Shown here: one piece after another, positions 1-64,000 of the stretch
Layout: every line of letters begins with the position of its first letter
Numbering within the stretch: the first letter of the stretch is position 1
From: Alkalispirochaeta sp.
GTDB lineage: Bacteria; Spirochaetota; Spirochaetia; DSM-27196; Alkalispirochaetaceae
Direction of reading: 5' to 3'
Assembly (NCBI GenBank): GCA_965242725.1
Contig: CBDESZ010000013.1
Span: 1 to 64,000, forward strand
Length of the DNA: 64,000 bases
Program-made: the position numbers and the translations under genes
The notes under the pieces: generated by a model
What the model saw: the letters and a program-made list of their open reading frames with translations, nothing else
The model's database searches: none
Told to the model about the DNA's origin: nothing

Positions 1-1382
1 ACCGTCTGTCAGAACCAGCGCCCGCCTGAGGTTCTTGTCCAGAATGTCTCCAAGGATGATACCGAGCACCATCGGAGCGACGGGGTAGTCCATCTCCTGC
101 ATGACGTATCCGAGCACGCCGAAGATCACCATGATGACGATATCAAAGGGACGGGACTCCACGGCGTAGGCGCCGATCACGCACAGGACAAATACGACCG
201 CGATGAGGCGGGTACGGGATACTTCCAGCACCTTGACGAGAGTTCGCACCATCGACAGCCCGAGAATGAACATCGCCGCGCGTGGCGAGGAGGAACATGG
301 CTACCACGGAATACACGAACTGGGGATTCTCGATCATGATGAGCGGTCCCGGGCGGACGCCGTGAATGACATCGCCGCCAGCAGAACCGCAGCCGGCGCC
401 GAGCCGGGTATTGCCAGGGACAGAACCGTATGATGGCGCCTCCTACGGCGGCGTTGTTACCCGCTTCAGCCGCCATGAGACCTTCTATGCTTCCCTTGCC
501 GAACTTCTCCGGTTCCTTGCTTGATCGGCGTGCAAAATCGTAGCTCACCCAGGAGCCGATATCTTCACCGACACCGGGTATGGCACCGACAAAGGTTCCG
601 ATCAACCCGGAACGGATAATCGTCTTCCAGTACCGGGCAAACTCTTTTATCCGGGAATCACGTGGGTGATTTCCGACTTGATAACATCCACCCTCGTGTG
701 TTTCATCATCATGATCACTTCCGCAAAGCCGAATGCCCCGACCATCGCCGGTATCAACCGTATCCCTCCGGAGAGATCCATTATTCCAAAGGTGAATCGT
801 ACGTGGGCGTGGATTCCCTCCATCCCGACCATCGCGATCAGCAGACCGAGAAAGCGGAAATCCACCCCTTAAGGGGGTCCTTGGGCGCCGTCAGGGTTCC
901 GCTGATGACAAACTCCGAAGATGGCGAGCCAGAAAAATTCGAATGATTGAAAACTCAGGGCAAACCTGCCGATCACCGGAGTGAAGAGCGCCAGCATGAT
1001 CATCCCGATTATCGACCCCAGGAACGAACCGGTCGTCGCCAGACCGATCGCCTGTCCCGCTTTGCCCTGTCTCGCCAGGGGGTGCCCGTCAACGGCGGTG
1101 GCGGCATTTGCCGGCGTCCCGGGTATGTTCAGGAGGATCGCGCTGCGGCTGCCGCCGTAAATCGATCCGATATACATGCAGATAAGGATGAGCACCGCGT
1201 TTCCCGGATCCATACGGAAGGTAAGTGTCGTCATGAGCGCGATGCCCATCGTCGCGGTCAGTCCGGGGAGCATACCGACGATAATCCCCAATTGGGTCGC
1301 CCAGAGGACATTAAAGAGGGTGCGGGGCGTCATAAAACTCAGCAATCCCCAGAAACAGCATTTGCAGTCCATCAAATGTCAT
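1..1382 (-). CDS. tctA: Tripartite tricarboxylate transporter large permease TctA (3' end runs off the window; several frameshifts)
   Basis: Fragments 869..1375 (GMLPGLTATMG, YGGSRSAILLNIPGTPANAAT), 647..865 and 177..605 (GAIPGVGEDIG..SY, EAGNNA) are consecutive TctA pieces. GGAG RBS precedes the ATG at 1382 (MTFDGLQMLFLG). Confidence 0.9.
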
Positions 1383-1393
1383 GACGTCAGCTC

Positions 1394-1916
1394 CTAAGGC
1401 AACCGTACAAGGAAGAGATACCGAAAGACCACCGAGACGGCCGCCGCCGTCACGAAGGCTTCGATGCCGCCGGTGATGACGTGACGCGTCTGCAGACGTA
1501 ACCGTTTCCCGGGGTTGGTACTCGAAGAGTACAATAAACGCGAGAACGAATAAAAAGGTCGCTGCGGGGTACCAGAGCCGGCCGATGAGCCCGAGAGCGT
1601 ATGACAGACAGACCAGGAGGGTGAGGGTCACCCGTCGAACCTGAGGTATTGCAAGGGTTTTCCGTATTTTTTCACGGGAAATGGTGAGGGCGTATCCCTT
1701 GTGAATCACCGATCGCGTCAGCAGCATAACGCTCAGAATGATAAATGCGACACCGAGCAGTCCCGGAACCAGCCCCGGAATGGTGTAGGGGTTGATTCCG
1801 CGATGTTCAAGTCGCGGCATCTGTATAGACCAGGTGACGACCAGTATTCCAAAAATCAGCAGCACAAGGGATGTCACAAAATCCGCTTTGTCCATTCCTT
1901 GTCGGGGTTCAGCCAT
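1394..1916 (-). CDS. tctB: TctB family small membrane subunit (frameshift near the 3' end)
   Basis: Several hydrophobic segments with a PGLVP motif; lies between tctC and tctA; the corrected C-terminus reads ..RYLFLVRLP* with TAG at 1394-1396. Confidence 0.8.
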
Positions 1917-1943
1917 AATTCCTCCCGGAGGACATCAGGATAT

Positions 1944-1971
1944 GGGTGCAGCCGCCGAGGCGACTGCACCC
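1944..1971 (-). other. Intergenic stem-loop between tctC and tctB
   Basis: GGGTGCAGCCGCC-GA-GGCGACTGCACCC inverted repeat with one mismatch. Confidence 0.6.
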
Positions 1972-1991
1972 TGTACACACTACACTCCCTG

Positions 1992-3020
1992 TTATGGTCG
2001 GGGTATTCCGACCTCTTCAGGACTCATGACGGTGTCTCCCGCCTGATGCTTCAGCCACGCGTCAATTTGCACCATCGGAAAGGACTTCCGGACCGCTTCT
2101 TCGCCGAAATCCGGGTCAAAGACGACGGCGTTTTCCCGCGCCCACGTCCGCAGCGTCTCAGAGGTCATGACATGTTCCTCCCAGATGGCATCAAGGGTAT
2201 CAACCACATCCTGGGGAACTCCCTTGGGTACAAATATGCCGAAGTAAATGGGTGCCGCCTCAAACTCGGGAATCCAGTCGGTGATTGGCGGTACGGGTTC
2301 ATCAACTCCTTCCAGCTCAAGGGGCTTGTCCGTGAGCACAACCAGCGGCCGGAGCCGTCCGGCGCGAATCATATCGACCTGTTCCACTGAAAGCTGGGGA
2401 ACCGCGTCCGCCTCGCCGCCGACCGTCGCCGTCACCGCAGGAGCACCGCCGTCATAGGTGACATGGCGATATTCAATGTCGGTGTAGCTGCTGAGGAGTT
2501 CCATGGCGGTATGTCCCGCGGAGTTGACTCCCGCCGTGGCGACGCGGATTTCGCCGGGATTCTCCTCAAACGCCTCCATGAGGTCGTCAAAGGTCTGGTA
2601 CGGCGAGTCGGTCCGGACCGAAATGACGTTGGGCATGGCCACGTTCAAATAGAGATGCCAGTCGTCCAGCGTCGTATCGAGGAGACCCATAACCTTGTAG
2701 ACTCCGAGGTCCTTCACCGCTCCGGCAGTCCATGTAAAGCCGTCACGGGGAGCATCCAGGGCCGCCTTTGTACCGAGTGAACCGGAAGCTCCGCCCTGGT
2801 TCACGACGACCACGCTCACTCCCAGCTGCTCTTCAACGATCGCCGCGGTCGTCCGGGCTGATCGATCGGTCGAACCTCCGGCACCCCACGGTACGATCAG
2901 GTTGATAGGACGATCCGGATCCCAGGAATAGGCCGATTCAGCCCCCTCCTGTACGCCGCTTGCAAAGAGCACGCCCCCTCCGATGAGCAGGACCAGCAAA
3001 ATACTCACCATTCTTCTCAT
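1992..3020 (-). CDS. tctC: TTT substrate-binding protein (Bug/TctC family)
   Basis: Signal peptide; PINLIVPWGAGGSTD, VVVNQGGASG and VTYDGG motifs. Confidence 0.92.
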   Translation of the reverse strand: MRRMVSILLVLLIGGGVLFASGVQEGAESAYSWDPDRPINLIVPWGAGGSTDRSARTTAAIVEEQLGVSVVVVNQGGASGSLGTKAALDAPRDGFTWTAGAVKDLGVYKVMGLLDTTLDDWHLYLNVAMPNVISVRTDSPYQTFDDLMEAFEENPGEIRVATAGVNSAGHTAMELLSSYTDIEYRHVTYDGGAPAVTATVGGEADAVPQLSVEQVDMIRAGRLRPLVVLTDKPLELEGVDEPVPPITDWIPEFEAAPIYFGIFVPKGVPQDVVDTLDAIWEEHVMTSETLRTWARENAVVFDPDFGEEAVRKSFPMVQIDAWLKHQAGDTVMSPEEVGIPRP

Positions 3021-3066
3021 GTGATACCTCCTATTGTATCGCCTCTTATCTGGAATCGGGACGCAC

Positions 3067-4503
3067 TCACGCGACGCGCGGTGGCAGCTCCCGCTTCATC
3101 TCCTCCAGTCTGTAACCGAAACCGGCGCCGCGGAGCGTGGAAATATCCACCATTCCGCCGCTTCTGCGATACGCACCGGGATGAACGGCCTCCTCCGGCC
3201 GGGATGCCTCCGGATAAAATTGCATGGAATTTGACTCAACTCCCCACTCCGTCGGCACCCGGGAGGCAAAGGAAAGGTGCGTGAGCTGCGCAAGCATGGG
3301 GTTGGTCAAATCCTGAACCATCACCGGCATCCTGCCCTCCCGTGCCAGACAGAGTGACAGAAGGGACCCCGTCAGCGTCTTGCACGTCTTCAGGGCGACT
3401 CCGCTCCACCCGGCACGTCTGCCGCGGACAACGTCGATCCAGTGGGACGCCGACTCATCCATGAAGAGCGGTTTGCGCCGGGAAAGGGAGGTGACCTCCG
3501 AGGTGTCATCAACATGGGCGGGCTGCAACGGTTCTTCAACATAGAGCAGCCGCTTCCACATTTCCGGCATGTCCCGTTCCATGGCGTCAAAAAGTATGTG
3601 GACATACCCTGCCTCCGGGGCAGTCCGGTTGAGATCGAGGGATAGCCTGATATCGTTTCCGTCTCCGGCGGCCGCCGCAACTCCGGCAATTCGATCAATA
3701 TCTGCCGCCGGATCCCGCCCCCGCAGCTTCACCTTCAGGAAGCGAATTCCGTCACGGCGAATCCACTCATTCAATGTACGGGGCAGGTGACCCCGGTCCG
3801 TCCGGTCTATTCCCAAATGGACCGGCTCGGGAAGTTCTACGCCGCCGAAGCTTTCGGCGAAACCATCGACATCCTCCCTGAGAAGGTCATGGGATCCGAC
3901 CATATGCCAAACAGGCATACGGACGAGAGGTTTCCTGAGAAAGGACAAGGGGTAGCGCCGGTGCGTCGCATCCGAAACATCGCCGTCATCCCCGAAGTAT
4001 CGGCCCAGATCATAGTTCATCCACCCTTCGGTGAGGGTTTCAAAAACGTCGATACGGTGAATACGGCCGTACGCGTCGTACAGGGCAAGATCAAAGGGCG
4101 CGTAACAGAGCATGGCGGCGAGAGCCGGCAATCGGGACGCTGCACCCGCGTCGGACGGCATCACCTCGTCCATGTAGCGCGTTGAAATCTCCATGGGGTG
4201 AGCGGAGACGGGGAAATGGCGCAGGCGGTCGGCGTTGGCGATAACCGTCTCCTTAATGATACGCTCCCGTTCGTTCAGCGGGAGGGCCGTCCCGTCGGTG
4301 CCCGGCCACGCCCACTGGACGTTCAGAGGCGTTTCGCCCCAGCCGGTTGCGCTGTTACCTGCGGAATCGGCCACCGTCACTGCGGCGCGGGCGCACGTCA
4401 CCGTCGCAACCGTCTCTCCGCCGAAACCGAGGGGGACTTCACACCGTACCGGCAGGAAATAGAGAGCGACGTCGATTATTTTTACATCGGTGGCTTGCCT
4501 CAT
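3067..4503 (-). CDS. Enolase superfamily protein (mandelate racemase/muconate-lactonizing-enzyme-like), probably acting on an acid sugar
   Basis: KVK motif (FLKVKL) and metal ligands in SLDLN, YVEEP and MDES. Start placed at ATG 4503 because the predicted promoter lies at 4526-4554. Confidence 0.75.
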   Translation of the reverse strand: MRQATDVKIIDVALYFLPVRCEVPLGFGGETVATVTCARAAVTVADSAGNSATGWGETPLNVQWAWPGTDGTALPLNERERIIKETVIANADRLRHFPVSAHPMEISTRYMDEVMPSDAGAASRLPALAAMLCYAPFDLALYDAYGRIHRIDVFETLTEGWMNYDLGRYFGDDGDVSDATHRRYPLSFLRKPLVRMPVWHMVGSHDLLREDVDGFAESFGGVELPEPVHLGIDRTDRGHLPRTLNEWIRRDGIRFLKVKLRGRDPAADIDRIAGVAAAAGDGNDIRLSLDLNRTAPEAGYVHILFDAMERDMPEMWKRLLYVEEPLQPAHVDDTSEVTSLSRRKPLFMDESASHWIDVVRGRRAGWSGVALKTCKTLTGSLLSLCLAREGRMPVMVQDLTNPMLAQLTHLSFASRVPTEWGVESNSMQFYPEASRPEEAVHPGAYRRSGGMVDISTLRGAGFGYRLEEMKRELPPRVA

Positions 4504-4525
4504 ATCAGCGACTCTGACCGAATCC

Positions 4526-4554
4526 AGTGTAGACCCGCCCATGGACTTTGTCAA
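4526..4554 (-). promoter_or_regulatory. Sigma70-type promoter of the enolase/tctCBA operon
   Basis: TTGACA (4554-4549), 17 nt spacer, TACACT (4531-4526). Confidence 0.7.
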
Positions 4555-4569
4555 TTTAAAAGACAAAGG
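4545..4569. promoter_or_regulatory. ROK-type operator 1
   Basis: ACTTTGTC-N9-GACAAAGG inverted repeat covering the -35 of the leftward promoter. Confidence 0.7.
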
Positions 4570-4637
4570 TCCGTCCAATCAATGTATAAATGGAAATATT
4601 TGCGTAATCATTCGATCTTCGTTGAAAAAACGGAATT

Positions 4638-4662
4638 ACTTTGTTAAAGAGTTGAACGAAGT
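4638..4662. promoter_or_regulatory. ROK-type operator 2
   Basis: ACTTTGTT-N9-AACGAAGT, same geometry as operator 1; overlaps the -35 (TTGAAC 4652-4657) of a TTGAAC-17-TACACT promoter. Confidence 0.65.
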
Positions 4663-4688
4663 TGCGATCGGATTTACACTACCACGTT

Positions 4689-5936
4689 GTGAAACGCGCC
4701 ACTCTCAACGATCAGGCAACACCATCCCGGGATGCGACGCGCTCGCGGGTATTTCAGGTGCTGTCGGAACAACAGACGATTTCACGCCCGGAGATTGCCC
4801 GCATGACGGGGCTCAGCAGAGCCACCATCGCAGTGGTGGTTGATGAGCTTCTGGAAATGGGAGTGGTTACTGAAACGGGGTCGGGCGACTCAAAGGGAGG
4901 ACGCCCCCCCATCATTCTTCAATTCTGTCCGACCGCGGCGCTCGCGATCGGGGCAAGTCTCTACGATTTCAACTGGCATATCGTTGCAACCGACCTCTCT
5001 TCCCATGTTGTCGACCGGGAGGTAGTCAGGATTACCGACAGCTCCGCGGAGTCCGCAATGACCACCCTGGCCGAGGGTGTCCGTATACTCCGCGGCCGCC
5101 TCGAGCACCACCGTATTCTCCCGGCAATCGGAATCGGACCACCCGGTCTCGTAGATATGGAACACGGAATCATCAAAAGCGCCGTTGATCTGGGATGGAA
5201 GGAGGTCGACGTTGCGTCGTCGATATCGGAGCAGACCGGTTTTTCAGCAATCGTGGCCAACCGCAGCAAAGCCGGCGCACTGGCGGTGTTGTGGAGGGTG
5301 GCAAAACCGCGGACGGACCACCTGATCTACATATCCCTCGGAACCGGTGTTGCGGCGGGTATTATTCTCAACGGCCGGCTCTTCACCGGGGCAAACTCCT
5401 CGGCAGGAGAACTGGGACATATGACGGTTGTCCCCGAGGGACCGCTGTGTGAATGCGGTAATCGGGGATGCCTGCAGCAGTACGTTTCGGAACAGGCAAT
5501 AGCCAACGCCGCCCGCCACCTCCTGCGGGATGCAACGGGGAGCGTTCTCCACGAGAAATGCGGTGACCATCCGGAACTGCTGGATGCCTTTGACGTCCTT
5601 GATGCGGCGGAACGGGGCGACACCCTTGCCGTTTCAGTGGTGGACGACGCGGCGCGGTATCTCGCCATCGCCACAGGGAACCTGGTGAACCTCTTCAACC
5701 CCCAGACCATCGTTCTCGGAGGCCCCGTTGCGGATGCGAGCCCCCTCCTGACGGAACTGGTCCGCAGGTACACAAAACTCCACGCGATGGCGTACCCCTA
5801 TTCCGCGGTCAGAATCGTCTCAAACACCCTCGGTCCCGACACCGGGGCTATCGGCGCCGCCGTACTGGTTCTCCAGCACGCCGACCGCCTCTTTTTTCAG
5901 CTCTCCAATTCAGAGTCTATAGAGGAACCGGTATAG
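4689..5936 (+). CDS. ROK family transcriptional repressor (XylR/NagC-like)
   Basis: N-terminal HTH (SRPEIARMTGLSRAT, GGRPP), GELGHM and the Zn motif CECGNRGCL. GTG start at 4689. Confidence 0.92.
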   Translation: MKRATLNDQATPSRDATRSRVFQVLSEQQTISRPEIARMTGLSRATIAVVVDELLEMGVVTETGSGDSKGGRPPIILQFCPTAALAIGASLYDFNWHIVATDLSSHVVDREVVRITDSSAESAMTTLAEGVRILRGRLEHHRILPAIGIGPPGLVDMEHGIIKSAVDLGWKEVDVASSISEQTGFSAIVANRSKAGALAVLWRVAKPRTDHLIYISLGTGVAAGIILNGRLFTGANSSAGELGHMTVVPEGPLCECGNRGCLQQYVSEQAIANAARHLLRDATGSVLHEKCGDHPELLDAFDVLDAAERGDTLAVSVVDDAARYLAIATGNLVNLFNPQTIVLGGPVADASPLLTELVRRYTKLHAMAYPYSAVRIVSNTLGPDTGAIGAAVLVLQHADRLFFQLSNSESIEEPV

Positions 5937-5969
5937 GAGACGCCGACGTCGGAGCGCCACCGGCGTTGG

Positions 5970-6272
5970 TCAGATCTCGTAATCCACGACGGCGCGGTCA
6001 GTCGTCACGGCACCGACAAACTTTTTGACCTCTTCATGGGCGGGATGCACCTGATATGCATCCAGCGACGCCTGGTCGTCAAAGACGGAATAGAGCGCCA
6101 CATCGTACGCCGCGGCGGAACCGTTAAAATCGATTCCCACCTCAAGCTCACGTATCTGCGGAACGACTCCTTTCATTCCTTCAATGCGACTCTTTATCTC
6201 CTGCAAGACTTTCGTCTTGTCCAAACTTCCGTGGCTATCAACCACCTTCCACAATACGATGTGTTTGACCAT
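5970..6272 (-). CDS. Dabb family stress-responsive A/B barrel protein
   Basis: MVKHIVLWK N-terminus, LDAYQVHPAH, C-terminal VVDYE. Confidence 0.88.
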   Translation of the reverse strand: MVKHIVLWKVVDSHGSLDKTKVLQEIKSRIEGMKGVVPQIRELEVGIDFNGSAAAYDVALYSVFDDQASLDAYQVHPAHEEVKKFVGAVTTDRAVVDYEI

Positions 6273-6304
6273 AACCTATCATACCAGATGCGGAGGGAAA
6301 TGCA

Positions 6305-8219
6305 TCATGTACCTTCGATATATTCCAGGGACTGATGACGAAAATAGGTATTATACAGCTCCGCATAGCGGCCGCCCTGCCCGGTGCCGCCGCCCGCCGT
6401 CCCTGCGGCAAGCAACTCGTCGTGACTGCCGTCTTCAATGATGGAACCCTGATCGAGAACGATAATCCGGTCCGCCGACTTCACCGTGGACAGTCTGTGT
6501 GCGATCACAACGGCGGTCCGTTTTTTCATGACCGAGTCCAGCCCCTCCTGAATCTGCGCCTCCGTGAAAGGATCGACGCTTGCCGTCGCTTCATCGAGGA
6601 TGAAAATCGCGGGGTCCTTCAGGAGCACCCGGGCAAGCGCGACGAGCTGCCGTTGACCCAGGGAAATGGCCCCACCCCCGCTCACCGACATCAGTGTCCA
6701 GCCCATCGGGGAGGTCGTCCAGCCAGTCACCCCGCCCCACATGGGACGCCGCCCAGCGCACATCATCATCGGTCGCTTCCGGCAGGGCGTAGCGGATATT
6801 GTCTCCCACCGTTCCGGAAAAGAGAAAGGGCGTCTGGGGAACGAGGCCGATCTGTCGTCGATACGCACCGAGATCGAGGGAGCGAATGTCGATACCGTCA
6901 ACGGATATGGCTCCTCCCTGAAACTCGTAAAACCGGGTGATCAGTCGGGCGATCGTTGACTTGCCGGCTCCGGTGTGTCCCACGACGGCGATCGTCTGAC
7001 CTGCGGGAATGGTCAGTGAAAAATGGTCAAGGACGGTTTCCTTTTCGGAATAGGAAAAGGTCACGTCCGCGAATTCAATGGCCCCGGCGATATGCGACCG
7101 CGACGCCTGGGAGGGAATCTCCACGTTGTCGACCTGGCGAACCGTCGGTTCCGCATCGATAAGGGCAAAGACGCGCTCCGCGGCACTCAGTCCGTCCTGA
7201 AACTGTGAATAGAAACTGGCGATACCGAGCATGGGCCACCAGAAGAATCCGACCGCCTGAAGAAAGAGAAACCACTCTCCCGGCGACATGGCGTCGGATC
7301 CGACGAGAAACGCGATCACTCCGCCGGGCACTCCCGGCGCATGTCCGCCCGCCGACACGGCGGCGGTTGAGACGGATAGGCCGCCAAGATAGGCGAGCAC
7401 TCCCGTTCCTACTCCTGCGGCGATTCCCACGATGGGAAATATAAGGTTGAGCACCAGCCCGCGGGTCAGGCCGACCTTGTAGGCCAGGGTGTTGTTCACC
7501 TCAAAATCGTCATACAGACGCTGTTCCTGCCGGTACGCTTTCGCCACGGCGATACCGCCGATCGACTCCTGCATGTGGGCGTTGATCGTCGCCGTTGCAC
7601 GCTTGGCATCCAGGGTTACCCTGCGTGCCAGTTTTCGGAAGCTCAACGCAATGACCGCCGCCACCGGCGCCATAATCAACAGCAGCACCGTCAACCGTGC
7701 GTTCACGGTAAGGAGATAGACGGTGAGTACGACGACCATCAACACCTGACTCAGGAAGTCGATTACCAGTGCGACGGTGTTTGAAAAATCCTGAGTATCC
7801 GAGGTAATCCGGCTCACGATACGCCCGACGGGGTGTTCATCGAAAAACGACATGTCGTGATAGACGGCGTGCCTGAAGACATCCCGCCGAAGCTGCAGAA
7901 CCACATCACCGATGACGCGGTTGGCAACCTCCTGTCTGATGAAGTTGAATATCCACGCCGCCACACCGACGACAAGCACGAGAAGACTCATGAGGGCAAT
8001 GAAGGAGTAGGTATCCCGCTCGGCCACCGTATCAACGGCGAGAGATACCACCACCGGCGCGACGGCATCAAAGATCGAGTTCAGCGCAAGCACGACGGCG
8101 ACGATAACCATCGCACCACGATGGGGAGAAAAATACTCCGCGATCCGTCTGATGAGGTCCCGGTCCGTGTAATTGCGGTCGTACGACTCGGACTCAAGTC
8201 CGTCCAGAACAAAGGGCAT
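6305..8219 (-). CDS. ABC exporter, fused permease/ATPase (one frameshift at ~6678)
   Basis: TMD then Walker A GHTGAGKS. The signature ISLGQRQ, ILDEATASVD and IAHRLST continue in the shifted frame; one extra G in a G run explains the break. Confidence 0.9.
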
Positions 8220-8302
8220 TGCGAGAAGATACTACTCTTTCCCGATTGGAAAAAGTATTGCCCGGAGCCGTCGGGAGGTGTACTCTGCCCCCGGAGGTAC
8301 CT

Positions 8303-8617
8303 ATGAAACTGGGACGAAACGATCCGTGCCATTGCGGCAGCGGAAAGAAATACAAGTACTGCCATTACGAAGAAGATCGCGCCAAAGAGGCGAAGGCGCT
8401 GCAGGAAGAGTCGGCGGCGCGGGCAGCCGCGGCGGCGGAAGAGGGCGATGAAGGGGACGACAAGAACGCGGCCCGCGCAAAAAGCACAGCCGCCAAGGCA
8501 CACAAGCAGGAGGGCTCCCGCTTTCTCCGGGATTCATCCCGTGCAGGCCACGCGCAGAAGTCGAGTGTCGCCGGTACATCACCGCGCTCGTCCCGGGGCG
8601 CCCAGCGGGGCGGTTGA
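8303..8617 (+). CDS. SEC-C zinc-binding motif protein with a low-complexity tail
   Basis: GGAGG RBS; starts MKLGRNDPCHCGSGKKYKYCH. Confidence 0.85.
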   Translation: MKLGRNDPCHCGSGKKYKYCHYEEDRAKEAKALQEESAARAAAAAEEGDEGDDKNAARAKSTAAKAHKQEGSRFLRDSSRAGHAQKSSVAGTSPRSSRGAQRGG

Positions 8618-8625
8618 ATCGGGCG

Positions 8626-9111
8626 ATGGCGATCCGCATCATCATCACCGGCGGAACGTTCGACAAGGAATATGACGAAATACACGGTACGTTGACATTC
8701 AGGAACACCCATTTGCCGGAAATCCTGCGGCAGGTGCGGGTGACGGTGCCGGTGGAACTGGAGATCAATCAGCTCGTGGACAGTCTGGACATGGATCTCT
8801 CCCATCGTCTGTCCATCCTGCAGTCGTGTCGCAACGCCCCGGAAGAGGAAATCATCATCATTCACGGCACGGATACGATGGTGGAAACGGCACGCATACT
8901 CGGTGAGGCGAATCTGGACAAGCGGCTGATCCTTACCGGCGCAATGGTGCCCTTTTCCGTGGCCAACTCCGACGCCGTTTTCAACCTTGGCTGTGCCTTC
9001 ACGGCGGTACAGCTCGTCGGGACCGGGGTCCATATCGTGATGAACGGTCGCGTCTTTTCCTGGGACCGAGTCAGGAAAGAGAGAAGCACCGGGATATTTG
9101 AGGAGACGTGA
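8626..9111 (+). CDS. Short, single-domain L-asparaginase-family protein
   Basis: Both catalytic Thr motifs present (TGGT, HGTDTM) plus LTGAMVP; no C-terminal domain. Confidence 0.85.
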   Translation: MAIRIIITGGTFDKEYDEIHGTLTFRNTHLPEILRQVRVTVPVELEINQLVDSLDMDLSHRLSILQSCRNAPEEEIIIIHGTDTMVETARILGEANLDKRLILTGAMVPFSVANSDAVFNLGCAFTAVQLVGTGVHIVMNGRVFSWDRVRKERSTGIFEET

Positions 9112-9112
9112 G

Positions 9113-9607
9113 ATGAACTATTCCGCCGCGATCATGTGGAGCGAGTATCTCCGTACCCGCCCGGATCTGCTCACCGGAGCCGACGCGCTCACGGTGAGCG
9201 CATGGGCTTTCGGCTCGGGCGCGGAAATGGAGACGGAGCTGGCGGAACTCGTCGTGGCGGGAACAAAGCGGGCCACCGCAAGCAGTCTCCTTGGCCTCCT
9301 TGTGGAGGATGAGCCGGTTCCCCGGGTCGGCTCATATTCCGTCATTCTTGACGGAACCGCCCGCGCCCGATGCATCATCCGGACGACGGCGGTATCGATT
9401 GTGCCCTTCAATGAGGTGACTCCCGGGTTTGCCGCCCTGGAGGGTGAGGGAGACGGGAGTCTTGCCTACTGGAGAGACGGACACCGCCGCTTTTTCCGGC
9501 AGGAACACACCGCCCTTGGAATTCCGTTTGATGAGTCGATACCAGTCGTCTGCGAGGAGTTCTCTCTCATCCGGCCGAAACCGTATTCATCGCAATCAAA
9601 CCATTAA
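9113..9607 (+). CDS. ASCH domain protein
   Basis: GTKRATAS (GxKxA), A.LEGEGD.SL.YWR..H..FF and VVCEEF. Confidence 0.9.
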   Translation: MNYSAAIMWSEYLRTRPDLLTGADALTVSAWAFGSGAEMETELAELVVAGTKRATASSLLGLLVEDEPVPRVGSYSVILDGTARARCIIRTTAVSIVPFNEVTPGFAALEGEGDGSLAYWRDGHRRFFRQEHTALGIPFDESIPVVCEEFSLIRPKPYSSQSNH

Positions 9608-9625
9608 CAAGCTTCTCAATACCCG

Positions 9626-11107
9626 TCAGAAACTGAACTCCAGTGAGAGGGTGACGGTGCCCCGGAGGTCGTACCCGTCACCGTCGACGGGACGAAAGGC
9701 GACACCCCGGTAACCGAGGCGCCAGAGAAAGGGCGACGGAGCGCGCAGAGCGACACCGGCGTCCCATTCCCACCGGTGGTCGAGGACACCTGAGAAACGT
9801 TCCCCGTCGGCGACCAGCCCGTTCTGTATGGTATACGTTCCCGCCGCGAGGTCGACGACAATGCGGTCGGCGATGCGCAGGAGATACTCTCCCCTCACAT
9901 TCAGCAGCTCTTCCCACGTTGCTTCCGCATCCAACGAGGCAGGTATCGTATACCTGAGAAGGAAGAGGGAATCCATCCGTCGCGGGTCGCGACCCGCCGG
10001 GATGTAGCGGGGATTGCGCATTCCATGCATGAGGATCAGATCATATCTGCGCCGGAAGGAGCCGTCGGAAGAGTCACGCAACCAGTCCCAGCCTCCGCCG
10101 ACTCCGTAAAAGCGGCGTCCGTCACCCCACGCCCCCACGACGTCCTGGGTGAGGCGCCTGTTTCGTACGCCCGTGGACGTCAAGGATGTGGCGTAGGCGG
10201 CGGTGGAGCGGAGATAATAATGCTCCCAGGGAATCTCAATCCGCGCGGTAGCCTCGGTATCGTCCGGGAGGGAGAGTCCCCCCATACCGATATCCGCAGG
10301 GAGCGTACCGCCGACGGCAAAACGGTCGCTGCTTTCATGGGCAAAGAGAGCGTTTCCGGAGCGTGCGGCAACGCGTGCAGGTGCCCCGGGTGCCGGCAGG
10401 GTTTCAACATTGGTAACGTAGCGTATCGCATCCTGAAGGAGCGGCACCGGGGGAATGTCATGGGCGCCGGAATACTCCTCATACATATGGTCAATTCCCG
10501 CATCCAGAAAAAGCCGTCGGGCAACGTTTATTCCCCGATATCGCAGGGGATCTTCCCTGTTTCCGATGAGGAAGGCGGCGCGAAATCCGCGGTGTGCCAG
10601 CGTCCGCAGGGCTTCGTCCTCTACGGGGTGGGACGTCCGTGATCCGGCAATCACCGCCCCGGCGAAAAGTTCGGGATTGCGGACCGCGAGGGCCCAACTC
10701 AAATCACCGCCGAGGGAATACCCCCCCAGGTAGAGGCGCTCCTCGTCGACGGCGTACTCCGACAGGACGCGATCGATATCGCTGAGGAGACGCTCCTCAT
10801 ACCAGTCGACAAAGGTCAGGAAGTCCGGCAGATATTCATCCCGTGTCGGCCTGCCTTCGGGCAATAGGAGAATGAAAGTCTCCTGTCTTCGGGGATCGAT
10901 TCCGTAGAGATGGGCGACCTGTGCCGCCCGCGCTCCGGTGGGGGGCAGAACCACAAAGAGGGGATAGTTCCTGCTGCGGTTGTACCGTTGGGGGAGTATG
11001 ACTTCGCCCTGCCGTTCAAAATAGGCGGGCCGTACGTCCTGGGACGACACGCCATGGAGGGCAACATACAGGAGCGACACACCAAGAAGGAATCCCCGAC
11101 GGTTCAT
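9626..11107 (-). CDS. Exported alpha/beta-hydrolase (esterase-like) with a C-terminal beta-rich domain
   Basis: Signal peptide, GYSLG nucleophile elbow, Asp in NREDP and His in SGAHD; ~240 aa C-terminal region ending in Phe. Confidence 0.7.
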   Translation of the reverse strand: MNRRGFLLGVSLLYVALHGVSSQDVRPAYFERQGEVILPQRYNRSRNYPLFVVLPPTGARAAQVAHLYGIDPRRQETFILLLPEGRPTRDEYLPDFLTFVDWYEERLLSDIDRVLSEYAVDEERLYLGGYSLGGDLSWALAVRNPELFAGAVIAGSRTSHPVEDEALRTLAHRGFRAAFLIGNREDPLRYRGINVARRLFLDAGIDHMYEEYSGAHDIPPVPLLQDAIRYVTNVETLPAPGAPARVAARSGNALFAHESSDRFAVGGTLPADIGMGGLSLPDDTEATARIEIPWEHYYLRSTAAYATSLTSTGVRNRRLTQDVVGAWGDGRRFYGVGGGWDWLRDSSDGSFRRRYDLILMHGMRNPRYIPAGRDPRRMDSLFLLRYTIPASLDAEATWEELLNVRGEYLLRIADRIVVDLAAGTYTIQNGLVADGERFSGVLDHRWEWDAGVALRAPSPFLWRLGYRGVAFRPVDGDGYDLRGTVTLSLEFSF

Positions 11108-11245
11108 TGATCAAGACCTTACAGGAGAACGGGTCCCCTGGAAAGACGCAGTCCCGTCTCGTTTGAATTCCCGCGCGTTCACCCCTATCTTGATAGTATG
11201 GTGTCAACGGGTTTTCCAGGACTCCACGAACCGTAAGGGGGATTC

Positions 11246-11857
11246 ATGATCGATCACAATGGGGCGTCACGGGAGGTAGACTTCGGATTTACCCGGGCGG
11301 ATGTCCCTGCAGGTACTCACGTCTGTCAGATATTTGAGGATGACGACGAAAGAACTTCTGCATTTATCGACTTTCTCCTAACCGGCATAGGGAATGGTGA
11401 ACTGTCCGCCGGCTTTTCCGATCACGTCACGGAACAGAACAGGGAGCTGCTCCACAACCATCCCGAGGCGTCCCGATTTCTCACCCTTCAGCGGACTTCG
11501 GATATATACTTTGACCGCGGTCGATTTGACCCCGACCGTATGCTTTCCTTTCTCACCGACTTCCACCGGCGCGCGACGGCGGAGAATGCGGCGGGCGCAC
11601 GTATTATTGGAGAGATGGCACCGGAAATATCAACAATGGAGGGAGCGGACCGCCTCCTTGAGTATGAAGCACGGGTCAACCTCCTCGTCCGGGAACGACC
11701 GATGGCGGTGATGTGTCAGTATCACGCCCACTCCTTCAACGGAGCCACCCTCATGGACGTACTGAAAGCGCACGCCCTCATGGTTGTCCGGGGCGCCGTC
11801 GTCAGAAACCCCTTTTACCTGCCCCCTGAATCGATCCTTCAATCTCTCAATCGTTAG
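11246..11857 (+). CDS. Stand-alone MEDS (DcmR-type sensory) domain protein
   Basis: GTHVCQIF, RIIGEM, LLEYEARVN, MCQY, DVLKAH and NPFYLPP motifs. Confidence 0.85.
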   Translation: MIDHNGASREVDFGFTRADVPAGTHVCQIFEDDDERTSAFIDFLLTGIGNGELSAGFSDHVTEQNRELLHNHPEASRFLTLQRTSDIYFDRGRFDPDRMLSFLTDFHRRATAENAAGARIIGEMAPEISTMEGADRLLEYEARVNLLVRERPMAVMCQYHAHSFNGATLMDVLKAHALMVVRGAVVRNPFYLPPESILQSLNR

Positions 11858-11863
11858 CGTTCC

Positions 11864-13303
11864 ATGAGTGAAGACGATCTCCACGTACAAGCGTTGTCCC
11901 GTATTCTCCTGATTCAGAACATGATCTTCGGCCTTCCCGATCTTGAGACGATGCTCGGTTTTTCCGCCCGGGGGCTTGAGGAGTTGCCCGGTTTTGACCG
12001 CGTGTCCTACCGGCTGGGAGACAATGGGCCGGATACGGATTCCACGGAACGTGGAACGAGGCGGATACCGGTAAAGATCGGCTCAAGGACGTACGGGTGG
12101 ATCCTCTGCACCGTATCGGAAGACGGGGCGTTCCTGCGATACCACGACTACATCCGCAATGTGTGCTTCATGATCGCGGCGAGGGTCGACGAAATGAGCC
12201 GCACCCTTGAGATGACCCGCTATCGGGATCGCCTTGAGCAGGAGGTAGCCGCACAGACCGCGGCACTGCAGGAGGCGACAAGACGGGCGGAAACGGAACG
12301 GGAACGGGCGGAACTCTATCTCGCCACCGCGGGAACGCTCGTGATCGAACTGGATCTTGCCGGCAGTGTCGAGCGTATCAACGATCACGCTGCAGCCCTC
12401 CTCGGGTTCCGTCCCGCCGAAGCGGTCGGTATGGACTGGATCGAGATGACGTCGCCCCCGGAGGAAAAAGACGGGCGTCGCCGCGCCTTTCACCGCATCA
12501 TCAGCGCTGCGGAAGATACCGAGAGTCGCGGTGATTACCTCATCCTCGACCGGGACGGTCACCGCCATACGATCCAGCTTCACACGATCCTGCGGTACCA
12601 TCAGGACGGGACGGTGGCGGGGACCCTCAGCTCGGGAATCGATATCACCGAACGGAAGCGTGCGGAACAGGAAAAGGATGTCCTCCTCAAGGAAGTGTAC
12701 CATCGCACAAAGAACAACATGCACGTGATAAGCGGGATGCTTGCCCTTCAGGCGCTGGACATCGACGAGCCGGCCGCCCATCGGCTCCTTCGGGACGCCC
12801 AGAGACGAATATTCTCCCTTGCCCTTGTCCACAACATGCTCTACACCTCGGACAACCTGGTCCAGATTTCTCTTATCGCGTATGTCCGCCGCCTTTCCGC
12901 TTCCGTCGCGGACGAGCACGCCGCCACGTCGGGTAAACGCCCGACACTCGCCGTTTCCGGCGATGATTTTCAGATCGAACTGGACACAGCCGTCCCATGC
13001 GGACTGGTAGTGAACGAGCTCCTCGCCGAGAGTCTCATTTACCGCCGGAATGAACGGCAGACAGACGGGGAACACCCGCATATATCCATCCAGATCCATC
13101 GCCGAAATGATGACATTGTGATTCGTTACGGCGATAATGGAAGAGGGTTGGCGGACAGCCTGAAAGAAAACAGTATGTCCAAACTTGGTTCTCGTATCGT
13201 TCATGCGATCATTGCTGATCAGCTGGGCGGTACCATACACGTGATCGGTGAAGGTCAACCCGTTATTGAGATCACATTTCCGGAGGGAGCCCGTGGATCG
13301 TGA
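11864..13303 (+). CDS. PAS-domain sensor histidine kinase, HisKA_2 family
   Basis: PAS/PAC ending DITERKRAE, H-box EVYHRTKNNM, DNGRG G1 box; cytoplasmic. Confidence 0.88.
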   Translation: MSEDDLHVQALSRILLIQNMIFGLPDLETMLGFSARGLEELPGFDRVSYRLGDNGPDTDSTERGTRRIPVKIGSRTYGWILCTVSEDGAFLRYHDYIRNVCFMIAARVDEMSRTLEMTRYRDRLEQEVAAQTAALQEATRRAETERERAELYLATAGTLVIELDLAGSVERINDHAAALLGFRPAEAVGMDWIEMTSPPEEKDGRRRAFHRIISAAEDTESRGDYLILDRDGHRHTIQLHTILRYHQDGTVAGTLSSGIDITERKRAEQEKDVLLKEVYHRTKNNMHVISGMLALQALDIDEPAAHRLLRDAQRRIFSLALVHNMLYTSDNLVQISLIAYVRRLSASVADEHAATSGKRPTLAVSGDDFQIELDTAVPCGLVVNELLAESLIYRRNERQTDGEHPHISIQIHRRNDDIVIRYGDNGRGLADSLKENSMSKLGSRIVHAIIADQLGGTIHVIGEGQPVIEITFPEGARGS

Positions 13304-13646
13304 CCGGACAATTATCATCCTCGACGATGAAATCATCGCCGCCATGGGACTGCAATTGGAGCTCTCCAAGGCCGGCTATGAACGGGTGTACATCGCCACC
13401 AACTACAACCGGGCGATGGAGCTGTGCGAATCGATTCAACCCGCTATTGCGATTGTGGACATCAACCTTCAGGAGGAAAAAACGGGCCTTGATTTTGTCC
13501 GCGACGCCAAAGGAATTTCAAAAGTCATAATTCTGACGGGGTACGGAAAACAGCTCTACCAGCAGGAGCTTGCGTCAATACACTACGACCACTACATCGA
13601 GAAACCGGCGGGACCACAGACGGTCATTCGGTCAATCACAACGTAA
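13293..13646 (+). CDS. Single-domain response regulator (receiver)
   Basis: ILDDE acidic pair, VDINL phosphoacceptor, LTG and EKP motifs; GTG start overlaps the kinase end. Confidence 0.88.
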   Translation: MDRDRTIIILDDEIIAAMGLQLELSKAGYERVYIATNYNRAMELCESIQPAIAIVDINLQEEKTGLDFVRDAKGISKVIILTGYGKQLYQQELASIHYDHYIEKPAGPQTVIRSITT

Positions 13647-13650
13647 ACAG

Positions 13651-14493
13651 ATGGAACATCATGAACCGCGGCTCTACCACATAATAGATCTCTCGCTTCC
13701 CGCCAACGGGTGGATTCGGACACAACAGGGTATGTTCCCCAGGTCCCATTCCCGCCGGCCGGCGGCAGATACGGAACGCATAGTCGTATCCCCGGAGCCC
13801 GATGGGTTTATTCACTGTTCCTTTCACCGGCAGGTCTGGCCGACGATTCAGCGTTTCTTTGCAGAAGCTGACGGGACAATTCCGGACCAGCTCATGGTAC
13901 TGCAAATAGATCCGTACCGTACCGGCGCCGTGGTACGGACAGAGCCCGGAACGGGAGGTGAGACCGACGAAAGCGGGCGTCCCGAGCTCTTTCCTCATCT
14001 TTACGGATCCATACCCTTCTCATCGGTTACCGCCGTTCTTTCACCTAATGCATTCAGACCCTACGCCATAGCCGTCGGGGACTACACAATTACGGAAGAA
14101 CGCCACGCCCTCTCCGTCGATACGGCGGCGAGGTACCTCTCTGAAGAATCGTACTGGGCAAAAGGCAGGAGCAGACAGACCGTCGCACTGTCAGTGGAAA
14201 ACTCCTGGGTTCTCACCGTGGTGGCACCTGACGGTGCGATGGCGGGAATGGCGCGGGTCATTACCGACTGGGCGACGATGTACTATATCTCCGATCTCTT
14301 TATCCTGCCGCCACACCGCGGTCGGGGACTGGGTAAGGCTCTCGTCCAGGCAATCGTGGAACATCCGCAGTTGAAGAAACTGAAGGGAATACTCCGGACC
14401 GCCGATGCCTGCTCCCTCTATGAGCAATTCGGCTTTCAACGGGACGGCGCGGACTCAAAGGGAATGAAGCGGGACGGCGTGACGTCGGCGTAA
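13651..14493 (+). CDS. DUF952 domain fused to a GNAT acetyltransferase
   Basis: N-half LYHII, GFIHCS, FPHLYG (DUF952); C-half SYWA, ARVITD, HRGRGLGK, LYEQFGF (GNAT). Confidence 0.8.
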   Translation: MEHHEPRLYHIIDLSLPANGWIRTQQGMFPRSHSRRPAADTERIVVSPEPDGFIHCSFHRQVWPTIQRFFAEADGTIPDQLMVLQIDPYRTGAVVRTEPGTGGETDESGRPELFPHLYGSIPFSSVTAVLSPNAFRPYAIAVGDYTITEERHALSVDTAARYLSEESYWAKGRSRQTVALSVENSWVLTVVAPDGAMAGMARVITDWATMYYISDLFILPPHRGRGLGKALVQAIVEHPQLKKLKGILRTADACSLYEQFGFQRDGADSKGMKRDGVTSA

Positions 14494-14502
14494 CGCCTTC
14501 GC

Positions 14503-14772
14503 TCATTCATCATCGCTGAAATTGAGGGCGAATATTTCCTTCATCTTCGCAAACGCCTCTTCCTCATCGTCTCCTTCAATGACCACCTCTATCGAGCGGC
14601 CGTACTCAGCCCCCATGGAAAGCACATCCATGATATTGTCGGCGGCGAACGTCTCCCCTCCGTAGACAAACCGGACGGTGGAATCGACGCTTTGAGCGGT
14701 CTTTACAATGAGGGACGACGGCCGGGCGTGGATACCCTTGGGGTTGGTGACGACAAGTTCTTCCCGAATCAT
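14503..14772 (-). CDS. HPr-family phosphocarrier protein
   Basis: NPKGIHARPS His15 motif, 89 aa, GDDEEEA. Confidence 0.88.
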   Translation of the reverse strand: MIREELVVTNPKGIHARPSSLIVKTAQSVDSTVRFVYGGETFAADNIMDVLSMGAEYGRSIEVVIEGDDEEEAFAKMKEIFALNFSDDE

Positions 14773-14921
14773 CCTTCCCGGAGTATACCCCGCCCCCACC
14801 TCGGTCTGTCGACTGGTAACGTTCGAAAAGCTGTAGTATCATGTGTCTGATTGAGGACGGAATCGAATCCCGCCCTATGTGCACTTCCAGACACGTATAT
14901 TTTTCTCGGAGAGGTAGGCAT

Positions 14922-15389
14922 ATGTTCACCCGAGGGGCAGACAAAATTAAAAGAAAAAGATTCACCGCGGAAGACTTTTCCGCCGTCAGATCGGAGTGCA
15001 TCGCCTCCAATATCGGCCGGGCTAATCGCATCGTGGGCCGCATATATGAAGATGCCTTTCGGGACGTCGGGGTTTCATCGCCGCAGTTTGCGCTCCTCGT
15101 ATCTCTGGCGATATCTCCGGGAAGCACCGCGGGCGACCTTGCGGATGCTCTCGGGTCCGATCCAAGCACCGTTTCCCGCAACACGGAGCTGCTCATAAAG
15201 CGCGGCCTGATCCGGGTTGAGCCGGGAGCGGACCGCCGTGTTCGCACCCACTATCTGACTGTAGAGGGTGACGAGACGGTGCAGTCCTGCGTACCCCGCT
15301 GGCGGGCGGCGCAACGCACCGCCCTGCGGCAGATCGGGCGCTCCTACTGGGAGGAAATTCGCAAGCGCCTGCGGAACCTACATACGTAA
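14922..15389 (+). CDS. MarR family transcriptional regulator
   Basis: Winged HTH (DLADALGSDPSTVSRN) and DRR wing motif; GAGG RBS. Confidence 0.85.
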   Translation: MFTRGADKIKRKRFTAEDFSAVRSECIASNIGRANRIVGRIYEDAFRDVGVSSPQFALLVSLAISPGSTAGDLADALGSDPSTVSRNTELLIKRGLIRVEPGADRRVRTHYLTVEGDETVQSCVPRWRAAQRTALRQIGRSYWEEIRKRLRNLHT

Positions 15390-15399
15390 AGGACCGTCT

Positions 15400-16836
15400 A
15401 TGGCAGGGACGCAACACGATTCTATATACAACCCCATTACCCCCGCAATCGTGACGGAACTTACCGAAATCGTCGGATCCCGGTATGTCCACATCGACAA
15501 GGAGACGCTGGAACGGTACAGCCATGACGAAATCCCCGATCCCCTGTACGCCCACCTTCCGGAAGTTGTCATAGCGCCCCGGACGGCGGAAGAGATCGCG
15601 GCAATCATGCGTCTCGCAAACAGGGAACGCATACCGGTAACCCCCCGCGGAGCGGGAAGCGGCCTTTCCGGTGGCGCAGTTCCCCTCCATGGCGGAATCG
15701 TCCTGTTGGCGGACCGACAGAACGAGATTCTTGAAATTGATCTGGAAAACATGATGGTCCTTGTCGAACCGGGCGTCATCACCGCGGAAATCAATGAGCG
15801 CCTGGCGGATACGGGCCTCTTTTACGCAGGTTACCCCATGAGTCTCGAGACGTGCTCCGTCGGGGGAAACGTCGCGGAAAACGCGGGCGGCGGCAAGGCG
15901 GTCAAGTACGGCGTCACCGGTCGCTATGTCCTGGGACTTGAAGTCGTCACCCCGACCGGCGAGATCGTTCAGTTCGGAGGTAAGCTCATAAAGGACGTCA
16001 CCGGCTACAACATGGTGCAGCTCATGGTGGGCAGTGAAGGAACCCTCGGGATCTTTACAAAAATATGGCTTCGCCTGACTCCCCAACCGAGGGAATCGGT
16101 GGACCTCCTCTGCTTTTTTCGGTCCGTCCGGGAGGCGATAGAGATCGTCCCGCTGGTGATGGCCCACACAGGCATCGTCCCCACCGCACTGGAGTTCATT
16201 GACGGAGAGAGCTATCGCCGCAGCTGTGACTACCTGAAGGAAACCCTGACCGTTCCCGACGCCGGGGCGGCGCTTATCATAACGGTGGACGGATCGGACG
16301 TTGGAGAAGTGCACCGGCAGTACGAGGCAATCGGCACATTATGTGAAGAACGGCGGGCCATGGAAATATTTGTCGCAGACAACGCCGTCAACAGTGAACG
16401 GGTCTGGAAAATACGCCGCAGCATCGCCGAGGCGTATGCCCAGATATCTCCCCATCAGACAAATGAAGATCTCGTTGTACCACCCGCGGCGATACCGGAA
16501 CTTATCGAAGGTATGAACCACATCGCCGGGAAGTACGGCGTCTTTGTCCCCGCCTACGGTCACGCCGGCGACGGAAACATTCACACCCGGATCGTCAAGA
16601 ACCCGCAGTGGTCAATGGAACGTTGGGATGAGGAACGTCCGCGTATTCTCGCCGACCTGTACGATCTCACCGCCCGCCTCGGCGGTCGTCTGAGCGGAGA
16701 ACACGGCATCGGTCACAAGAGAAAGGCCCATATGGAACGCTTCGTCTCTCCCGAGTACCTCAACGTCATACGGTCGGTCAAGCGCGCCCTCGACCCCAAC
16801 CTCGTCCTCAACCCGGGTAAAATATTCGACGTGTAA
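15400..16836 (+). CDS. FAD-linked oxidoreductase, GlcD/D-lactate dehydrogenase-like
   Basis: PRGAGSGLSGG, ENAGG, GSEGTLG, GHAGDGNIH, SGEHGIG and LNPGKIF. Confidence 0.9.
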   Translation: MAGTQHDSIYNPITPAIVTELTEIVGSRYVHIDKETLERYSHDEIPDPLYAHLPEVVIAPRTAEEIAAIMRLANRERIPVTPRGAGSGLSGGAVPLHGGIVLLADRQNEILEIDLENMMVLVEPGVITAEINERLADTGLFYAGYPMSLETCSVGGNVAENAGGGKAVKYGVTGRYVLGLEVVTPTGEIVQFGGKLIKDVTGYNMVQLMVGSEGTLGIFTKIWLRLTPQPRESVDLLCFFRSVREAIEIVPLVMAHTGIVPTALEFIDGESYRRSCDYLKETLTVPDAGAALIITVDGSDVGEVHRQYEAIGTLCEERRAMEIFVADNAVNSERVWKIRRSIAEAYAQISPHQTNEDLVVPPAAIPELIEGMNHIAGKYGVFVPAYGHAGDGNIHTRIVKNPQWSMERWDEERPRILADLYDLTARLGGRLSGEHGIGHKRKAHMERFVSPEYLNVIRSVKRALDPNLVLNPGKIFDV

Positions 16837-16863
16837 ACGCCCGCCGCGGGCGGGCGACGGATC

Positions 16864-17781
16864 CTAGGCTGCCCCGTTGAGCTCCGCGATCACACGATAG
16901 AGGGCGTGGGTGCCGAGGTTTTCCCACCCATGGGCCGTCGCGGCGATGTAAAACTGCTGAGCCAGGGCGAGTCCCGGAAGGGAGAGATTCATCCGCCGCG
17001 CCTCCGCGAGGGCGATGCCCATGTCCTTGATAAAATGACGAATCATGAAACCGGGATCAAAATTGCCGTCGGCGATGCGCCGGCCCAGATTGTTTATCGA
17101 CCAGGAAGAGGCGGCGCCCCTGCCGATGACATCGATGACGCCGTTCTGATCCAACCCCGCCCGTTCCGCGTAGAGGAGGGACTCCACAACGCCGATCATC
17201 GTGGAGGCGATGAGAATCTGATTGGCCATCTTTGTGTGCTGCCCCGCCCCGGCAGGTCCCATGTGGCGTACATTGTTTCCCATGAGATCCAGCATGGGAC
17301 GCACCGCCTTGACCGCCGCGGCCTCTCCTCCGATCATGATCGCAAGCTCGCCGTTCCGTGCGCCGGTATCTCCCCCCGAGACGGGCGCATCCAGGGCAAG
17401 GACGCCGTGCAGCGACGCCTCCTCCGCGATTTCCTGCGCGAGGGTGGGCTCAGATGTCGTCATGTCGACGACGACCCGCGGCGCCCCGGTACCGCTCTCC
17501 GCGGGAGACGAGTCGATTCCGGCAAAGATGCCGGTGGAACCAAAGTAGGTCTCCCGGACATCCTCGGGGTATCCGACAATTGTAAAAATGTGGGTACTCG
17601 ATTGCGCCACTTCCCGCGGCGATTCGTGCCACACGGCGCCGTCCTTCAGGAGGGGCTCCGCCTTTTCGGCAGTTCGATTAAAAACATGGAGTTCATATCC
17701 CGCTTGTACAAGGTGTCCCGCCATGGACAGGCCCATGATGCCCGTTCCAATCCAGCCGATCTTTGGTTTATCTTGTGTCAT
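16864..17781 (-). CDS. NAD(P)-dependent beta-hydroxyacid dehydrogenase (3-hydroxyisobutyrate/tartronate semialdehyde reductase family)
   Basis: WIGTGIMG, LDAPVSGG, GQHTKMANQ, FIKDM. Confidence 0.9.
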   Translation of the reverse strand: MTQDKPKIGWIGTGIMGLSMAGHLVQAGYELHVFNRTAEKAEPLLKDGAVWHESPREVAQSSTHIFTIVGYPEDVRETYFGSTGIFAGIDSSPAESGTGAPRVVVDMTTSEPTLAQEIAEEASLHGVLALDAPVSGGDTGARNGELAIMIGGEAAAVKAVRPMLDLMGNNVRHMGPAGAGQHTKMANQILIASTMIGVVESLLYAERAGLDQNGVIDVIGRGAASSWSINNLGRRIADGNFDPGFMIRHFIKDMGIALAEARRMNLSLPGLALAQQFYIAATAHGWENLGTHALYRVIAELNGAA

Positions 17782-17852
17782 GTGCCCATGATAGTAGACC
17801 GTGTTCGATTTGGCCACGTGTCTGCGGAATCAAATCAGGCGGAGGAGGAACC

Positions 17853-18161
17853 ATGGTCGTCAGAATAATCACCGTTCATATAAAAGCCGGCACCGAGAAA
17901 GAGTTTGAAGCCATGACGCGGGAGAACCATCTCGGATCCCTTCAGGAGCCCGGCGTCCTGCGCTTTGACGTCCTCAGGGACGACGAACGGCCGCAGACGT
18001 ACTACCTCTATGAAGTTTACCGCGACGAGGCGGCGACAAAGGCGCACAAGGAGACGTCCCATTACCACGCGTGGAGGGAGGGCGTCGCCGACATTCTTGA
18101 AGGTGAACGTACCTCGGTGACGTGCACGCCCGTCGCGCCCACCGAAACGGGGTCATGGTAG
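17853..18161 (+). CDS. ABM (antibiotic biosynthesis monooxygenase) domain protein, LsrG-like
   Basis: EPGVLRFDV, LYEVY, AHKETSHY; GGAGG RBS. Confidence 0.85.
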   Translation: MVVRIITVHIKAGTEKEFEAMTRENHLGSLQEPGVLRFDVLRDDERPQTYYLYEVYRDEAATKAHKETSHYHAWREGVADILEGERTSVTCTPVAPTETGSW

Positions 18162-18168
18162 CGGACTA

Positions 18169-18197
18169 TTGACACGATATCGTCTTTTCGATACGAT
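18169..18197 (+). promoter_or_regulatory. Sigma70-type promoter with no downstream plus-strand gene
   Basis: TTGACA (18169-74), 17 nt spacer, TACGAT (18192-97). Confidence 0.7.
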
Positions 18198-18203
18198 TTT
18201 CGT

Positions 18204-18368
18204 CGAAAACACCAGACACAGTTCGTTTTCCGTAATCCGAGGGGTTTAATTGCGACCGTCGCAGACCGCATACCTCCTTTGTAAAATATATTATTCCCCC
18301 ATTACGTAGAATGCTCCGACTCCTCACGGGGCATTTTGAGGGCGCTTCGGCGCCCTTTTTTTATTTTT
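18204..18368 (+). ncRNA. Candidate ~165 nt small RNA
   Basis: Bounded by the promoter above and a strong terminator, between convergent genes; carries hairpins and C/U-rich anti-SD motifs. Confidence 0.55.
18339..18368 (+). terminator. Rho-independent terminator
   Basis: AGGGCGC-TTCG-GCGCCCT (C(UUCG)G tetraloop) followed by a T run. Confidence 0.9.
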
Positions 18369-18430
18369 CATTTTCAGATTGAACGCCGGCGTCACCGGAG
18401 CGGTATCGGCAGCGCCTCGCCGGTCCCCGC

Positions 18431-19459
18431 TCAGGGGCGCGCAAAGGCGTCCGACACGGCGCGGGCAAAGGTCTCGTATTCATGGCAGAGGCGGTCTTCC
18501 AGGGCGTCCAGCCGGGAATCGGGCTCCAGCCCGTCGCGCTTCCACGATTCAAGAACCTCTTCCAACCCGTCCCGCAGCGTCCGCCTGAAGGTGAAACCAG
18601 GTACGGCGCGGCGGAACTTGGTGCCGTCAAAGAGTCCGGGATAGCGCTTTTCAAAGAAGAGATGGCCGCCCCGCTCGGGGGACGCGCCGAATAGTACCGC
18701 CGCGGGAATATAGGTGAATTCAGGCTCCCGCCCGACGATCTCCCCGAATGTCCGGTAGAGGTCTCTCCACAGCGTCGGCTCCTCGGTGGCGATATGAAAG
18801 TCCTCACCAAAGGCTGCCGGATTACCGAGAAGCTCCACCATACCCCGGGCAACATCGTCGGCAAAGGAGAAGGACCACAAGCCCGTTCCGTCACCGAAAA
18901 GGACAAGCGGTCTGCCCCGCTTCAGGCGGTTCACAATATTCATGTTCTGTCGCAAAACGCCCACGTTGCGTGCTCCCGGACCAAAGGTGAGCGACGGCCT
19001 GACGATCGTCACCGGCGGGTGGGTCCCCCGGTACTCCTGAAAGGTCCGCTCCATTTCCCCCTTTTCAAACCCGTAGGTGTAGTCCCGGTCGGTACAATAC
19101 GTCTCGGCCTCTTCCCGGGTGGGAATGGATGTGTAGGGACGCTCGTACGCCGCAACTGAAGAGAGGACCAGTACGTGGTCACAGCGGTCGCGGAAGAGCC
19201 CCATCGTGGCGCGGGCATCGGCAGGAGAAAAACAGATCACGTCGATGACGTAGGTGAACGACCGCCCCTTCAATTGCCGCTCCAGCCCGTCCACATCGTG
19301 GCGATCACATACGATGAGCTCCGCTTCTCGCGGAACGACATCGCGGTTCGTCCCGCGATTGACCACTGTGACACCCACCCCGCGGTTGATGAGTTCCGTT
19401 ACCACCGCCCGGCTGATAACGCCGGTGCCGCCGAGTATGAGCGCTGTTTTTCCGTTCAT
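18431..19459 (-). CDS. NAD-dependent epimerase/dehydratase family (atypical SDR)
   Basis: LILGGTGVIS Rossmann motif, YGFEK, TIVRPSLTFG. Confidence 0.85.
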   Translation of the reverse strand: MNGKTALILGGTGVISRAVVTELINRGVGVTVVNRGTNRDVVPREAELIVCDRHDVDGLERQLKGRSFTYVIDVICFSPADARATMGLFRDRCDHVLVLSSVAAYERPYTSIPTREEAETYCTDRDYTYGFEKGEMERTFQEYRGTHPPVTIVRPSLTFGPGARNVGVLRQNMNIVNRLKRGRPLVLFGDGTGLWSFSFADDVARGMVELLGNPAAFGEDFHIATEEPTLWRDLYRTFGEIVGREPEFTYIPAAVLFGASPERGGHLFFEKRYPGLFDGTKFRRAVPGFTFRRTLRDGLEEVLESWKRDGLEPDSRLDALEDRLCHEYETFARAVSDAFARP

Positions 19460-19470
19460 CCCTTCGCCTC

Positions 19471-20211
19471 TCAATCCATTAAAAAGCCGCCGTTGATGTT
19501 CAGCACCTCTCCGGTGATGAATGCCGCGTCGTCGGACGCCAGGAAGAGCGTCGCGGCGGCGACCTCCTCGGGCCGGCAGAGGCGTTTCAGCGGAATTGAT
19601 TCAATCACATCCCGCCGCTTCTCCTCCGACCACTGGGCGCTCATATCCGTCTCCACCGCGTGGGGCGCCACCGCATTGACGGTGATTCCGTACTGAGCCA
19701 GTGAGCGTGCCAGCGATTTGGTGAGGGTGTTTACCGCCCCCTTTGACGTTCCATAGGCGGGGGCCGCCGTGATGTCGCCCATCTTTCCGGCTATGGAGGT
19801 GATATTCACGATCCGCCCGTACTCCTTCTTGACCATGTGGGGAATGACCGACTTGCAGCAATTGAAGGCGCCGTTCACATTCACATTCATCACCGCCTGC
19901 CACTCTTCATGGGAGAGCGTCTCTATCGTACCCCGGGCGATGATACCCGCGTTATTGACGAGAATATCCACCGTTCCGCGATCGGCGACGAGGTGCCGCA
20001 CGATGTCATCCACCGCATTGTGGTCGGTGATATCCACCGCAAAGGGAACGGCATTTCCGCCACCCGCCTGTATGTCCGCCGCGGTATCGTCAACGTTGTC
20101 CCGGTCCAGGAGGACAACGGTCGCTCCCTGGCCGGCAAATGTCACGGCAATCGCCCGTCCGATGCCACGGGCGGCACCGGTTACCACGGCAATTCGATTT
20201 TTCAGTTTCAT
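19471..20211 (-). CDS. Classical SDR oxidoreductase (FabG-like)
   Basis: TGAARGIG, NNAG, YGTSK. Confidence 0.92.
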   Translation of the reverse strand: MKLKNRIAVVTGAARGIGRAIAVTFAGQGATVVLLDRDNVDDTAADIQAGGGNAVPFAVDITDHNAVDDIVRHLVADRGTVDILVNNAGIIARGTIETLSHEEWQAVMNVNVNGAFNCCKSVIPHMVKKEYGRIVNITSIAGKMGDITAAPAYGTSKGAVNTLTKSLARSLAQYGITVNAVAPHAVETDMSAQWSEEKRRDVIESIPLKRLCRPEEVAAATLFLASDDAAFITGEVLNINGGFLMD

Positions 20212-20226
20212 AGAATCTCTCCTGTA

Positions 20227-21510
20227 TCAGCTTCCGTAGAGCAACCGCGGGAAAAAGAGCACCAGATCCGGCAGAAAGACGAGAATCCCGATCTGTATGA
20301 GAAAGGCGACAAGAAATACGAGGAACTCCCGCAGGTACTCCCTGGTCGGACAATCAAGAATGGAACAGACCGTATACATCGAAATCCCGATGGGCGGCGT
20401 CAGAAGGCCCATGGTGATGACGGAGCACATAATCAGGCCGAAGTGAACGGGATCGACACCGAGGGTGCGAACCATGGGAAGAAGTATCGGCGTCAGCAGG
20501 AGAATTGCCACTGACCCTTCCATAAACATGCCCACGATGACCAGAAAAAAGATGATCACCAGCATGACGATATTGGCATCCACGGAGACACCGGTGATAA
20601 ACTTCGTCAACGCCTGGGGCACTCGGTCAATGGGAATGCCATATGCAAAGAGCGAGGAGAGGGCGATGATAAACATGATCGCGCCGATATCGCGGATCGT
20701 CACATTGAGGGTCTCCACAAAGCGTTCCCATGTAAACTCCTTGTAGACAAAGACACCCACCGCCATTGCGTAGACACAGGCAAAGGCACCGACCTCGGAG
20801 GGAGTGAAGAGGCCGAATCGGATTCCCACAAGAAGGAGGATCGGAAATACGAGGGCCCACACCGTTTCACCGAGGGAGGAGAAGATCTCCCGTGCCGATG
20901 CCCGGGTCGGTCGCTCCGGTTTCCACCCCCGGATTCCCGCGGTCACCCTCACGGTTCCCATCATGACAAGCATCATGATAAGCCCCACCATGAGTCCGGC
21001 GGCAAAGAGCCGTCCGATGGAAACCTCCCCGACCGTTCCATAGATGATAATGCCGATACCCGGAGGAATCGTGGCGGTGATCAATGAGGTAAATCCGATC
21101 ACGCTGGCCGTGTATCCCCGGGTATAACCGCGCTGTATCATGCTCGGACCGAGAATACGTGATTCCATCGCCGCATCGGCGGTGGCGGAGCCGGAAACGC
21201 CCCCCATGAGGGTACTCAGGACGACGCTCACCTGGGCAAGGCCACCCTTCATATGTCCGGTAAGGAGTGTAGATAACCGCACGAGCCGCTCGGTAATGCC
21301 CGTGGCGTTCATGAGGTTACCCGCAAATATGAAGAGGGGAATCGCCAGCATCGGTACGCGCTGCGTCTGCGACACCGGCAGCTGGGCTATCATCGTCATA
21401 GGCAGCTCCGGATGCTGAAGAAAGAAGGTAGCCCCGGATATTCCTATGGCAAAGGCAACGGGCATTCCTATGGTGAGACAGATCACAAAGACGACGGCTA
21501 CGACGATCAT
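20227..21510 (-). CDS. dctM: TRAP transporter large permease
   Basis: LAIPLFIFAG, GVSGSATADA, FTPSE, VDPVHFG. Confidence 0.93.
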   Translation of the reverse strand: MIVVAVVFVICLTIGMPVAFAIGISGATFFLQHPELPMTMIAQLPVSQTQRVPMLAIPLFIFAGNLMNATGITERLVRLSTLLTGHMKGGLAQVSVVLSTLMGGVSGSATADAAMESRILGPSMIQRGYTRGYTASVIGFTSLITATIPPGIGIIIYGTVGEVSIGRLFAAGLMVGLIMMLVMMGTVRVTAGIRGWKPERPTRASAREIFSSLGETVWALVFPILLLVGIRFGLFTPSEVGAFACVYAMAVGVFVYKEFTWERFVETLNVTIRDIGAIMFIIALSSLFAYGIPIDRVPQALTKFITGVSVDANIVMLVIIFFLVIVGMFMEGSVAILLLTPILLPMVRTLGVDPVHFGLIMCSVITMGLLTPPIGISMYTVCSILDCPTREYLREFLVFLVAFLIQIGILVFLPDLVLFFPRLLYGS

Positions 21511-22013
21511 ATGACAGCTTCCTCTCTGTTTTCGTCCCGTCCGGAGGACGGACCAAACAGGGCGACGATCTTTTCAATTGTCGATCTGACAAGAAGCATG
21601 CTTCCAATGGGAAGGCTCAGGGTGATCCATGAGTAACTGAACGACGGAATTCCCTGAAAGGCGCGCTCCCGCGTTTTATACGCAAGGATAAAGCCGAAGT
21701 ATACAAGGGCGACAAGAAATACCAGAATGATCAGGTAAATCAACAGTTGCAGCCCTTTTCTCGCCCTGTCGGGAAGGGCGGTGATCAGAAAGTCGAGATT
21801 CACCAGCTTGTTTTCCCGATAGGCTACGTCGGCGCTGAAAAAAGTTGCCCACGCAAAGAGAAAGAGTGAGATATCCAGGGACCAGTTTATCGGCCTGGAA
21901 ATTGACCGCATGACGGCGGCGCCGAAAATCAGCGCCGTCGAGGAAACGAGACAGAAGGCGGCAACAACCGCCTCTGTCTGCTGAACTCTTCGTTCCAGTT
22001 TTTCAAGCTTCAT
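21507..22013 (-). CDS. dctQ: TRAP transporter small permease
   Basis: 4-TM protein between dctP and dctM; ATGA overlap with dctM. Confidence 0.88.
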   Translation of the reverse strand: MKLEKLERRVQQTEAVVAAFCLVSSTALIFGAAVMRSISRPINWSLDISLFLFAWATFFSADVAYRENKLVNLDFLITALPDRARKGLQLLIYLIILVFLVALVYFGFILAYKTRERAFQGIPSFSYSWITLSLPIGSMLLVRSTIEKIVALFGPSSGRDENREEAVI

Positions 22014-22028
22014 ACGGTATTGTAGAAA

Positions 22029-23033
22029 TTACTTGCCCATTTCCGCAAAAATCTGATTCCGGACATCCAGAAGGCCAAGCGCCTCGAATGCCGAATCCGA
22101 TGCCGCCTTGAACGCCTCGATATCGATTTCATCATTGGTGATGATGGTCATACCTTCTGCCTGGAGATTTTCCTTGGCCTGATCCACCAGCTCACCCATG
22201 ATGCGGCGAGAAACTTCCAGACCTGCCCGCTCACACTCTTCTTCAAGAATCGTCTGGTACTCAGCGGGAAGGGAGTCAAACCACTCGGCGCTGACGATGG
22301 CAAAGTTGATGAGCATGATGTGCTGCGTCTCAATGAGATAGTCCAGAACTTCATACATGCGGGTGCTGTAGGTAGCGGGATAGACGTTTCCCGCACCGTC
22401 GACAACCTTGGTCTGTACGCCGGTATAGACTTCGCCGTAATCGAGGGCGACGGGAGTTGCACCGAGGGAACGGATCGATTCCATCCAGATCGGTGCGTTG
22501 GGAGAACGGATACGCAATCCCTGGACGTCTGCGGGAGAATGGACGGGTTTATTGGTCAGGAGGTTCCGGAAACCCTGTACCCAGCTGAAGGAAAGCACTT
22601 TAATGCCGTATTCGTCTGCAAGCTGCTCTTTCCACCCCTGAACGGTATCCAGGGTATTTAGGGTCTCAACTTCTTCCAGGGAGTCGGCAAAATAGGGACC
22701 GTTCATCACGGCGATACCGGGAACGTAGTTCCCCAGACGTGCGGAGTCGGTATTCTGACCGATGTTGGCACCCTGGCGGATCTGCTCGATGATGTCCTCT
22801 TCCACTCCGAGTTGGGCGCTGTGGTAAACTTCAATCGTAAGGTTGCCGTCGGTACGCTCAGCGACGCGCTCGGCCCACTTGAGATAGGCGCCGTGGTAGG
22901 GGTCCTGCTCAGTCAATACGTGGTTGAACCGAAGAACATATTGCTGCTCACCTCCCTCACTCTGTCCTGACGCGAAGACAAGTCCTCCCACGAGAACTGT
23001 CGTAACAATAACAAGAACTAACAACCGTTTCAT
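22029..23033 (-). CDS. dctP: TRAP substrate-binding protein
   Basis: YHSAQLG, GFRNL, GLRIRSP, YTGVQTKVVDG. Confidence 0.93.
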   Translation of the reverse strand: MKRLLVLVIVTTVLVGGLVFASGQSEGGEQQYVLRFNHVLTEQDPYHGAYLKWAERVAERTDGNLTIEVYHSAQLGVEEDIIEQIRQGANIGQNTDSARLGNYVPGIAVMNGPYFADSLEEVETLNTLDTVQGWKEQLADEYGIKVLSFSWVQGFRNLLTNKPVHSPADVQGLRIRSPNAPIWMESIRSLGATPVALDYGEVYTGVQTKVVDGAGNVYPATYSTRMYEVLDYLIETQHIMLINFAIVSAEWFDSLPAEYQTILEEECERAGLEVSRRIMGELVDQAKENLQAEGMTIITNDEIDIEAFKAASDSAFEALGLLDVRNQIFAEMGK

Positions 23034-23043
23034 ATAACCTCCT

Positions 23044-23061
23044 TAACTGATATATCAGTTA
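23044..23061. promoter_or_regulatory. Perfect 18-bp palindrome, probable GntR operator
   Basis: TAACTGATATATCAGTTA, between the dctP promoter and its RBS. Confidence 0.75.
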
Positions 23062-23067
23062 TAATTC

Positions 23068-23096
23068 ATCTTAGACCCGCCGATTTTTGCTGTCAA
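23068..23096 (-). promoter_or_regulatory. Sigma70-type promoter of the dctPQM-SDR operon
   Basis: TTGACA, 17 nt spacer, TAAGAT. Confidence 0.7.
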
Positions 23097-23159
23097 CTGA
23101 AAATTTTATTGCCTGCCGGCTTTCTTCGGTTGCAACCTGAAATATAGAAGGCGTATGAT

Positions 23160-23897
23160 ATGGGTGTCGTGCTAATCCAGGAACGAGAAATCTCCCCCAT
23201 TCACCTCCATTCCGCATCGGAAGGCCGAAGTCTCAGCGACCGCGTGTATGATTATCTTTCGGAGCAGATCATTACCGGTGCGATCGCATACGGGGACCGC
23301 CTCAATATCAAGCACATCGCGGCGCAGCTCAACGTAAGTACCATACCGATCAGGGACGCCATGAAACGGCTTGAGCAGGAGCATGTCATCAGGATCCACC
23401 CCAGGAGCCATTGCACCGTCCGCATCCCCACAAAGAAGGGAATTCTCGATGCCATCGACTCACGAAGAATGGTGGAGCTTTTTGCCCTGCGTTCCGTATA
23501 CGGAACGGTCACGTCGGATCAGCTCGGTCGACTGAAATCGATCGTGGCGGACATGGACAGGATCGCCCGGGACCCGGAATCCCAGGATATTCCTTCAAGG
23601 GTCGCCAGGTATATAGAACTTGACCGGCAATTCCATACTGAAATCTGCAACCTGCCGCAAAACGACTATCTCCGACGCTTTTACCGGGAGATCAACATGC
23701 ATTTGAGCATGAGTTTCAGTTACGGTATCGGGGTGTGTCACGGCATTGAATCAACTTTCAAGGAACACAAGGAGATACTGCGTCTCCTTGAGGAGCACTC
23801 CCGTCAGGCAATTACCGTTCTGGAGCAGCATCTCCTTCACAGCAGAAAGAACATCATCGGGGAAGCGCGTTTTCAGTCGCTCCCGCCTGAAGAATAG
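23160..23897 (+). CDS. GntR family (FCD) transcriptional regulator
   Basis: LSDRVYDYL, LNVSTIPIRDA HTH, DRQFH and EHKEIL. The true start may be a few codons later. Confidence 0.9.
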   Translation: MGVVLIQEREISPIHLHSASEGRSLSDRVYDYLSEQIITGAIAYGDRLNIKHIAAQLNVSTIPIRDAMKRLEQEHVIRIHPRSHCTVRIPTKKGILDAIDSRRMVELFALRSVYGTVTSDQLGRLKSIVADMDRIARDPESQDIPSRVARYIELDRQFHTEICNLPQNDYLRRFYREINMHLSMSFSYGIGVCHGIESTFKEHKEILRLLEEHSRQAITVLEQHLLHSRKNIIGEARFQSLPPEE

Positions 23898-25371
23898 CGG
23901 CGTCTCCCGATACGCGGACACAGGCACCATCTTCACTCCAGCGGCTGAACTCCCCATCCAGTTCCTCAGCAAGCGCCCGGACGACGGTCAATCCGATGCC
24001 GTCGCCGGCGGATTGTTCCGAACCGTCGGCAAAACCGGGGCCGTTGTCTGAAACGGTCAGGCTCCACCGTTTCGCGCTGAGCCGAAAAGAGATCTTTATC
24101 TTCAGCTCTTTTTTGTCTTCCGCCGGGCGATAGGCATACTTGTAGGCGTTGGTAATGAGTTCATGAATGATCAGTCCCAGACGTCGTACCATATCCACGC
24201 CGAGAACGATCGGCTGGATGTCCAGCTCCACCCGTTCCGACAGCTCCCGTTCGCCCCAACCGGAAGCAAGCTGCCGTACAAGGGATCGGCAGTACTCGTC
24301 AAAGGGAAGAGAGGACATGCGGGCGTTGCCGTAGAGCAGCTCGTGAACCAGGGCGATCGATCGTATCCGTCCCCGAAAGGCAAGAACGGTCTCCCGCGCC
24401 CGTGAGTCTTCAATGGAATCCGCTGAAAGGGAAAGCAGTCCTTCCAGGATGCCGAGGTGGTTTTTCACACGGTGATTCGTCTCCCTCACAACCATTTCCT
24501 GGCTCCGCAGCATCGCCTCCTGGGTATTCCGGCGATGAATCTGGACAAAGAGAATCGCCAGGACCGCGTGGCCGAGAGCGAGATAGACGATACGCCACCA
24601 TAAACCTCTCTTCCACGCCCCCAGTACGTAATCGGAGTCAAAGGTGAGGACCACAAAAAAGGGGTGAGTACGCAGCTGCATGAGAGCAAAGACCGTCCCG
24701 TCACGGGAATCAACCGCCAGGGTACGTCCCTCCTCCGCTTTCGTCCGGATAAAATAGGCTCTACTGTCTGCCCGCGGGTCCGGCCACGCGGCAAGCTCGA
24801 CACCATCTCGGGTGTAGAGACTTGCCCATATGCCTGAACCGAGGGACAGTCTGAAGGTCTCTGCGATATACTTCCCGGGGATACAGGCAAACAGGATGTG
24901 CCCGCTTTCAAGTCTTCGTGATATTCCGATCGTCCCCTCACCGGCGTCATCGATACCGGTAAATATCTGGGTTGTACTCAGTGAACCTGTGTGCGCCCGA
25001 GTGACCTCATCGGGAAGCTCCGCCGGGGGACGCGGAGACCCGGGGCGCAGCGGCGTGCTCAACACCCCTGATGCGTCATATACCCCGCCGTTTGCGATAT
25101 GGGAGGAGAAAAGCAGTTCATCCTGTAACCGCTGGGCGCTGTTCACAGCCGACGGGGCGCTCCCTGCGGCGACGACGGCGAGGGACTCCTCGGTCATGCG
25201 GACAATATCGTCCACCGAAGTTCTGAGTAACTGGACGTAGGTCATCGCGAGGGTCTCAGTCGAATTGATTTCACGAAGACGGTACAACCACAGATCCACA
25301 ACGACAAAGACGGTCGCCATGAGCGATATTGCAGCATAAACGACGACGAGGTATCGCAGCTCCCGTTTCAT
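23854..25371 (-). CDS. Membrane sensor histidine kinase, HisKA_2 family, with a large extracytoplasmic domain
   Basis: Two TM segments; ETNHRVKNHL, HELITNAYKYA, DNGPG, GIGL. Confidence 0.88.
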   Translation of the reverse strand: MKRELRYLVVVYAAISLMATVFVVVDLWLYRLREINSTETLAMTYVQLLRTSVDDIVRMTEESLAVVAAGSAPSAVNSAQRLQDELLFSSHIANGGVYDASGVLSTPLRPGSPRPPAELPDEVTRAHTGSLSTTQIFTGIDDAGEGTIGISRRLESGHILFACIPGKYIAETFRLSLGSGIWASLYTRDGVELAAWPDPRADSRAYFIRTKAEEGRTLAVDSRDGTVFALMQLRTHPFFVVLTFDSDYVLGAWKRGLWWRIVYLALGHAVLAILFVQIHRRNTQEAMLRSQEMVVRETNHRVKNHLGILEGLLSLSADSIEDSRARETVLAFRGRIRSIALVHELLYGNARMSSLPFDEYCRSLVRQLASGWGERELSERVELDIQPIVLGVDMVRRLGLIIHELITNAYKYAYRPAEDKKELKIKISFRLSAKRWSLTVSDNGPGFADGSEQSAGDGIGLTVVRALAEELDGEFSRWSEDGACVRVSGDAAILQAGATENALPR

Positions 25372-26402
25372 TGTTCCGCCGCCGCACCCATCACATCGAG
25401 AATGCCTTCAGGAACACCCATTTCCCGCGCAAACCGTTCCTGATGGGACATGAGCTCGGTACGCACCCTGTTGAGTTCGACTTCTCCGACGACGTAAATA
25501 CCGATACCCCTCGATACAAGTATTCGCCGTGATTCCGTTGCCGCACGTCGTGCATTCCTGCGCTGGCCATCAACGACGGCGTCCCAGGCCTCACGAATGA
25601 TCTCCCGGTCTTCGGGACGCAGGGTCATCCAGAAGGAACGTCGAATGAGGGGTATGTACTGGGGAAAATACTGTGAATCCTCAAGCGCATTTGATACGCC
25701 GTAGCGCCAGAGCTCACCGCTCCGTACCGTCTCGTACGCGGTGAGAACGCCGTCTATGCGTCCGTTGAGGAGCCGTTGCGGCAGATCGGTCCAGGGAATC
25801 GATATCGGCCGGGCGCCAAGGGCTTCAACGCGCAGCTCATTTCCCAGGCCGCCCGCTACGCGTATGGTCAGACCGTCAAGCTGGTCGTGCCCCGTCACGG
25901 CGCGGCCCAGAAAGAACAAATGACCGTGACCAAGATCAAACCAGCGTCCCGGGACAACCACACCGAGAGCCGTTTCCAGGCGCTCGGTGATCAGCCGGCC
26001 CAGCTCACCGTCGGAGTGGTGGTGTATAAAATCGGCACTTCTCCCGAAAAAATAGGGGAGAAGAAAGGCGGACACCGCCGGTTCAAATCGACTGATGTTC
26101 CACGTTCCCGGTACCGCCATTTCCACCTGACCGTTCCGTAACGCCTGAAAGACATCGACATCGCGGAAGAGACTGCCGGAATGGTACACCTCGACGGTGA
26201 TACGTCCGTCGCTCCGGCGCTCAACCTCGCGGGCAAAGGCTTGAATTCCCCGGGTCTGGACGTGGTCTTCGGCGTTTTCCGATGAAACACGAATTGTGAC
26301 CGGTTGGGCGGCGATATACCGGGGGCCGATAAGACAAAAGGTAGTAAGAAACAGGAGAAAACTGATGCGAAGTACCACTACCTGTATTGTAGGATATTTC
26401 AA
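25368..26402 (-). CDS. Orphan DctP-like TRAP substrate-binding protein
   Basis: SDGRITVEVYHSGSLF, GLTIRV, LGARP; no dctQM adjacent; ATGA overlap with the kinase. Confidence 0.82.
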   Translation of the reverse strand: MKYPTIQVVVLRISFLLFLTTFCLIGPRYIAAQPVTIRVSSENAEDHVQTRGIQAFAREVERRSDGRITVEVYHSGSLFRDVDVFQALRNGQVEMAVPGTWNISRFEPAVSAFLLPYFFGRSADFIHHHSDGELGRLITERLETALGVVVPGRWFDLGHGHLFFLGRAVTGHDQLDGLTIRVAGGLGNELRVEALGARPISIPWTDLPQRLLNGRIDGVLTAYETVRSGELWRYGVSNALEDSQYFPQYIPLIRRSFWMTLRPEDREIIREAWDAVVDGQRRNARRAATESRRILVSRGIGIYVVGEVELNRVRTELMSHQERFAREMGVPEGILDVMGAAAEQ

Positions 26403-26474
26403 TTTCCATGCAAGGACGGGAAACGGGGAATATGATATACTCAGGTATCAATCACATACACAGAGGAGATTTCC

Positions 26475-27584
26475 ATGAAATCACTGGTAGACCAGGTTCA
26501 AGAAACGCTCTTGATGGGTCCCGGACCGTCTTCGGTGCCGCCGGAGGTGTATCGCGCCCTGTCACAGTACAGTCTCGGTCACCTCGATCCGTATTTTATC
26601 AAGATCATGGACGCCATCAAAGGACAGCTCCGTGAGGTCATGCAGACAAGGAACAAGATCACCCTTCCCATGTCGGGCACCGGTAGTGCCGGAATGGAAA
26701 CGGTTCTGGTAAATCTGATAGAGCCGAATGACAACGTCCTGGTCCTCATAAACGGCGTTTTCGGCGGAAGGATGAAAGAGATCGCCACGCGCCTGCGGGC
26801 TGAGGTGGATACCCTTGAATTTGAATGGGGTACACCTGTCATTGCAGAGGACGTCAGAAAGCAGCTTGAGAAAAAGACGTACAAGATTGTCGCCGTTGTG
26901 CACGCGGAGACGTCCACGGGCGTCGCCAATCCGGTGGAGGCAATTTCCGGAGTCGTGCGGGAGCATGGTGCGCTCTTTGTCGTCGACGCGGTGACGAGTC
27001 TCGGCGGCATGCCCGTTCTCGTCGATGAATGGGGGATTGACGCCCTCTACAGCGGTACACAGAAATGTCTCTCCTGCCCGCCCGGACTGGCACCGGTCAC
27101 CATTTCCGAGCGCGCCGCGCAAACCATCACCTCCCGCAAGACAAAGGTGCCCAACTGGTACCTTGACCTGAGCCTCCTCATGAACTACTGGGAAGGTTCC
27201 ACCCGGGCATACCACCACACGGCGCCGATAAACATGAACTACGCCCTCTATGCGGCGCTGAAGGTCGTCCTTGACGAGGGGCTTGAGAAGGTATGGGCCC
27301 GGCATCACGAGACTCATCGCTACCTTGTGGAACGATTCGGTGAACTGGGCTTCAAGATGCTTGTGGACGAGCCCTATCGCCTGCCGATGCTCAACGCGGT
27401 GGTTATCCCCGACGGTGTAGATGACAAGGATGTGCGCAGTCGCCTTCTCAATGAACACCGTATTGAAATCGGCGGTGGTCTGGGCGCCCTGGCGGGAAAA
27501 ATCTGGCGGGTCGGTATCATGGGCTACAACGCACGCACCGAAACGGTGGATCGACTGGTGGAGGCGCTCAGAAAAATTCTCTGA
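26475..27584 (+). CDS. Alanine--glyoxylate/serine--pyruvate aminotransferase family (class V PLP)
   Basis: LLMGPGPS, VHAETSTG, VDAVTSLGG, SGTQKCL, WRVGIMG. Confidence 0.92.
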   Translation: MKSLVDQVQETLLMGPGPSSVPPEVYRALSQYSLGHLDPYFIKIMDAIKGQLREVMQTRNKITLPMSGTGSAGMETVLVNLIEPNDNVLVLINGVFGGRMKEIATRLRAEVDTLEFEWGTPVIAEDVRKQLEKKTYKIVAVVHAETSTGVANPVEAISGVVREHGALFVVDAVTSLGGMPVLVDEWGIDALYSGTQKCLSCPPGLAPVTISERAAQTITSRKTKVPNWYLDLSLLMNYWEGSTRAYHHTAPINMNYALYAALKVVLDEGLEKVWARHHETHRYLVERFGELGFKMLVDEPYRLPMLNAVVIPDGVDDKDVRSRLLNEHRIEIGGGLGALAGKIWRVGIMGYNARTETVDRLVEALRKIL

Positions 27585-27619
27585 GTCGGTCCGGAGACCG
27601 AAGATTACCAACGTGGTAA

Positions 27620-29863
<2,244 letters not shown>

Positions 29864-29866
29864 GCA

Positions 29867-30868
29867 ATGACCTACCGCGCTCTCATCGTCCGGGAAGAGT
29901 CGTCCGGCGTTTTCACGCGACGCGTGGAGGACCGGCGGGTGGAGGACCTGCCCGCCGGTGAGCTCACCGTAAGGGTCAGCCACTCTTCACTCAATTACAA
30001 GGACGCCCTCTCCGCCTCGGGGAATAAGGGCGTGACCAGGAACTATCCCCATCAGCCGGGAATCGACGCGGCGGGAAGGGTGGTTGAGTCATCGGTTTCC
30101 GGATTTTCACCCGGCGACAGGGTGATCGTCGACGGCGGCGATCTCGGAATGAATACCCCCGGCGGATTCGGCGAGTACATTCGCGTTCCCGCCGCGTGGG
30201 CGGTGTTGCTGCCCGAAGGCCTTTCTCCGGCGGTCGCCATGGCGATAGGCACCGCCGGATTCACCGCCGCCCTCTCGGTGGAGGAGATTACCAGGACGAC
30301 CTCTCCCGATCAGGGTGAAATTCTCGTGACCGGCGCCACCGGAGGGGTCGGTACATTTGCGGTGAAGCTCCTTGCGGCGGCGGGTTATTCCGTCTGTGCC
30401 GTCACGGGCAAGGAAGAGGCGAAAGAGTACCTCCGACGTCTCGGCGCGAAGCGGATCATCAGCCGGGAAGAGGCGCAGGCCGGCGGGGAACGGCCCCTGC
30501 TCTCCGCCGTGTGGGCGGGGGTTGTCGATGCGGTGGGAGGTCCGATTCTCGCCGCGGCAATCAAGGCGTGCAAACCGGGCGCCACCGTCACGGCGTGCGG
30601 CAATGCGTCGTCGCCGGATCTGCCCCTTACGGTCTATCCCTTCATTCTCCGGGGAGTCAGGCTCATCGGTATCGACAGTACCACCTGCCCCCAGAAGCGG
30701 CGACAGGAGGTCTGGAACCGGCTCGCCGGTGAACTCGGTGGTGCTGATGAATTCTTCCATCTCGTCGCCAGGACGGTGCCGCTTGACGAGCTGAACGACG
30801 AAATCGATACGATGCTGAAGGGCGGTGTCCGGGGACGGGTCGTCGTCACCTGTGGGGAAAGCGAATAA
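29867..30868 (+). CDS. YhdH/YhfP family MDR oxidoreductase (AcuI-like)
   Basis: SSLNYKDAL, PGIDAAG, IGTAGFTA, TGATGGVG, PFILRGVRLIGIDS. Confidence 0.9.
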   Translation: MTYRALIVREESSGVFTRRVEDRRVEDLPAGELTVRVSHSSLNYKDALSASGNKGVTRNYPHQPGIDAAGRVVESSVSGFSPGDRVIVDGGDLGMNTPGGFGEYIRVPAAWAVLLPEGLSPAVAMAIGTAGFTAALSVEEITRTTSPDQGEILVTGATGGVGTFAVKLLAAAGYSVCAVTGKEEAKEYLRRLGAKRIISREEAQAGGERPLLSAVWAGVVDAVGGPILAAAIKACKPGATVTACGNASSPDLPLTVYPFILRGVRLIGIDSTTCPQKRRQEVWNRLAGELGGADEFFHLVARTVPLDELNDEIDTMLKGGVRGRVVVTCGESE

Positions 30869-31874
30869 CGAAGACCGGCGGACGGGTCATGACCTCAAGC
30901 TCTATGGTCCCGTCCAGGTCGCCTACAAGAGCCTGAAGGATCATCACCCCCGTACCGGCGGTAAGATCTGCGAGTGATGTGATCTCCGGGTCAAAGTTGT
31001 CACCCGAGTCGTAGTAGCGTACCTCAATAACGTCACCGTTCCGGTGGAGCTGCACGTAGATGTCGGTAGTGCCTTCACAGAGGGCGTATTTCAGGGTGTT
31101 GGTCGTCAGTTCCGCCAGCATCAACCCCAGCTTTGTGGCCACCTTTGTGGAGACGGTGAGGTGCTCCGCGTCGAGATGGAGAATGTAGGTACAGTCCTGG
31201 TTGTTTCCACCCTTCACGAGGGAGTCCAGCAACTCCTTCAGGTATTTGTCGATGAGGACCGTTGCGTAACTCTTTGTCTCGTACAACGTCTCGTGAACCT
31301 GTCCGATGGCGCTGATTCTGCTGATAATATCGGCAATGGCGTCTTCCTTGCCTTTGGATTCGGCGTAGAGCTCCACCCGTGCCAGCGCCTCCACGCTGGC
31401 GAGGTTGTTCTTTATACGGTGATTCATTTCCACAAGGAGCGTCTCCAGCTCGTCTTCCCGCTCCTTTGACTCGGTGACGTCCTGAATGATCACCAGGATA
31501 TACCGTTCCGACGGTATTTCCGTTATGGGTACCAGTCTCTGATTGAACAATCGGGGCGAGTTCAGCGGCAGTGTTCCGCCGTCCTCTTCCGCCACGATTC
31601 CGTCTTTGGCGCGAAAATAGCGCTCCTGGGTAGAACGGTACTCCTTTTTGTTGCGAAGAAGACTGGCAAGGACCTCCCTCCCCGGGCCGTCGGGAAAGAG
31701 CTCAAAGTAGCTCGCGCCGACGATCTCGGACAGGGGGCGTTCAAGAAATACGCCCATCGCCCGGTTTACGAGGCGGACGCGGAAAGATTCGTCCAGAATT
31801 GCAAGATTGGTCGGTGAGTGGTGGAACGCGGTCTGTAGCAAATGGTATTCCGAAACATTCATCGAAAAACTCAC
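30846..31874 (-). CDS. Cytoplasmic PAS sensor histidine kinase, HisKA_2 family
   Basis: N-terminal PAS, EMNHRIKNNL, ELTTNTLKYA. Confidence 0.85.
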   Translation of the reverse strand: MSFSMNVSEYHLLQTAFHHSPTNLAILDESFRVRLVNRAMGVFLERPLSEIVGASYFELFPDGPGREVLASLLRNKKEYRSTQERYFRAKDGIVAEEDGGTLPLNSPRLFNQRLVPITEIPSERYILVIIQDVTESKEREDELETLLVEMNHRIKNNLASVEALARVELYAESKGKEDAIADIISRISAIGQVHETLYETKSYATVLIDKYLKELLDSLVKGGNNQDCTYILHLDAEHLTVSTKVATKLGLMLAELTTNTLKYALCEGTTDIYVQLHRNGDVIEVRYYDSGDNFDPEITSLADLTAGTGVMILQALVGDLDGTIELEVMTRPPVFVIRFPHR

Positions 31875-31914
31875 AATTCGCCCAGCATTATAGCAGAAAA
31901 AGTTGAGAAAATGA

Positions 31915-32859
31915 CTACCCGCGTCGTTTTCTGCCCCGGATCGTGGCGGAGAGAGAGATGATCACCAGGGAGAGTGCGATGAGGACGATGCCGGCCACGC
32001 CCCTTGGAGGCACCCGTTCACCAAGGAGCAGAACGCCGAAGAGCGATGCCGTCGCCGGCTCGGCGAGAGATATGGTCCCCGCCGTCGCACCGTCCACACT
32101 CCGCAGTCCCTTGGAAAAGAAGATGTACGCCATCGTCGTCGGTATCACGCCGAGGTACAGGACGGTACCGATACCGTGGACCGACCACATCCATCCCAGG
32201 GGACGCAACAGAACGAGGGGCAGCACAAATACTGATGCGACGAGAAAGAGGCGGGCCATCACCATTTCCGGCGGGTGATAGCGCACCAGCCATCTGATGG
32301 CGATCGTCTGACCGGCATAGCTTGCGCCGGCGGTGAGGGCGAGCCAGAGCCCTGCCGGATCCACCTCATGCCTGCCGTCCGAGAGGGAGAGGAGAACGAT
32401 TCCGATGATGGATAGGAAGGTGGCCAGATACCAGACACGCTTTATCGGCTCCCTGAGGATGAGGCGGGCAAAGAAGCCGGCAAAGATCGGTGTCGTCCCG
32501 ATTGCGGTGATCGTTGCCACAACGACACCGGTCAGGGCCACCGCGGAAAAGAAGGAAAGCTGAAATGAGGCCACCAGTGCCGCGCCGAGTATAACCCCCG
32601 GCAGAGACCACGATGCATCGCTCCGCTGCCGGAAGGTTCGCGACCACAGTGAAATGAGAACACCTCCGATCATGATACGGAACGGCCCGACGACGAGGGG
32701 ATCGATACCCTCCGGTCCGAGGGTCTGCACCGTACCGGTCGTACCCCAGAGGAGTGAGGTGATCAGTATGTACAGGACGCCCCTTCCTTCACTCTGTACA
32801 TGGGGCGTTTGTGTATGGTGTGTGTGCCGTGGTTGTATATGTCGTTCCTGCCCCGTCAT
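31915..32859 (-). CDS. EamA/DMT family transporter
   Basis: About 10 TM in two repeats; LWGTTG, SLAEPATA; ATGA overlap with the upstream mrpD-like gene. Confidence 0.88.
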   Translation of the reverse strand: MTGQERHIQPRHTHHTQTPHVQSEGRGVLYILITSLLWGTTGTVQTLGPEGIDPLVVGPFRIMIGGVLISLWSRTFRQRSDASWSLPGVILGAALVASFQLSFFSAVALTGVVVATITAIGTTPIFAGFFARLILREPIKRVWYLATFLSIIGIVLLSLSDGRHEVDPAGLWLALTAGASYAGQTIAIRWLVRYHPPEMVMARLFLVASVFVLPLVLLRPLGWMWSVHGIGTVLYLGVIPTTMAYIFFSKGLRSVDGATAGTISLAEPATASLFGVLLLGERVPPRGVAGIVLIALSLVIISLSATIRGRKRRG

Positions 32860-34580
32860 CGGTACGCAACTCCGGCAAAAACGCCCAGACCGATGACAAA
32901 CATGATCAGCACCATCCTGAGGTCGGGGGTGAGGGCGTGCAGCCTGTGGGCGAGCGCTTTTGCCCGTCTGGTCACCACGACGCGGTAGACAACGTACCCG
33001 AGGACCACCGTCTGTCCCGCTTCCACCAGTTTACCCGTTGAGAAGATCGACTCCGGTACTGCGGCGGCGGCCGGGAGGGGGGCAGCCGGAGGCGCGGCGG
33101 CCAGCAACTCGCTCCCGTTGATGAGCTCCGCGAGGAATCGGATTGCCTGTCGACCGAAGACGCCGGAAAGCACACAGAGAAGCGCCAGCACCACCACAGG
33201 CAGATGGACGGCGGGACCCGGACGGTGGTGATGTGAGCCGGCACCACGCTCCGGCCCGGGAGCGACGATACGGCCGAGCTTCAGGAAGGACGCCACCGTT
33301 CCGACGGATGCCACCGAAAGCAGGACTGCGACAACGGAGGCTCCGTACCGCCCTGGTACTCCTTCATAGGCGTGATAGAGGGCGGCTCCTACCATCTGCT
33401 TACCCGCAAATCCGTTGAACGGCGGAATACCCGCTATTGACGCGGCACCGACGACAAAGACGATCGCCAGGAGGGGAGATCGCCGTCCTATGGGGTTCAT
33501 GGTATAGAGGTTTCGATCATTGTTCATATGAATCGCGCTTCCCACCACCAGAAAGAGGAGACTCTTGAAAAAAGCGTGGTTCATGGCGTGAAAAAATGCC
33601 GCCGGTATGGAGAGCAGGGACAGCGCACCGAAAGCGGCGAGGACGTATCCCATTTGCGAGATTGAGTGATACGCAAGCAGGCGCTTGGCGTCGCTCTGGG
33701 CAAGGGCCCAGATGACGGCGGTGACCGCCGTAATTCCCCCCACCCACATCAGCAGGGGCATCAAATAGTTGGCCTGGAATATGCCGAGGAGCCGTACCAT
33801 TGCAAAAAAGGAGATCTTTATGAGCACGCCGGAAAGTACGGCGCTGACGGGATGGGGAGCGTAGGCGTGCGCCTCGGGAAGCCATGTGTGAAAGGGTATG
33901 AACGCCGTGCGCACGCCGATTCCCACCACCAGGGCAACCACCGCCAGGCGGATCGTCACGGAATCGCCGGCGCGACCGGCGGCAATGGCCTCTTCCATTT
34001 GCGCCAGGGACAGGGACCCGAAGTCGCGATAGAGCAGAAAGACTCCAAACAGAAAGAAGAGAATACCCACTGAGCTCAATATGAGGTATTTCAGGGAGGC
34101 AAGCAGACCTGCGTCGGTCCGGTCGTAGGCGATAAGGACATACGCGGAAAGGGCGATGATTTCAAAACCGACAAACATTGTGAAGACGTCGGCGGTGAGG
34201 ACCACCACACTCATTCCCGAGACGAGCATCATGAAAAAGAAGGAAAAGGAGGGCCCGTATTCGCTATGACTCAATGCGGCAATTCCGGAGGCCATCGCAA
34301 TGACCACCACCAGAGCGGACGACAGCCACGCCAATCCGTCAAGATGCAGAACGATAGCAACCGGGGCGGGCCAGCGACCGACAATGTGATAGATCTCTTC
34401 CCCTCCCCGCACATCGGGAAGCAGCGTGCCGAGTATGACCGCCATGACGACGAGGGGCGCGAGGGCTGCTGCGGAAAAGAGTGTACCCACAACCCTGTTT
34501 CGGGACAGAAGTTTCCCGATCAGTGCGAAGGAGGCGCCGAAAAAAGGAAGAAACAGCAGCAGGGAAATGCTATGTATCAC
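32856..34580 (-). CDS. Mrp/Mbh antiporter-like large subunit (MrpD/MbhH-like)
   Basis: FVGFEI, PFHTWLPEAH, KRLLAYHSISQMG, HAFFKSLLFL, GIPPFNGF; GTG start at 34580. Confidence 0.9.
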   Translation of the reverse strand: MIHSISLLLFLPFFGASFALIGKLLSRNRVVGTLFSAAALAPLVVMAVILGTLLPDVRGGEEIYHIVGRWPAPVAIVLHLDGLAWLSSALVVVIAMASGIAALSHSEYGPSFSFFFMMLVSGMSVVVLTADVFTMFVGFEIIALSAYVLIAYDRTDAGLLASLKYLILSSVGILFFLFGVFLLYRDFGSLSLAQMEEAIAAGRAGDSVTIRLAVVALVVGIGVRTAFIPFHTWLPEAHAYAPHPVSAVLSGVLIKISFFAMVRLLGIFQANYLMPLLMWVGGITAVTAVIWALAQSDAKRLLAYHSISQMGYVLAAFGALSLLSIPAAFFHAMNHAFFKSLLFLVVGSAIHMNNDRNLYTMNPIGRRSPLLAIVFVVGAASIAGIPPFNGFAGKQMVGAALYHAYEGVPGRYGASVVAVLLSVASVGTVASFLKLGRIVAPGPERGAGSHHHRPGPAVHLPVVVLALLCVLSGVFGRQAIRFLAELINGSELLAAAPPAAPLPAAAAVPESIFSTGKLVEAGQTVVLGYVVYRVVVTRRAKALAHRLHALTPDLRMVLIMFVIGLGVFAGVAYR

Positions 34581-34938
34581 GTTTCCACACCATCCGTTCG
34601 ATTTCCCGGGCGTCCAGCGTTCCAAAACGGCGGTACAGCCGGTATACAAGCACGAGAGACATGGCGACGACACAAATGCCCACGACGATGGCCGTCAGCA
34701 TGAGCGCCTGGGGAATCGGATCGACGGGGACGCCGTAGGCACCTCCCGACAGATCACTGCCGATCGGCGCGGTATCTCCCGACAGACTGCCGAAAAAAAT
34801 AAAAAACATGATAATACCGCTGTTGGCGATACTCAGTCCCACGATCTTTTTAATGAGGTTTGTCTCACCAATGACGCCCCACAGACCGACAAGAAAGATC
34901 GCACCGATGAGAAACCACGTAATCTGCTCCATCATCAC
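34570..34938 (-). CDS. mnhC: Mrp subunit C (MnhC/MbhG-like)
   Basis: NLIKKIVGL, DPIPQALMLTAIVVG. Confidence 0.92.
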   Translation of the reverse strand: MMMEQITWFLIGAIFLVGLWGVIGETNLIKKIVGLSIANSGIIMFFIFFGSLSGDTAPIGSDLSGGAYGVPVDPIPQALMLTAIVVGICVVAMSLVLVYRLYRRFGTLDAREIERMVWKRDT

Positions 34939-35291
34939 CGTTCACCAAAGAGATGGAGAGAAATGAGGCTGACGCCGGCGGCAACCTTGAGTCCGATAAG
35001 CATGTTCAGCACAAACATCGACCGGGCAATAACCATCCCCACAACCGCAACAAGGAGAAGGGTATAGCACACCCCCTCCAGCCACGCCATGCGCCGCCTG
35101 GGCGCCACCCCTTCCGCAGCGTCGATATCGCGCCCCATGGCCAGCAAAATGACCCCCGAGGCGATCACCACCCCGCCCTGAAAACCGCCGCCCGGCGACA
35201 CGTCGCCGTAACTGACGAGATAGAGGCCGAAGAGGAACATATACGGCGCGAGTTTCCGGACGACCACATCGAGACTGTCAGTCTTTCTCAT
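34935..35291 (-). CDS. mnhB: Mrp subunit B domain (MnhB/MbhF-like)
   Basis: SPGGGFQGG, IGLKV. Confidence 0.88.
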   Translation of the reverse strand: MRKTDSLDVVVRKLAPYMFLFGLYLVSYGDVSPGGGFQGGVVIASGVILLAMGRDIDAAEGVAPRRRMAWLEGVCYTLLLVAVVGMVIARSMFVLNMLIGLKVAAGVSLISLHLFGER

Positions 35292-35294
35292 CCT

Positions 35295-35561
35295 TCAGTC
35301 ACCTCTCCCCTTTTTATCCACAAGAAAGGTCACCCCCGACACCGCCAGGAGCAGAACCACCGTTTCGCCGAGGGTATCAAAGGCGCGATATTCAAGATAG
35401 ATCGACGTGACGAGATTGGTCGCGCCCGTCTCCTCCGCGCCTCGCTCGATGACGTACTCACGGAGAGGCGTGCTTCGGGGATGGTCACCCATCAGGGCGA
35501 CGACCAGAAATGCCGCCACCACGGCGATCGCACCGAGTTCAATGAGCCGTCGAATCATCAC
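35295..35561 (-). CDS. MbhE-like small subunit (MrpA C-terminal part)
   Basis: GATNLVTSIYLEYRAFDTLGE. Confidence 0.85.
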   Translation of the reverse strand: MMIRRLIELGAIAVVAAFLVVALMGDHPRSTPLREYVIERGAEETGATNLVTSIYLEYRAFDTLGETVVLLLAVSGVTFLVDKKGRGD

Positions 35562-35781
35562 GTTTCCGCGTCTTGAAGACGGCCCATATGAAGACGATCG
35601 TACCGATACCGGTACCCACCGCCGCCTCCGTCAATGCAACGTCGGGCGCTCCCAGAATGAAGAAAAAGAGGCAGCTCACGAGACTGAATACCGAAAGGAG
35701 GATCACGCTTACCAGCAGATCGGAAACGCGCAGGGCGATGATAGCCACCACGAGCATGAGCAGGAGGAGCACATTAGTCAT
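35539..35781 (-). CDS. MbhD-like/DUF4040 small subunit
   Basis: LGAPDVALTEAAVG. Confidence 0.88.
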   Translation of the reverse strand: MTNVLLLLMLVVAIIALRVSDLLVSVILLSVFSLVSCLFFFILGAPDVALTEAAVGTGIGTIVFIWAVFKTRKRDDSTAH

Positions 35782-36112
35782 CGCCGTCCTCCTTCAACCG
35801 TCGGCGGTCCCAGTAACTTCGACGCCACGGCACAACTCCCGCTTCCCAGGCAAAGCGGGCGATGATATGCGCCGCGATGGGGCTGGTGACAAAGAAAAAG
35901 ACGGTAATGACGGCGATCTTGCCGGTCATCGGCGTCAATCCCGAGACGATCATGGTTGCGATAAAAACCGAGAGAACCGATGTGGTGCTTGCCGTGGAAG
36001 AAGCCTGCAGGCGGGTATAGACGTCGGGGAAAATGAGGACCCCGAGATTTCCCATGATGCCGAAGAGCACCCCAAGGACGAGAAAAAAAAGAATCATGCC
36101 GTCTATGACCAT
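35774..36112 (-). CDS. mnhG: Mrp subunit G (MnhG/MbhC-like)
   Basis: FPDVYTRLQA, TSPIAAHIIAR. Confidence 0.9.
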   Translation of the reverse strand: MVIDGMILFFLVLGVLFGIMGNLGVLIFPDVYTRLQASSTASTTSVLSVFIATMIVSGLTPMTGKIAVITVFFFVTSPIAAHIIARFAWEAGVVPWRRSYWDRRRLKEDGDD

Positions 36113-36393
36113 TACGCCTCTCCTGAATCACGACGCGAGAAATAGCGCGCCATCGCCAGTGTTCCGATAAAGCCGAAAATATCGTACACAAGGGCAACAT
36201 CGAGGTAACTGCTCCGTCCCTGTCGGACCGCAATAATCACGAGAATCGCCAGAATCTGGGCGGAGACCATGTTCAGGGCGGTCATGCGGTCGGCAACGGT
36301 GGGCCCGATAAGCACCCGCACCAGACTGACGACGATCGATCCGATGAGAAACCAGACCATGTAGAGCAGGGCACGACCGACAAGGACGCTCAT
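36112..36393 (-). CDS. mnhF: Mrp subunit F (MnhF/MbhB-like)
   Basis: GPTVADR, YLDVALVY, FIGTLAMARY. Confidence 0.9.
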   Translation of the reverse strand: MSVLVGRALLYMVWFLIGSIVVSLVRVLIGPTVADRMTALNMVSAQILAILVIIAVRQGRSSYLDVALVYDIFGFIGTLAMARYFSRRDSGEA

Positions 36394-36902
36394 ATCCAGA
36401 CCCGCTTCAGCAGCGACTCAAACCGACCCGCTATGAGGGACGACGCATATTTCGAGTGGGTGGTGCGGGAGTCGAGCCAGTGGACGATCAGGTGATCATC
36501 GTCAATGAGAAGGGTGATCGTGCCGGGAGTAAGGGTGATGGAGTTGCCGAGGGTCACCCGGGCGATATCACTTCTCAGACGGGTACGGAAATGGACCACC
36601 CCCGGATTGATACGCCCACGGACGATATTCCACAGAACCTGAAAGCTGGAAACGTACATCTGATAAATGAGAACGACCGTAAAGATGAGAAGGTAATGGG
36701 GCCGCGGCATGTGGGACCGTCTGGCCGCCTCATCCTCTTCAATGAAGAGGCGGAAGGTGATGACGGCGACGATGATGCTGTGCACAAGCCCGATCATGAG
36801 AGACCGGAGAGAGACGTTCCAGGTAAAGAGCACCCATCCGGCAAAGAGGTAGACCGTCGTCAATCCGATTCGAGTCAGATTCCATCGAATCTCACGATTC
36901 AT
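36390..36902 (-). CDS. mnhE: Mrp subunit E (MnhE/MbhA-like)
   Basis: INPGVV, GNSITLTPGT, LIVHWLD. Confidence 0.9.
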   Translation of the reverse strand: MNREIRWNLTRIGLTTVYLFAGWVLFTWNVSLRSLMIGLVHSIIVAVITFRLFIEEDEAARRSHMPRPHYLLIFTVVLIYQMYVSSFQVLWNIVRGRINPGVVHFRTRLRSDIARVTLGNSITLTPGTITLLIDDDHLIVHWLDSRTTHSKYASSLIAGRFESLLKRVWI

Positions 36903-36903
36903 C

Positions 36904-37371
36904 TTAACCGCCTTTTGTCTCTCGCCGGGCAAAGAGATCGATTACTTCTTCCGCGGTGGCGGCGTTGAGAAGCCCCGCCTTGAGGGTCTCGTCATGGAGC
37001 AGGCGGGAAAGACGACTCAGGAGGCGCAAATGCTCCGAATGGGCTCCTTCCGGGCCGACCATGAGAAAAAAGAGGTGTACCGGCTTCTTGTCTACAGCGT
37101 CGAATTTGACGCCCTTCCGGTGGCGGCCAAAGGCGATGAGTGTATGGTCAACGGCATCGGAGAGGCAGTGGGGTACGGCGATTCCGCCGCCGATACCGGT
37201 GCTCATCATGGACTCACGTTTTATGACCTGCTCGGTGATGCGTTCCGGGGCATCCGTCTTTCCCGCGTCCGCGAGAAGCGCTACAAGTTCGGCGATGATT
37301 TCCGGTTTCTTCTTACCCTCTATGGCCAGGGACACACATGATGCATCAAGGACTTCACTGATCGCTTCCAT
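36904..37371 (-). CDS. PTS EIIA (Ntr/Fru-Mtl type) domain protein
   Basis: RESMMSTGIGGGIAVPH (phospho-His), HLRLLSRLSR. Confidence 0.92.
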   Translation of the reverse strand: MEAISEVLDASCVSLAIEGKKKPEIIAELVALLADAGKTDAPERITEQVIKRESMMSTGIGGGIAVPHCLSDAVDHTLIAFGRHRKGVKFDAVDKKPVHLFFLMVGPEGAHSEHLRLLSRLSRLLHDETLKAGLLNAATAEEVIDLFARRETKGG

Positions 37372-37715
37372 TATTCATCTCCTCCACCTACGAGTCCAAC
37401 GGCAAAATCGACGGGTACCGTAAAGAGTATTCCCGTTCCCGGAGAAGACAATCCTCCGCATATATCATCGAGAAGGGCATGGAGTCGCTCCACCGCATCA
37501 CCGTCCCTGACGACGGAAAAGATCGTCTTGTTGTACGGCTTGTTTCCCTTCATAAACTCCTTGAAGTCGGCAAAGAGAGGGACTTCGTAGGTGAGAAACC
37601 GCCCCATCCCCTCGGAATCGAGGATAGTTGCTCCCTCGATACCCGCTTCCACATACGCTTCCAGTACCTGTTCCAGGAGTTCCTCCCTGTTGAGGACGAA
37701 TATCACCAGTTTCAT
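37371..37715 (-). CDS. PII-like small protein
   Basis: 114 aa; GATILDSEGMG and PGTGILFTVPV resemble the PII fold; no canonical T-loop Tyr motif. Confidence 0.65.
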   Translation of the reverse strand: MKLVIFVLNREELLEQVLEAYVEAGIEGATILDSEGMGRFLTYEVPLFADFKEFMKGNKPYNKTIFSVVRDGDAVERLHALLDDICGGLSSPGTGILFTVPVDFAVGLVGGGDE

Positions 37716-37839
37716 AGTCCCATACCGCTCTTGGACAAGGAGTATAAAGGGCCTCTCCCGTTGTGCCAACGTTTTTTTGTCGCCCGTACCATTTGCTCAT
37801 TGGGACGCCCTTTTTTATATTCACACGAGGAGGAAGCCT

Positions 37840-38421
37840 GTGGCAGCAACACCATCGATCATGCGGGAACTGGGGGTCAAAGCACCGTCCTTTTCCCTTC
37901 CCGACACATCGGGAACAACGGTATCTCTCGCCGACTATACGGGGCAACCGCTCCTGGTTGTCTTCATATGCAACCACTGTCCCTTTGTCCGGCATATCGG
38001 CAGGGAACTGGGACGGAAGAGTACCGAATTTGCAGGGAGAGGCGTCGGCGTCGTACTCATAAGCTCAAATGATGTCGAGTCCTACCCGGAAGACGCTCCG
38101 GACAGAATGGTCCACTTCAGGGATGAGTTCGGTATCACCGTGCCCTACCTCTACGATGAGAGTCAGCAGGTGGCAAAGGCGTATCAGGCGACGTGTACAC
38201 CCGACTTTTTCCTCTTTGATTCCGACCATCGCCTCGTGTATCGCGGACAGTTTGACGACGCCCGCCCGGGCAACGACAGCCCCGTCACGGGCGCGGACCT
38301 GCAGGATGCGGTTGATGCACTCCTGGACGGCCGTCCAATGCCGAAGGAACAAAAACCGAGCATGGGCTGCGGCATCAAGTGGAAGGAGGGCAACGAGCCG
38401 GCGTTCACGCCGATCGCATAG
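37840..38421 (+). CDS. Thioredoxin-fold/AhpC-TSA family protein
   Basis: FICNHCPFV, ATCTPDFF, YRGQFDD, SMGCGIKW; GAGGAGG RBS before the GTG. Confidence 0.9.
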   Translation: MAATPSIMRELGVKAPSFSLPDTSGTTVSLADYTGQPLLVVFICNHCPFVRHIGRELGRKSTEFAGRGVGVVLISSNDVESYPEDAPDRMVHFRDEFGITVPYLYDESQQVAKAYQATCTPDFFLFDSDHRLVYRGQFDDARPGNDSPVTGADLQDAVDALLDGRPMPKEQKPSMGCGIKWKEGNEPAFTPIA

Positions 38422-38465
38422 GATACCGGGCGCAACGACCGCGCCCGGCGCCCGGCGGGGCTGCC

Positions 38466-41400
38466 TCAGTGAATCGCCGAGGCGCCTTTTTTTCGCTCCA
38501 GCAGTCGATACTTCACACTCAGCATCGCGGGAACGACCACAAGGGTGGTGATCGTCGCAAAGGAGAGGCCGTAAAGCATCGTCCATGCAAAGGCCTTCCA
38601 GAACTCGCTCGATTCGCTGCCTACCACCACATGCAAAGACCGAATGTCAAAACTCACACCCACCGCCATGGGAACGAGGGCGAGAACGGTCGTCAACGCG
38701 GTGAGAATTACCGGTCGGAGACGTACCTTTCCCGCCTCAACGACGGCGGTGCGCCACTCCATCCCTTCCCTGATCATTTTATGGGTGTAGTCGACGAGGA
38801 CGATGCAATTGTTGACCGCCACCCCGGCAAGTGCAATCGATCCGATTCCGGACATGATGATGACGAAGTTCTGCTGTCCTATGGCAAATCCCCACATCAC
38901 GCCGCCGAGACTGAGAAAGACGGCGTACATGATGATAAAGGGATCGATGATCGAGTTGAACTGGGCGACCAGAACGATGAAAATGAGAAAGACCGCGACG
39001 AGAAAGGCCTGCATGAGGAAGGTCGTCGACTCGTTGCGTACATCCAGACCCGCTCCGGTACCGATGGAGTAACCCATCGGCAGGGACGCGCGCAGGAGTT
39101 CCACCTCGGCGTCGATTTCCCTGACAATCTCTTCTCTCCCTTCGACCCCCTCTTCAAAGTTTGCCCAGACACCGACGGCGCGGTCCATATTGCGCCGCTT
39201 GATGACGGAGACGCTTGAGCGCGGCTCGATGGACGCAACGGCGCTGAGGGGAATTCTCCTTCCGTCGTAGGCGACGATGTCGATATTCCGTAATGCGCCG
39301 AGGGAGTTTCGGGCGTCCCTTCGATACTGCAGAACGATGTCGTACTCTTCACCTTCTTTCCTGAAGGTGCCGACGGGAGATCCCGTGATTGCCGTACGCA
39401 CCGTGCGTGCGATGAGGGCGGTATCGATGCCGTAATAGGCTGCCCGCTGGCGGTCGATGAGGACGGCGATCTCGGGCAGACTCGCTTCAAAATCGTCGTT
39501 GACGCCCTTGAAGTTCGCCGCGCGCGGCTCAAGTATTGCCCGGAGGTCCCTGGTAATCTCTCCCATGACGTCATAATCGGGTCCGTGGATTTCATAGGAG
39601 ATATCGTTCCCCGTCGGGGGACCGGAATCGTACTCCTGCACATCGATCACCGCGCCCGTCACCGAGCGCAGCTCCCGCTTCAGGGTGCGTGCCGCTTCCG
39701 CACCGGGGACTTCCCGTTCCATATAGGGGGCAAAGGTGATATCGATCTGTCCGCGATTGCTCGCCGTGTCGCCTTCACCGCGGCCCGCGACGGTTTCATA
39801 GCTTTTCATGGACATAGGTATCGGGCCGAGCCGTTCCTCCACGGATTGGACGATCCCGTCGGTGCGGTCAAGAGGCGTCCCCTGGGGTGCCTCAATGTCG
39901 ATGCGGACGCGTTCCGGGTCGATGTATGGAAAAAAGAGCACCTCCGCCGCGACGAGACCATAGGTTACAAAGCCGGCGACAACGACGAGGGATACGATTC
40001 CCACAGTCTTTACCCCGTGACGGGTCGCCGTTTCCAGAATTCTCACATACCAGCGCTGAATGGCGGGAAAGACGCCGTTGCCGCCCTCCATTTTTCGTCG
40101 TTGACGCTCATTCATCGACAGGAAGCGGGCGCAATAGGCGGGGTTGATCACCAGTGCCACAAAGAGGGACGACGAAAGAACGACAATCACCGTCTTGGGA
40201 AGGTAGCTCATGAAATCGCCCATGATTCCCGGCATGAAAATAATGGGGAAAAAGGCGAGGAGCGTGGTGAGTGTACTTGTCGCTATAGGTCCCGCAACTT
40301 CCCCCGCCCCGTCTACGGCGGCGCGGAAGCGACTCTTACCCATGCCCTGGTGGCGGAATATGTTTTCCACGATGACGATACCATTGTCCACAAGCATTCC
40401 CAGGGCGAGGATGAGGCTGAAAAGGACGATGGTATTGAGGGTGATCCCCAGGAGCTGGAGAATAAAAAAGGACAACAGCATTGAAAGGGGAATGGCCATG
40501 GAGACGAAGATGCTGTTCCGGAAGCCGAGGAAGAACACGGTAACCAGCAGCACAAGGATAAAACCGGTGGCCATATTGTTTTCCAGATCCAACAACATGT
40601 CTCTGATATAGGTACTTTCGTCATAGGAGACGTACACATCCGTTCCCGCCGGAAAGCGTGGTGACAATTCATCCACCGCGTGGTGCGCCGCATCGGCCAG
40701 GTCGAGAATATTTGCGCCGAGACGCTTCTTTACACTCAACGTGATCGCCGGCGCACCGTTCAACCGGGACCGCGTCGCCTCGTCGGCTTCGTCAAAGGCG
40801 ATGCGGGAAATCGAGCTGAGCGGTACTGCGGCACCTTCCGCTCCGTGGACGACCAGACCTTCAAACTGGCTCACCTCGGCAATTTCACCTGAAACGGCGA
40901 CGGAAAAGTTCTTTTCAGGTGTTTCCAGACTCCCGCCGGGTATGGTGATGTGTTCACTGCCGATCGTGTTGGTGACGTCCTGAATGGAAACGCCGTATGA
41001 GGCCATTTTGAAGGGGTCCAGGTCGATTGAAACCTCCCGCTCGACGCTTCCGGCGATATCCACATCCAGCACTCCCGGAAGGCGCTTCAGGGCATCCCGC
41101 ATTTCCCGTGCCGCTGCGTCGATCACCTCCACGCCGTCGTCGTGGGAGAGGATCACCACAAACATCGGCCAGTCGGAGACGCTGAACTCACGAACAAAGG
41201 GATCGTCGGCGCCGTCGGGCAGTTGGGATGATGCGATATCGACCCGGTCCTTGGTTCGCCGGAGCGCCTCTTCGACGGAAACGTCGGAAGAAAACTCCGC
41301 AAAGATGAAGGAGGAGTTCTGGCGGCTTTCGCTTGTCAGCTCCGCCAGCCCGTCCATGCCGTCAAGTTCATTTTCAAGGGGAATGGTGACAAGGGTCTCT

Positions 41401-41570
41401 ATATCCGTCGCCGAAACCCCGACATAGGTTGTGGTAATGAAGATGTAAGGCTGTCGGATCTCCGGCGACGACTCCCTGGGCAGCGTCACGTAAGCGATGA
41501 CGCCCAGGACGACGATCAGGGCGGAGAGGGAAAAGACAACCATGTGTTTCCTGATAAATAACTGAATCAT
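38466..41570 (-). CDS. RND efflux transporter permease (AcrB family)
   Basis: 1034 aa; GMLVDNGIVIVENI, RLRPVILT. Confidence 0.95.
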   Translation of the reverse strand: MIQLFIRKHMVVFSLSALIVVLGVIAYVTLPRESSPEIRQPYIFITTTYVGVSATDIETLVTIPLENELDGMDGLAELTSESRQNSSFIFAEFSSDVSVEEALRRTKDRVDIASSQLPDGADDPFVREFSVSDWPMFVVILSHDDGVEVIDAAAREMRDALKRLPGVLDVDIAGSVEREVSIDLDPFKMASYGVSIQDVTNTIGSEHITIPGGSLETPEKNFSVAVSGEIAEVSQFEGLVVHGAEGAAVPLSSISRIAFDEADEATRSRLNGAPAITLSVKKRLGANILDLADAAHHAVDELSPRFPAGTDVYVSYDESTYIRDMLLDLENNMATGFILVLLVTVFFLGFRNSIFVSMAIPLSMLLSFFILQLLGITLNTIVLFSLILALGMLVDNGIVIVENIFRHQGMGKSRFRAAVDGAGEVAGPIATSTLTTLLAFFPIIFMPGIMGDFMSYLPKTVIVVLSSSLFVALVINPAYCARFLSMNERQRRKMEGGNGVFPAIQRWYVRILETATRHGVKTVGIVSLVVVAGFVTYGLVAAEVLFFPYIDPERVRIDIEAPQGTPLDRTDGIVQSVEERLGPIPMSMKSYETVAGRGEGDTASNRGQIDITFAPYMEREVPGAEAARTLKRELRSVTGAVIDVQEYDSGPPTGNDISYEIHGPDYDVMGEITRDLRAILEPRAANFKGVNDDFEASLPEIAVLIDRQRAAYYGIDTALIARTVRTAITGSPVGTFRKEGEEYDIVLQYRRDARNSLGALRNIDIVAYDGRRIPLSAVASIEPRSSVSVIKRRNMDRAVGVWANFEEGVEGREEIVREIDAEVELLRASLPMGYSIGTGAGLDVRNESTTFLMQAFLVAVFLIFIVLVAQFNSIIDPFIIMYAVFLSLGGVMWGFAIGQQNFVIIMSGIGSIALAGVAVNNCIVLVDYTHKMIREGMEWRTAVVEAGKVRLRPVILTALTTVLALVPMAVGVSFDIRSLHVVVGSESSEFWKAFAWTMLYGLSFATITTLVVVPAMLSVKYRLLERKKGASAIH

Positions 41571-41599
41571 GAACGTTCCTTTTGCACCGGCTTATACAC

Positions 41600-42670
41600 T
41601 CAGTAGACGACCCGTACGGCGGCTCCGTCGGCAAGACGGTTAAATCCTTCAACGACGATCCTATCGCCCTGGTCCAGTCCTTCCGAAACGAGGGTATTTC
41701 CTCCATACGAGGCTCCGACGGCGACGGGTATCTCCCTGACCTGATCTCCTCTGACGACCATCGCATAATGGCCGTTATTGCGGGTGTAGAGCGCCGCGGT
41801 GGGTACGACAACGACGTTTTCATGGTGACGCAGTGCCAGTCGTACCCGGGCGGTCTGGCCGGACAGGATCGTTCCGTCGGGATTGGCCACTTCCAGTTCC
41901 ACGTTGTAGGTCAACGTGCGGTCTGTCCGTGCCCGGGCGAAACTGACCGGACGGGCGGCAAAGGACTTGCCCGGATACGCCGGAAAGACAACTTCCGCTT
42001 CCTCAAGGGAGCGGACTCCCGCGATATCCGCCTCGGGAACACCTACATCGATGCGAAGGGTACGCAGGTCCGCGATATCGAAGGTCGGATCTCCCGGTTC
42101 AACGACATCAAAGGGGTCTATGTAGCGGCGGACCACAACTCCGGCAAAGGGAGCTTCCGCAAAAGCCGATTCCTTCATGCGTTCCGCATCAAGGAGGGCG
42201 GACTGCGCATCGAGCCATGCCAGATGCGCCTGGTCGACCCGCAGCTGAAAGCTGTTGCCTTCGGTCAGGAACTGCTGTTCCCGTTCATACGCTTCTCGTG
42301 CGAGACGCTCGTTCAATCGCGCCGTCTCAAGGCGGGTGCGGGCTCGTTGCGGATCGATTTCCGCCAGTGACTGACCGCTGGTTACCTCCGCGCCTTCCCT
42401 GACCGATACCTTTTGTACCCGTCCTCCCGCGCCGGCGGTCAATCGAGCCTCCCCGATGCCTCTTGTTTCACCAACGTACTCTCCGTATTCAGTGAAGGCG
42501 CTTCGTTCCAGTGTGATAACCCTGACGGGAGCGCTTCCGTCGTCGGTCTCTATATTCATTGCAGCCGGATCGAGTCCCTGAGCTTCCGCGGGAGCACTGC
42601 AGCCTGACAGCGCAAGCAACGCGGAAAAGGCGACACATCCGACGAGGATATACTTCATTTGTTCCTTCAT
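41600..42670 (-). CDS. RND periplasmic adaptor (membrane fusion protein), lipoprotein
   Basis: LSGC lipobox, APFAGVV, GLDQGDRIVVEG. Confidence 0.92.
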   Translation of the reverse strand: MKEQMKYILVGCVAFSALLALSGCSAPAEAQGLDPAAMNIETDDGSAPVRVITLERSAFTEYGEYVGETRGIGEARLTAGAGGRVQKVSVREGAEVTSGQSLAEIDPQRARTRLETARLNERLAREAYEREQQFLTEGNSFQLRVDQAHLAWLDAQSALLDAERMKESAFAEAPFAGVVVRRYIDPFDVVEPGDPTFDIADLRTLRIDVGVPEADIAGVRSLEEAEVVFPAYPGKSFAARPVSFARARTDRTLTYNVELEVANPDGTILSGQTARVRLALRHHENVVVVPTAALYTRNNGHYAMVVRGDQVREIPVAVGASYGGNTLVSEGLDQGDRIVVEGFNRLADGAAVRVVY

Positions 42671-42774
42671 ATGACGTCCTCTCGTAGCAATTAAAACACC
42701 GAGGTCTTAAAATTCTGTTACCATGAAAGAGGAATTCGCGGAATTATTACTCATGGCCACCCCGGGAGGAACCT

Positions 42775-43497
42775 ATGAACAAGAAGGGAGAACATCGTTT
42801 TACCGGAAGCCTTGCCGAGGAATACGAGCTCATTACCCTTGCCTATCCCGAATTTGAGTCGTTTCAGCAGACGATGGTCCGGCGCATCGCCGAGGCGACC
42901 CATGAAATGGACGGGCCCGTCAAAATACTTGAAATCGGAACGGGAAACGGTTTCACCACCCGCATGCTCATTGATCTCTGCGAGCGGGGAAACCCGGGGA
43001 CAATCACGACAATCGACAACGATCCCGAAATGGTCCGGCAGGCGAGGGAACATATTTCCACACCCCTCTGCACCATTCTGGAAGCGGACGCCCTCGCCTT
43101 TCTGCAGGATCAGACCGACGATTCATGGGATGTGGTGACCTCAGCTTTTACAATTCACAACCTGGAACGGGACTATCGGGACGAGGTGGAGCGGCACATT
43201 TACCGCGTCCTGCGCTCGGGCGGAATGTTCGCCAACGCCGACAAGTACGCGCCGGACGGACAGGAACGGTTTGAGGCGCTGGCGTTTCAGGTTGAGCGCT
43301 TTTTTGACGCATTTGTCCCCACTGGACGGACGGAACTCCTCCGAAAATGGGTGGTCCACAACATTGACGACCAGTCGCCACGGTACGTCATGTTCGCCTC
43401 GGAGGCGACGCCCCGTTTGCGACAGCTTGGATTCCGGCATGTGACCCTCGAGGCACGGGCCCATATGCAGGCTGTCCTGTGCGCCCGTAAATCATAG
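42775..43497 (+). CDS. Class I SAM-dependent methyltransferase
   Basis: ILEIGTGNG, IYRVLRSGG. Confidence 0.85.
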   Translation: MNKKGEHRFTGSLAEEYELITLAYPEFESFQQTMVRRIAEATHEMDGPVKILEIGTGNGFTTRMLIDLCERGNPGTITTIDNDPEMVRQAREHISTPLCTILEADALAFLQDQTDDSWDVVTSAFTIHNLERDYRDEVERHIYRVLRSGGMFANADKYAPDGQERFEALAFQVERFFDAFVPTGRTELLRKWVVHNIDDQSPRYVMFASEATPRLRQLGFRHVTLEARAHMQAVLCARKS

Positions 43498-43577
43498 GGA
43501 TCCTGCCGGTCAGGTTGACGTCGGTTGTACGGAGGCATATACTTCGTTTCGGTATCGTAATTCGAAAGGAAACGTAA

Positions 43578-44447
43578 ATGCAATCGCCCCTTATTGTCCT
43601 GGATTCCGATGGATGTGTGCTGGATTCCATGGAATACAAACAGCTTTCAATCTTTGCACCCCACTTTGTCACGTACTTTCAATTGTCCGACGTTGCGGAG
43701 GAGGCGATGGAGGTGTGGACGTACGTGAGCCTCTATTCGCGAAATCGCGGGGCAAACAGATTCGTCCTTCTCATGAATGCGATAGACCTGCTCCGGGACT
43801 ATCCGTCTGCCCGTATACGCGAACGGAAGCTGCCGTTGCTGCGGAAATTGCGGGACGCCGGCGGCGATTCCGGATCCGTAACGACCGCGACCCTTCCGGA
43901 GCTCCTTGCCGACACGAAGAAAGGGACGAAGGAGTACGAGGAACTGGAAAGGGTACTCCAATGGTCCAATGAAATTGACGCAAGGGTGCACACGACCATG
44001 ACCGCGGTGCACCCCTTTCAGAACGCATCGGAGGCGCTCCACCTGATTGCCGAGATCGCTTCCGTAGCTGTCGTCAGCCAGACGCCGCGGGAAACGCTGG
44101 AACGGGAGTGGACAAATGCCGGGCTCCGTGACGCTGCGGACGAGCTGTACGGCCAGTATCCCGGCGGCAAGGGACGCATACTCAAAACACTTGCCGGAGA
44201 TGGTCGGAGTCCCCGCCGGCGGGTTCTCATGGTGGGTGACGCCCCGGGGGATCTGAACGCCACGGAAGGCACTGATGCCGCATTCTATCCGATCATTCCC
44301 GGACGGGAAGAGGAAAGCTGGCGGCGATTCACGAAGGAGTTTCTACACCTTTTTCTCGACGGAGGCTATACTGCACCGACGCAGCAGGCCCTCCTGGAAG
44401 AGTTTTACGCTGCATTACCGGAGGTTCCACCATGGAAGAAGTATTGA
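43578..44447 (+). CDS. HAD family hydrolase
   Basis: LDSDGC motif I, VVSQT, LMVGDAPGD motif IV. Confidence 0.85.
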   Translation: MQSPLIVLDSDGCVLDSMEYKQLSIFAPHFVTYFQLSDVAEEAMEVWTYVSLYSRNRGANRFVLLMNAIDLLRDYPSARIRERKLPLLRKLRDAGGDSGSVTTATLPELLADTKKGTKEYEELERVLQWSNEIDARVHTTMTAVHPFQNASEALHLIAEIASVAVVSQTPRETLEREWTNAGLRDAADELYGQYPGGKGRILKTLAGDGRSPRRRVLMVGDAPGDLNATEGTDAAFYPIIPGREEESWRRFTKEFLHLFLDGGYTAPTQQALLEEFYAALPEVPPWKKY

Positions 44448-45715
44448 AATGGGGCGGCGAGGATGCCGTGCTTTCACACAACGATATACGGTCGGCGGTC
44501 GCGGAAATCATAGCCCATTACGGCGGAGGCAGGAGGATTCTGGCGGTACCGCCGGATTTCACGCGATATCACTCCTACGCCGGGCAGATCACCTCCATGG
44601 TCCATGAGATGAAGGGCGAAGCGTTGACCGATGTGCTGCCCGCACTCGGTACGCACCGTCCGTTGACGCAACGGGAGCAGGAAACAATGTTTCCCGGCGT
44701 TCCCGCCGGCCTCTTTCGACCCCACGACTGGCGCAACGATCTCGTGACGATGGGAGAAGTTTCTGCGGAGTTCATACACGAACAGAGTGAAGGAAAACTG
44801 AACTGGCCGTGGCCGGCGCAGCTCAATCGCCTCGTCGCGGAGGGCGGTCACGATCTCATTCTTTCCATCGGTCAGGTACTGCCCCACGAAGTCATCGGCA
44901 TGGCAAACCACGCCAAGAATCTCTTTGTCGGAACCGGTGGAGTAGACGGCATCAACAGAAGTCATTTCCTCGGCGCCGTCTACGGCATGGAACGGATCAT
45001 GGGGCGGGCGGACAATCCCGTCCGCGCCGTCCTGAACTACGCCGCCGTCAACTATCTTTCCCATCTGCCGGTGGTCTACATATTGACAGTCGTCGGTCGC
45101 GATCCGGACCGGCCCAACCGCTATGTCGTCCGCGGCCTCTTTGCCGGGCGGGGCCTCGACTGTTTCTACCGGGCGTCTGAACTTGCCCTGAAGGTCAATT
45201 TCACCATGCTTGACGAGGCACCGGAGCACATCGTCGCGTGGCTCGATCCCGAAGAGTTTCACAGCACCTGGCTTGGGAACAAGGGAGTCTATCGCAGCCG
45301 CATGGCACTTGCCGACAACGGCACGCTCACCATCCTTGCCCCTGAAGTCGCCAGCTTCGGAGAGGATAAGGAGATCGATCGGCTCATACGCAAATATGGA
45401 TACCGGGGAACCGAGGAAACCCTTGCGGCGGTGGAATCGGCGGATGAGCTCAAGTCGAATCTCAGTGCGGCGGCCCACCTCATCCACGGCTCCAGCGAAG
45501 GGCGGTTCCGCATTCGCTACGCTCCGGGAAAACTGACGAGGGAAGAAGTGGAAGGGGTCGGATATGAGTATGCCGATCCGGAGGAAACCATGAAACGGTA
45601 CGATCCGGAACGCCTCGTCGACGGCTGGAACATCCTGCCCGACGGGGAGCGGATTTTCTTTATTTCCGCCCCCGCCCTCGGGCTCTGGGCGCATGCGGAC
45701 CGGTTTCGCGATTGA
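44432..45715 (+). CDS. LarA-family (lactate racemase domain) nickel-pincer enzyme, possibly a sugar-acid 2-epimerase
   Basis: PPDFTR, ALGTH, PHEVIGMANHAK motifs. Confidence 0.8.
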   Translation: MEEVLKWGGEDAVLSHNDIRSAVAEIIAHYGGGRRILAVPPDFTRYHSYAGQITSMVHEMKGEALTDVLPALGTHRPLTQREQETMFPGVPAGLFRPHDWRNDLVTMGEVSAEFIHEQSEGKLNWPWPAQLNRLVAEGGHDLILSIGQVLPHEVIGMANHAKNLFVGTGGVDGINRSHFLGAVYGMERIMGRADNPVRAVLNYAAVNYLSHLPVVYILTVVGRDPDRPNRYVVRGLFAGRGLDCFYRASELALKVNFTMLDEAPEHIVAWLDPEEFHSTWLGNKGVYRSRMALADNGTLTILAPEVASFGEDKEIDRLIRKYGYRGTEETLAAVESADELKSNLSAAAHLIHGSSEGRFRIRYAPGKLTREEVEGVGYEYADPEETMKRYDPERLVDGWNILPDGERIFFISAPALGLWAHADRFRD

Positions 45716-45772
45716 AATGAACACCCTTCCCGCGCCACAGGACGGGAAGAGATAAACACACAGGAGATTACG

Positions 45773-47260
45773 ATGGCAGAGAAAAAGGCAGATATCGGTC
45801 TGGTAGGACTTGCGGTGATGGGGCAGAACCTCGTCCTCAATATGAACGACAACGGCTACACCGTGGCGGTCTACAACCGCACCGCCGCAAAGACTGAAGA
45901 CTTTGTCGCCGGTGCGGCGGCCGGACGGGATACGATCATTCCAACCTATACGATGGAAGAGCTCACGGCGTCGCTCAAGCGCCCGCGACGGGTCATGCTG
46001 ATGGTCAAGGCCGGGGAGGTTGTGGACAAGTTCATCGAGGCGCTGCTGCCCCACCTTGAAGAAGGGGACATCATCATCGACGGCGGCAACTCACACTATC
46101 CCGACTCGATCCGCCGCACCCGGGAGCTCAAGAAGAAGGGCATCCTTTTTGTAGGAACCGGTGTTTCCGGCGGTGAAGAGGGAGCGCGTCGCGGACCGAG
46201 CATCATGCCCGGAGGCAATCCGGACGCGTGGCCCCATCTGAAGGAAATCTTTCAGGCCGTTGCGGCCAAGACGCCCGAGGGAGAGGCGTGCGCCGACTGG
46301 GTAGGCGCAGACGGCGCCGGCCACTATGTAAAGATGGTCCATAACGGCATCGAATACGGTGATATGCAGCTCATCAGCGAGGCGTACCACGTCATGAAGG
46401 ATGGGCTGGGCATGACCAATGAAGAGATGCACGAGACCTTTGCCCAATGGAACAAGACGGAGCTGGACAGTTACCTCATCGAAATCACAACGGACATCCT
46501 CAAGACGAAGGATGAAGAGGGTAATTACGTCGTTGATTCCGTTCTCGACGCGGCGGGCCAGAAAGGAACGGGCAAATGGACGGGAATCAACGCCCTGGAC
46601 GCGGGCATACCTGTCACCCTCATCGTGGAAGCGGTCTTTGCGCGCTCCCTCTCGGCGCTCAAGGATGAGAGGGTCGCCGCCGCAGCGGAACTGAAGGGAC
46701 CTGCAGGCGTGTCCAACGCACGGGGCGGTGGTATCGCACCCATCACCCAGGATCGCGCCGCCTTCCTGGAAGCCCTTAGAAAGGCGCTCCTCGCCTCAAA
46801 GATCGTCTCCTACGCCCAGGGATTCATGCTTATCCGTGAAGCAAGCGATGCCCACGGATGGGATATCAACTACGGTAACGTGGCTCTCCTGTGGCGGGAA
46901 GGGTGTATCATTCGCAGCGTCTTTCTCGGAAGAATCAAGGACGCTTTTGAAAAGAACCCGAAACTGGCAAACCTCCTGCTGGACGGATGGTTTAAAGGGG
47001 TCATCGAGGATGCCCAGAGTTCCTGGCGTACCGTCATCGCTGCGGCCGTTATGGCGGGAATCCCGGTACCCGCCTTTTCCACGGCCCTCGCCTTCTATGA
47101 CGGCTATCGCAGCGAGCGACTTCCCGCCAACCTCCTGCAGGCGCAGCGGGACTACTTCGGCGCCCACACTTTTGAGCGCGTCGACGGACCGCGGGGAGAG
47201 TTTCACCACTTCAACTGGACCGGAACAGGTATCGCCACGAGCGGATCGTACAACGCATAG
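45773..47260 (+). CDS. gnd: 6-phosphogluconate dehydrogenase, decarboxylating (NADP)
   Basis: GLAVMGQN, GVSGGEEGA, VKMVHNGIEYGDMQ, QAQRDYFGAH. Confidence 0.97.
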   Translation: MAEKKADIGLVGLAVMGQNLVLNMNDNGYTVAVYNRTAAKTEDFVAGAAAGRDTIIPTYTMEELTASLKRPRRVMLMVKAGEVVDKFIEALLPHLEEGDIIIDGGNSHYPDSIRRTRELKKKGILFVGTGVSGGEEGARRGPSIMPGGNPDAWPHLKEIFQAVAAKTPEGEACADWVGADGAGHYVKMVHNGIEYGDMQLISEAYHVMKDGLGMTNEEMHETFAQWNKTELDSYLIEITTDILKTKDEEGNYVVDSVLDAAGQKGTGKWTGINALDAGIPVTLIVEAVFARSLSALKDERVAAAAELKGPAGVSNARGGGIAPITQDRAAFLEALRKALLASKIVSYAQGFMLIREASDAHGWDINYGNVALLWREGCIIRSVFLGRIKDAFEKNPKLANLLLDGWFKGVIEDAQSSWRTVIAAAVMAGIPVPAFSTALAFYDGYRSERLPANLLQAQRDYFGAHTFERVDGPRGEFHHFNWTGTGIATSGSYNA

Positions 47261-47295
47261 CGCGATTCCCCTGCGGGAGAACGCAGAGGAAAGAC

Positions 47296-47337
47296 AAAAA
47301 AAGGGGGCTGCCTCACAATGAGGCAGCCCCTCTTTTT
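47296..47337. terminator. Bidirectional rho-independent terminator
   Basis: A run, GGGGCTGCCTCA-CAA-TGAGGCAGCCCC, then a T run; between convergent gnd and the permease. Confidence 0.9.
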
Positions 47338-47376
47338 ACCTATTGTTTCGTCGTTGGACCAAACATCCTCGGCCGA

Positions 47377-48993
47377 TCAGAAGACGACCTGGGTCAACAG
47401 CAGTATTACACCGATGACCACGGCAACGCTCAGGGTGATGGGAAGTATCATCCGTAGAATAACTCCCTCTTTTCCGAGAATCCCGCCCGTCGTCGTACCG
47501 AGAATGATATTCCCGGGACAGACGGTGTTTCCGATAGCACCGCCCGCGGTCTGGGCACCGAGAATGGCGTTCTGGGAGAGTCCAAGGAGCCCCGCCGTCG
47601 TTTGCTGGAACTGCCCGAACAGCACGTTGGACGCAAGGTTACTGCTGGTGATGAAGGAGCCGAGGATTCCGACCATCGGCGCAAGGCCGACATAGAATAT
47701 GCCCGCGACTTTGGCTGTCCCTTCTGCGAGCACCTGGACCTGACCGGTGGCGCTCATGAGCCGGGACATGACGATGAGCAGGACGATCCCGATTGTCGCC
47801 GGGAGTGTCTTCTGAGCGGTTCTGCGGAATACCCTCCCCAGTCCGCCGACTTCCACGGCACCGTGACGCTGAAAGAACGCGTACCCTGCCATCGCCGCGA
47901 TAAAGAGGAAGATCCCGGGATGAATGAACGGCCGTATCGGTGAATACTTGGCCGCAGCTTCATTCACAAAGCCGTAGGCCGTTGCAGTTTCGGGAAACCG
48001 GAAACCGACGCTGACCTGGCTGAAAAAACCCTTGACCGGCGGGAAGAGAAGGACCCCAAGGGTAACGACGATAAGGATGTAGTAGGGGGCAAATGCCTGG
48101 TGAACGGAAAGCGACTTGATTCCCTCCCGTGGAGCTTCATGGTGGTCGACAAATTCACGATCCATCACCGGGCTCTCTTCAATGCTCCAGGGCTCGTGAA
48201 AGCGCTTCAGCTTTCCGAGGGAAAAGATGACCGCCAGAGCGATACTCGCGGGAACAAAGGCGGCGAGAGTCTCGTTGAACTGCGTTAGAAGTACCTGTCC
48301 GCCACCCTGTATGAGACTGATGATGACCACCGCGGGCCATACTTTTTTTACCGCCCGCATTCTGCCGTACCAGAAAGCAATTGTGAATCCCGAAGTCACA
48401 TTGAACACCCAGATGAATACGGCTGCCCAGAATGCCGTCATGCCGACGGCGTCTCCGGAAAGTCCCGTCGTCGTGACGAGCGCTTCCCACGCAACGGAGA
48501 GCGTACCGAATGTATTTGCCCATGCGTGACCGAGAAGAGCGATCGTTACCGCCCAGAGCGGACGCACACCGATTCCGATCAAGAGCGGCGCGCCGACTGC
48601 AACGGGTACACCAAAGCCGGTGACTCCCTGCAGAAAACTGACAAAGACCCAGCCGAATGTCAGAACCTGCAACAGTTCGTTCGGTGAGATCCGCTGCAGT
48701 CCCCGTCGAAAGACGTTGAATGCTTCCGCCTCATGGGTGACTTCGTAAATGAGAATCGCCGGCCAGATGGTTATGAGCACGGTCAGGGATCCCCAAACGC
48801 CTTTCAGGGTCTCAAAAAACAGAAGCTGTCCATTTGCCTTGTAGAGGACCAGGGCGACTACCGCGGCAAGGACCAGTCCCATAGGCGCAGCCTTCGCGGC
48901 GCCCCACTGGAGCTTCACCATTAAAAAAAGCAGTGCGACGATCGGCAACGATGCCGCAATCCACATCACTATTGAAACCGGTATTGATTCCAT
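47377..48993 (-). CDS. L-lactate permease (LctP) family transporter
   Basis: FLQGVTGFGVPVAV, GSFITSSNLASNVLFG, AQTAGGAIGN. Confidence 0.88.
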   Translation of the reverse strand: MESIPVSIVMWIAASLPIVALLFLMVKLQWGAAKAAPMGLVLAAVVALVLYKANGQLLFFETLKGVWGSLTVLITIWPAILIYEVTHEAEAFNVFRRGLQRISPNELLQVLTFGWVFVSFLQGVTGFGVPVAVGAPLLIGIGVRPLWAVTIALLGHAWANTFGTLSVAWEALVTTTGLSGDAVGMTAFWAAVFIWVFNVTSGFTIAFWYGRMRAVKKVWPAVVIISLIQGGGQVLLTQFNETLAAFVPASIALAVIFSLGKLKRFHEPWSIEESPVMDREFVDHHEAPREGIKSLSVHQAFAPYYILIVVTLGVLLFPPVKGFFSQVSVGFRFPETATAYGFVNEAAAKYSPIRPFIHPGIFLFIAAMAGYAFFQRHGAVEVGGLGRVFRRTAQKTLPATIGIVLLIVMSRLMSATGQVQVLAEGTAKVAGIFYVGLAPMVGILGSFITSSNLASNVLFGQFQQTTAGLLGLSQNAILGAQTAGGAIGNTVCPGNIILGTTTGGILGKEGVILRMILPITLSVAVVIGVILLLTQVVF

Positions 48994-49033
48994 CTATGAA
49001 TACCTCTCCTTCATTAAATGCTGTTTCACGCCG

Positions 49034-50524
49034 TCAGCCGAAAAAGCGCCCGTGAAAACTCTCGCGATCCATGTTTTCCAGATACATTTTCCGGTAACGG
49101 CTGATTTCTTCGTTCCCCGGGGCCGGGGCGCCGGGCCCGCCGAGACCGAGCTCCCGGACTATTTCCTTCCCCTCCAAAAGGAGTTCCTTTTCATCCACCG
49201 TGACCGCGACCCCATCTCTGACGACCATTTTGCCGTCTACCATGACGTCCCGGACTGCCGACTCGTTGCTGTAGTAGAGCAGTTGCCTCACCTGGTTTTG
49301 TCCCGGCTGCCAGGTAATATTATCGGGGGAGAGAAGGACGATATCGGCCTTGCAGCCCTCTTCGAGAGATCCGAGACCGCCGCCCTGTCGGGAATTGCGG
49401 TCCACGACGCGGGCACCTCCGTGAAATACCATACGAAGGGCAGATGCCGCGTCTATCCACTTTTCGTAATCGACCTCCAGAACGCGATGTACCAGGGCGG
49501 TGAAACGCGCAACCTCAAGCATATCCAGGGATCCAAGATTTCCGCCGTCGGTTCCCAGAGCCACCGAAATACCGCGGTCCCGGTAGGTACCCAGAGGCGC
49601 GACGCCGCTGCCGAGATGGAGGTTGCTTCTGAGGCAGTGCACGATCGTTGCATTCCGCCGGGCAATGAGATCGATTTCGCGGTCGTTGAGCCAGACGCTG
49701 TGAACAAAGGACATCCTCTCGTTTATTGCGTCCAGATCGTCGACGAGGTGCTCAATGACGCCTTTGCCGTAAACCCGTTCCGCGAAGACCCGTTGTGTCT
49801 TTGCCTCAAGGAGATGGGTCTGCCACCCGCAGCGGGTTTCCTCTTCAAGCTCGACGGAACGGCGGAGCAGATCATCGGAACAGCGCTGTGGTGCATCGGT
49901 ACCGAGGGAGACGTGGAGACGACTGTGTTTGCCGTTCCAGCGGTGGACGAGCGCCCTGACAACCTCTATGTACTCCTGCGGACTCTGCGCCGACGGGCGG
50001 GGAGCCGCGGTCGTGCGCCGTTCATCAGGCCCGAAGGGAACCGTTTCATCAAATGGCTTGTCGGCAAACATCGGTGCCACAACCGCACGGATCCCGGCGT
50101 CGTCATACGCCCGAAGTCCCGCCTCAACGCCTTCCACTGTCTGTACCGGCCGCTGGGCGTAATGATCGACGAATGAGGTGACTCCCCGTTTCAGCATCTG
50201 GAGGGCGTCAAGCTGCGCGCTTATATACATCGCCCTGTCGTGTCGCGCGGTGCCCCCTGCGATGGCGTAGAGCATATAAATATCGAGGGGTACCGCGTCG
50301 ATGCTGCCCTTGAGCAGCCCCGCATAGGAGTGCCCGTGGGCGTTGATCATCCCCGGAATTGCCCACATCCCGGCAGCGTCGATCGTCTGGTCGACGTCGC
50401 CGGAATTCAGCTCACCCGGAGCACCTATCGTACCGATCCGGTCGTTTTCAACAATGACATCCCGGGGGACAAATGCGTCACATTCCCTGTTCAGAAGGGA
50501 TGCTCCGGTTATCAGTGTCTTCAT
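49034..50524 (-). CDS. Amidohydrolase superfamily deaminase (AtzA/SsnA/MtaD-like)
   Basis: PGMINAHGH, QTHLLE, FVHSVWL, ALGTDG; start MKTLITG with a CAGGAG RBS. Confidence 0.88.
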   Translation of the reverse strand: MKTLITGASLLNRECDAFVPRDVIVENDRIGTIGAPGELNSGDVDQTIDAAGMWAIPGMINAHGHSYAGLLKGSIDAVPLDIYMLYAIAGGTARHDRAMYISAQLDALQMLKRGVTSFVDHYAQRPVQTVEGVEAGLRAYDDAGIRAVVAPMFADKPFDETVPFGPDERRTTAAPRPSAQSPQEYIEVVRALVHRWNGKHSRLHVSLGTDAPQRCSDDLLRRSVELEEETRCGWQTHLLEAKTQRVFAERVYGKGVIEHLVDDLDAINERMSFVHSVWLNDREIDLIARRNATIVHCLRSNLHLGSGVAPLGTYRDRGISVALGTDGGNLGSLDMLEVARFTALVHRVLEVDYEKWIDAASALRMVFHGGARVVDRNSRQGGGLGSLEEGCKADIVLLSPDNITWQPGQNQVRQLLYYSNESAVRDVMVDGKMVVRDGVAVTVDEKELLLEGKEIVRELGLGGPGAPAPGNEEISRYRKMYLENMDRESFHGRFFG

Positions 50525-50540
50525 GGCCGACTCCTGCTTT

Positions 50541-51827
50541 CTACCACGTACCGTATACGACCCTGGGCAGCCAGAGGCTAATATCCGGGACATAAGTGAC
50601 CAGAATGAGGGTGACGATGGAAATGGCAATGAACGGCAGCGCTCCCTTGGTGACACGCATGATGGAAAGATCCGTTACCCCGCTCGCAACGAAGAGGTTG
50701 AGTCCGAATGGCGGTGTGAACATTCCGATCGCGCAGTTGACGGTGACGATGACACCGAGATGGATGGGATCGATTCCGTATTGAAGGGCGATGGGCATGA
50801 GCAATGGACCGAGGATCGTAATTATCGACGCGCCGTCGATAAACATTCCCGCCACGAGGACCGCGATATTTATCATCACCAGGACCGCGATCTTGCTGTT
50901 GCTTATCGATACGATTCCCTGGGTGATGCCGACGGTAATTCCCTGGCTTGTAAGTATCCACGAGAAGACCGCGGCGGAGGAGAGAATGATCATTACTCCC
51001 GCGGTAGTCACCGCGGAGTTTACGAGAACGCCGTACAGGTCCTTCCAGGACATCTCCCGATAGACGAACATCGCAACGATGAGCGCGTAAATGACCGCAA
51101 CGCCCGCCGCTTCCGTGGGAGTGAAAATACCACCGTAGATACCGCCGATGATGATAACGGGAACACCGACACCCAGCGTTGAACCCTTGAACGCGTCAAT
51201 GACCTCTTTGGCGCTTGGCCGCTTTGTTACCACGATTTCCTTGTGGCGAATTGCGTAAATGTAGCTGTAGATCATGAAGAGCAGCCCGAAGAGAGCTCCG
51301 GCGCCGAATCCCGCCATGAAGAGCGTACCCACCGACGTTCCGGTGACCGCGCCAAAAACGATCATCGTGACACTCGGAGGAATGATGATTCCAAGGGCGC
51401 CCGCGGAGGTGATCAGGCCGGCGGAAAAGTTCTCTCCGTACTTGTTCTCCAGGAGCGGGTGATACAGGATGGCGCCGATGGCGATTACCGTAGCCGGTGC
51501 CGATCCCGAGATCGCGCCGAAGAAGAGGGAGGCGAGAATCGCCGTCATCCCCAGTCCGCCGGGAAGAAAGCCGACAAGACCCCGTGCGAGATCGACAAGA
51601 CGGCGGGAAATACCTCCCTTGCCCATGATATTTGCCGCAAGGATGAAAAATGGAATTGACATCAGGGCAAACTTGTTGAGACCCGCAAACTGACGCAGGA
51701 TAACCGTGGTCAGGGGGAAATCGGTCATCGTGGCAAAAATGATCAGGACCGTTCCTGAAAGAGCCACGAAAATAGGCGCGTTCAATACCAGAAGCAGCGC
51801 AAGAATACCGAAAATTGCGACTGTCAT
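50541..51827 (-). CDS. dctM: TRAP transporter large permease
   Basis: SIPFFILAA, AISGSAPAT, IFTPTEAA, IDPIHLG. Confidence 0.93.
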   Translation of the reverse strand: MTVAIFGILALLLVLNAPIFVALSGTVLIIFATMTDFPLTTVILRQFAGLNKFALMSIPFFILAANIMGKGGISRRLVDLARGLVGFLPGGLGMTAILASLFFGAISGSAPATVIAIGAILYHPLLENKYGENFSAGLITSAGALGIIIPPSVTMIVFGAVTGTSVGTLFMAGFGAGALFGLLFMIYSYIYAIRHKEIVVTKRPSAKEVIDAFKGSTLGVGVPVIIIGGIYGGIFTPTEAAGVAVIYALIVAMFVYREMSWKDLYGVLVNSAVTTAGVMIILSSAAVFSWILTSQGITVGITQGIVSISNSKIAVLVMINIAVLVAGMFIDGASIITILGPLLMPIALQYGIDPIHLGVIVTVNCAIGMFTPPFGLNLFVASGVTDLSIMRVTKGALPFIAISIVTLILVTYVPDISLWLPRVVYGTW

Positions 51828-52330
51828 GCCACTGCCTCCGGAATATGGGATGTATCGGCGGGATTCTTCAAATGGGCGACAAACATCTGTATAAACCGGA
51901 GCGTCATCATGACCCCGCCAAGGCCGATCGGCAGATACATAAGCCACATGGGCAATGACATCGCCGGCGAATATTGTTTCAGTTGATATGTTTCAAAGGT
52001 AAGACGAAATCCAAAGACCGCAAGAAAGATCACAAAACCTATCGTGATGACGTAGGTCACCGTCGTGAGCCTCCATGCGTTTTTTTTACTTACCGAATCT
52101 ATAAGGGCGGAAACCGATAAATGGGCGTATCGCCGTGCGACGCCACCGCTTCCAAAGAACACGATCCATACGATCGAGAAACGAACGTACTCTTCCGCCC
52201 AATGGAGTCCATGGGAAAATACGTATCGAAGAACTATATTGACGAAAAGAACAATCGCGCCGCTGAGAAGACCGATTCCCATGATCCCGTCTTCAAGCGC
52301 GGTCAGCGCCTTGTCGATTTTTTTCCACAT
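51824..52330 (-). CDS. dctQ: TRAP transporter small permease
   Basis: LRYVF..WAEE, SPAMSLPMW; 4 TM. Confidence 0.9.
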   Translation of the reverse strand: MWKKIDKALTALEDGIMGIGLLSGAIVLFVNIVLRYVFSHGLHWAEEYVRFSIVWIVFFGSGGVARRYAHLSVSALIDSVSKKNAWRLTTVTYVITIGFVIFLAVFGFRLTFETYQLKQYSPAMSLPMWLMYLPIGLGGVMMTLRFIQMFVAHLKNPADTSHIPEAVA

Positions 52331-52359
52331 CCTGTGCCTCTTCTTCCAAGAAATGAGAA

Positions 52360-52390
52360 ATGCGGCGACGATTCGTTCTCGTCGCCGCAT
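52360..52390 (-). other. Intergenic stem-loop between dctP and dctQ
   Basis: ATGCGGCGACGA-N7-TCGTCGCCGCAT, perfect 12-bp stem. Confidence 0.7.
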
Positions 52391-52422
52391 CTCCACGTTA
52401 TTCAGAACGAATCTGGCCGGAA

Positions 52423-53427
52423 TTACCGGGCAGCTTCGATCGCCTCGTAGATCCGGTCCAGAGTATCCCGACCGATTGTACTGGCGAAATTCTCGTGAAC
52501 GGGTCGCGTCGCTTCCTCAAAGGCTCTCCGCTGTTCATCGGTGAGGCGAATGACGGTGGTACCGGACTCCTCGATCGTCTCGATGAACCCTTCTTCCCGC
52601 TCTATGGTGACCTGTCGTTCATACTGAGCAGCTTCAATGGCCGCATCGGAGATGATCTGCTGCTGTTCAGGGGTCAACCGATCGTAGAACGCCTCAGAAA
52701 CGAGAAACGCGTATGCAAGATAGCCGTGATTGCTGAGGGCCATGTAGTCCTGCACCTCGTAGAAACGCATGTTCACGATCGATACGAGGGGGTTTTCCTG
52801 GCCGTCGACGACTCCCTGCTGCAGGGCGTTATATACCTCGGCAAAGTCGATGGGGATCGCATTTGCACCCATGGCCTGAAACTGCTGAATCAGGATGGGG
52901 CTTTCCATGACGCGAATCTTCGTCCCGTCGTATGACTGGGGTCCTTCGATGGGGAAGCTTGTGGTGAGCTGCTTGAACCCACTCTCCCAGAACGCAAGGC
53001 CGACAAGATTCTTCTCCCGCAGGTCGTCCATCAGACTCAAACCTACCTCGCTGTCGAGCACCTCATAGGCGACTTCACGACTGGGGAAGAGAAACGGAAG
53101 GTCGACGACCTGCAGAGCAGGGTCAAACCCGCTCAGTTTGGCGGTGGGGACGAGTCCCGCTTCGACGGCGCCGTTCTGCATGAGCTCGGTGACCTCGATG
53201 TCACTGCCCAACTGCCCGGCGGGATATATCTGAACGGTGATCGAGCCGTTGCTTCGCTCTTCCACCAGTTCCTTGAACCGGACGCTTCCGAGATGCTGCG
53301 GCGTCGTTTCCGGCAGGTCATGGCCAAGTTTCATGACCACTGCTCCGCCTTCTCCCTGACCGCCGGCAATGAGAAACGCCGGAACCAGAAGCACTATCAG
53401 CGCGATGAGACTGATAACCTTTTTCAT
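52423..53427 (-). CDS. dctP: TRAP substrate-binding protein
   Basis: YPAGQLG, KIRVM, YNALQQGVVDGQENP. Confidence 0.94.
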   Translation of the reverse strand: MKKVISLIALIVLLVPAFLIAGGQGEGGAVVMKLGHDLPETTPQHLGSVRFKELVEERSNGSITVQIYPAGQLGSDIEVTELMQNGAVEAGLVPTAKLSGFDPALQVVDLPFLFPSREVAYEVLDSEVGLSLMDDLREKNLVGLAFWESGFKQLTTSFPIEGPQSYDGTKIRVMESPILIQQFQAMGANAIPIDFAEVYNALQQGVVDGQENPLVSIVNMRFYEVQDYMALSNHGYLAYAFLVSEAFYDRLTPEQQQIISDAAIEAAQYERQVTIEREEGFIETIEESGTTVIRLTDEQRRAFEEATRPVHENFASTIGRDTLDRIYEAIEAAR

Positions 53428-53456
53428 ACAAACCTCCTGTTAGTATGCGGTTTCAC

Positions 53457-54704
53457 TTAGAAACCATATTTTTCTGCAAACGCCACAAGGGCGTCCTGAA
53501 AACATTTCAACGGCGGAGTCACGATTCCCGCCCCGACCTGACCGACTCCCGGCTTCTTGTGGGCGATACCGGTATTGATGACGGGCAGAATGCTTGTCTC
53601 CACGACGGCACGAATATCGATACCGGTGGGAGCTCCCTCAAAGTTCATCGTCGGCATGACGTAGTGGGGACTCTTGCCGATCGTAATTTCTCCCATCTCC
53701 CGGGTAAACCGTATCGCCTCGTCCACGCTTGAGGCGCCGACAAACTGGGTTACCGCCGGCGCGGAGGCCATCACCATGCCGCCGAATCCAAAGGTTTCGA
53801 CGATCGTGCTGTCTCCGATGTCGGGGTTTGCGTCTTCCGCGGAATAGCCGGGAAAATACAAACCCCTCGGCTGTTCAACGGGTGCTTCAAACCAGGTATC
53901 ACCAAGTCCGCTCACGCGGATTCCGAAATTGGTACCGTTCCGGGCCATGGCCGTGACCACCGTCGATCCCTCGATATCCCGTACGGGGTCCATCGTCGCC
54001 TTTCCTGCAGCCATGGCGAGGTTGAGAAACCACTGCTCGTTCCCCGAAACGAACTCGATGATTCGCTGAAGAACGTCGATGTCGGTTATGGTCTTGCTCA
54101 GGGGCGGGAAGAACTCCCGACAGAACATCGCAGAGGCTGCAATGTTTCGTTGATGCATTTCGTCGCCCATGGCCAGGGCCTTTGCGAGGAGAACTTTCAG
54201 GTTGACGCCCCCCATGGCGTGAATCGTCTGTTTTACCGCAGGTGCAAGTTCGTCTCTGATCCAGCGCAACCGGTCAAGAACGGAGTCGTCGTTTGCACCG
54301 AATCGCATCACCTTTCCGAGACCTTCATTGATTGTGCAATACGCCTTGTTTCCGAACGCCGTGTTTTCCACCTCAAATACGGGCATCGAATAGGTGGTCA
54401 GCCCGGTCATCGGACCGACGGCGTCGTAGTCGTGATTCGGCCGGAAGGTGATCTCTCCGGAGGCGGCCAGTTTTTCCGCTTCCTCCTCCGTCTCTGCAAG
54501 ACCTTCAAATCGGATTGCACCGATGATCGCTCCCTTGAGGGGACCGCACATATCTCCCCAGGCGAGAGGGGGCCCGGCGTGAAGGATCGTTTTCCGATCC
54601 AGATCGGGCAGAATCTCGTGACGATACTTTACGTCGACGAGGACTGGCTCACCTTTGTTTATTCGTGAAATCGCCTCTTCATTTGCTTTTTCAATATCGA
54701 TCAT
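53457..54704 (-). CDS. DUF1116 protein, YlbE/AllG-like (oxamate carbamoyltransferase subunit family)
   Basis: ILHAGPP, NEGLGKVMRFGA, MGDEMHQRN, DIGDS, INTGIAHK..GVGQVGAG. Confidence 0.88.
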   Translation of the reverse strand: MIDIEKANEEAISRINKGEPVLVDVKYRHEILPDLDRKTILHAGPPLAWGDMCGPLKGAIIGAIRFEGLAETEEEAEKLAASGEITFRPNHDYDAVGPMTGLTTYSMPVFEVENTAFGNKAYCTINEGLGKVMRFGANDDSVLDRLRWIRDELAPAVKQTIHAMGGVNLKVLLAKALAMGDEMHQRNIAASAMFCREFFPPLSKTITDIDVLQRIIEFVSGNEQWFLNLAMAAGKATMDPVRDIEGSTVVTAMARNGTNFGIRVSGLGDTWFEAPVEQPRGLYFPGYSAEDANPDIGDSTIVETFGFGGMVMASAPAVTQFVGASSVDEAIRFTREMGEITIGKSPHYVMPTMNFEGAPTGIDIRAVVETSILPVINTGIAHKKPGVGQVGAGIVTPPLKCFQDALVAFAEKYGF

Positions 54705-54740
54705 GCTGGTATCTATCCTCCTTCTTGTGTACCTGAATCT

Positions 54741-55694
54741 TCACGGGACGATATGAGTCCCGACGCTCCCGTTCAAACCGTCCAGAACGTTTTCCAGGGA
54801 CGTAATCGTCGCCGTTCTGCCGGTAGACCGGGCAAACTGCGTTGCCGCTTCTACCTTCGGGCCCATGGACCCCGCGAGGAAGTGGCCTTCAGCGGTCAGC
54901 CGGTCGATTTCGTCAAGATGTACCGTCTCCAATGCCGACTCATCGGGTTTTCCATAATTGATGAGAACGTTGGGTACGTCGGTAAGGATCATGAACCGAT
55001 CGGCAGAAACAAACTCCGCGAGCAGTACTGCCGCTCTGTCCTTGTCGATCACCGCGTCGACACCCACGTAGTTGTGTTCGTCTTCCCTGGCAACGGGAAT
55101 ACCACCGCCGCCAACGGCAATGACGACCAGACCCGCGGCCACGAGGGAACGGATCGCCGTCTTTTCAAGGATGTCCTTCGGCTGCGGTGACGGGACGAGA
55201 CGGCGCCACCCTTTCTCCGATTTGGGATCGACGCGGCGTACGATGTATCCTTTTTCATCGGCAAGCCGCCTGGCGTCGTCTTCACGGTAGAACGGTCCCA
55301 CCGGCTTGGTCGGGTTCTGAAAATCGGGGTCGTCGGTGTGTACGACCACCTGGGTCACCACCGTCGCAACGGGTGCGTGTATCCCGAGGCTGTGTACGTG
55401 ATAGCGCAGCCTGTTCTGAAGCATCCACCCGATATGTCCCTGCGTCATTGCACCACATGCATGCAACGGCTGGTCCGGCACAAGGTCGCGTCCCTGCTCC
55501 TGTTGAATAAGCAGCGAACCAACCTGAGGTCCGTTGCCGTGGGTAAGGACGACCCGATACCCCGCCTGAAGGACCAGTGCGATCTGACGTGCCGTCGCGT
55601 CTACGTTTTTTAATTGCTCTTCAGCCGAACCGCTGTCGCCGGCTTTTTTTATCGCATTACCGCCCAGGGCGATAACTATCGTTTCGCTCATCAT
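54741..55694 (-). CDS. arcC: Carbamate kinase
   Basis: IALGGNA, THGNGPQVG, NPTKPVGPFY, GGGGIPV, AVIDKD, GSMGPKV. Confidence 0.96.
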   Translation of the reverse strand: MMSETIVIALGGNAIKKAGDSGSAEEQLKNVDATARQIALVLQAGYRVVLTHGNGPQVGSLLIQQEQGRDLVPDQPLHACGAMTQGHIGWMLQNRLRYHVHSLGIHAPVATVVTQVVVHTDDPDFQNPTKPVGPFYREDDARRLADEKGYIVRRVDPKSEKGWRRLVPSPQPKDILEKTAIRSLVAAGLVVIAVGGGGIPVAREDEHNYVGVDAVIDKDRAAVLLAEFVSADRFMILTDVPNVLINYGKPDESALETVHLDEIDRLTAEGHFLAGSMGPKVEAATQFARSTGRTATITSLENVLDGLNGSVGTHIVP

Positions 55695-55739
55695 CGGCCT
55701 CGTAAATTCTGAAAATAGTTTGTGATGTGTTACAGCTTC

Positions 55740-55768
55740 ACCGTAGACCCGTAATAACGAATTGTCAA
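55740..55768 (-). promoter_or_regulatory. Sigma70-type promoter of the arcC operon, preceded by an AT-rich tract
   Basis: TTGACA, 17 nt spacer, TACGGT; very AT-rich at 55775-55850. Confidence 0.6.
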
Positions 55769-55957
55769 GTGTTTTGCGATATTACTTTTCATATTGATAT
55801 ATATTTTCGAATATAAAGTACTTATTGCAATTCATTTTCGCTTCCAGCTTAACGAATGAAATTCACGGCGGTGTCGGGCGCCGAAAGGAGGCACTCGCCA
55901 TGGACGTGGATACGGCGTCGGGAGGGAGGAGATAGAATTGTACAGGAGTTTCGTTTT

Positions 55958-56440
55958 TTACACGCGGTCGGATTTGAATCGCCGCAGGAGAAAGTCGGTT
56001 TTCACTTCCTGCATGCCTTCGATATCGACAAGATACCCTTCCACAAATTCACCGACATCGTTAATGCTCGCAAAAAAACCGTGAACGTGCAGAGAATTGC
56101 GGGCACTCATTTGATACACTGTCACAATATCGGGATGTCGGGCAATCTCTTCAGCGGCACTTTTCACCTTGGACGGCTCAAACATGATGTCAAAAAACGC
56201 GGGCAGCGGCTTTCGTATGTAATCCGAGGGTATGACGACGGTAAACCGCTCTATGACCCCGCGCCGCTGCAGGGAAGAGACACGCTCCGTCACCCCCGGA
56301 CGGGAGAGACCTACCAGAGGCGCAAGTTCGGAATAGGATATCCGGGAGTTGAGGTTCAGGTACTCCAATATCTTCCTGTCCGTTGCGTCGAGACTGTCGT
56401 CCCAGTCCCACTGACTCGTACTTGCTTCCATTTCAGACAC
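55958..56440 (-). CDS. Lrp/AsnC family transcriptional regulator
   Basis: LDATDRKIL..RISYSELA..GLSRPGVTER..GVIERF. Confidence 0.92.
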   Translation of the reverse strand: MSEMEASTSQWDWDDSLDATDRKILEYLNLNSRISYSELAPLVGLSRPGVTERVSSLQRRGVIERFTVVIPSDYIRKPLPAFFDIMFEPSKVKSAAEEIARHPDIVTVYQMSARNSLHVHGFFASINDVGEFVEGYLVDIEGMQEVKTDFLLRRFKSDRV

Positions 56441-56888
56441 GACCCATTTTATACCGTCTCAGGAGAAAATCAGTTTTGATCTCCAGAATTCCTTCAAAAC
56501 TGACAAGAAACTCGTCCACAAACTCCCCTACCTCGCCGATATCGTGGAAAAAGCCGTGAATATGAAGTGAGTTTTTTGCACTCATCAAATTGACGGTCAC
56601 GATGTCGGGATGCGACGAGATCGCCTCCGCCGCCTCATGCACATATTTCGGTTGAAAACGGAGCTCAAAATAGACGGGCAGCGGTTTGCGCACAAACTGG
56701 GGAGGAACACTGATGGTAAACCGCTCAATCACCCCCCGGGTGCGCAATGATGAGATACGTTCCGTGACACCCGGTCGGGACAATCCCACTTTCTTCGCGA
56801 TTTCTGAATAGGACATCCGTCCGTCTTCACTGAGCAGAGCAATAATCGCAGTGTCAATTTCGTCCAGAACAGGCGTTTCGACTGCCAT
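56433..56888 (-). CDS. Lrp/AsnC family transcriptional regulator
   Basis: LDEIDTAII..DGRMSYSEIAKKVGLSRPGVTER..GVIERF. Confidence 0.92.
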   Translation of the reverse strand: MAVETPVLDEIDTAIIALLSEDGRMSYSEIAKKVGLSRPGVTERISSLRTRGVIERFTISVPPQFVRKPLPVYFELRFQPKYVHEAAEAISSHPDIVTVNLMSAKNSLHIHGFFHDIGEVGEFVDEFLVSFEGILEIKTDFLLRRYKMGRV

Positions 56889-56933
56889 GGGATTCCGTCT
56901 CCCTTTTCGTACTGAAAGTATTTTTTATTTGTG

Positions 56934-56973
56934 AAAAAGTGCCACTGGTGAATTTATTATTCTCCAGTGACAC
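56934..56973 (-). terminator. Probable rho-independent terminator after the fused TRAP permease
   Basis: Imperfect stem GTGTCACTGGAGAAT..ATTCACCAGTGGCAC followed by TTTTT on the minus strand. Confidence 0.55.
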
Positions 56974-57005
56974 CAAAGCACCGCAATTTTACCGCAAATT
57001 ACAGA

Positions 57006-58856
57006 TCATGCAACCACATGGCGACGCCTCCGCAGCAATTGCAACACCACAACGATGATAATCGCCGAGAAGCCGATGATGTCCGTTTCCACTCCCTTGA
57101 AGACGAGCGCCAGCGCCGCCACCGCCATGAAGAGCTGATCCACGACGCTGGAACGGACAATCAAATATCGCTGCATAAACGCGCCGAAACTCAACACGCC
57201 AAGAAGGGCGGTCATACTGTTCCATATGACGTTCTGAACTTCACCCATTCCCAGCAGGGACGGAATGAAGACAAACATGAATGGAATGTAGTAGATGGAA
57301 AGCCCCATGCGCAGCGAATGAACTCCCGTTTTCCACGGATCGGCGTCGGCGATTCCCGCGGCAACATACGCCGAAAGACAGACCGGTGGCGTAATCACCG
57401 CCAGCTGACTCGTCCAGAAGACGAAGAAATGCGCCGCCAGCAGGGGTACACCCATTCGTGACAGCGCCGGAGCGGTCAACGTTACCAGCAGGAGGTAGGC
57501 GGAACTCACATTCATTCCCATTCCGAGGAAAAAACTCGCCACGAGGGTCAGCAGCAACGCGACGATGAGAACGCCCCCGGAAAGATCTATAACGATCGAG
57601 GAGAATTTCATGCCGAGTCCGGGCAACGCGATACCGGCGACGACAATTCCTACAACACCTGCCGTAACGGCCATGATCAGACCGGAACGGGCGCCTTCCG
57701 ACAGTGTGGCAACGACATCCTTCACGCTCATGCGGTCGTGCTTTCTGATCATGGAGAGAAGAAAGGTCAGGGCAATCGCGGCGATTCCCGCACGTGCCGG
57801 GGAATATCCGGCGGCAATTATGTAAATGATCAATGCGATGGGCAGTAAAAAGTACCCGCCCCGTTTCATGACACTTGAAACGCTCGGCAGCTCCGATTTC
57901 GGAATGCCGGGTACTCCGTCCCGCTTGGCTTCGAGGTATACCTGAAAGAGCATACTCGCCAGGAAGAGGAATGCAGGGATAAGACCGGCAACAACGATTT
58001 CCGTGTAGGGAACGCCCATCAACGCGGCCATGAGGAACGCGGCGGCACCCATGATGGGGGGCAGAAACTGGCCGCCTATGGAAACCACCGCCTCCACCGC
58101 CGCGGCAACGTGTCGCTTGTACCCCCGAGAAATCATCATCGGTATCGTAATGGATCCGGTTACCGCCGTATTTGCAGTTGAAGATCCCATGATGGAACCG
58201 AGGAGCGCGCTTGAAAGGACCGCCGCCTGTCCGGCTCCGCCGGTGAACCGGCCGACCGTCGCTTTTGCGATGTCTATGAAGAACTTCCCTCCTCCTGAGT
58301 TCTTAATAAAGACACCAAAGATGATGAAGAGGAAAATAAACGTCGAGAAAACATACGCGACCGAACCGAAGATGCCGTCGGTACTTGCGTACATGAAACT
58401 GACAATCCTGTTCAGGCTGTATCCTCGATGGCCGAATGCACCTGGTATGAGGTTTCCGAAGTAGTTGTATGCCAGTGCAACCACGGCAATCGACGTGAGG
58501 GTGACGCCTACGGAACGACGCGCCGCTTCCATGACCAGGATAATCGTCAAAATGCCCATGGTCATGTCCATAGCGGAGAGGGGGATCCCGGCGCTTTCGG
58601 CCATTCTTGGAAATTCGACGATGTAGTATCCCACCCCCACAACGGAGAGTGCCGCAAGGAGTGTGTCAATTGACAGGGCAACCGTTCCGACGGCCCCCTT
58701 TCGCTTTGGATTGATGAGAAATGTCAGCACCAGGGCAAAAAGAATGTAAAGCCCGCGACTGACGTGAGCCGGCCAGACGCCGAACGCAGCCTGAACGATA
58801 AAGACGAGAGAGTAACCGACGGCAAGCCAGTCGATAACCGTTTCTCTTATTTTCAT
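57006..58856 (-). CDS. TRAP transporter fused permease (4TM/12TM, TAXI type)
   Basis: DGIFG, GSITIPMM, GGQFLPPIMGAAAF, ITPPVCL. Confidence 0.93.
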   Translation of the reverse strand: MKIRETVIDWLAVGYSLVFIVQAAFGVWPAHVSRGLYILFALVLTFLINPKRKGAVGTVALSIDTLLAALSVVGVGYYIVEFPRMAESAGIPLSAMDMTMGILTIILVMEAARRSVGVTLTSIAVVALAYNYFGNLIPGAFGHRGYSLNRIVSFMYASTDGIFGSVAYVFSTFIFLFIIFGVFIKNSGGGKFFIDIAKATVGRFTGGAGQAAVLSSALLGSIMGSSTANTAVTGSITIPMMISRGYKRHVAAAVEAVVSIGGQFLPPIMGAAAFLMAALMGVPYTEIVVAGLIPAFLFLASMLFQVYLEAKRDGVPGIPKSELPSVSSVMKRGGYFLLPIALIIYIIAAGYSPARAGIAAIALTFLLSMIRKHDRMSVKDVVATLSEGARSGLIMAVTAGVVGIVVAGIALPGLGMKFSSIVIDLSGGVLIVALLLTLVASFFLGMGMNVSSAYLLLVTLTAPALSRMGVPLLAAHFFVFWTSQLAVITPPVCLSAYVAAGIADADPWKTGVHSLRMGLSIYYIPFMFVFIPSLLGMGEVQNVIWNSMTALLGVLSFGAFMQRYLIVRSSVVDQLFMAVAALALVFKGVETDIIGFSAIIIVVVLQLLRRRRHVVA

Positions 58857-58899
58857 GTTGTTACGCCTACCTTGGAAACGGATTCGTATATCTGTCTGT

Positions 58900-58938
58900 T
58901 CGACGACCGGGAGGATGATTCATCCCCCCGGCTGTCGA
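58900..58938 (-). other. Intergenic stem-loop between the TAXI SBP and its permease
   Basis: TCGACGACCGGGAGGATG..CATCCCCCCGGCTGTCGA, imperfect inverted repeat. Confidence 0.55.
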
Positions 58939-58976
58939 TAGTATGTATTGAAACCGGTGAAAAAGGTACGACCGAA

Positions 58977-59972
58977 TCAGTCGATCAGACCTGCTTCCCG
59001 ATAGAACCGTTCCGCACCGGGATGGTACGGCAATTCTATGGATTCAAAGTGCGCCTGTCCCGGTTCCATTTCCCTGAAGGCAAGCTGCACTTCCTGAAGG
59101 TATTCACGACCGGCATCACTGTACATCGCCTTGAGCATTTCATATATGACCCATTCCGGAGCGTCTTCCCGGGCTACCCATAGAACGGTATACCCAACGG
59201 TTTGCACCGGTTCGGTCACGCTCTGATACCCCGCACCCGGTTGAATCGTGTATGCCACATGGTAGGGATAGGCGTCGAGAAACCGGTCGATATTCGCCTG
59301 GTCGACGGAAATCAGCTTCATGTCGATGGATGCTTCCAGCTCGACAAGAACGGGAACGGGAGTGGCACCGCCGATGAAAAAGGCGTCTATATTGCCGTCA
59401 CGCAGGGCGGAGGCGGAGTCGTTGAAACTCAGGTTGCTGCGATCGACCCGGTCCCACATACCGACGCCACGAAGGAACTCTTCCGCTACGGCGGCGCTGC
59501 CCGATCCGGGAGGACCGATGGAAACGCGTTTCCCCGCCAGGTCAGCAACGGAGTTGATGCCCGTACGATCGCGGGTGACGATATTCAGCGCACCGTTGTG
59601 GACAAGCGCAACCGCACGCAGGCCGTCGTACTCCTGTCCTTCAAACTGTCCCTGTCCGCGGGCAATGTTGTACGCAACGGAGCCATAGGAAAAACCCATA
59701 ATGCTTTCGCCTGCGGCCATGAGGCGTGCGTTTTCCACAACCCCCCGGGTCACCTCGGCGTTCACCGACAGGCCGTCAACTTCGCGGCTCGTGAGCGAGG
59801 CGATACCGGTACCGGCAACGTAAAATGTTCCGCCCTGACCGCTCGTCAGAAAGGATACGTTGGCTTCCCGCGCACCGCCTTCCGCCGCTGCGCCGCCTTC
59901 ACTTTGACCGGCGGCAAAAACCATTGCTGCCGTCATTACCAACACGATACATATCGTTGTAACTCGTTTCAT
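58977..59972 (-). CDS. TAXI family TRAP solute-binding protein
   Basis: GQGGTFY, DLAGKRVSIGPPGSG, ALRDGNIDAF, PYHPGAERFYRE. Confidence 0.93.
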   Translation of the reverse strand: MKRVTTICIVLVMTAAMVFAAGQSEGGAAAEGGAREANVSFLTSGQGGTFYVAGTGIASLTSREVDGLSVNAEVTRGVVENARLMAAGESIMGFSYGSVAYNIARGQGQFEGQEYDGLRAVALVHNGALNIVTRDRTGINSVADLAGKRVSIGPPGSGSAAVAEEFLRGVGMWDRVDRSNLSFNDSASALRDGNIDAFFIGGATPVPVLVELEASIDMKLISVDQANIDRFLDAYPYHVAYTIQPGAGYQSVTEPVQTVGYTVLWVAREDAPEWVIYEMLKAMYSDAGREYLQEVQLAFREMEPGQAHFESIELPYHPGAERFYREAGLID

Positions 59973-60148
59973 CTGGAACTCCTTTGATACCATTGAAATA
60001 CGTTCTGCATATTCCTGAACCGATCCCGTTTTACATATTTTCCGGTCGACACCACCTCCTTACAGATTCCACGTATCCTTCAATTACAAACTGACGGCGT
60101 CGGCCGAACAGGCTTGTACATTTCCGCTGCCGCATGGGGCAGATGAAA

Positions 60149-61342
60149 TTAATTGAAGGAAACATCGTCATTCCGGCGCCGCAGCGTCACGCCGTTGCGG
60201 ATCACCAGTAACGGCGGCGCCGCGTTGGCGATCACTTCCCGGACGTTTTTACCTTCCAGAACGGTAATATCCGCCCCGCCCTTCGCGTTTATACCGCCCG
60301 CTCCGAGAGCGCGGCCAAAGAGTTCCTCCGCGTCGTCCGTCACCGTTCCGAGCAACTGTTCCCGTTCTTCCGCCGTAAAGAATCGATGGACGTAGGCGAG
60401 AAGCTGAACGATGTGAAGCACGTGTGCTCCGCCGAGGGGATTGAAAAAGTCGCCCACGTTATCGGAGCCGAGGTTGACGGGAAGCCCCGCGGAGAGGAGC
60501 GCCTTTGACACGGTGAGATTTCGCGTGGAAATCGCCGTCGGTGCAATGATAAAACGCAGCCCCGCGTCCTTTGACAGCGCGATTGTATCGTTCACGGTTT
60601 TGTCGTCCATCGCTGAAAGGGAACAGGCGTGAATCGCGTTGACCTTCCCCTGCAGCTTTTTCTGCATGACCTGTCCCGCCAGATAGGGCAGGAGAAAGTG
60701 TTCCGCCTTTCCCGACTCGTCCACGTGAAAATCACAGGTCACCCCGAACTCCCGGGCGATATCGAGAATTGTGTCTATGTGACCTTCACCGTCTTTGTCG
60801 ATGATCGTGTGTCCACCGACACCGTCTCCGCCGAGTTTCAGCGCCTCCCTGAGCAGCCGGGGCGTATCGGGATAGTTGAACACCCCTTCCTGGGCAAAGG
60901 GCACGACCTGAATCTGTACCGCTTCCTTCAACTCCTCCCGCAGCCGCAACAACGCCCGGACCCCCCGCAACTCAACGATGGGGTCCACGTCCACGTTTGT
61001 ACGAATGGCAATCGTTCCGTTTCCGACGGCGCGAACGATGACGGAGCGGGCGTTCCGATAGATATCCTCTTCCGTAAGTTGAGCCTTCATCTCACGGGTG
61101 AGTCGTCCCTTGTCCGGAGGCGCGACATCCTGGTATTCCGCCCGGAGGGCGAGCATGGACTTGTCGAGATGCATGTGGGCATCGGCGAATCCGCCGATAA
61201 CCACGTTTCCCATTGCGTCAAAGTCACTCTCCGTGGCCGGTGTGCTTCCCGGCGGGGATACTCCGACGATGCGGGTCTCCACGATCTCGATATCCCTGAG
61301 CGTCCCCCCAAGATTCGCGTTCCGAATGAACATGCTTTTCAT
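60149..61342 (-). CDS. Amidohydrolase, cytosine deaminase (CodA)/AtzC-like
   Basis: DAHMHLDK, DFHVDE, AIHACS, GSDNVGDFFNPLG. Confidence 0.87.
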   Translation of the reverse strand: MKSMFIRNANLGGTLRDIEIVETRIVGVSPPGSTPATESDFDAMGNVVIGGFADAHMHLDKSMLALRAEYQDVAPPDKGRLTREMKAQLTEEDIYRNARSVIVRAVGNGTIAIRTNVDVDPIVELRGVRALLRLREELKEAVQIQVVPFAQEGVFNYPDTPRLLREALKLGGDGVGGHTIIDKDGEGHIDTILDIAREFGVTCDFHVDESGKAEHFLLPYLAGQVMQKKLQGKVNAIHACSLSAMDDKTVNDTIALSKDAGLRFIIAPTAISTRNLTVSKALLSAGLPVNLGSDNVGDFFNPLGGAHVLHIVQLLAYVHRFFTAEEREQLLGTVTDDAEELFGRALGAGGINAKGGADITVLEGKNVREVIANAAPPLLVIRNGVTLRRRNDDVSFN

Positions 61343-61347
61343 CGTCC

Positions 61348-62453
61348 CTATTTCTCGGCTATGACGGCGATGAGGTTTGAACCGCGCGGGCCCTGATGCT
61401 CCCATCCCGCCGATGCGAGAACCATGGAGTCTCCGACGAGGGAACCGACGACGCTGTTCACGACGGCCTTGGCGATAATGCCTGCATACCCGGCCAGAAA
61501 ATCAGAGTGCATGGTGTGACGGCGGCCGCGACAGTGGGGCAACGCGTTTGCTCCGGCGTTGATGAAGACGGCGGTGAGTTTCTCCCGCTCCGCGTCGGTG
61601 AGCTGATCTTCAATTTTGAGCCCGGCATCGCGAATTGTCTGCTTGGCGGCGGGCAGGTCCAGGGTATCTTTCATCACACCACTTGCGACGAAATGTCTGC
61701 TCACCGATCGTGTGGAGTTGCCGATGACCACCACGCGACACCCCGTCTGTTCGTTACCGGCGGAGGTCGTCGCAACCTTTGAATAGAGATCGAAATCGCT
61801 GTTGATCGACTGGTTGGTCACCTTCTCCCGAGGCACCTCTCCAAGGGCTACCGCCGCGCCTAATGCACATGCTCCCTTCGCGCGGTTTGACGCCTCCCCC
61901 GCATTGGTTGTGTACAGCGTCTTTCCCCGCCCCTGGGCGTCGGCCAATTCTGGCCGCCGTCATGGCCGGCATTTTTATGGAAACGCAGTGCACGTCTTCG
62001 GGCCCTTCAATGTGAGCCTCCTTCATCGCCTGATGCACCGCCTCGACGACGAGATCAACCTGGGTCTCCACGCCGTACTCTTCCGGATAGAGATCCCGTG
62101 TGGTGACGACACCCACGGCAAGCCGCTTGGTCCCCGGGCGCATCGATTTCCACTTCCCGCGTCGCAAATGCGACTGCGTGGGGGCTCATGATTCCCGGCG
62201 GTAAGGCCCGATCATCAGCATCGGAACTTTCTTGAAGACCTCTTCCTTGGAGAGACCCATCGGTCCGCTCAGAAGCTCCTCGTACGCCAGCGTTGCAAAA
62301 CCGCGGGAGTACACATCTCCTTCGGTTTGGGCGATAATCGCCCGCAGTTCATTTACGTTCAGTTTTTCCCGAATCAATAAGCTCGGCCATACCCGAAACG
62401 TCGTCGGGCGACGCCATGCCGTATCGAAAAACGTCTACATCAATGCCTTTCAT
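61348..62453 (-). CDS. Ring-opening amidohydrolase of the cyanuric acid hydrolase (AtzD)/barbiturase family, divergent; about 5 frameshifts
   Basis: Joined fragments: MKGIDVDVFRYGMASPDDVSG, QTEG, MSPH, KRLAVG..TRDLYPEEYG, DVHCVSIKMP, ALGAAVALGEV, TSAG, GVMKD, RGRRHTMHSD, SAGWEHQGP. Confidence 0.88.
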
Positions 62454-62464
62454 CTTTTCTCCTT

Positions 62465-63961
62465 CTACTGCTGTGATTTTTTTGTTTTCGATCCGTCTTT
62501 GTTCCCCGCCGCCTTTTCAGTCGCTTCATCCAGGGCTATAAGCGCATCGACAAATGGTTTCCAACGGTACTTCCGATACCCCGGCCCCGATCATTCCCAC
62601 GCCCGCTTCCCTGCTCGCAACGGCGGTGTTGATTTTCGGCCGCCTTTGCAGCTCCACAACGCTCATGACGTCAATACCGAGGGGCAATCCCCGCTCGCCG
62701 TTGAAGGCGGACCGATACCGGTCGTGCTCGCCGTGGCATATTTCATACATCTCTTCGGTTGGTGACGAGGGCATTCTCCGCTCCCTGCATCCCGAGAAAA
62801 GGAACAAGGGCGGGAGCGACTCCCATGGCAAAGGCGCCCATGCCAAGGACCTCAAGAATCGCGCTGTCGCCCAGGTCGGGGCACGCGTCTTCTTTGGAGT
62901 ATCCCGGAAAGAACAGCGCCTCAACAGGCGGTGCAGGGGGTCGTAAAACCACCGACCGGGGAGCCCGCTTATACGTATGCCCACCTCATACCCGTTTCGC
63001 GCAATCGCCGTGACGATACTGGAAGGGAATATGCCGTCCGCCGGCATCGGCAGCCGCCTTATTTGAAGCCATGACGAGGTTCAGGAAGAGCTGATCGTTC
63101 TTTCCGGAGAGAAAGCGCGATATGTCCTGGAGCACCTGCCGGGGAATTTCCTGGTTCACAAGTCGGGCGTAGAGGAAATCGCGAAACATGACCGTCGATG
63201 CGGCGTTACGCATGTGCAGCTCATCGCCCATTTGAAGCGCCCTGCCGATAAAGGAACCGAGATCGATGCCGCCCTCTTCCCGCAGCACCAGCTGTTTCAG
63301 CACCGGTGCGTAAACCTTCTCTATCCACCGAAGCCGTTCGATCGTCTCCTCTTCGTAGGCACCGAAAGCGGATGACGTTGCCCATCCCCTCGTTGATCGT
63401 GCTGTAGGCGGTGTTGCCGTATTTTTCGTTCCGAATTTCATACAACGGCATTGAAACCGAGGTGATGCCGGTCATCGGTCCCACCATGCCCGCTTCGTGA
63501 CATGGCCGGAAGGTAATCTCACCGCGTGCCGCTATTCGTTCCGCCTCTTCCGGGGTCGCCGCGACGCCTTCATAGATCAGGGCGGCATAGACCGCCCCCT
63601 TCATAGGCCCGCTCATATGTTCCCATGTAACCGGTGGCCCCGCGTGAAAGAGCGTATGGGCGTCGGCTTCAGGAACCACCTCACCCAGTGTCTTGATATC
63701 AACGAGTCGCGGCTCCGCCGATTTGAGGCGTTCCACCACTTCATCGTTTGCGTTACGAATCGCCTTCATTGCGCGTACCCGCTTCAGCCTTTTTTTCTCA
63801 TGCGTTTCGAGAATCGACTGAAGACGCTCATCGCCGCCGGCGGCAGGCTTCCAGTCCAGATGGACCACTTTCCGTCCCTGCTTCTCCAGGTCTTCCGCGA
63901 AGGATCTGATTCCGATATTCACCACTTTGAGTTCTTTACCAAACAGGTCTTTTATTGCCAT
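62465..63961 (-). CDS. DUF1116 protein, YahG-like with an N-terminal extension; multiple frameshifts
   Basis: N-terminal VVNIGIRSFAEDL..LDWKPAAGG, FHAGPP, NEGMG, MGDELHMRN, TAIARNG, FFPGYS..DLGDS, GVGMIGAG; corrected stop TAG at 62465-62467. Confidence 0.85.
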
Positions 63962-64000
63962 TGCCGTTCCCTCATTTCCCGCTTATCTTTCCGCCGACGA

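Follow-up and report, generated by a model that had tools for sequence, protein, structure and literature searches.

A small RNA gene unit with its own promoter, two anti-Shine-Dalgarno (anti-SD) motifs and an intrinsic terminator was found between two convergent genes in the window, the whole stretch of 64,000 nt of an Alkalispirochaeta sp. contig that was analysed. Judged from its conservation in four species, the unit is real and under selection, and its product is very probably a transcribed non-coding RNA. It is best read as an undescribed, lineage-restricted small RNA (sRNA) of about 155-180 nt. With a probability of roughly 0.55, and by analogy with AbcR1 and NfeR1, this RNA would act in trans and block ribosome-binding sites (RBSs) with its anti-SD motifs. 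The features of the locus are collected in Table 1.

Table 1. Features of the sRNA locus, in positions of the window
Feature	Position	Strand	Remarks
Upstream ABM-family gene, LsrG-like	17853..18161	+	PF03992; NF007791 at 85 bits, below the cut-off of 135
−35 hexamer TTGACA	18169..18174	+	identical in 4/4 homologues despite divergence of the 17-nt spacer
Inverted repeat proposed as operator	18185..18209	.	arms 18185-91 and 18203-09; present, not conserved
−10 hexamer TACGAT (TAnnnT)	18192..18197	+	always 17 nt after the −35 hexamer
Predicted small RNA, about 160 nt	18204..18362	+	promoter, terminator, fold z −4.07; 5′ end inferred from the −10 hexamer
5′ segment CGAAA...	18204..18215	+	helix P0 with the stretch before anti-SD motif 1 possible in G006, G007 and G008
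Helix P1, 5′ arm, long and interrupted	18231..18244	+	CGUA invariant in 4/4; outer helix 92.9% paired, inner 69.2%
19-codon ORF proposed as peptide	18250..18309	+	start TTG 18250; not conserved
Anti-SD motif 1, CAUACCUCCUUU	18269..18280	+	CAYACCUCCUU in all four; predicted unpaired probability 0.94 in G000
Helix P1, 3′ arm, containing CCCCC	18296..18306	+	predicted paired with 18231-18244; only CCC and CG invariant
Hairpin displaying anti-SD motif 2	18307..18338	+	core of 5 pairs 100% paired in four sequences, 3 changed on both sides
Anti-SD motif 2, loop ACUCCUCA	18319..18326	+	GACUCCUCAC invariant in four
Intrinsic terminator (GC stem, UUCG loop, U run)	18338..18362	+	9 pairs, 100% paired in the alignment
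Downstream convergent NAD-dependent epimerase/dehydratase gene	18431..19459	-	PF01370; in this genome only

The transcription unit and its conservation

A sequence check of the window recovered every element that an earlier note on this DNA had listed, each at its position, including the proposed promoter with its 17-nt spacer. The promoter begins 8 nt past the stop codon of the ABM gene, scores 10/12 against the consensus and is the top one of 3 sites within 2.5 kb (shuffle mean 0.8). In the homologues the −10 hexamer reads TACGGT (G006 and G007) or TAGGCT (G008). Genome-wide, TTGACA and TANNNT were found 87 times at a spacing of 17, compared with 7-25 times at each of ten other spacings, and 70 of the 87 sites lie at most 150 nt from a gene called by our own rough script, which is not an annotation and also supplied the binding-protein label used below. 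By these counts TTGACA-17-TANNNT is the real promoter consensus of the genome, and the sRNA promoter is credible for the host organism. The sRNA promoter is among the exceptions, as the nearest + strand gene downstream lies 4962 nt away, and it is the sole one of the 87 to be followed by ACCTCCT within 170 nt. Ten other promoters without a gene were inspected and dropped as sRNA candidates; four lead, as judged by eye, to tRNA-like sequence, one sharing the same −10 hexamer, and most of the others to missed genes.

The C(UUCG)G terminator with U tail described in the earlier note is present (18338-57, T run 18356-62) and kept in all four homologues, with a 4-nt insertion in the loop of G006. 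Its U tail forms on the + strand only and it ends about 70 nt short of the end of the convergent epimerase gene. Homologous RNAs of about 160-180 nt are predicted in G006, G007 and G008. In its own genome (G000) the sRNA is single-copy; blastn and nhmmer found neither paralogues nor a long antisense partner there, and two short matches on contig C25 fall inside a gene.

Homologues were found in 4 of 17 genomes of the genus (G000, G006, G007 and G008). None was found in the remaining 82 of the 99 genomes of the order, which were searched with strict filters and of which many are incomplete. A blast search against 61 relatives yielded two of the homologues, and a motif pattern run over the 99 order genomes yielded the third. 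A covariance model built from the four sequences (R1), run on the same 99 genomes with only 28 candidates scored per genome, returned its four training sequences as strong matches and 10 weak ones, all of which were rejected as terminators or coding DNA lacking the promoter or CCTCC. A sequence-only model (R2) run on 22 genomes of the family found the same four and 4 weak matches judged to be chance. Pattern searches gave one match in genome contigs (a copy of the G007 type), none in viral contigs, and 86 loci in metagenomes, of which only L031 was real and equals the G008 copy over the part compared. Two order-level patterns gave 8 and 6 matches with 4 real ones in each, the two extra among the six being judged on their first 80 bases, and a class-level pattern of promoter plus motif gave 40 matches in 37 of 401 genomes, of which 33 were examined. 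In G009 the contig stops just where the sRNA would start by synteny with G006.

Conservation in relatives, on which the earlier note had made its proposal depend, was thus found in four species, which keep promoter, motifs, hairpin and terminator. Shared by all four are TTGACA, a 17-nt spacer of unrelated sequence, TAnnnT, the 5′ CGAAA, CGUA, CAYACCUCCUU, GACUCCUCAC and the UUCG terminator. At 4-fold degenerate sites the neighbouring ABM gene is 24-55% identical, and 2 of 28 such sites are invariant in all four species. Because these sites are nearly saturated across the same species, the invariant sRNA motifs appear to be under selection. In a tree of the ABM protein (102 columns) the carriers were left unresolved within a group of 14 rows, so that their treatment as one clade is not supported. 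No Rfam family matched the window at the gathering score. The Rfam search, suggested in the earlier note, gave only weak matches, the best for the window copy being CcsR1 (19.8 bits, E 0.024, cut-off 65.3), and the three homologue loci had no CcsR1 match at E up to 1. A literature search, with subscription journals and supplements outside its range, returned nothing on this sRNA or on anti-SD sRNAs of the genus.

Anti-SD motifs, putative targets and known sRNAs

The anti-SD word ACCTCCTTT noted earlier at 18272-80 was confirmed within motif 1, whose ACCUCCUUU is identical over 9 nt to the organism's own 16S tail (16S 3′ ends at C25:329080 and on C30). This seed is predicted to be largely unpaired in G000 and less so in the homologues (0.77, 0.74 and 0.55, the last in G006). 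Seed 2 has a predicted unpaired probability of 1.0 in G000 and G007, 0.82 in G006 and 0.47 in G008, where the loop is partly closed. By prediction, the RNA thus has the conserved accessible seed of a base-pairing sRNA. With this spacing, the pair of anti-SD words is found a single time in the window and in 0/100 shuffles, the pattern having been chosen after the fact.

These results partly bear out the earlier note. Its proposal of a stand-alone non-coding RNA displaying two anti-SD motifs is supported, as promoter, motifs, hairpin and terminator are kept while the neighbours change, and its additional seed, operator and peptide were not supported. The additional seed, UUCCCCC, does lie at 18294-300; it belongs to an arm of P1, with a mean unpaired probability of 0.33. 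Since it is predicted to form one arm of a helix, an RsaE-like third seed was dropped.

Ordinary Shine-Dalgarno sites are used in this genome, with AGGAG before 827 and GGAGG before 768 of 3932 called genes. AAGGAGG precedes 36 of 106 genes of substrate-binding-like proteins, compared with 88 of 3813 others. Given this excess of AAGGAGG, binding-protein mRNAs would be the first to be met by an anti-SD RNA of any kind. Target prediction, proposed as a check in the earlier note, singled out no message: a duplex-energy ranking of 3919 start regions gave no outlier, and five candidates (hsp20, floA, infC, a family-5 binding protein and amtB) were followed up in five relatives with the same outcome. 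An enrichment of binding-protein genes among the best seed-1 sites (17 of 106 in the top 200) was rejected as generic to any anti-SD sequence, because the conserved flank lowers the match: with the CAU and CAC flanks 14 and 7 binding-protein genes reach the top 200, compared with 32 for the bare core, and these flanks rank 25 and 38 of 64 by AUC for binding-protein sites.

Among the five candidates, floA could be located in none of the three other carriers. The sites of the other four showed no covariation with the CAU/CAC change, paired more weakly with the G006 and G008 seeds, and paired as well or nearly as well in G013, where no sRNA was found. amtB carries UGAGGAGGU, which fits both seeds, in 5/5 genomes including G013. 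At infC (L203, L214-L218), the called UUG start is immediately preceded by GGGAGGUAUG in G009 and all four carriers and by GGGAGGUAUA in G013; the infC site matches seed 1 over 9 bp in G000 and G007, and does not match the CAC form.

Hfq (PF17209) was not found in 5/5 genomes (G000, G006, G007, G008 and G014; 81-96% complete) by a search whose control matched 5/14. Jag/KhpB was found in all five, with Jag_N matched twice in each. One Jag_N match per genome lies in a frame of about 580-710 aa, which we take to be longer than usual for KhpB.

From sequence and conservation, sigma-70 RNA polymerase would start near 18204 and stop at the UUCG terminator. Two anti-SD seeds would then be held single-stranded, the one in a large loop closed by P1 and the other in an 8-nt hairpin loop, as the predicted fold suggests. 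By likeness to AbcR1/2 and NfeR1, the seeds would pair with strong RBSs on mRNAs from other loci and keep the 30S subunit from loading, and the RBS-blocking mechanism that the earlier note proposed is plausible. As no Hfq was found, pairing may proceed unaided or with the help of another chaperone such as KhpB. Messages with AAGGAGG, rich in those for transporter substrate-binding proteins, would be the most exposed, and damping of nutrient uptake genes would be the likeliest role. The sRNA probably damps the translation of some messages. To our knowledge, base-pairing riboregulation has hardly been described in free-living spirochaetes. The two-seed RNA would mean that the AbcR/NfeR design has arisen anew in a different phylum, and it could be used to ask whether sRNAs have any chaperone, and which, in genomes in which Hfq was not found; its value is limited by its narrow spread over 4 species.

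RsaE/RoxS RNAs act independently of Hfq and carry several unpaired, C-rich UCCC seeds that cover RBSs. The likeness to them seen in the earlier note extends to C-rich single-stranded seeds that cover RBSs. The seed is an unpaired UCCC in those RNAs, whereas the sole such run here is paired and not conserved as a word, and there is no Rfam match. The same likeness and difference apply to RNAIII of Firmicutes, to which UCCC loops are ascribed (PMC4615179).

According to PMC8844928, AbcR1/AbcR2 (alpha-r15) of the Rhizobiales repress transporter mRNAs, largely those for binding proteins, at the RBS. They are described there as stand-alone trans sRNAs built like the present RNA: of two dissimilar anti-SD motifs, one is displayed by a hairpin loop and the other lies unpaired between helices. 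They differ in their motifs (CUCCUCCC and UUCCCCUC, absent here), in the order of the motifs, which is reversed, in length (114-121 nt compared with 160-180 here), in binding Hfq, which was not found here, and in phylum; neither a sequence nor an Rfam match links them to the present RNA. NfeR1 (alpha-r14) and the cuckoo/CcsR RNAs of Alphaproteobacteria have in common with it an anti-SD in a hairpin loop on a freely varying stem, and cuckoo RNAs are defined by such loop-borne motifs on variable stems (PMC4615179); NfeR1 is described as not Hfq-binding (PMC4615179, PMC8844928). Cuckoo RNAs have, by the same account, 2-4 adjacent hairpins each with CCUCCUCCC, whereas here a single loop displays ACUCCUCA.

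The RNA might instead serve as a decoy that mimics the 16S tail, or sponges a protein or RNAs reading CCUCCU, and represses no mRNA directly. Both the identity to the 16S tail over 9 nt and the failure to find a specific mRNA target or Hfq are in line with this, and the fact that neither motif varies could reflect one fixed partner just as well as a multitude of mRNAs. However, just ahead of the shared core the RNA reads CAY where the 16S tail has AUC, and the second motif is unlike that tail. The + strand RNA of G000 has no GGA and is hence no CsrA-type sponge, and the known RNAs of like anatomy pair with mRNAs (PMC8844928, PMC4615179). A decoy is rather unlikely, and blocking of RBSs in trans is preferred.

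Predicted fold and crossing 5′ helices

The z-score of the predicted fold (−4.07) was reached by 0/200 shuffles and drops to −2.25 without the terminator; the body of G006 alone folds no better than shuffles (z −0.37). In the consensus structure 88.3% of 137 cells are paired. The covariation among relatives that the earlier note had proposed looking for was suggested by 6 pairs changed on both sides in the four sequences, compared with at most 53% paired and 4 such changes when the partners were slid, and 7/500 shuffles reached 6 pairs. As the structure was drawn from the same four related sequences on which it is scored, these pair counts lean in its favour, and the pair-preserving changes are suggestive of the structure and not proof of it. 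The hairpin with an anti-SD loop proposed earlier (arms 18310-18 and 18327-35) is present, and both its motif and its pairing are kept in 4/4 homologues. Its G-U pairs favour the + strand.

In the 5′ domain the predicted helices P0 and P1 cross and have similar energy. P0 has 78.6% of its cells paired and one pair changed on both sides; it amounts to 12 perfect pairs in G008, is present in G006 and G007, and is absent from G000, where the 5′ segment pairs only locally with 18225-18230. P1 is strong in G000, G006 and G008 and weak in G007. The ensemble gap between the P0 and P1 states was calculated as 0.8 kcal/mol in G006, 3.8 in G008, 4.3 in G000 and 8.3 in G007. When P1 was barred, the predicted exposure of seed 1 was reduced in G000 (0.36 instead of 0.94) and in G008 (0.41 instead of 0.74). 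It did not change with the state in G006 (0.59 vs 0.51) and changed little in G007 (0.77 vs 0.67). The crossing helices may act as a switch or stack into a pseudoknot, or the fold may simply have drifted from one form to the other, with the seed free in each.

If they gate the seed, P0 would let the freed 3′ arm or the G run cover anti-SD motif 1 and P1 would expose it, with the state set by a ligand, a protein, temperature or salt; alternatively, the two helices would stack as a pseudoknot. For such gating speak the pairing-keeping changes in both helices, the occurrence of P0 and of P1 in three genomes each, the narrow gaps in G006 and G008, and the loss of seed-1 exposure in G000 and G008 when P1 is barred. 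Against it, G000 lacks P0 and G007 has little P1, the exposure is unchanged by state in G006 and little changed in G007, changes on both sides are confined to a single pair per helix, and drift between two seed-free folds explains the data equally well. Gating is considered unlikely, and the same doubt attaches to the extended proposal of a self-gating sRNA, in which a 5′ sensor domain, as switch or pseudoknot, would hide or expose the 16S-tail-like seed and make the RNA a trans-acting, riboswitch-like regulator. A gated seed would make the mechanism of the RNA an unusual one.

Genomic context and other readings

Of 19 loci with an ABM orthologue, 3 have the sRNA immediately after that gene; these are three of the four carriers. 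In G006 an opposite-strand gene stands between the two, and the sRNA motifs are absent from the 420 nt behind 15 of the 19 ABM orthologues (16 counting G006). Downstream, the other carriers have a class V aminotransferase gene (G006 and G008) or an AcuI-like gene (G007). Because the neighbours vary and the G006 gene separates the sRNA from ABM, the sRNA appears to be neither a 3′ UTR nor a leader. At sequence level, promoter and terminator are independent of the neighbours in three downstream contexts.

The element could still act in cis, as a long ABM 3′ UTR or an attenuator leader of the aminotransferase gene. Its position behind ABM in most carriers would suit the former, and no terminator-like site lies between ABM and the sRNA in the window, so that read-through from ABM would end at the sRNA's terminator; for the latter, the sRNA lies upstream of the same-strand aminotransferase gene in G006 and G008, and leaders typically show alternative folds. 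However, the intervening gene in G006 and the 15 ABM orthologues without the motifs argue against a 3′ UTR, and the concern raised in the earlier note, that the region is only the ABM 3′ UTR, is probably unfounded. A leader is opposed by the + strand, empty here for 4962 nt downstream, by the different downstream gene in G007, by the aminotransferase gene's own extended −10 in 5/5 close genomes, and by P0 and P1, which are both clear of the terminator. In these genomes neither a constant same-strand downstream gene nor an alternative fold disrupting the terminator, as for a riboswitch or attenuator, was found. A cis element is thus quite unlikely, and a stand-alone trans-acting sRNA is favoured.

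In the window about 8 kb (18431-26378; epimerase, SDR, TRAP transporter, GntR regulator and sensor genes) separate the sRNA from the aminotransferase gene (26475-27584). As that gene directly follows the sRNA in G006 and G008, the block looks inserted here. The gene between ABM and the sRNA in G006 (L114:876-1343, minus strand) encodes a secreted-looking protein of 155 aa, is divergent from the sRNA promoter and is also present in G009 (L008). It has no NCBIfam match, and Rfam at gathering score gave 0 matches on L114.

The 19-aa peptide considered in the earlier note as an alternative did not find support, as the homologue ORFs lie in two frames and differ in length without a shared start; no reading frame is conserved, as expected of a trans sRNA. 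That the RNA is instead a short peptide-coding mRNA, on whichever strand, is very unlikely: GAGGGG lies 5 nt upstream of TTG 18250, G007 has a same-frame ORF with YLL in common, and on the minus strand AAGGAGGU is followed by AUG or GUG in all four, yet the + strand ORFs are unrelated in length and start, the minus-strand frames run for 69, 78, 15 and 1 codons with no promoter-like site nearby on that strand, and the homologue indels are not multiples of three. 6S RNA is one long hairpin with a central bubble. That the sRNA is the missing 6S or another housekeeping RNA of these spirochaetes is the least probable reading, for which speak its size of about 160-180 nt, its strong promoter and the failure of Rfam 6S (RF00013) to be found in 5/5 genomes (G000, G006, G007, G008 and G014, one in a single contig), and against which stand its fold as a chain of three to four domains with its own terminator, its presence in only 4/17 genomes of the genus and a 6S search without a match even with E allowed to reach 10.

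The inverted repeat that was proposed as operator has no counterpart of 6 bp at the same place in 3/3 homologues, and a perfect 7-bp inverted repeat occurs in 11 of the 87 promoter spans, no more than by chance. A perfect 10-bp palindrome at 18174-18183 overlaps the end of the −35 hexamer and is absent from the three homologues.

The pattern of promoter plus motif also revealed, in 4 genomes of another genus (g124), a candidate for a second anti-SD sRNA with two seeds, unrelated to the first (L200:2002-2135, plus strand, in G385; L197 in G277, L198 in G400 and L199 in G375, minus strand). It has a TTGACA-17-TATnnT promoter with a conserved palindrome, TTTGTATACAAA, just upstream, which is presumably a GntR-like operator, followed by about 100 nt with two copies of TTTACCTCCTTTT (in a linker and in the last hairpin loop) and a U tail. 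It lies near a phosphofructokinase gene in 3 of 4 genomes, and the G385 copy has no Rfam match. This second family hints that the two-seed design is common in the phylum. At L195 (G382:C279:4443-4650), a promoter leads into AT-rich sequence that lacks ORFs and contains an anti-SD word as well as long hairpins, a further sRNA candidate; Rfam at gathering score gave 0 matches on L195 and L196. Finally, TGAACGCCGGCGT behind a T-rich run recurs at 18379-18394 of the window, elsewhere in G000 (C7:56260, C31:34451 and C26:85189-85227) and in G008 (L004:1520-1540), and these intergenic recurrences are possibly a small repeat or an insertion scar.

Follow-up and report, generated by a model that had tools for sequence, protein, structure and literature searches.

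A conserved gene cluster that may link an atypical relative of cyanuric acid hydrolase to ATP formation through carbamoyl phosphate in Alkalispirochaeta sp.

Coupling of heterocycle breakdown to ATP by way of carbamoyl phosphate is already known from E. coli allantoin catabolism and from the 2,8-dioxopurine pathway. In the anaerobic allantoin route, which includes the carbamate kinase AllK, AllFGH of E. coli cleave an acyl-urea with phosphate to carbamoyl phosphate and an amide acid such as oxamate, and allH is one of the three genes required for this oxamic transcarbamylase. The uncharacterised E. coli cluster yahEFG-yahIJ also brings together DUF2877, FdrA-like, DUF1116, carbamate kinase-like and amidohydrolase genes, but it has no AtzD-fold gene and a single DUF1116 gene, yahG, whose product carries a third (N-type) motif. 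The 2,8-dioxopurine pathway, as outlined in bioRxiv 10.1101/2025.04.24.650524, likewise breaks down a heterocycle anaerobically to carbamoyl phosphate and ATP, using YgeW and the carbamate kinase YqeA; it differs in its carbamoyl transferase YgeW, SsnA, HyuA and reductive entry, whereas the genes described here encode no redox step.

We analyzed a window of 64,000 nucleotides of an Alkalispirochaeta contig, where profile searches placed every gene listed in the initial annotation on the minus strand and in the order given there (Table 1). The gene content of the proposed block stood, but its upstream edge lies ∼1.5 kb past the window: a search beyond position 64000, suggested earlier, found fdrA/allF, which is also frameshift-broken in the assembly (PF00549 match at C13:64005-64262). 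At the other end, a stem-loop with a terminator-like appearance may separate the block from gnd, which is transcribed convergently. The start assigned to a "YahG-like" gene at 63961 proved to belong to a separate FdrA-tail open reading frame, fused to the DUF1116 gene by an extra base; the tail is also separate in the relative L004 (56 aa). The upstream DUF1116 protein itself does not carry the YahG motif. Real frameshifts in this gene and the hydrolase gene would have undermined the cluster, but they look like assembly errors. One contig of run X1 (record 7, depth 4.3) aligned to 61603-64000 with 12 one-base gaps and zero substitutions, and deleting the 12 extra bases restores both frames. 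Since X1 is probably the source sample, contributes this single contig and the three other runs had no coverage here, we read it as an assembly difference rather than as independent support. The hydrolase also has a homolog with an unbroken reading frame, P0108, which matches its C-terminal piece at 80% identity.

Table 1. Features of the cluster and its borders in window coordinates (C13, contig coordinates)
Feature	Position	Strand	Evidence and remarks
fdrA/allF 3' end (CoA-ligase-like subunit, oxamate transcarbamylase)	63972..64000	-	full gene C13:63972-65536
∼58-aa protein, like C-terminal tail of E. coli FdrA	63785..63961	-	NF004760 positions 509-553; end approximate
DUF1116/AllG, M-type copy	62465..63769	-	PF06545; 432 aa in read-through; assembly-split by one-base insertions
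AtzD-fold (Toblerone) cyclic amide hydrolase, one-dyad subfamily	61348..62453	-	PF09663; 366 aa in read-through; assembly-split
CodA/AtzC-like metal-dependent deaminase	60149..61342	-	best solved relative AtzC, E 3.5e-42
TAXI-TRAP solute-binding protein	58977..59993	-	TIGR02122 224.8 bits, cut-off 84
Fused TRAP permease, TAXI type	57006..58856	-	TIGR02123 577.8, cut-off 320.7
Lrp/AsnC-family regulator 1	56433..56888	-	profile match
Lrp/AsnC-family regulator 2	55958..56440	-	profile match
Carbamate kinase	54741..55694	-	TIGR00746 405.2 bits, above cut-off 358.25
DUF1116/AllG, Q-type copy	53457..54704	-	49% identity to E. coli AllG (YlbE)
DctP solute-binding protein	52423..53427	-	profile match
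DctQ small permease	51824..52345	-	profile match; start approximate
DctM large permease	50541..51827	-	profile match; start approximate, open frame reaches 51947
TRZ/ATZ (SsnA/AtzA-like) metal amidohydrolase	49034..50524	-	profile match; accessory in relatives
Lactate-permease-family carrier, subfamily travelling with AllG	47377..48993	-	PF02652 match
Terminator-like GC-rich stem-loop, T-tails on both strands	47303..47331	.	consensus scan only

The two AllG copies are of distinct motif types, Q and M, the Q motif being shared with E. coli AllG, and one of each was present in all 11 two-copy clusters that we read (the window, seven Bacillota and three Proteobacteria). Because identity to E. coli AllG is only 49% (47% to YahG), transfer of its substrate, given as oxalurate in PMC11326118, rests on the motif. 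The locus shares fdrA/allF, a Q-type AllG and carbamate kinase with the E. coli system; as for AllFGH members, allF and allG are both present and adjacent, and the same phosphorolysis of an acyl-urea to carbamoyl phosphate is proposed. It differs in its two AllG types, separate FdrA-tail protein, ring hydrolase and deaminases, and in having no upstream allB/C/D/E; TIGR03178 and TIGR03175 (allB, allD) gave no match above cut-off in the genome and none in the block. As for allH (DUF2877), which the initial annotation proposed to look for past 64000, no copy was found anywhere in the 91.8%-complete genome with the family profile, eight relatives' proteins and a ninth query, the contig itself ending ∼0.9 kb upstream of fdrA. 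Relatives' clusters L029, L038, L043, L087 and L091 do carry allH. The absence of biuret hydrolase, allophanate hydrolase, urease and allantoinase, first noted for the window, holds, together with that of AllD, above cut-off across the 91.8%-complete genome. An allantoinase-like gene on contig C18 comes near its cut-off (337 vs 358 bits).

The hydrolase was initially assigned to the AtzD/barbiturase family. A PF09663 profile match and a three-repeat fold bear out the Toblerone fold, the latter seen in the predicted structure of the relative P0001 (pLDDT 94; TM 0.93-0.95 to cyanuric acid hydrolase structures; 47% identity to 6BUP), but the residue signatures of cyanuric acid hydrolase and barbiturase are both absent. 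Ser233-Lys162 is the sole complete pair of the three Ser-Lys dyads (42/85, 162/233, 296/344), and Gln at 42, Ile at 85 and Asn at 296 are invariant in 68/68 aligned members of this one-dyad subfamily, a pattern kept across several phyla. Relative to the cyanuric acid hydrolases AtzD, TrzD and that of Moorella thermoacetica (EC 3.5.2.15), Ser233-Lys162, Arg54, Arg325 and Ser344 are kept, while Lys42 is replaced by Gln, Ser85 by Ile, Lys296 by Asn and the metal-binding Glu298 by Gly, with a four-residue deletion before Arg54; signature positions 195/325/345/346 read Lys, Arg, Ala, Gly in place of Arg, Arg, Gly, Gly. The two lost dyads, the changes at 195 and 345 and the loss of Glu298 set it apart, by residue signature, from groups I-III (AtzD/TrzD). 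The subfamily shares with group VI, the Rhodococcus barbiturase, and with orphan groups IV and V an asymmetric active site, presumably for a ring other than cyanurate, but different positions are changed. Barbiturase retains all three Ser-Lys pairs and has Asn195, Lys325 and Val345, three residues that are absent here in an alignment to 5HWE (signature from PMC3758960), and groups IV and V, set apart by residues only, keep Lys42, Ser85 and Lys296 (PMC3758960).

In Moorella, catalysis begins at site B (Ser231-Lys161, Arg52, Gly84, Glu235) according to the structural account in PMC6557486. Equivalents of Ser231, Arg52, Gly84 and Glu235 are invariant in 68/68 subfamily members, and that of Lys161 is present in at least 90%. 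Site A has been remodeled (Ile for Ser83, Gly/Ala for Glu87, Ala for Gly348, Gln for Lys40, Asn for Lys299; Moorella numbering), and Lys replaces Arg at site C. Judged from these residues, the kept site B, rebuilt site A and site C Lys point to a live enzyme for a ring with a different substituent. Nevertheless, the one-dyad hydrolase could be slow or dead, because the AtzD variants K42A, S85A and K296A are each inactive (PMC3758960). The same paper found those Lys and Ser residues in every one of the 68 homologues of its six groups. This inactivation by single losses, together with the lost metal-binding Glu, would fit an AtzD-fold protein that opens no ring, whose substrate is instead an open-chain acyl-urea (triuret, carboxybiuret, oxalyl-biuret) or which does no more than bind a ligand; the AllG pair would then form a single heterodimeric enzyme acting on a ureide taken up from outside. 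A second PF09663 gene in 12/13 cyanobacterial-type genomes, canonical in both that were aligned, also agrees with such a role. We consider it improbable, as the site-B catalytic set is kept across phyla and the hydrolase is the sole PF09663 gene in 19/19 anaerobic Bacillota-type genomes and in the Alkalispirochaeta genome.

Cyanurate is an unlikely substrate, since two of the three Ser-Lys pairs are gone. A route in which ammelide is deaminated, cyanurate opened and biuret or carboxybiuret cleaved phosphorolytically would be in line with the AtzC-like deaminase, with automatic annotations, which name such proteins cyanuric acid amidohydrolase, and with the locus L022, where a canonical hydrolase lies ∼6 kb from fdrA and AllG. 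The AllG next to that canonical enzyme in L022 is of a third motif type, however, many hosts also keep the canonical enzyme, and Arg195 is altered along with the two dyads, making this route highly improbable.

We then turned to the neighborhood in 50 genomes carrying the one-dyad subfamily, with 300 random Clostridia as background. The proposed linkage was conserved: AllG lay no more than 8 kb from the hydrolase in 29/50 genomes, i.e., in every genome having AllG (19/19 anaerobic Bacillota-type, 10/10 proteobacterial-type), against an AllG frequency of 10/300 in the background. Two AllG copies were present in 20 of these 29 clusters, and carbamate kinase lay within 13 kb in 19; in the other 10 it was farther away or missing, with none found in 2/29. 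The LctP-like carrier lay within 11 kb in 15/19 anaerobic Bacillota, and its subfamily adjoins AllG in 2 of the 10 AllG-bearing background Clostridia; the carrier in the window falls short of LctP proper (TIGR00795, 249.4 bits against a cut-off of 341.15). The CodA/AtzC-like gene, which in the window starts six bases after the hydrolase stop and encodes the metal-binding HxH, His and Asp motifs while reaching no NCBIfam cut-off, is immediately 3' of the hydrolase in 26/26 Bacillota; no ortholog was found in the 24 non-Bacillota genomes (E 1e-55). Proteobacterial genomes without this ortholog still hold both AllG types. The AtzA/SsnA-like amidohydrolase is present as first described but accessory, with an ortholog (at least 40% identity) in only 8/19 anaerobic Bacillota. 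The two Lrp genes are likewise there, but the relatives' loci examined use PucR or GntR instead, purine-catabolism PucR regulators occurring in eight Bacillota and Paenibacillus loci. Copies of the TAXI-TRAP binding protein, 56-60% identical, occur in L004, L005, L007, L009 and L010.

In the remaining 21/50 genomes (cyanobacterial-type, Paenibacillus and one Acidimicrobiaceae), the hydrolase has no AllG and sits beside hydrolytic partners, so that coupling to ATP would be only one side of what the enzyme is used for. These loci hold canonical cyanuric acid hydrolase, BiuH-like, AtzE or AtzF genes, and their hosts RutB-like and amidase-signature enzymes. The partner enzymes serve triuret and cyanurate, both described as urate oxidation products in PMC7948467. 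In 3/10 proteobacterial-type genomes, an HpxW-like protein adjoins the hydrolase or AllG; its best solved relative, 5HFT, is the oxamate amidohydrolase HpxW as presented in PMC12360370. At the threshold used, no HpxW-like gene was found in the 19 anaerobic Bacillota or the Alkalispirochaeta genome.

Altogether, we propose that the TAXI/TRAP carriers bring in a ring compound, which the one-dyad enzyme would open through Ser233-Lys162, while the CodA/AtzC-like enzyme would put oxygen in place of an amino or imino group, either ahead of ring opening or following it. The product would be an N-acyl-urea, either oxalurate or a closely similar compound, which FdrA and the two AllG types may cleave with phosphate to carbamoyl phosphate and an amide acid, e.g., oxamate; carbamate kinase, a clear family member, would then form ATP and the LctP-like carrier send the amide acid out. 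The order of deamination before opening, the double cleavage and ATP formation are what we infer. In its general form, from ring to acyl-urea, carbamoyl phosphate and ATP, the route is likely. That the acyl-urea is oxalurate, with an oxonate-type triazine carboxylate or else a parabanate/imino-parabanate ring as its source, we put forward tentatively, counting the HpxW-like neighbors, the LctP-like subfamily beside AllG, the PucR regulators and the triuret- and cyanurate-related partners in AllG-less loci as pointers in this direction. The cluster may serve the catabolism of a small non-symmetric cyclic acyl-urea, most plausibly an oxidized-purine remnant, a reading we hold with similar reserve. 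Urate oxidation yields both parabanate and oxalurate, but parabanate also opens spontaneously at neutral pH (PMC5703782), so that an enzyme for this step is less necessary. Oxidized purines should also be scarce in anoxic habitats, which we count against this reading. Further points against it are the allH search that found no copy, the 10/29 genomes without a nearby carbamate kinase, the HpxW-like gene not found in the 19 anaerobic Bacillota and the Alkalispirochaeta genome at the threshold used, the proteobacterial genomes that keep both AllG types without the CodA-like ortholog, and the acetamidase/formamidase neighbors of the hydrolase, which would suit other substrates too.

A barbiturate or 5-substituted barbiturate, from a deaminated aminopyrimidine such as 6-aminouracil, is an unlikely substrate; it would yield a ureidomalonate-type acyl-urea and from it malonamate and carbamoyl phosphate. 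A basic residue at all three oxyanion sites (Arg, Lys, Arg) suits three carbonyls, ureidomalonate is the direct homologue of oxalurate, AllG-less hosts carry the RutB-like and amidase-signature enzymes, and 6-aminouracil appears among the urate oxidation products in PMC12107670. On the other hand, the barbiturase signature is missing, the HpxW-like neighbors indicate oxamate, and barbiturate C5 faces Gly348 in the Moorella complex of PMC6557486, where only Ala is found here. If true, this would be another barbiturase, independent of the known one and coupled to the making of ATP.

It is very doubtful that the substrate is a triazine-2,4-dione bearing H or methyl at C6 (like 5-azauracil, and formed by deamination of 5-azacytosine or a guanamine). 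Its opening would give an acyl-biuret, and two cuts by the AllG pair would then release two carbamoyl phosphates along with formamide or acetamide. The deaminase's nearest solved relative, AtzC, is a triazine enzyme, Ile for Ser83 suits an apolar substituent, and some AllG-less loci hold BiuH-like and allophanate hydrolase genes. Acetamidase/formamidase genes are found no more than 9 kb from the hydrolase in two proteobacterial-type and four cyanobacterial-type genomes of the 50, and also in the Bacillota loci L010 and L011, but the cyanobacterial formamidase-like gene adjoins a canonical hydrolase too. Formamide is a poor match for the acid carrier LctP, and we know of no abundant natural source of such a dione.

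The cluster thus recurs in many microbes that are not related to one another, and the hydrolase in it is an atypical relative of cyanuric acid hydrolase. A more speculative extension of the oxidized-purine reading is that this single-dyad Toblerone class opens a ring such as oxonate and that the two AllG enzymes remove two carbamoyls in turn, from acyl-biuret to oxalurate to oxamate. If so, anaerobes would gain two ATP per ring without a redox step, and aerobes and cyanobacteria would pair the same enzyme with hydrolases for nitrogen gain.

The genes named in the initial annotation were all recovered by an ORF list and family scans, as one minus-strand block closed by a terminator-like hairpin (see the table). 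Intergenic gaps of 118-264 bases precede the TAXI gene, the Lrp pair and carbamate kinase, which suggests several transcription units; a promoter scan gave 6 matches against 8.8 expected, that is, chance level. Contig C13 has 66393 bases, of which the window is the first 64000, and belongs to a 4.34 Mb genome (G000) that is 91.8% complete. fdrA/allF, which the initial annotation proposed to look for past 64000, lies just outside the window, with the contig ending ~0.9 kb past it. The search for allH (DUF2877), beyond the window and genome-wide, did not find it in the 91.8% complete G000, although relatives' clusters carry it and it is required in E. coli, where AllFGH, which turns oxalurate into oxamate and carbamoyl phosphate, depends on all three genes (PMC11326118). 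The cluster is patchy in the lineage of G000: PF09663, the family of the AtzD-fold hydrolase, was found in 0 of 40 relatives of G000, 16 of them from the same genus.

Coordinates of the cluster and of related loci in the host and other genomes
Feature	Location	Strand	Remark
HAD-like hydrolase, lactate-racemase-family (LarA N-terminal) gene, 6-phosphogluconate dehydrogenase	window 43578-47260	plus	convergent with the cluster; no link to it seen in relatives
Terminator-like hairpin	window 47303-47331		closes the block
Cluster	window 47377-63961	minus	
AllG (DUF1116), Q type	window 53457-54704	minus	
AtzD-fold hydrolase	window 61348-62453	minus	
AllG (DUF1116), M type	window 62465-63769	minus	
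Contig from sequencing run X1	window 61603-64000		depth 4.3
fdrA/allF	C13:63972-65536		in pieces in the assembly
Third AllG of G000 (L102)	G000:C33:1-1410		YahG-like N type; fused FdrA tail; truncated by contig start
Second carbamate kinase	L103:4797-17881 (G000:C2)		amid molybdopterin dehydrogenase subunits, a MobA-like gene and a CodA-like amidohydrolase
Separate purine cluster of G000	L106:5963-16765		C18 end
Canonical cyanuric acid hydrolase	L022:9497-19778		fdrA and an N-type AllG ~6 kb away
pyrE-like genes or whole pyr operon	L043:1782-9871		upstream of hydrolase
pyrE-like genes or whole pyr operon	L049:7359-7991		upstream of hydrolase
pyrE-like genes or whole pyr operon	L051:3744-4310		upstream of hydrolase

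The initial annotation would have given up its reading if the frameshifts in the hydrolase and the YahG-like DUF1116 gene were real, a case that we consider unlikely. Four sequencing runs, all of one sample, contain DNA of the window. Over the breaks the single X1 contig shows 12 one-base gaps and 0 substitutions relative to the assembly, whereas in the unbroken genes beyond this stretch every run agrees with the assembly. Dropping the 12 bases gives a hydrolase of 366 aa, with 56% full-length identity to the protein of the relative's locus L004, and a DUF1116 protein of 432 aa. The DUF1116 gene is then also no longer fused to a short FdrA-tail ORF, which is separate in L004 as well. Because removal of these bases restores the frames with no substitution, the breaks are most likely assembly errors near the contig end, judging from one contig that is probably from the source sample. 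The gaps in this lone low-depth contig, the restored frames and the intact homologues led us to reject real pseudogenes as unlikely.

We then read the active site from P0001, an intact homologue aligned to solved structures, and from the window's own read-through, in AtzD numbering. The hydrolase retains Arg54, Lys162, Ser233, Arg325 and Ser344, with Lys42 changed to Gln, Ser85 to Ile, Arg195 to Lys, Lys296 to Asn, the metal ligand Glu298 to Gly, and Gly345 to Ala. Of 120 homologues listed, 68 were aligned; all of these share the substituted Gln, Ile, Lys, Asn and Ala as well as Ser233, and at least 90% have Lys162. The Gln/Ile/Asn pattern recurs in 22/22 sequences of this one-dyad subfamily, which keeps only the Ser233-Lys162 pair and spans Bacillota, cyanobacteria, Paenibacillus, Proteobacteria and Acidimicrobiaceae; three canonical sequences in the same alignment keep Lys, Ser and Lys. 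Arg195 is kept in one of the 22 (L099). The predicted model of P0001 (pLDDT 94.1) matches cyanuric acid hydrolase with a TM score of 0.93-0.95.

All 68 homologues known in 2013 conserve these Lys and Ser residues, and single Ala variants of AtzD are inactive, with Ser85-Lys42 favoured as the catalytic pair (Peat 2013, PMC3758960). Site B, with Ser231-Lys161 and Arg52, was later argued to be the catalytic one, some variation being seen in the other two triads (Shi 2019, PMC6557486), so that the catalytic serine is disputed between Ser85 (PMC3758960) and Ser231 (PMC6557486). It is precisely site B that the subfamily shares with cyanuric acid hydrolase, whereas site A is rebuilt. Since one site is kept and the other rebuilt, we infer an active enzyme whose ring would differ from cyanurate at the site-A position; the inactivity of the single Ala variants (PMC3758960) speaks against it.

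Other family members depart differently. The Paenibacillus hydrolases of L073, L076, L078, L081 and L084 miss ~20 residues directly after the Lys162 motif. The divergent PF09663 proteins P0123, P0126, P0128, P0142 and P0143 show other losses among the Ser-Lys pairs, which points to further uncharacterised subfamilies. The title of an orphan Toblerone structure, PDB 5HY0, is 'orotic acid hydrolase', which shows that a carboxylated ring was considered for the family earlier. A protein atlas search returned PF09663 clusters only.

The linkage between hydrolase and AllG, on which the proposed pathway depends, is conserved. An initial scan covered 20 loci, with neighbours found by BLAST to window proteins. 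A profile scan then confirmed 105 matches, of which 80 were kept and 50 taken, favouring long contigs, and whole genomes were searched. Genomes were grouped by record title, except that sequence was used to assign two records to Bacillota and two to the cyanobacterial-type genomes; a record titled Flavobacteriaceae was counted with the proteobacterial group. AllG was present in 19/19 anaerobic Bacillota-type and 10/10 proteobacterial-type genomes, and whole-genome search found it in 0/13 cyanobacterial-type, 0/7 Paenibacillus and 0/1 Acidimicrobiaceae genomes. It lies at most 8 kb from the hydrolase in all 29 AllG genomes, from two phyla in addition to G000 and including related genomes that are not independent, and two copies occur within 13 kb in 20/29. 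The background, taken from random Clostridia, was AllG above cut-off in 10/300.

Carbamate kinase is encoded in 27/29 AllG genomes, within 13 kb of the hydrolase in 19/29. ATP coupling fits only the 29 of 50 hosts that have AllG, which counts against the proposed pathway, and carbamoyl phosphate could instead be used for nitrogen supply. Hosts without AllG carry isochorismatase-family, amidase, acetamidase/formamidase, fumarylacetoacetate-hydrolase-family, AtzE and AtzF genes. A second PF09663 gene occurs in 12/13 cyanobacterial-type, 3/7 Paenibacillus and the Acidimicrobiaceae genomes, and in 0/19 anaerobic Bacillota. The isochorismatase-family neighbours in L073, L077, L084, L088 and L091 scored far below the cut-offs for both BiuH and RutB and were left unassigned.

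An alignment of 26 AllG proteins shares the motif Asp-Glu-x-His-x-Arg-Asn and separates a putative Q type (His-Gln-Arg-Asn) from an M type (His-Met-Arg-Asn), with further differences linked to this position. Both types are defined by motifs and pairwise identity, and between-type identity across phyla is little below within-type identity (50-58%). One Q and one M copy occur in 10/10 relatives' clusters with two aligned copies, and likewise in the window. E. coli AllG belongs to the Q type and shares 49% identity with the Q copy of the window; Asn occupies the position in E. coli YahG, in the C33 paralog of G000 and in the copy beside the canonical hydrolase in L022. The L022 arrangement hints that phosphorolysis may extend to biuret-type ureides. 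As the fdrA of the C33 AllG is not in the assembly, a second allFG cluster lies in an assembly gap, perhaps with allH.

The remaining partners vary by group. A CodA-like gene sits immediately 3' of the hydrolase in 26/26 Bacillota, including Paenibacillus, and at E 1e-55 none of the remaining 24 of the 50 genomes yielded an ortholog. The LctP-like carrier occurs in 17/19 anaerobic Bacillota (15 within 11 kb) and 0/10 proteobacterial-type genomes; among the 10 background AllG genomes it occurs in three, adjoining AllG in two. An SsnA-like ortholog (at least 40% identity) was found in 8/19 anaerobic Bacillota and one proteobacterium, within 11 kb in five. TAXI-TRAP orthologs (54-61%) were found in 5/20 loci of the initial scan, and DctPQM in 1/20. 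Relatives' regulators are of PucR or GntR type. A GntR regulator precedes the one-dyad hydrolase in cyanobacterial L017, L018 and L049 (in L049 by Pfam); an HbpS/GlcG-like gene follows it in L018 and L049, with a canonical hydrolase next in L018.

Combining the genes, families, residue pattern and conserved linkage seen here with what other organisms show of ring opening by this fold, oxalurate phosphorolysis by AllFGH and ATP formation via carbamate kinase, a pathway can be drawn. A ring compound would be imported and deaminated, the hydrolase would open it to an acyl-urea, one or two phosphorolyses would follow, and the amide acid would be exported. As candidate for the key intermediate we favour oxalurate on four grounds: the Q motif, the HpxW-like neighbour seen in 3/10 proteobacterial-type genomes, purine-type regulators, and co-location with triuret/cyanurate genes. 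The best solved relative of that neighbour is 5HFT, named HpxW (PMC12360370), and triuret and cyanurate arise from urate oxidation (PMC7948467). A gene resembling gamma-glutamyltransferase that adjoins the hydrolase in Paenibacillus L077 was rejected as HpxW-like, as it scores as a true gamma-glutamyltransferase.

Two entries to oxalurate can be written on paper. An oxonate-type triazine carboxylate would be opened at a carbonyl and lose CO2 to give an amidine, which a coupled deaminase could convert to oxalurate; alternatively, parabanate or an imino analogue would yield oxalurate directly. Parabanate is a urate oxidation product that opens slowly and spontaneously to oxalurate (PMC5703782). 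Barbiturate-type and 5-azauracil-type rings are serious rivals, and against the pathway stand the allH missing from the assembly, the window's lack of a formamidase or HpxW-like gene, and the absence from the window of biuret hydrolase (BiuH), allophanate hydrolase (AtzF) and urease, as the initial annotation had it, with none of BiuH, AtzF, urease and AllD above cut-off across the 91.8% complete genome. Oxonate is an analogue of orotate. The pyrE-like genes or pyr operon upstream of the hydrolase in three loci, which span two phyla, were not used as evidence and could be a coincidence.

The end of contig C18 of G000 was considered as a continuation of C13, but it carries a purine cluster of its own and showed no join to C13. 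Its allantoinase-like gene scores 337 bits against a cut-off of 358, and a frameshifted deaminase and adenine-deaminase-like, purine-permease-like, YgfK-like oxidoreductase and SsnA-like genes were named there from translations.

Two described systems, the allantoin route and the pathway for 2,8-dioxopurine (bioRxiv 10.1101/2025.04.24.650524), already couple heterocycle breakdown to ATP via carbamoyl phosphate, and allFGHK next to genes for triuret and biuret has been described in nitrifiers (PMC12625717). In the open-access literature, the scope of our search, we found no description of the one-dyad subfamily, the Q/M AllG pair or their linkage.

Two reactions are known for the AtzD family, which also holds several orphan groups. 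The cluster is a real, conserved and undescribed variant assembled from known enzyme families, with few substrates to test. Current automatic annotation of the subfamily as cyanuric acid amidohydrolase is probably mistaken and would lead surveys to overestimate triazine-degrading capacity. For the question of which Ser-Lys pair is catalytic, the one-dyad subfamily is a natural test case. The reaction of the cluster would be the first one other than that on oxalurate for AllG paralogues, and so is relevant to the yah genes of E. coli, which are uncharacterised. The cluster may also point to anaerobes of gut, digester and lake as a sink for triazines or for compounds from purine oxidation.
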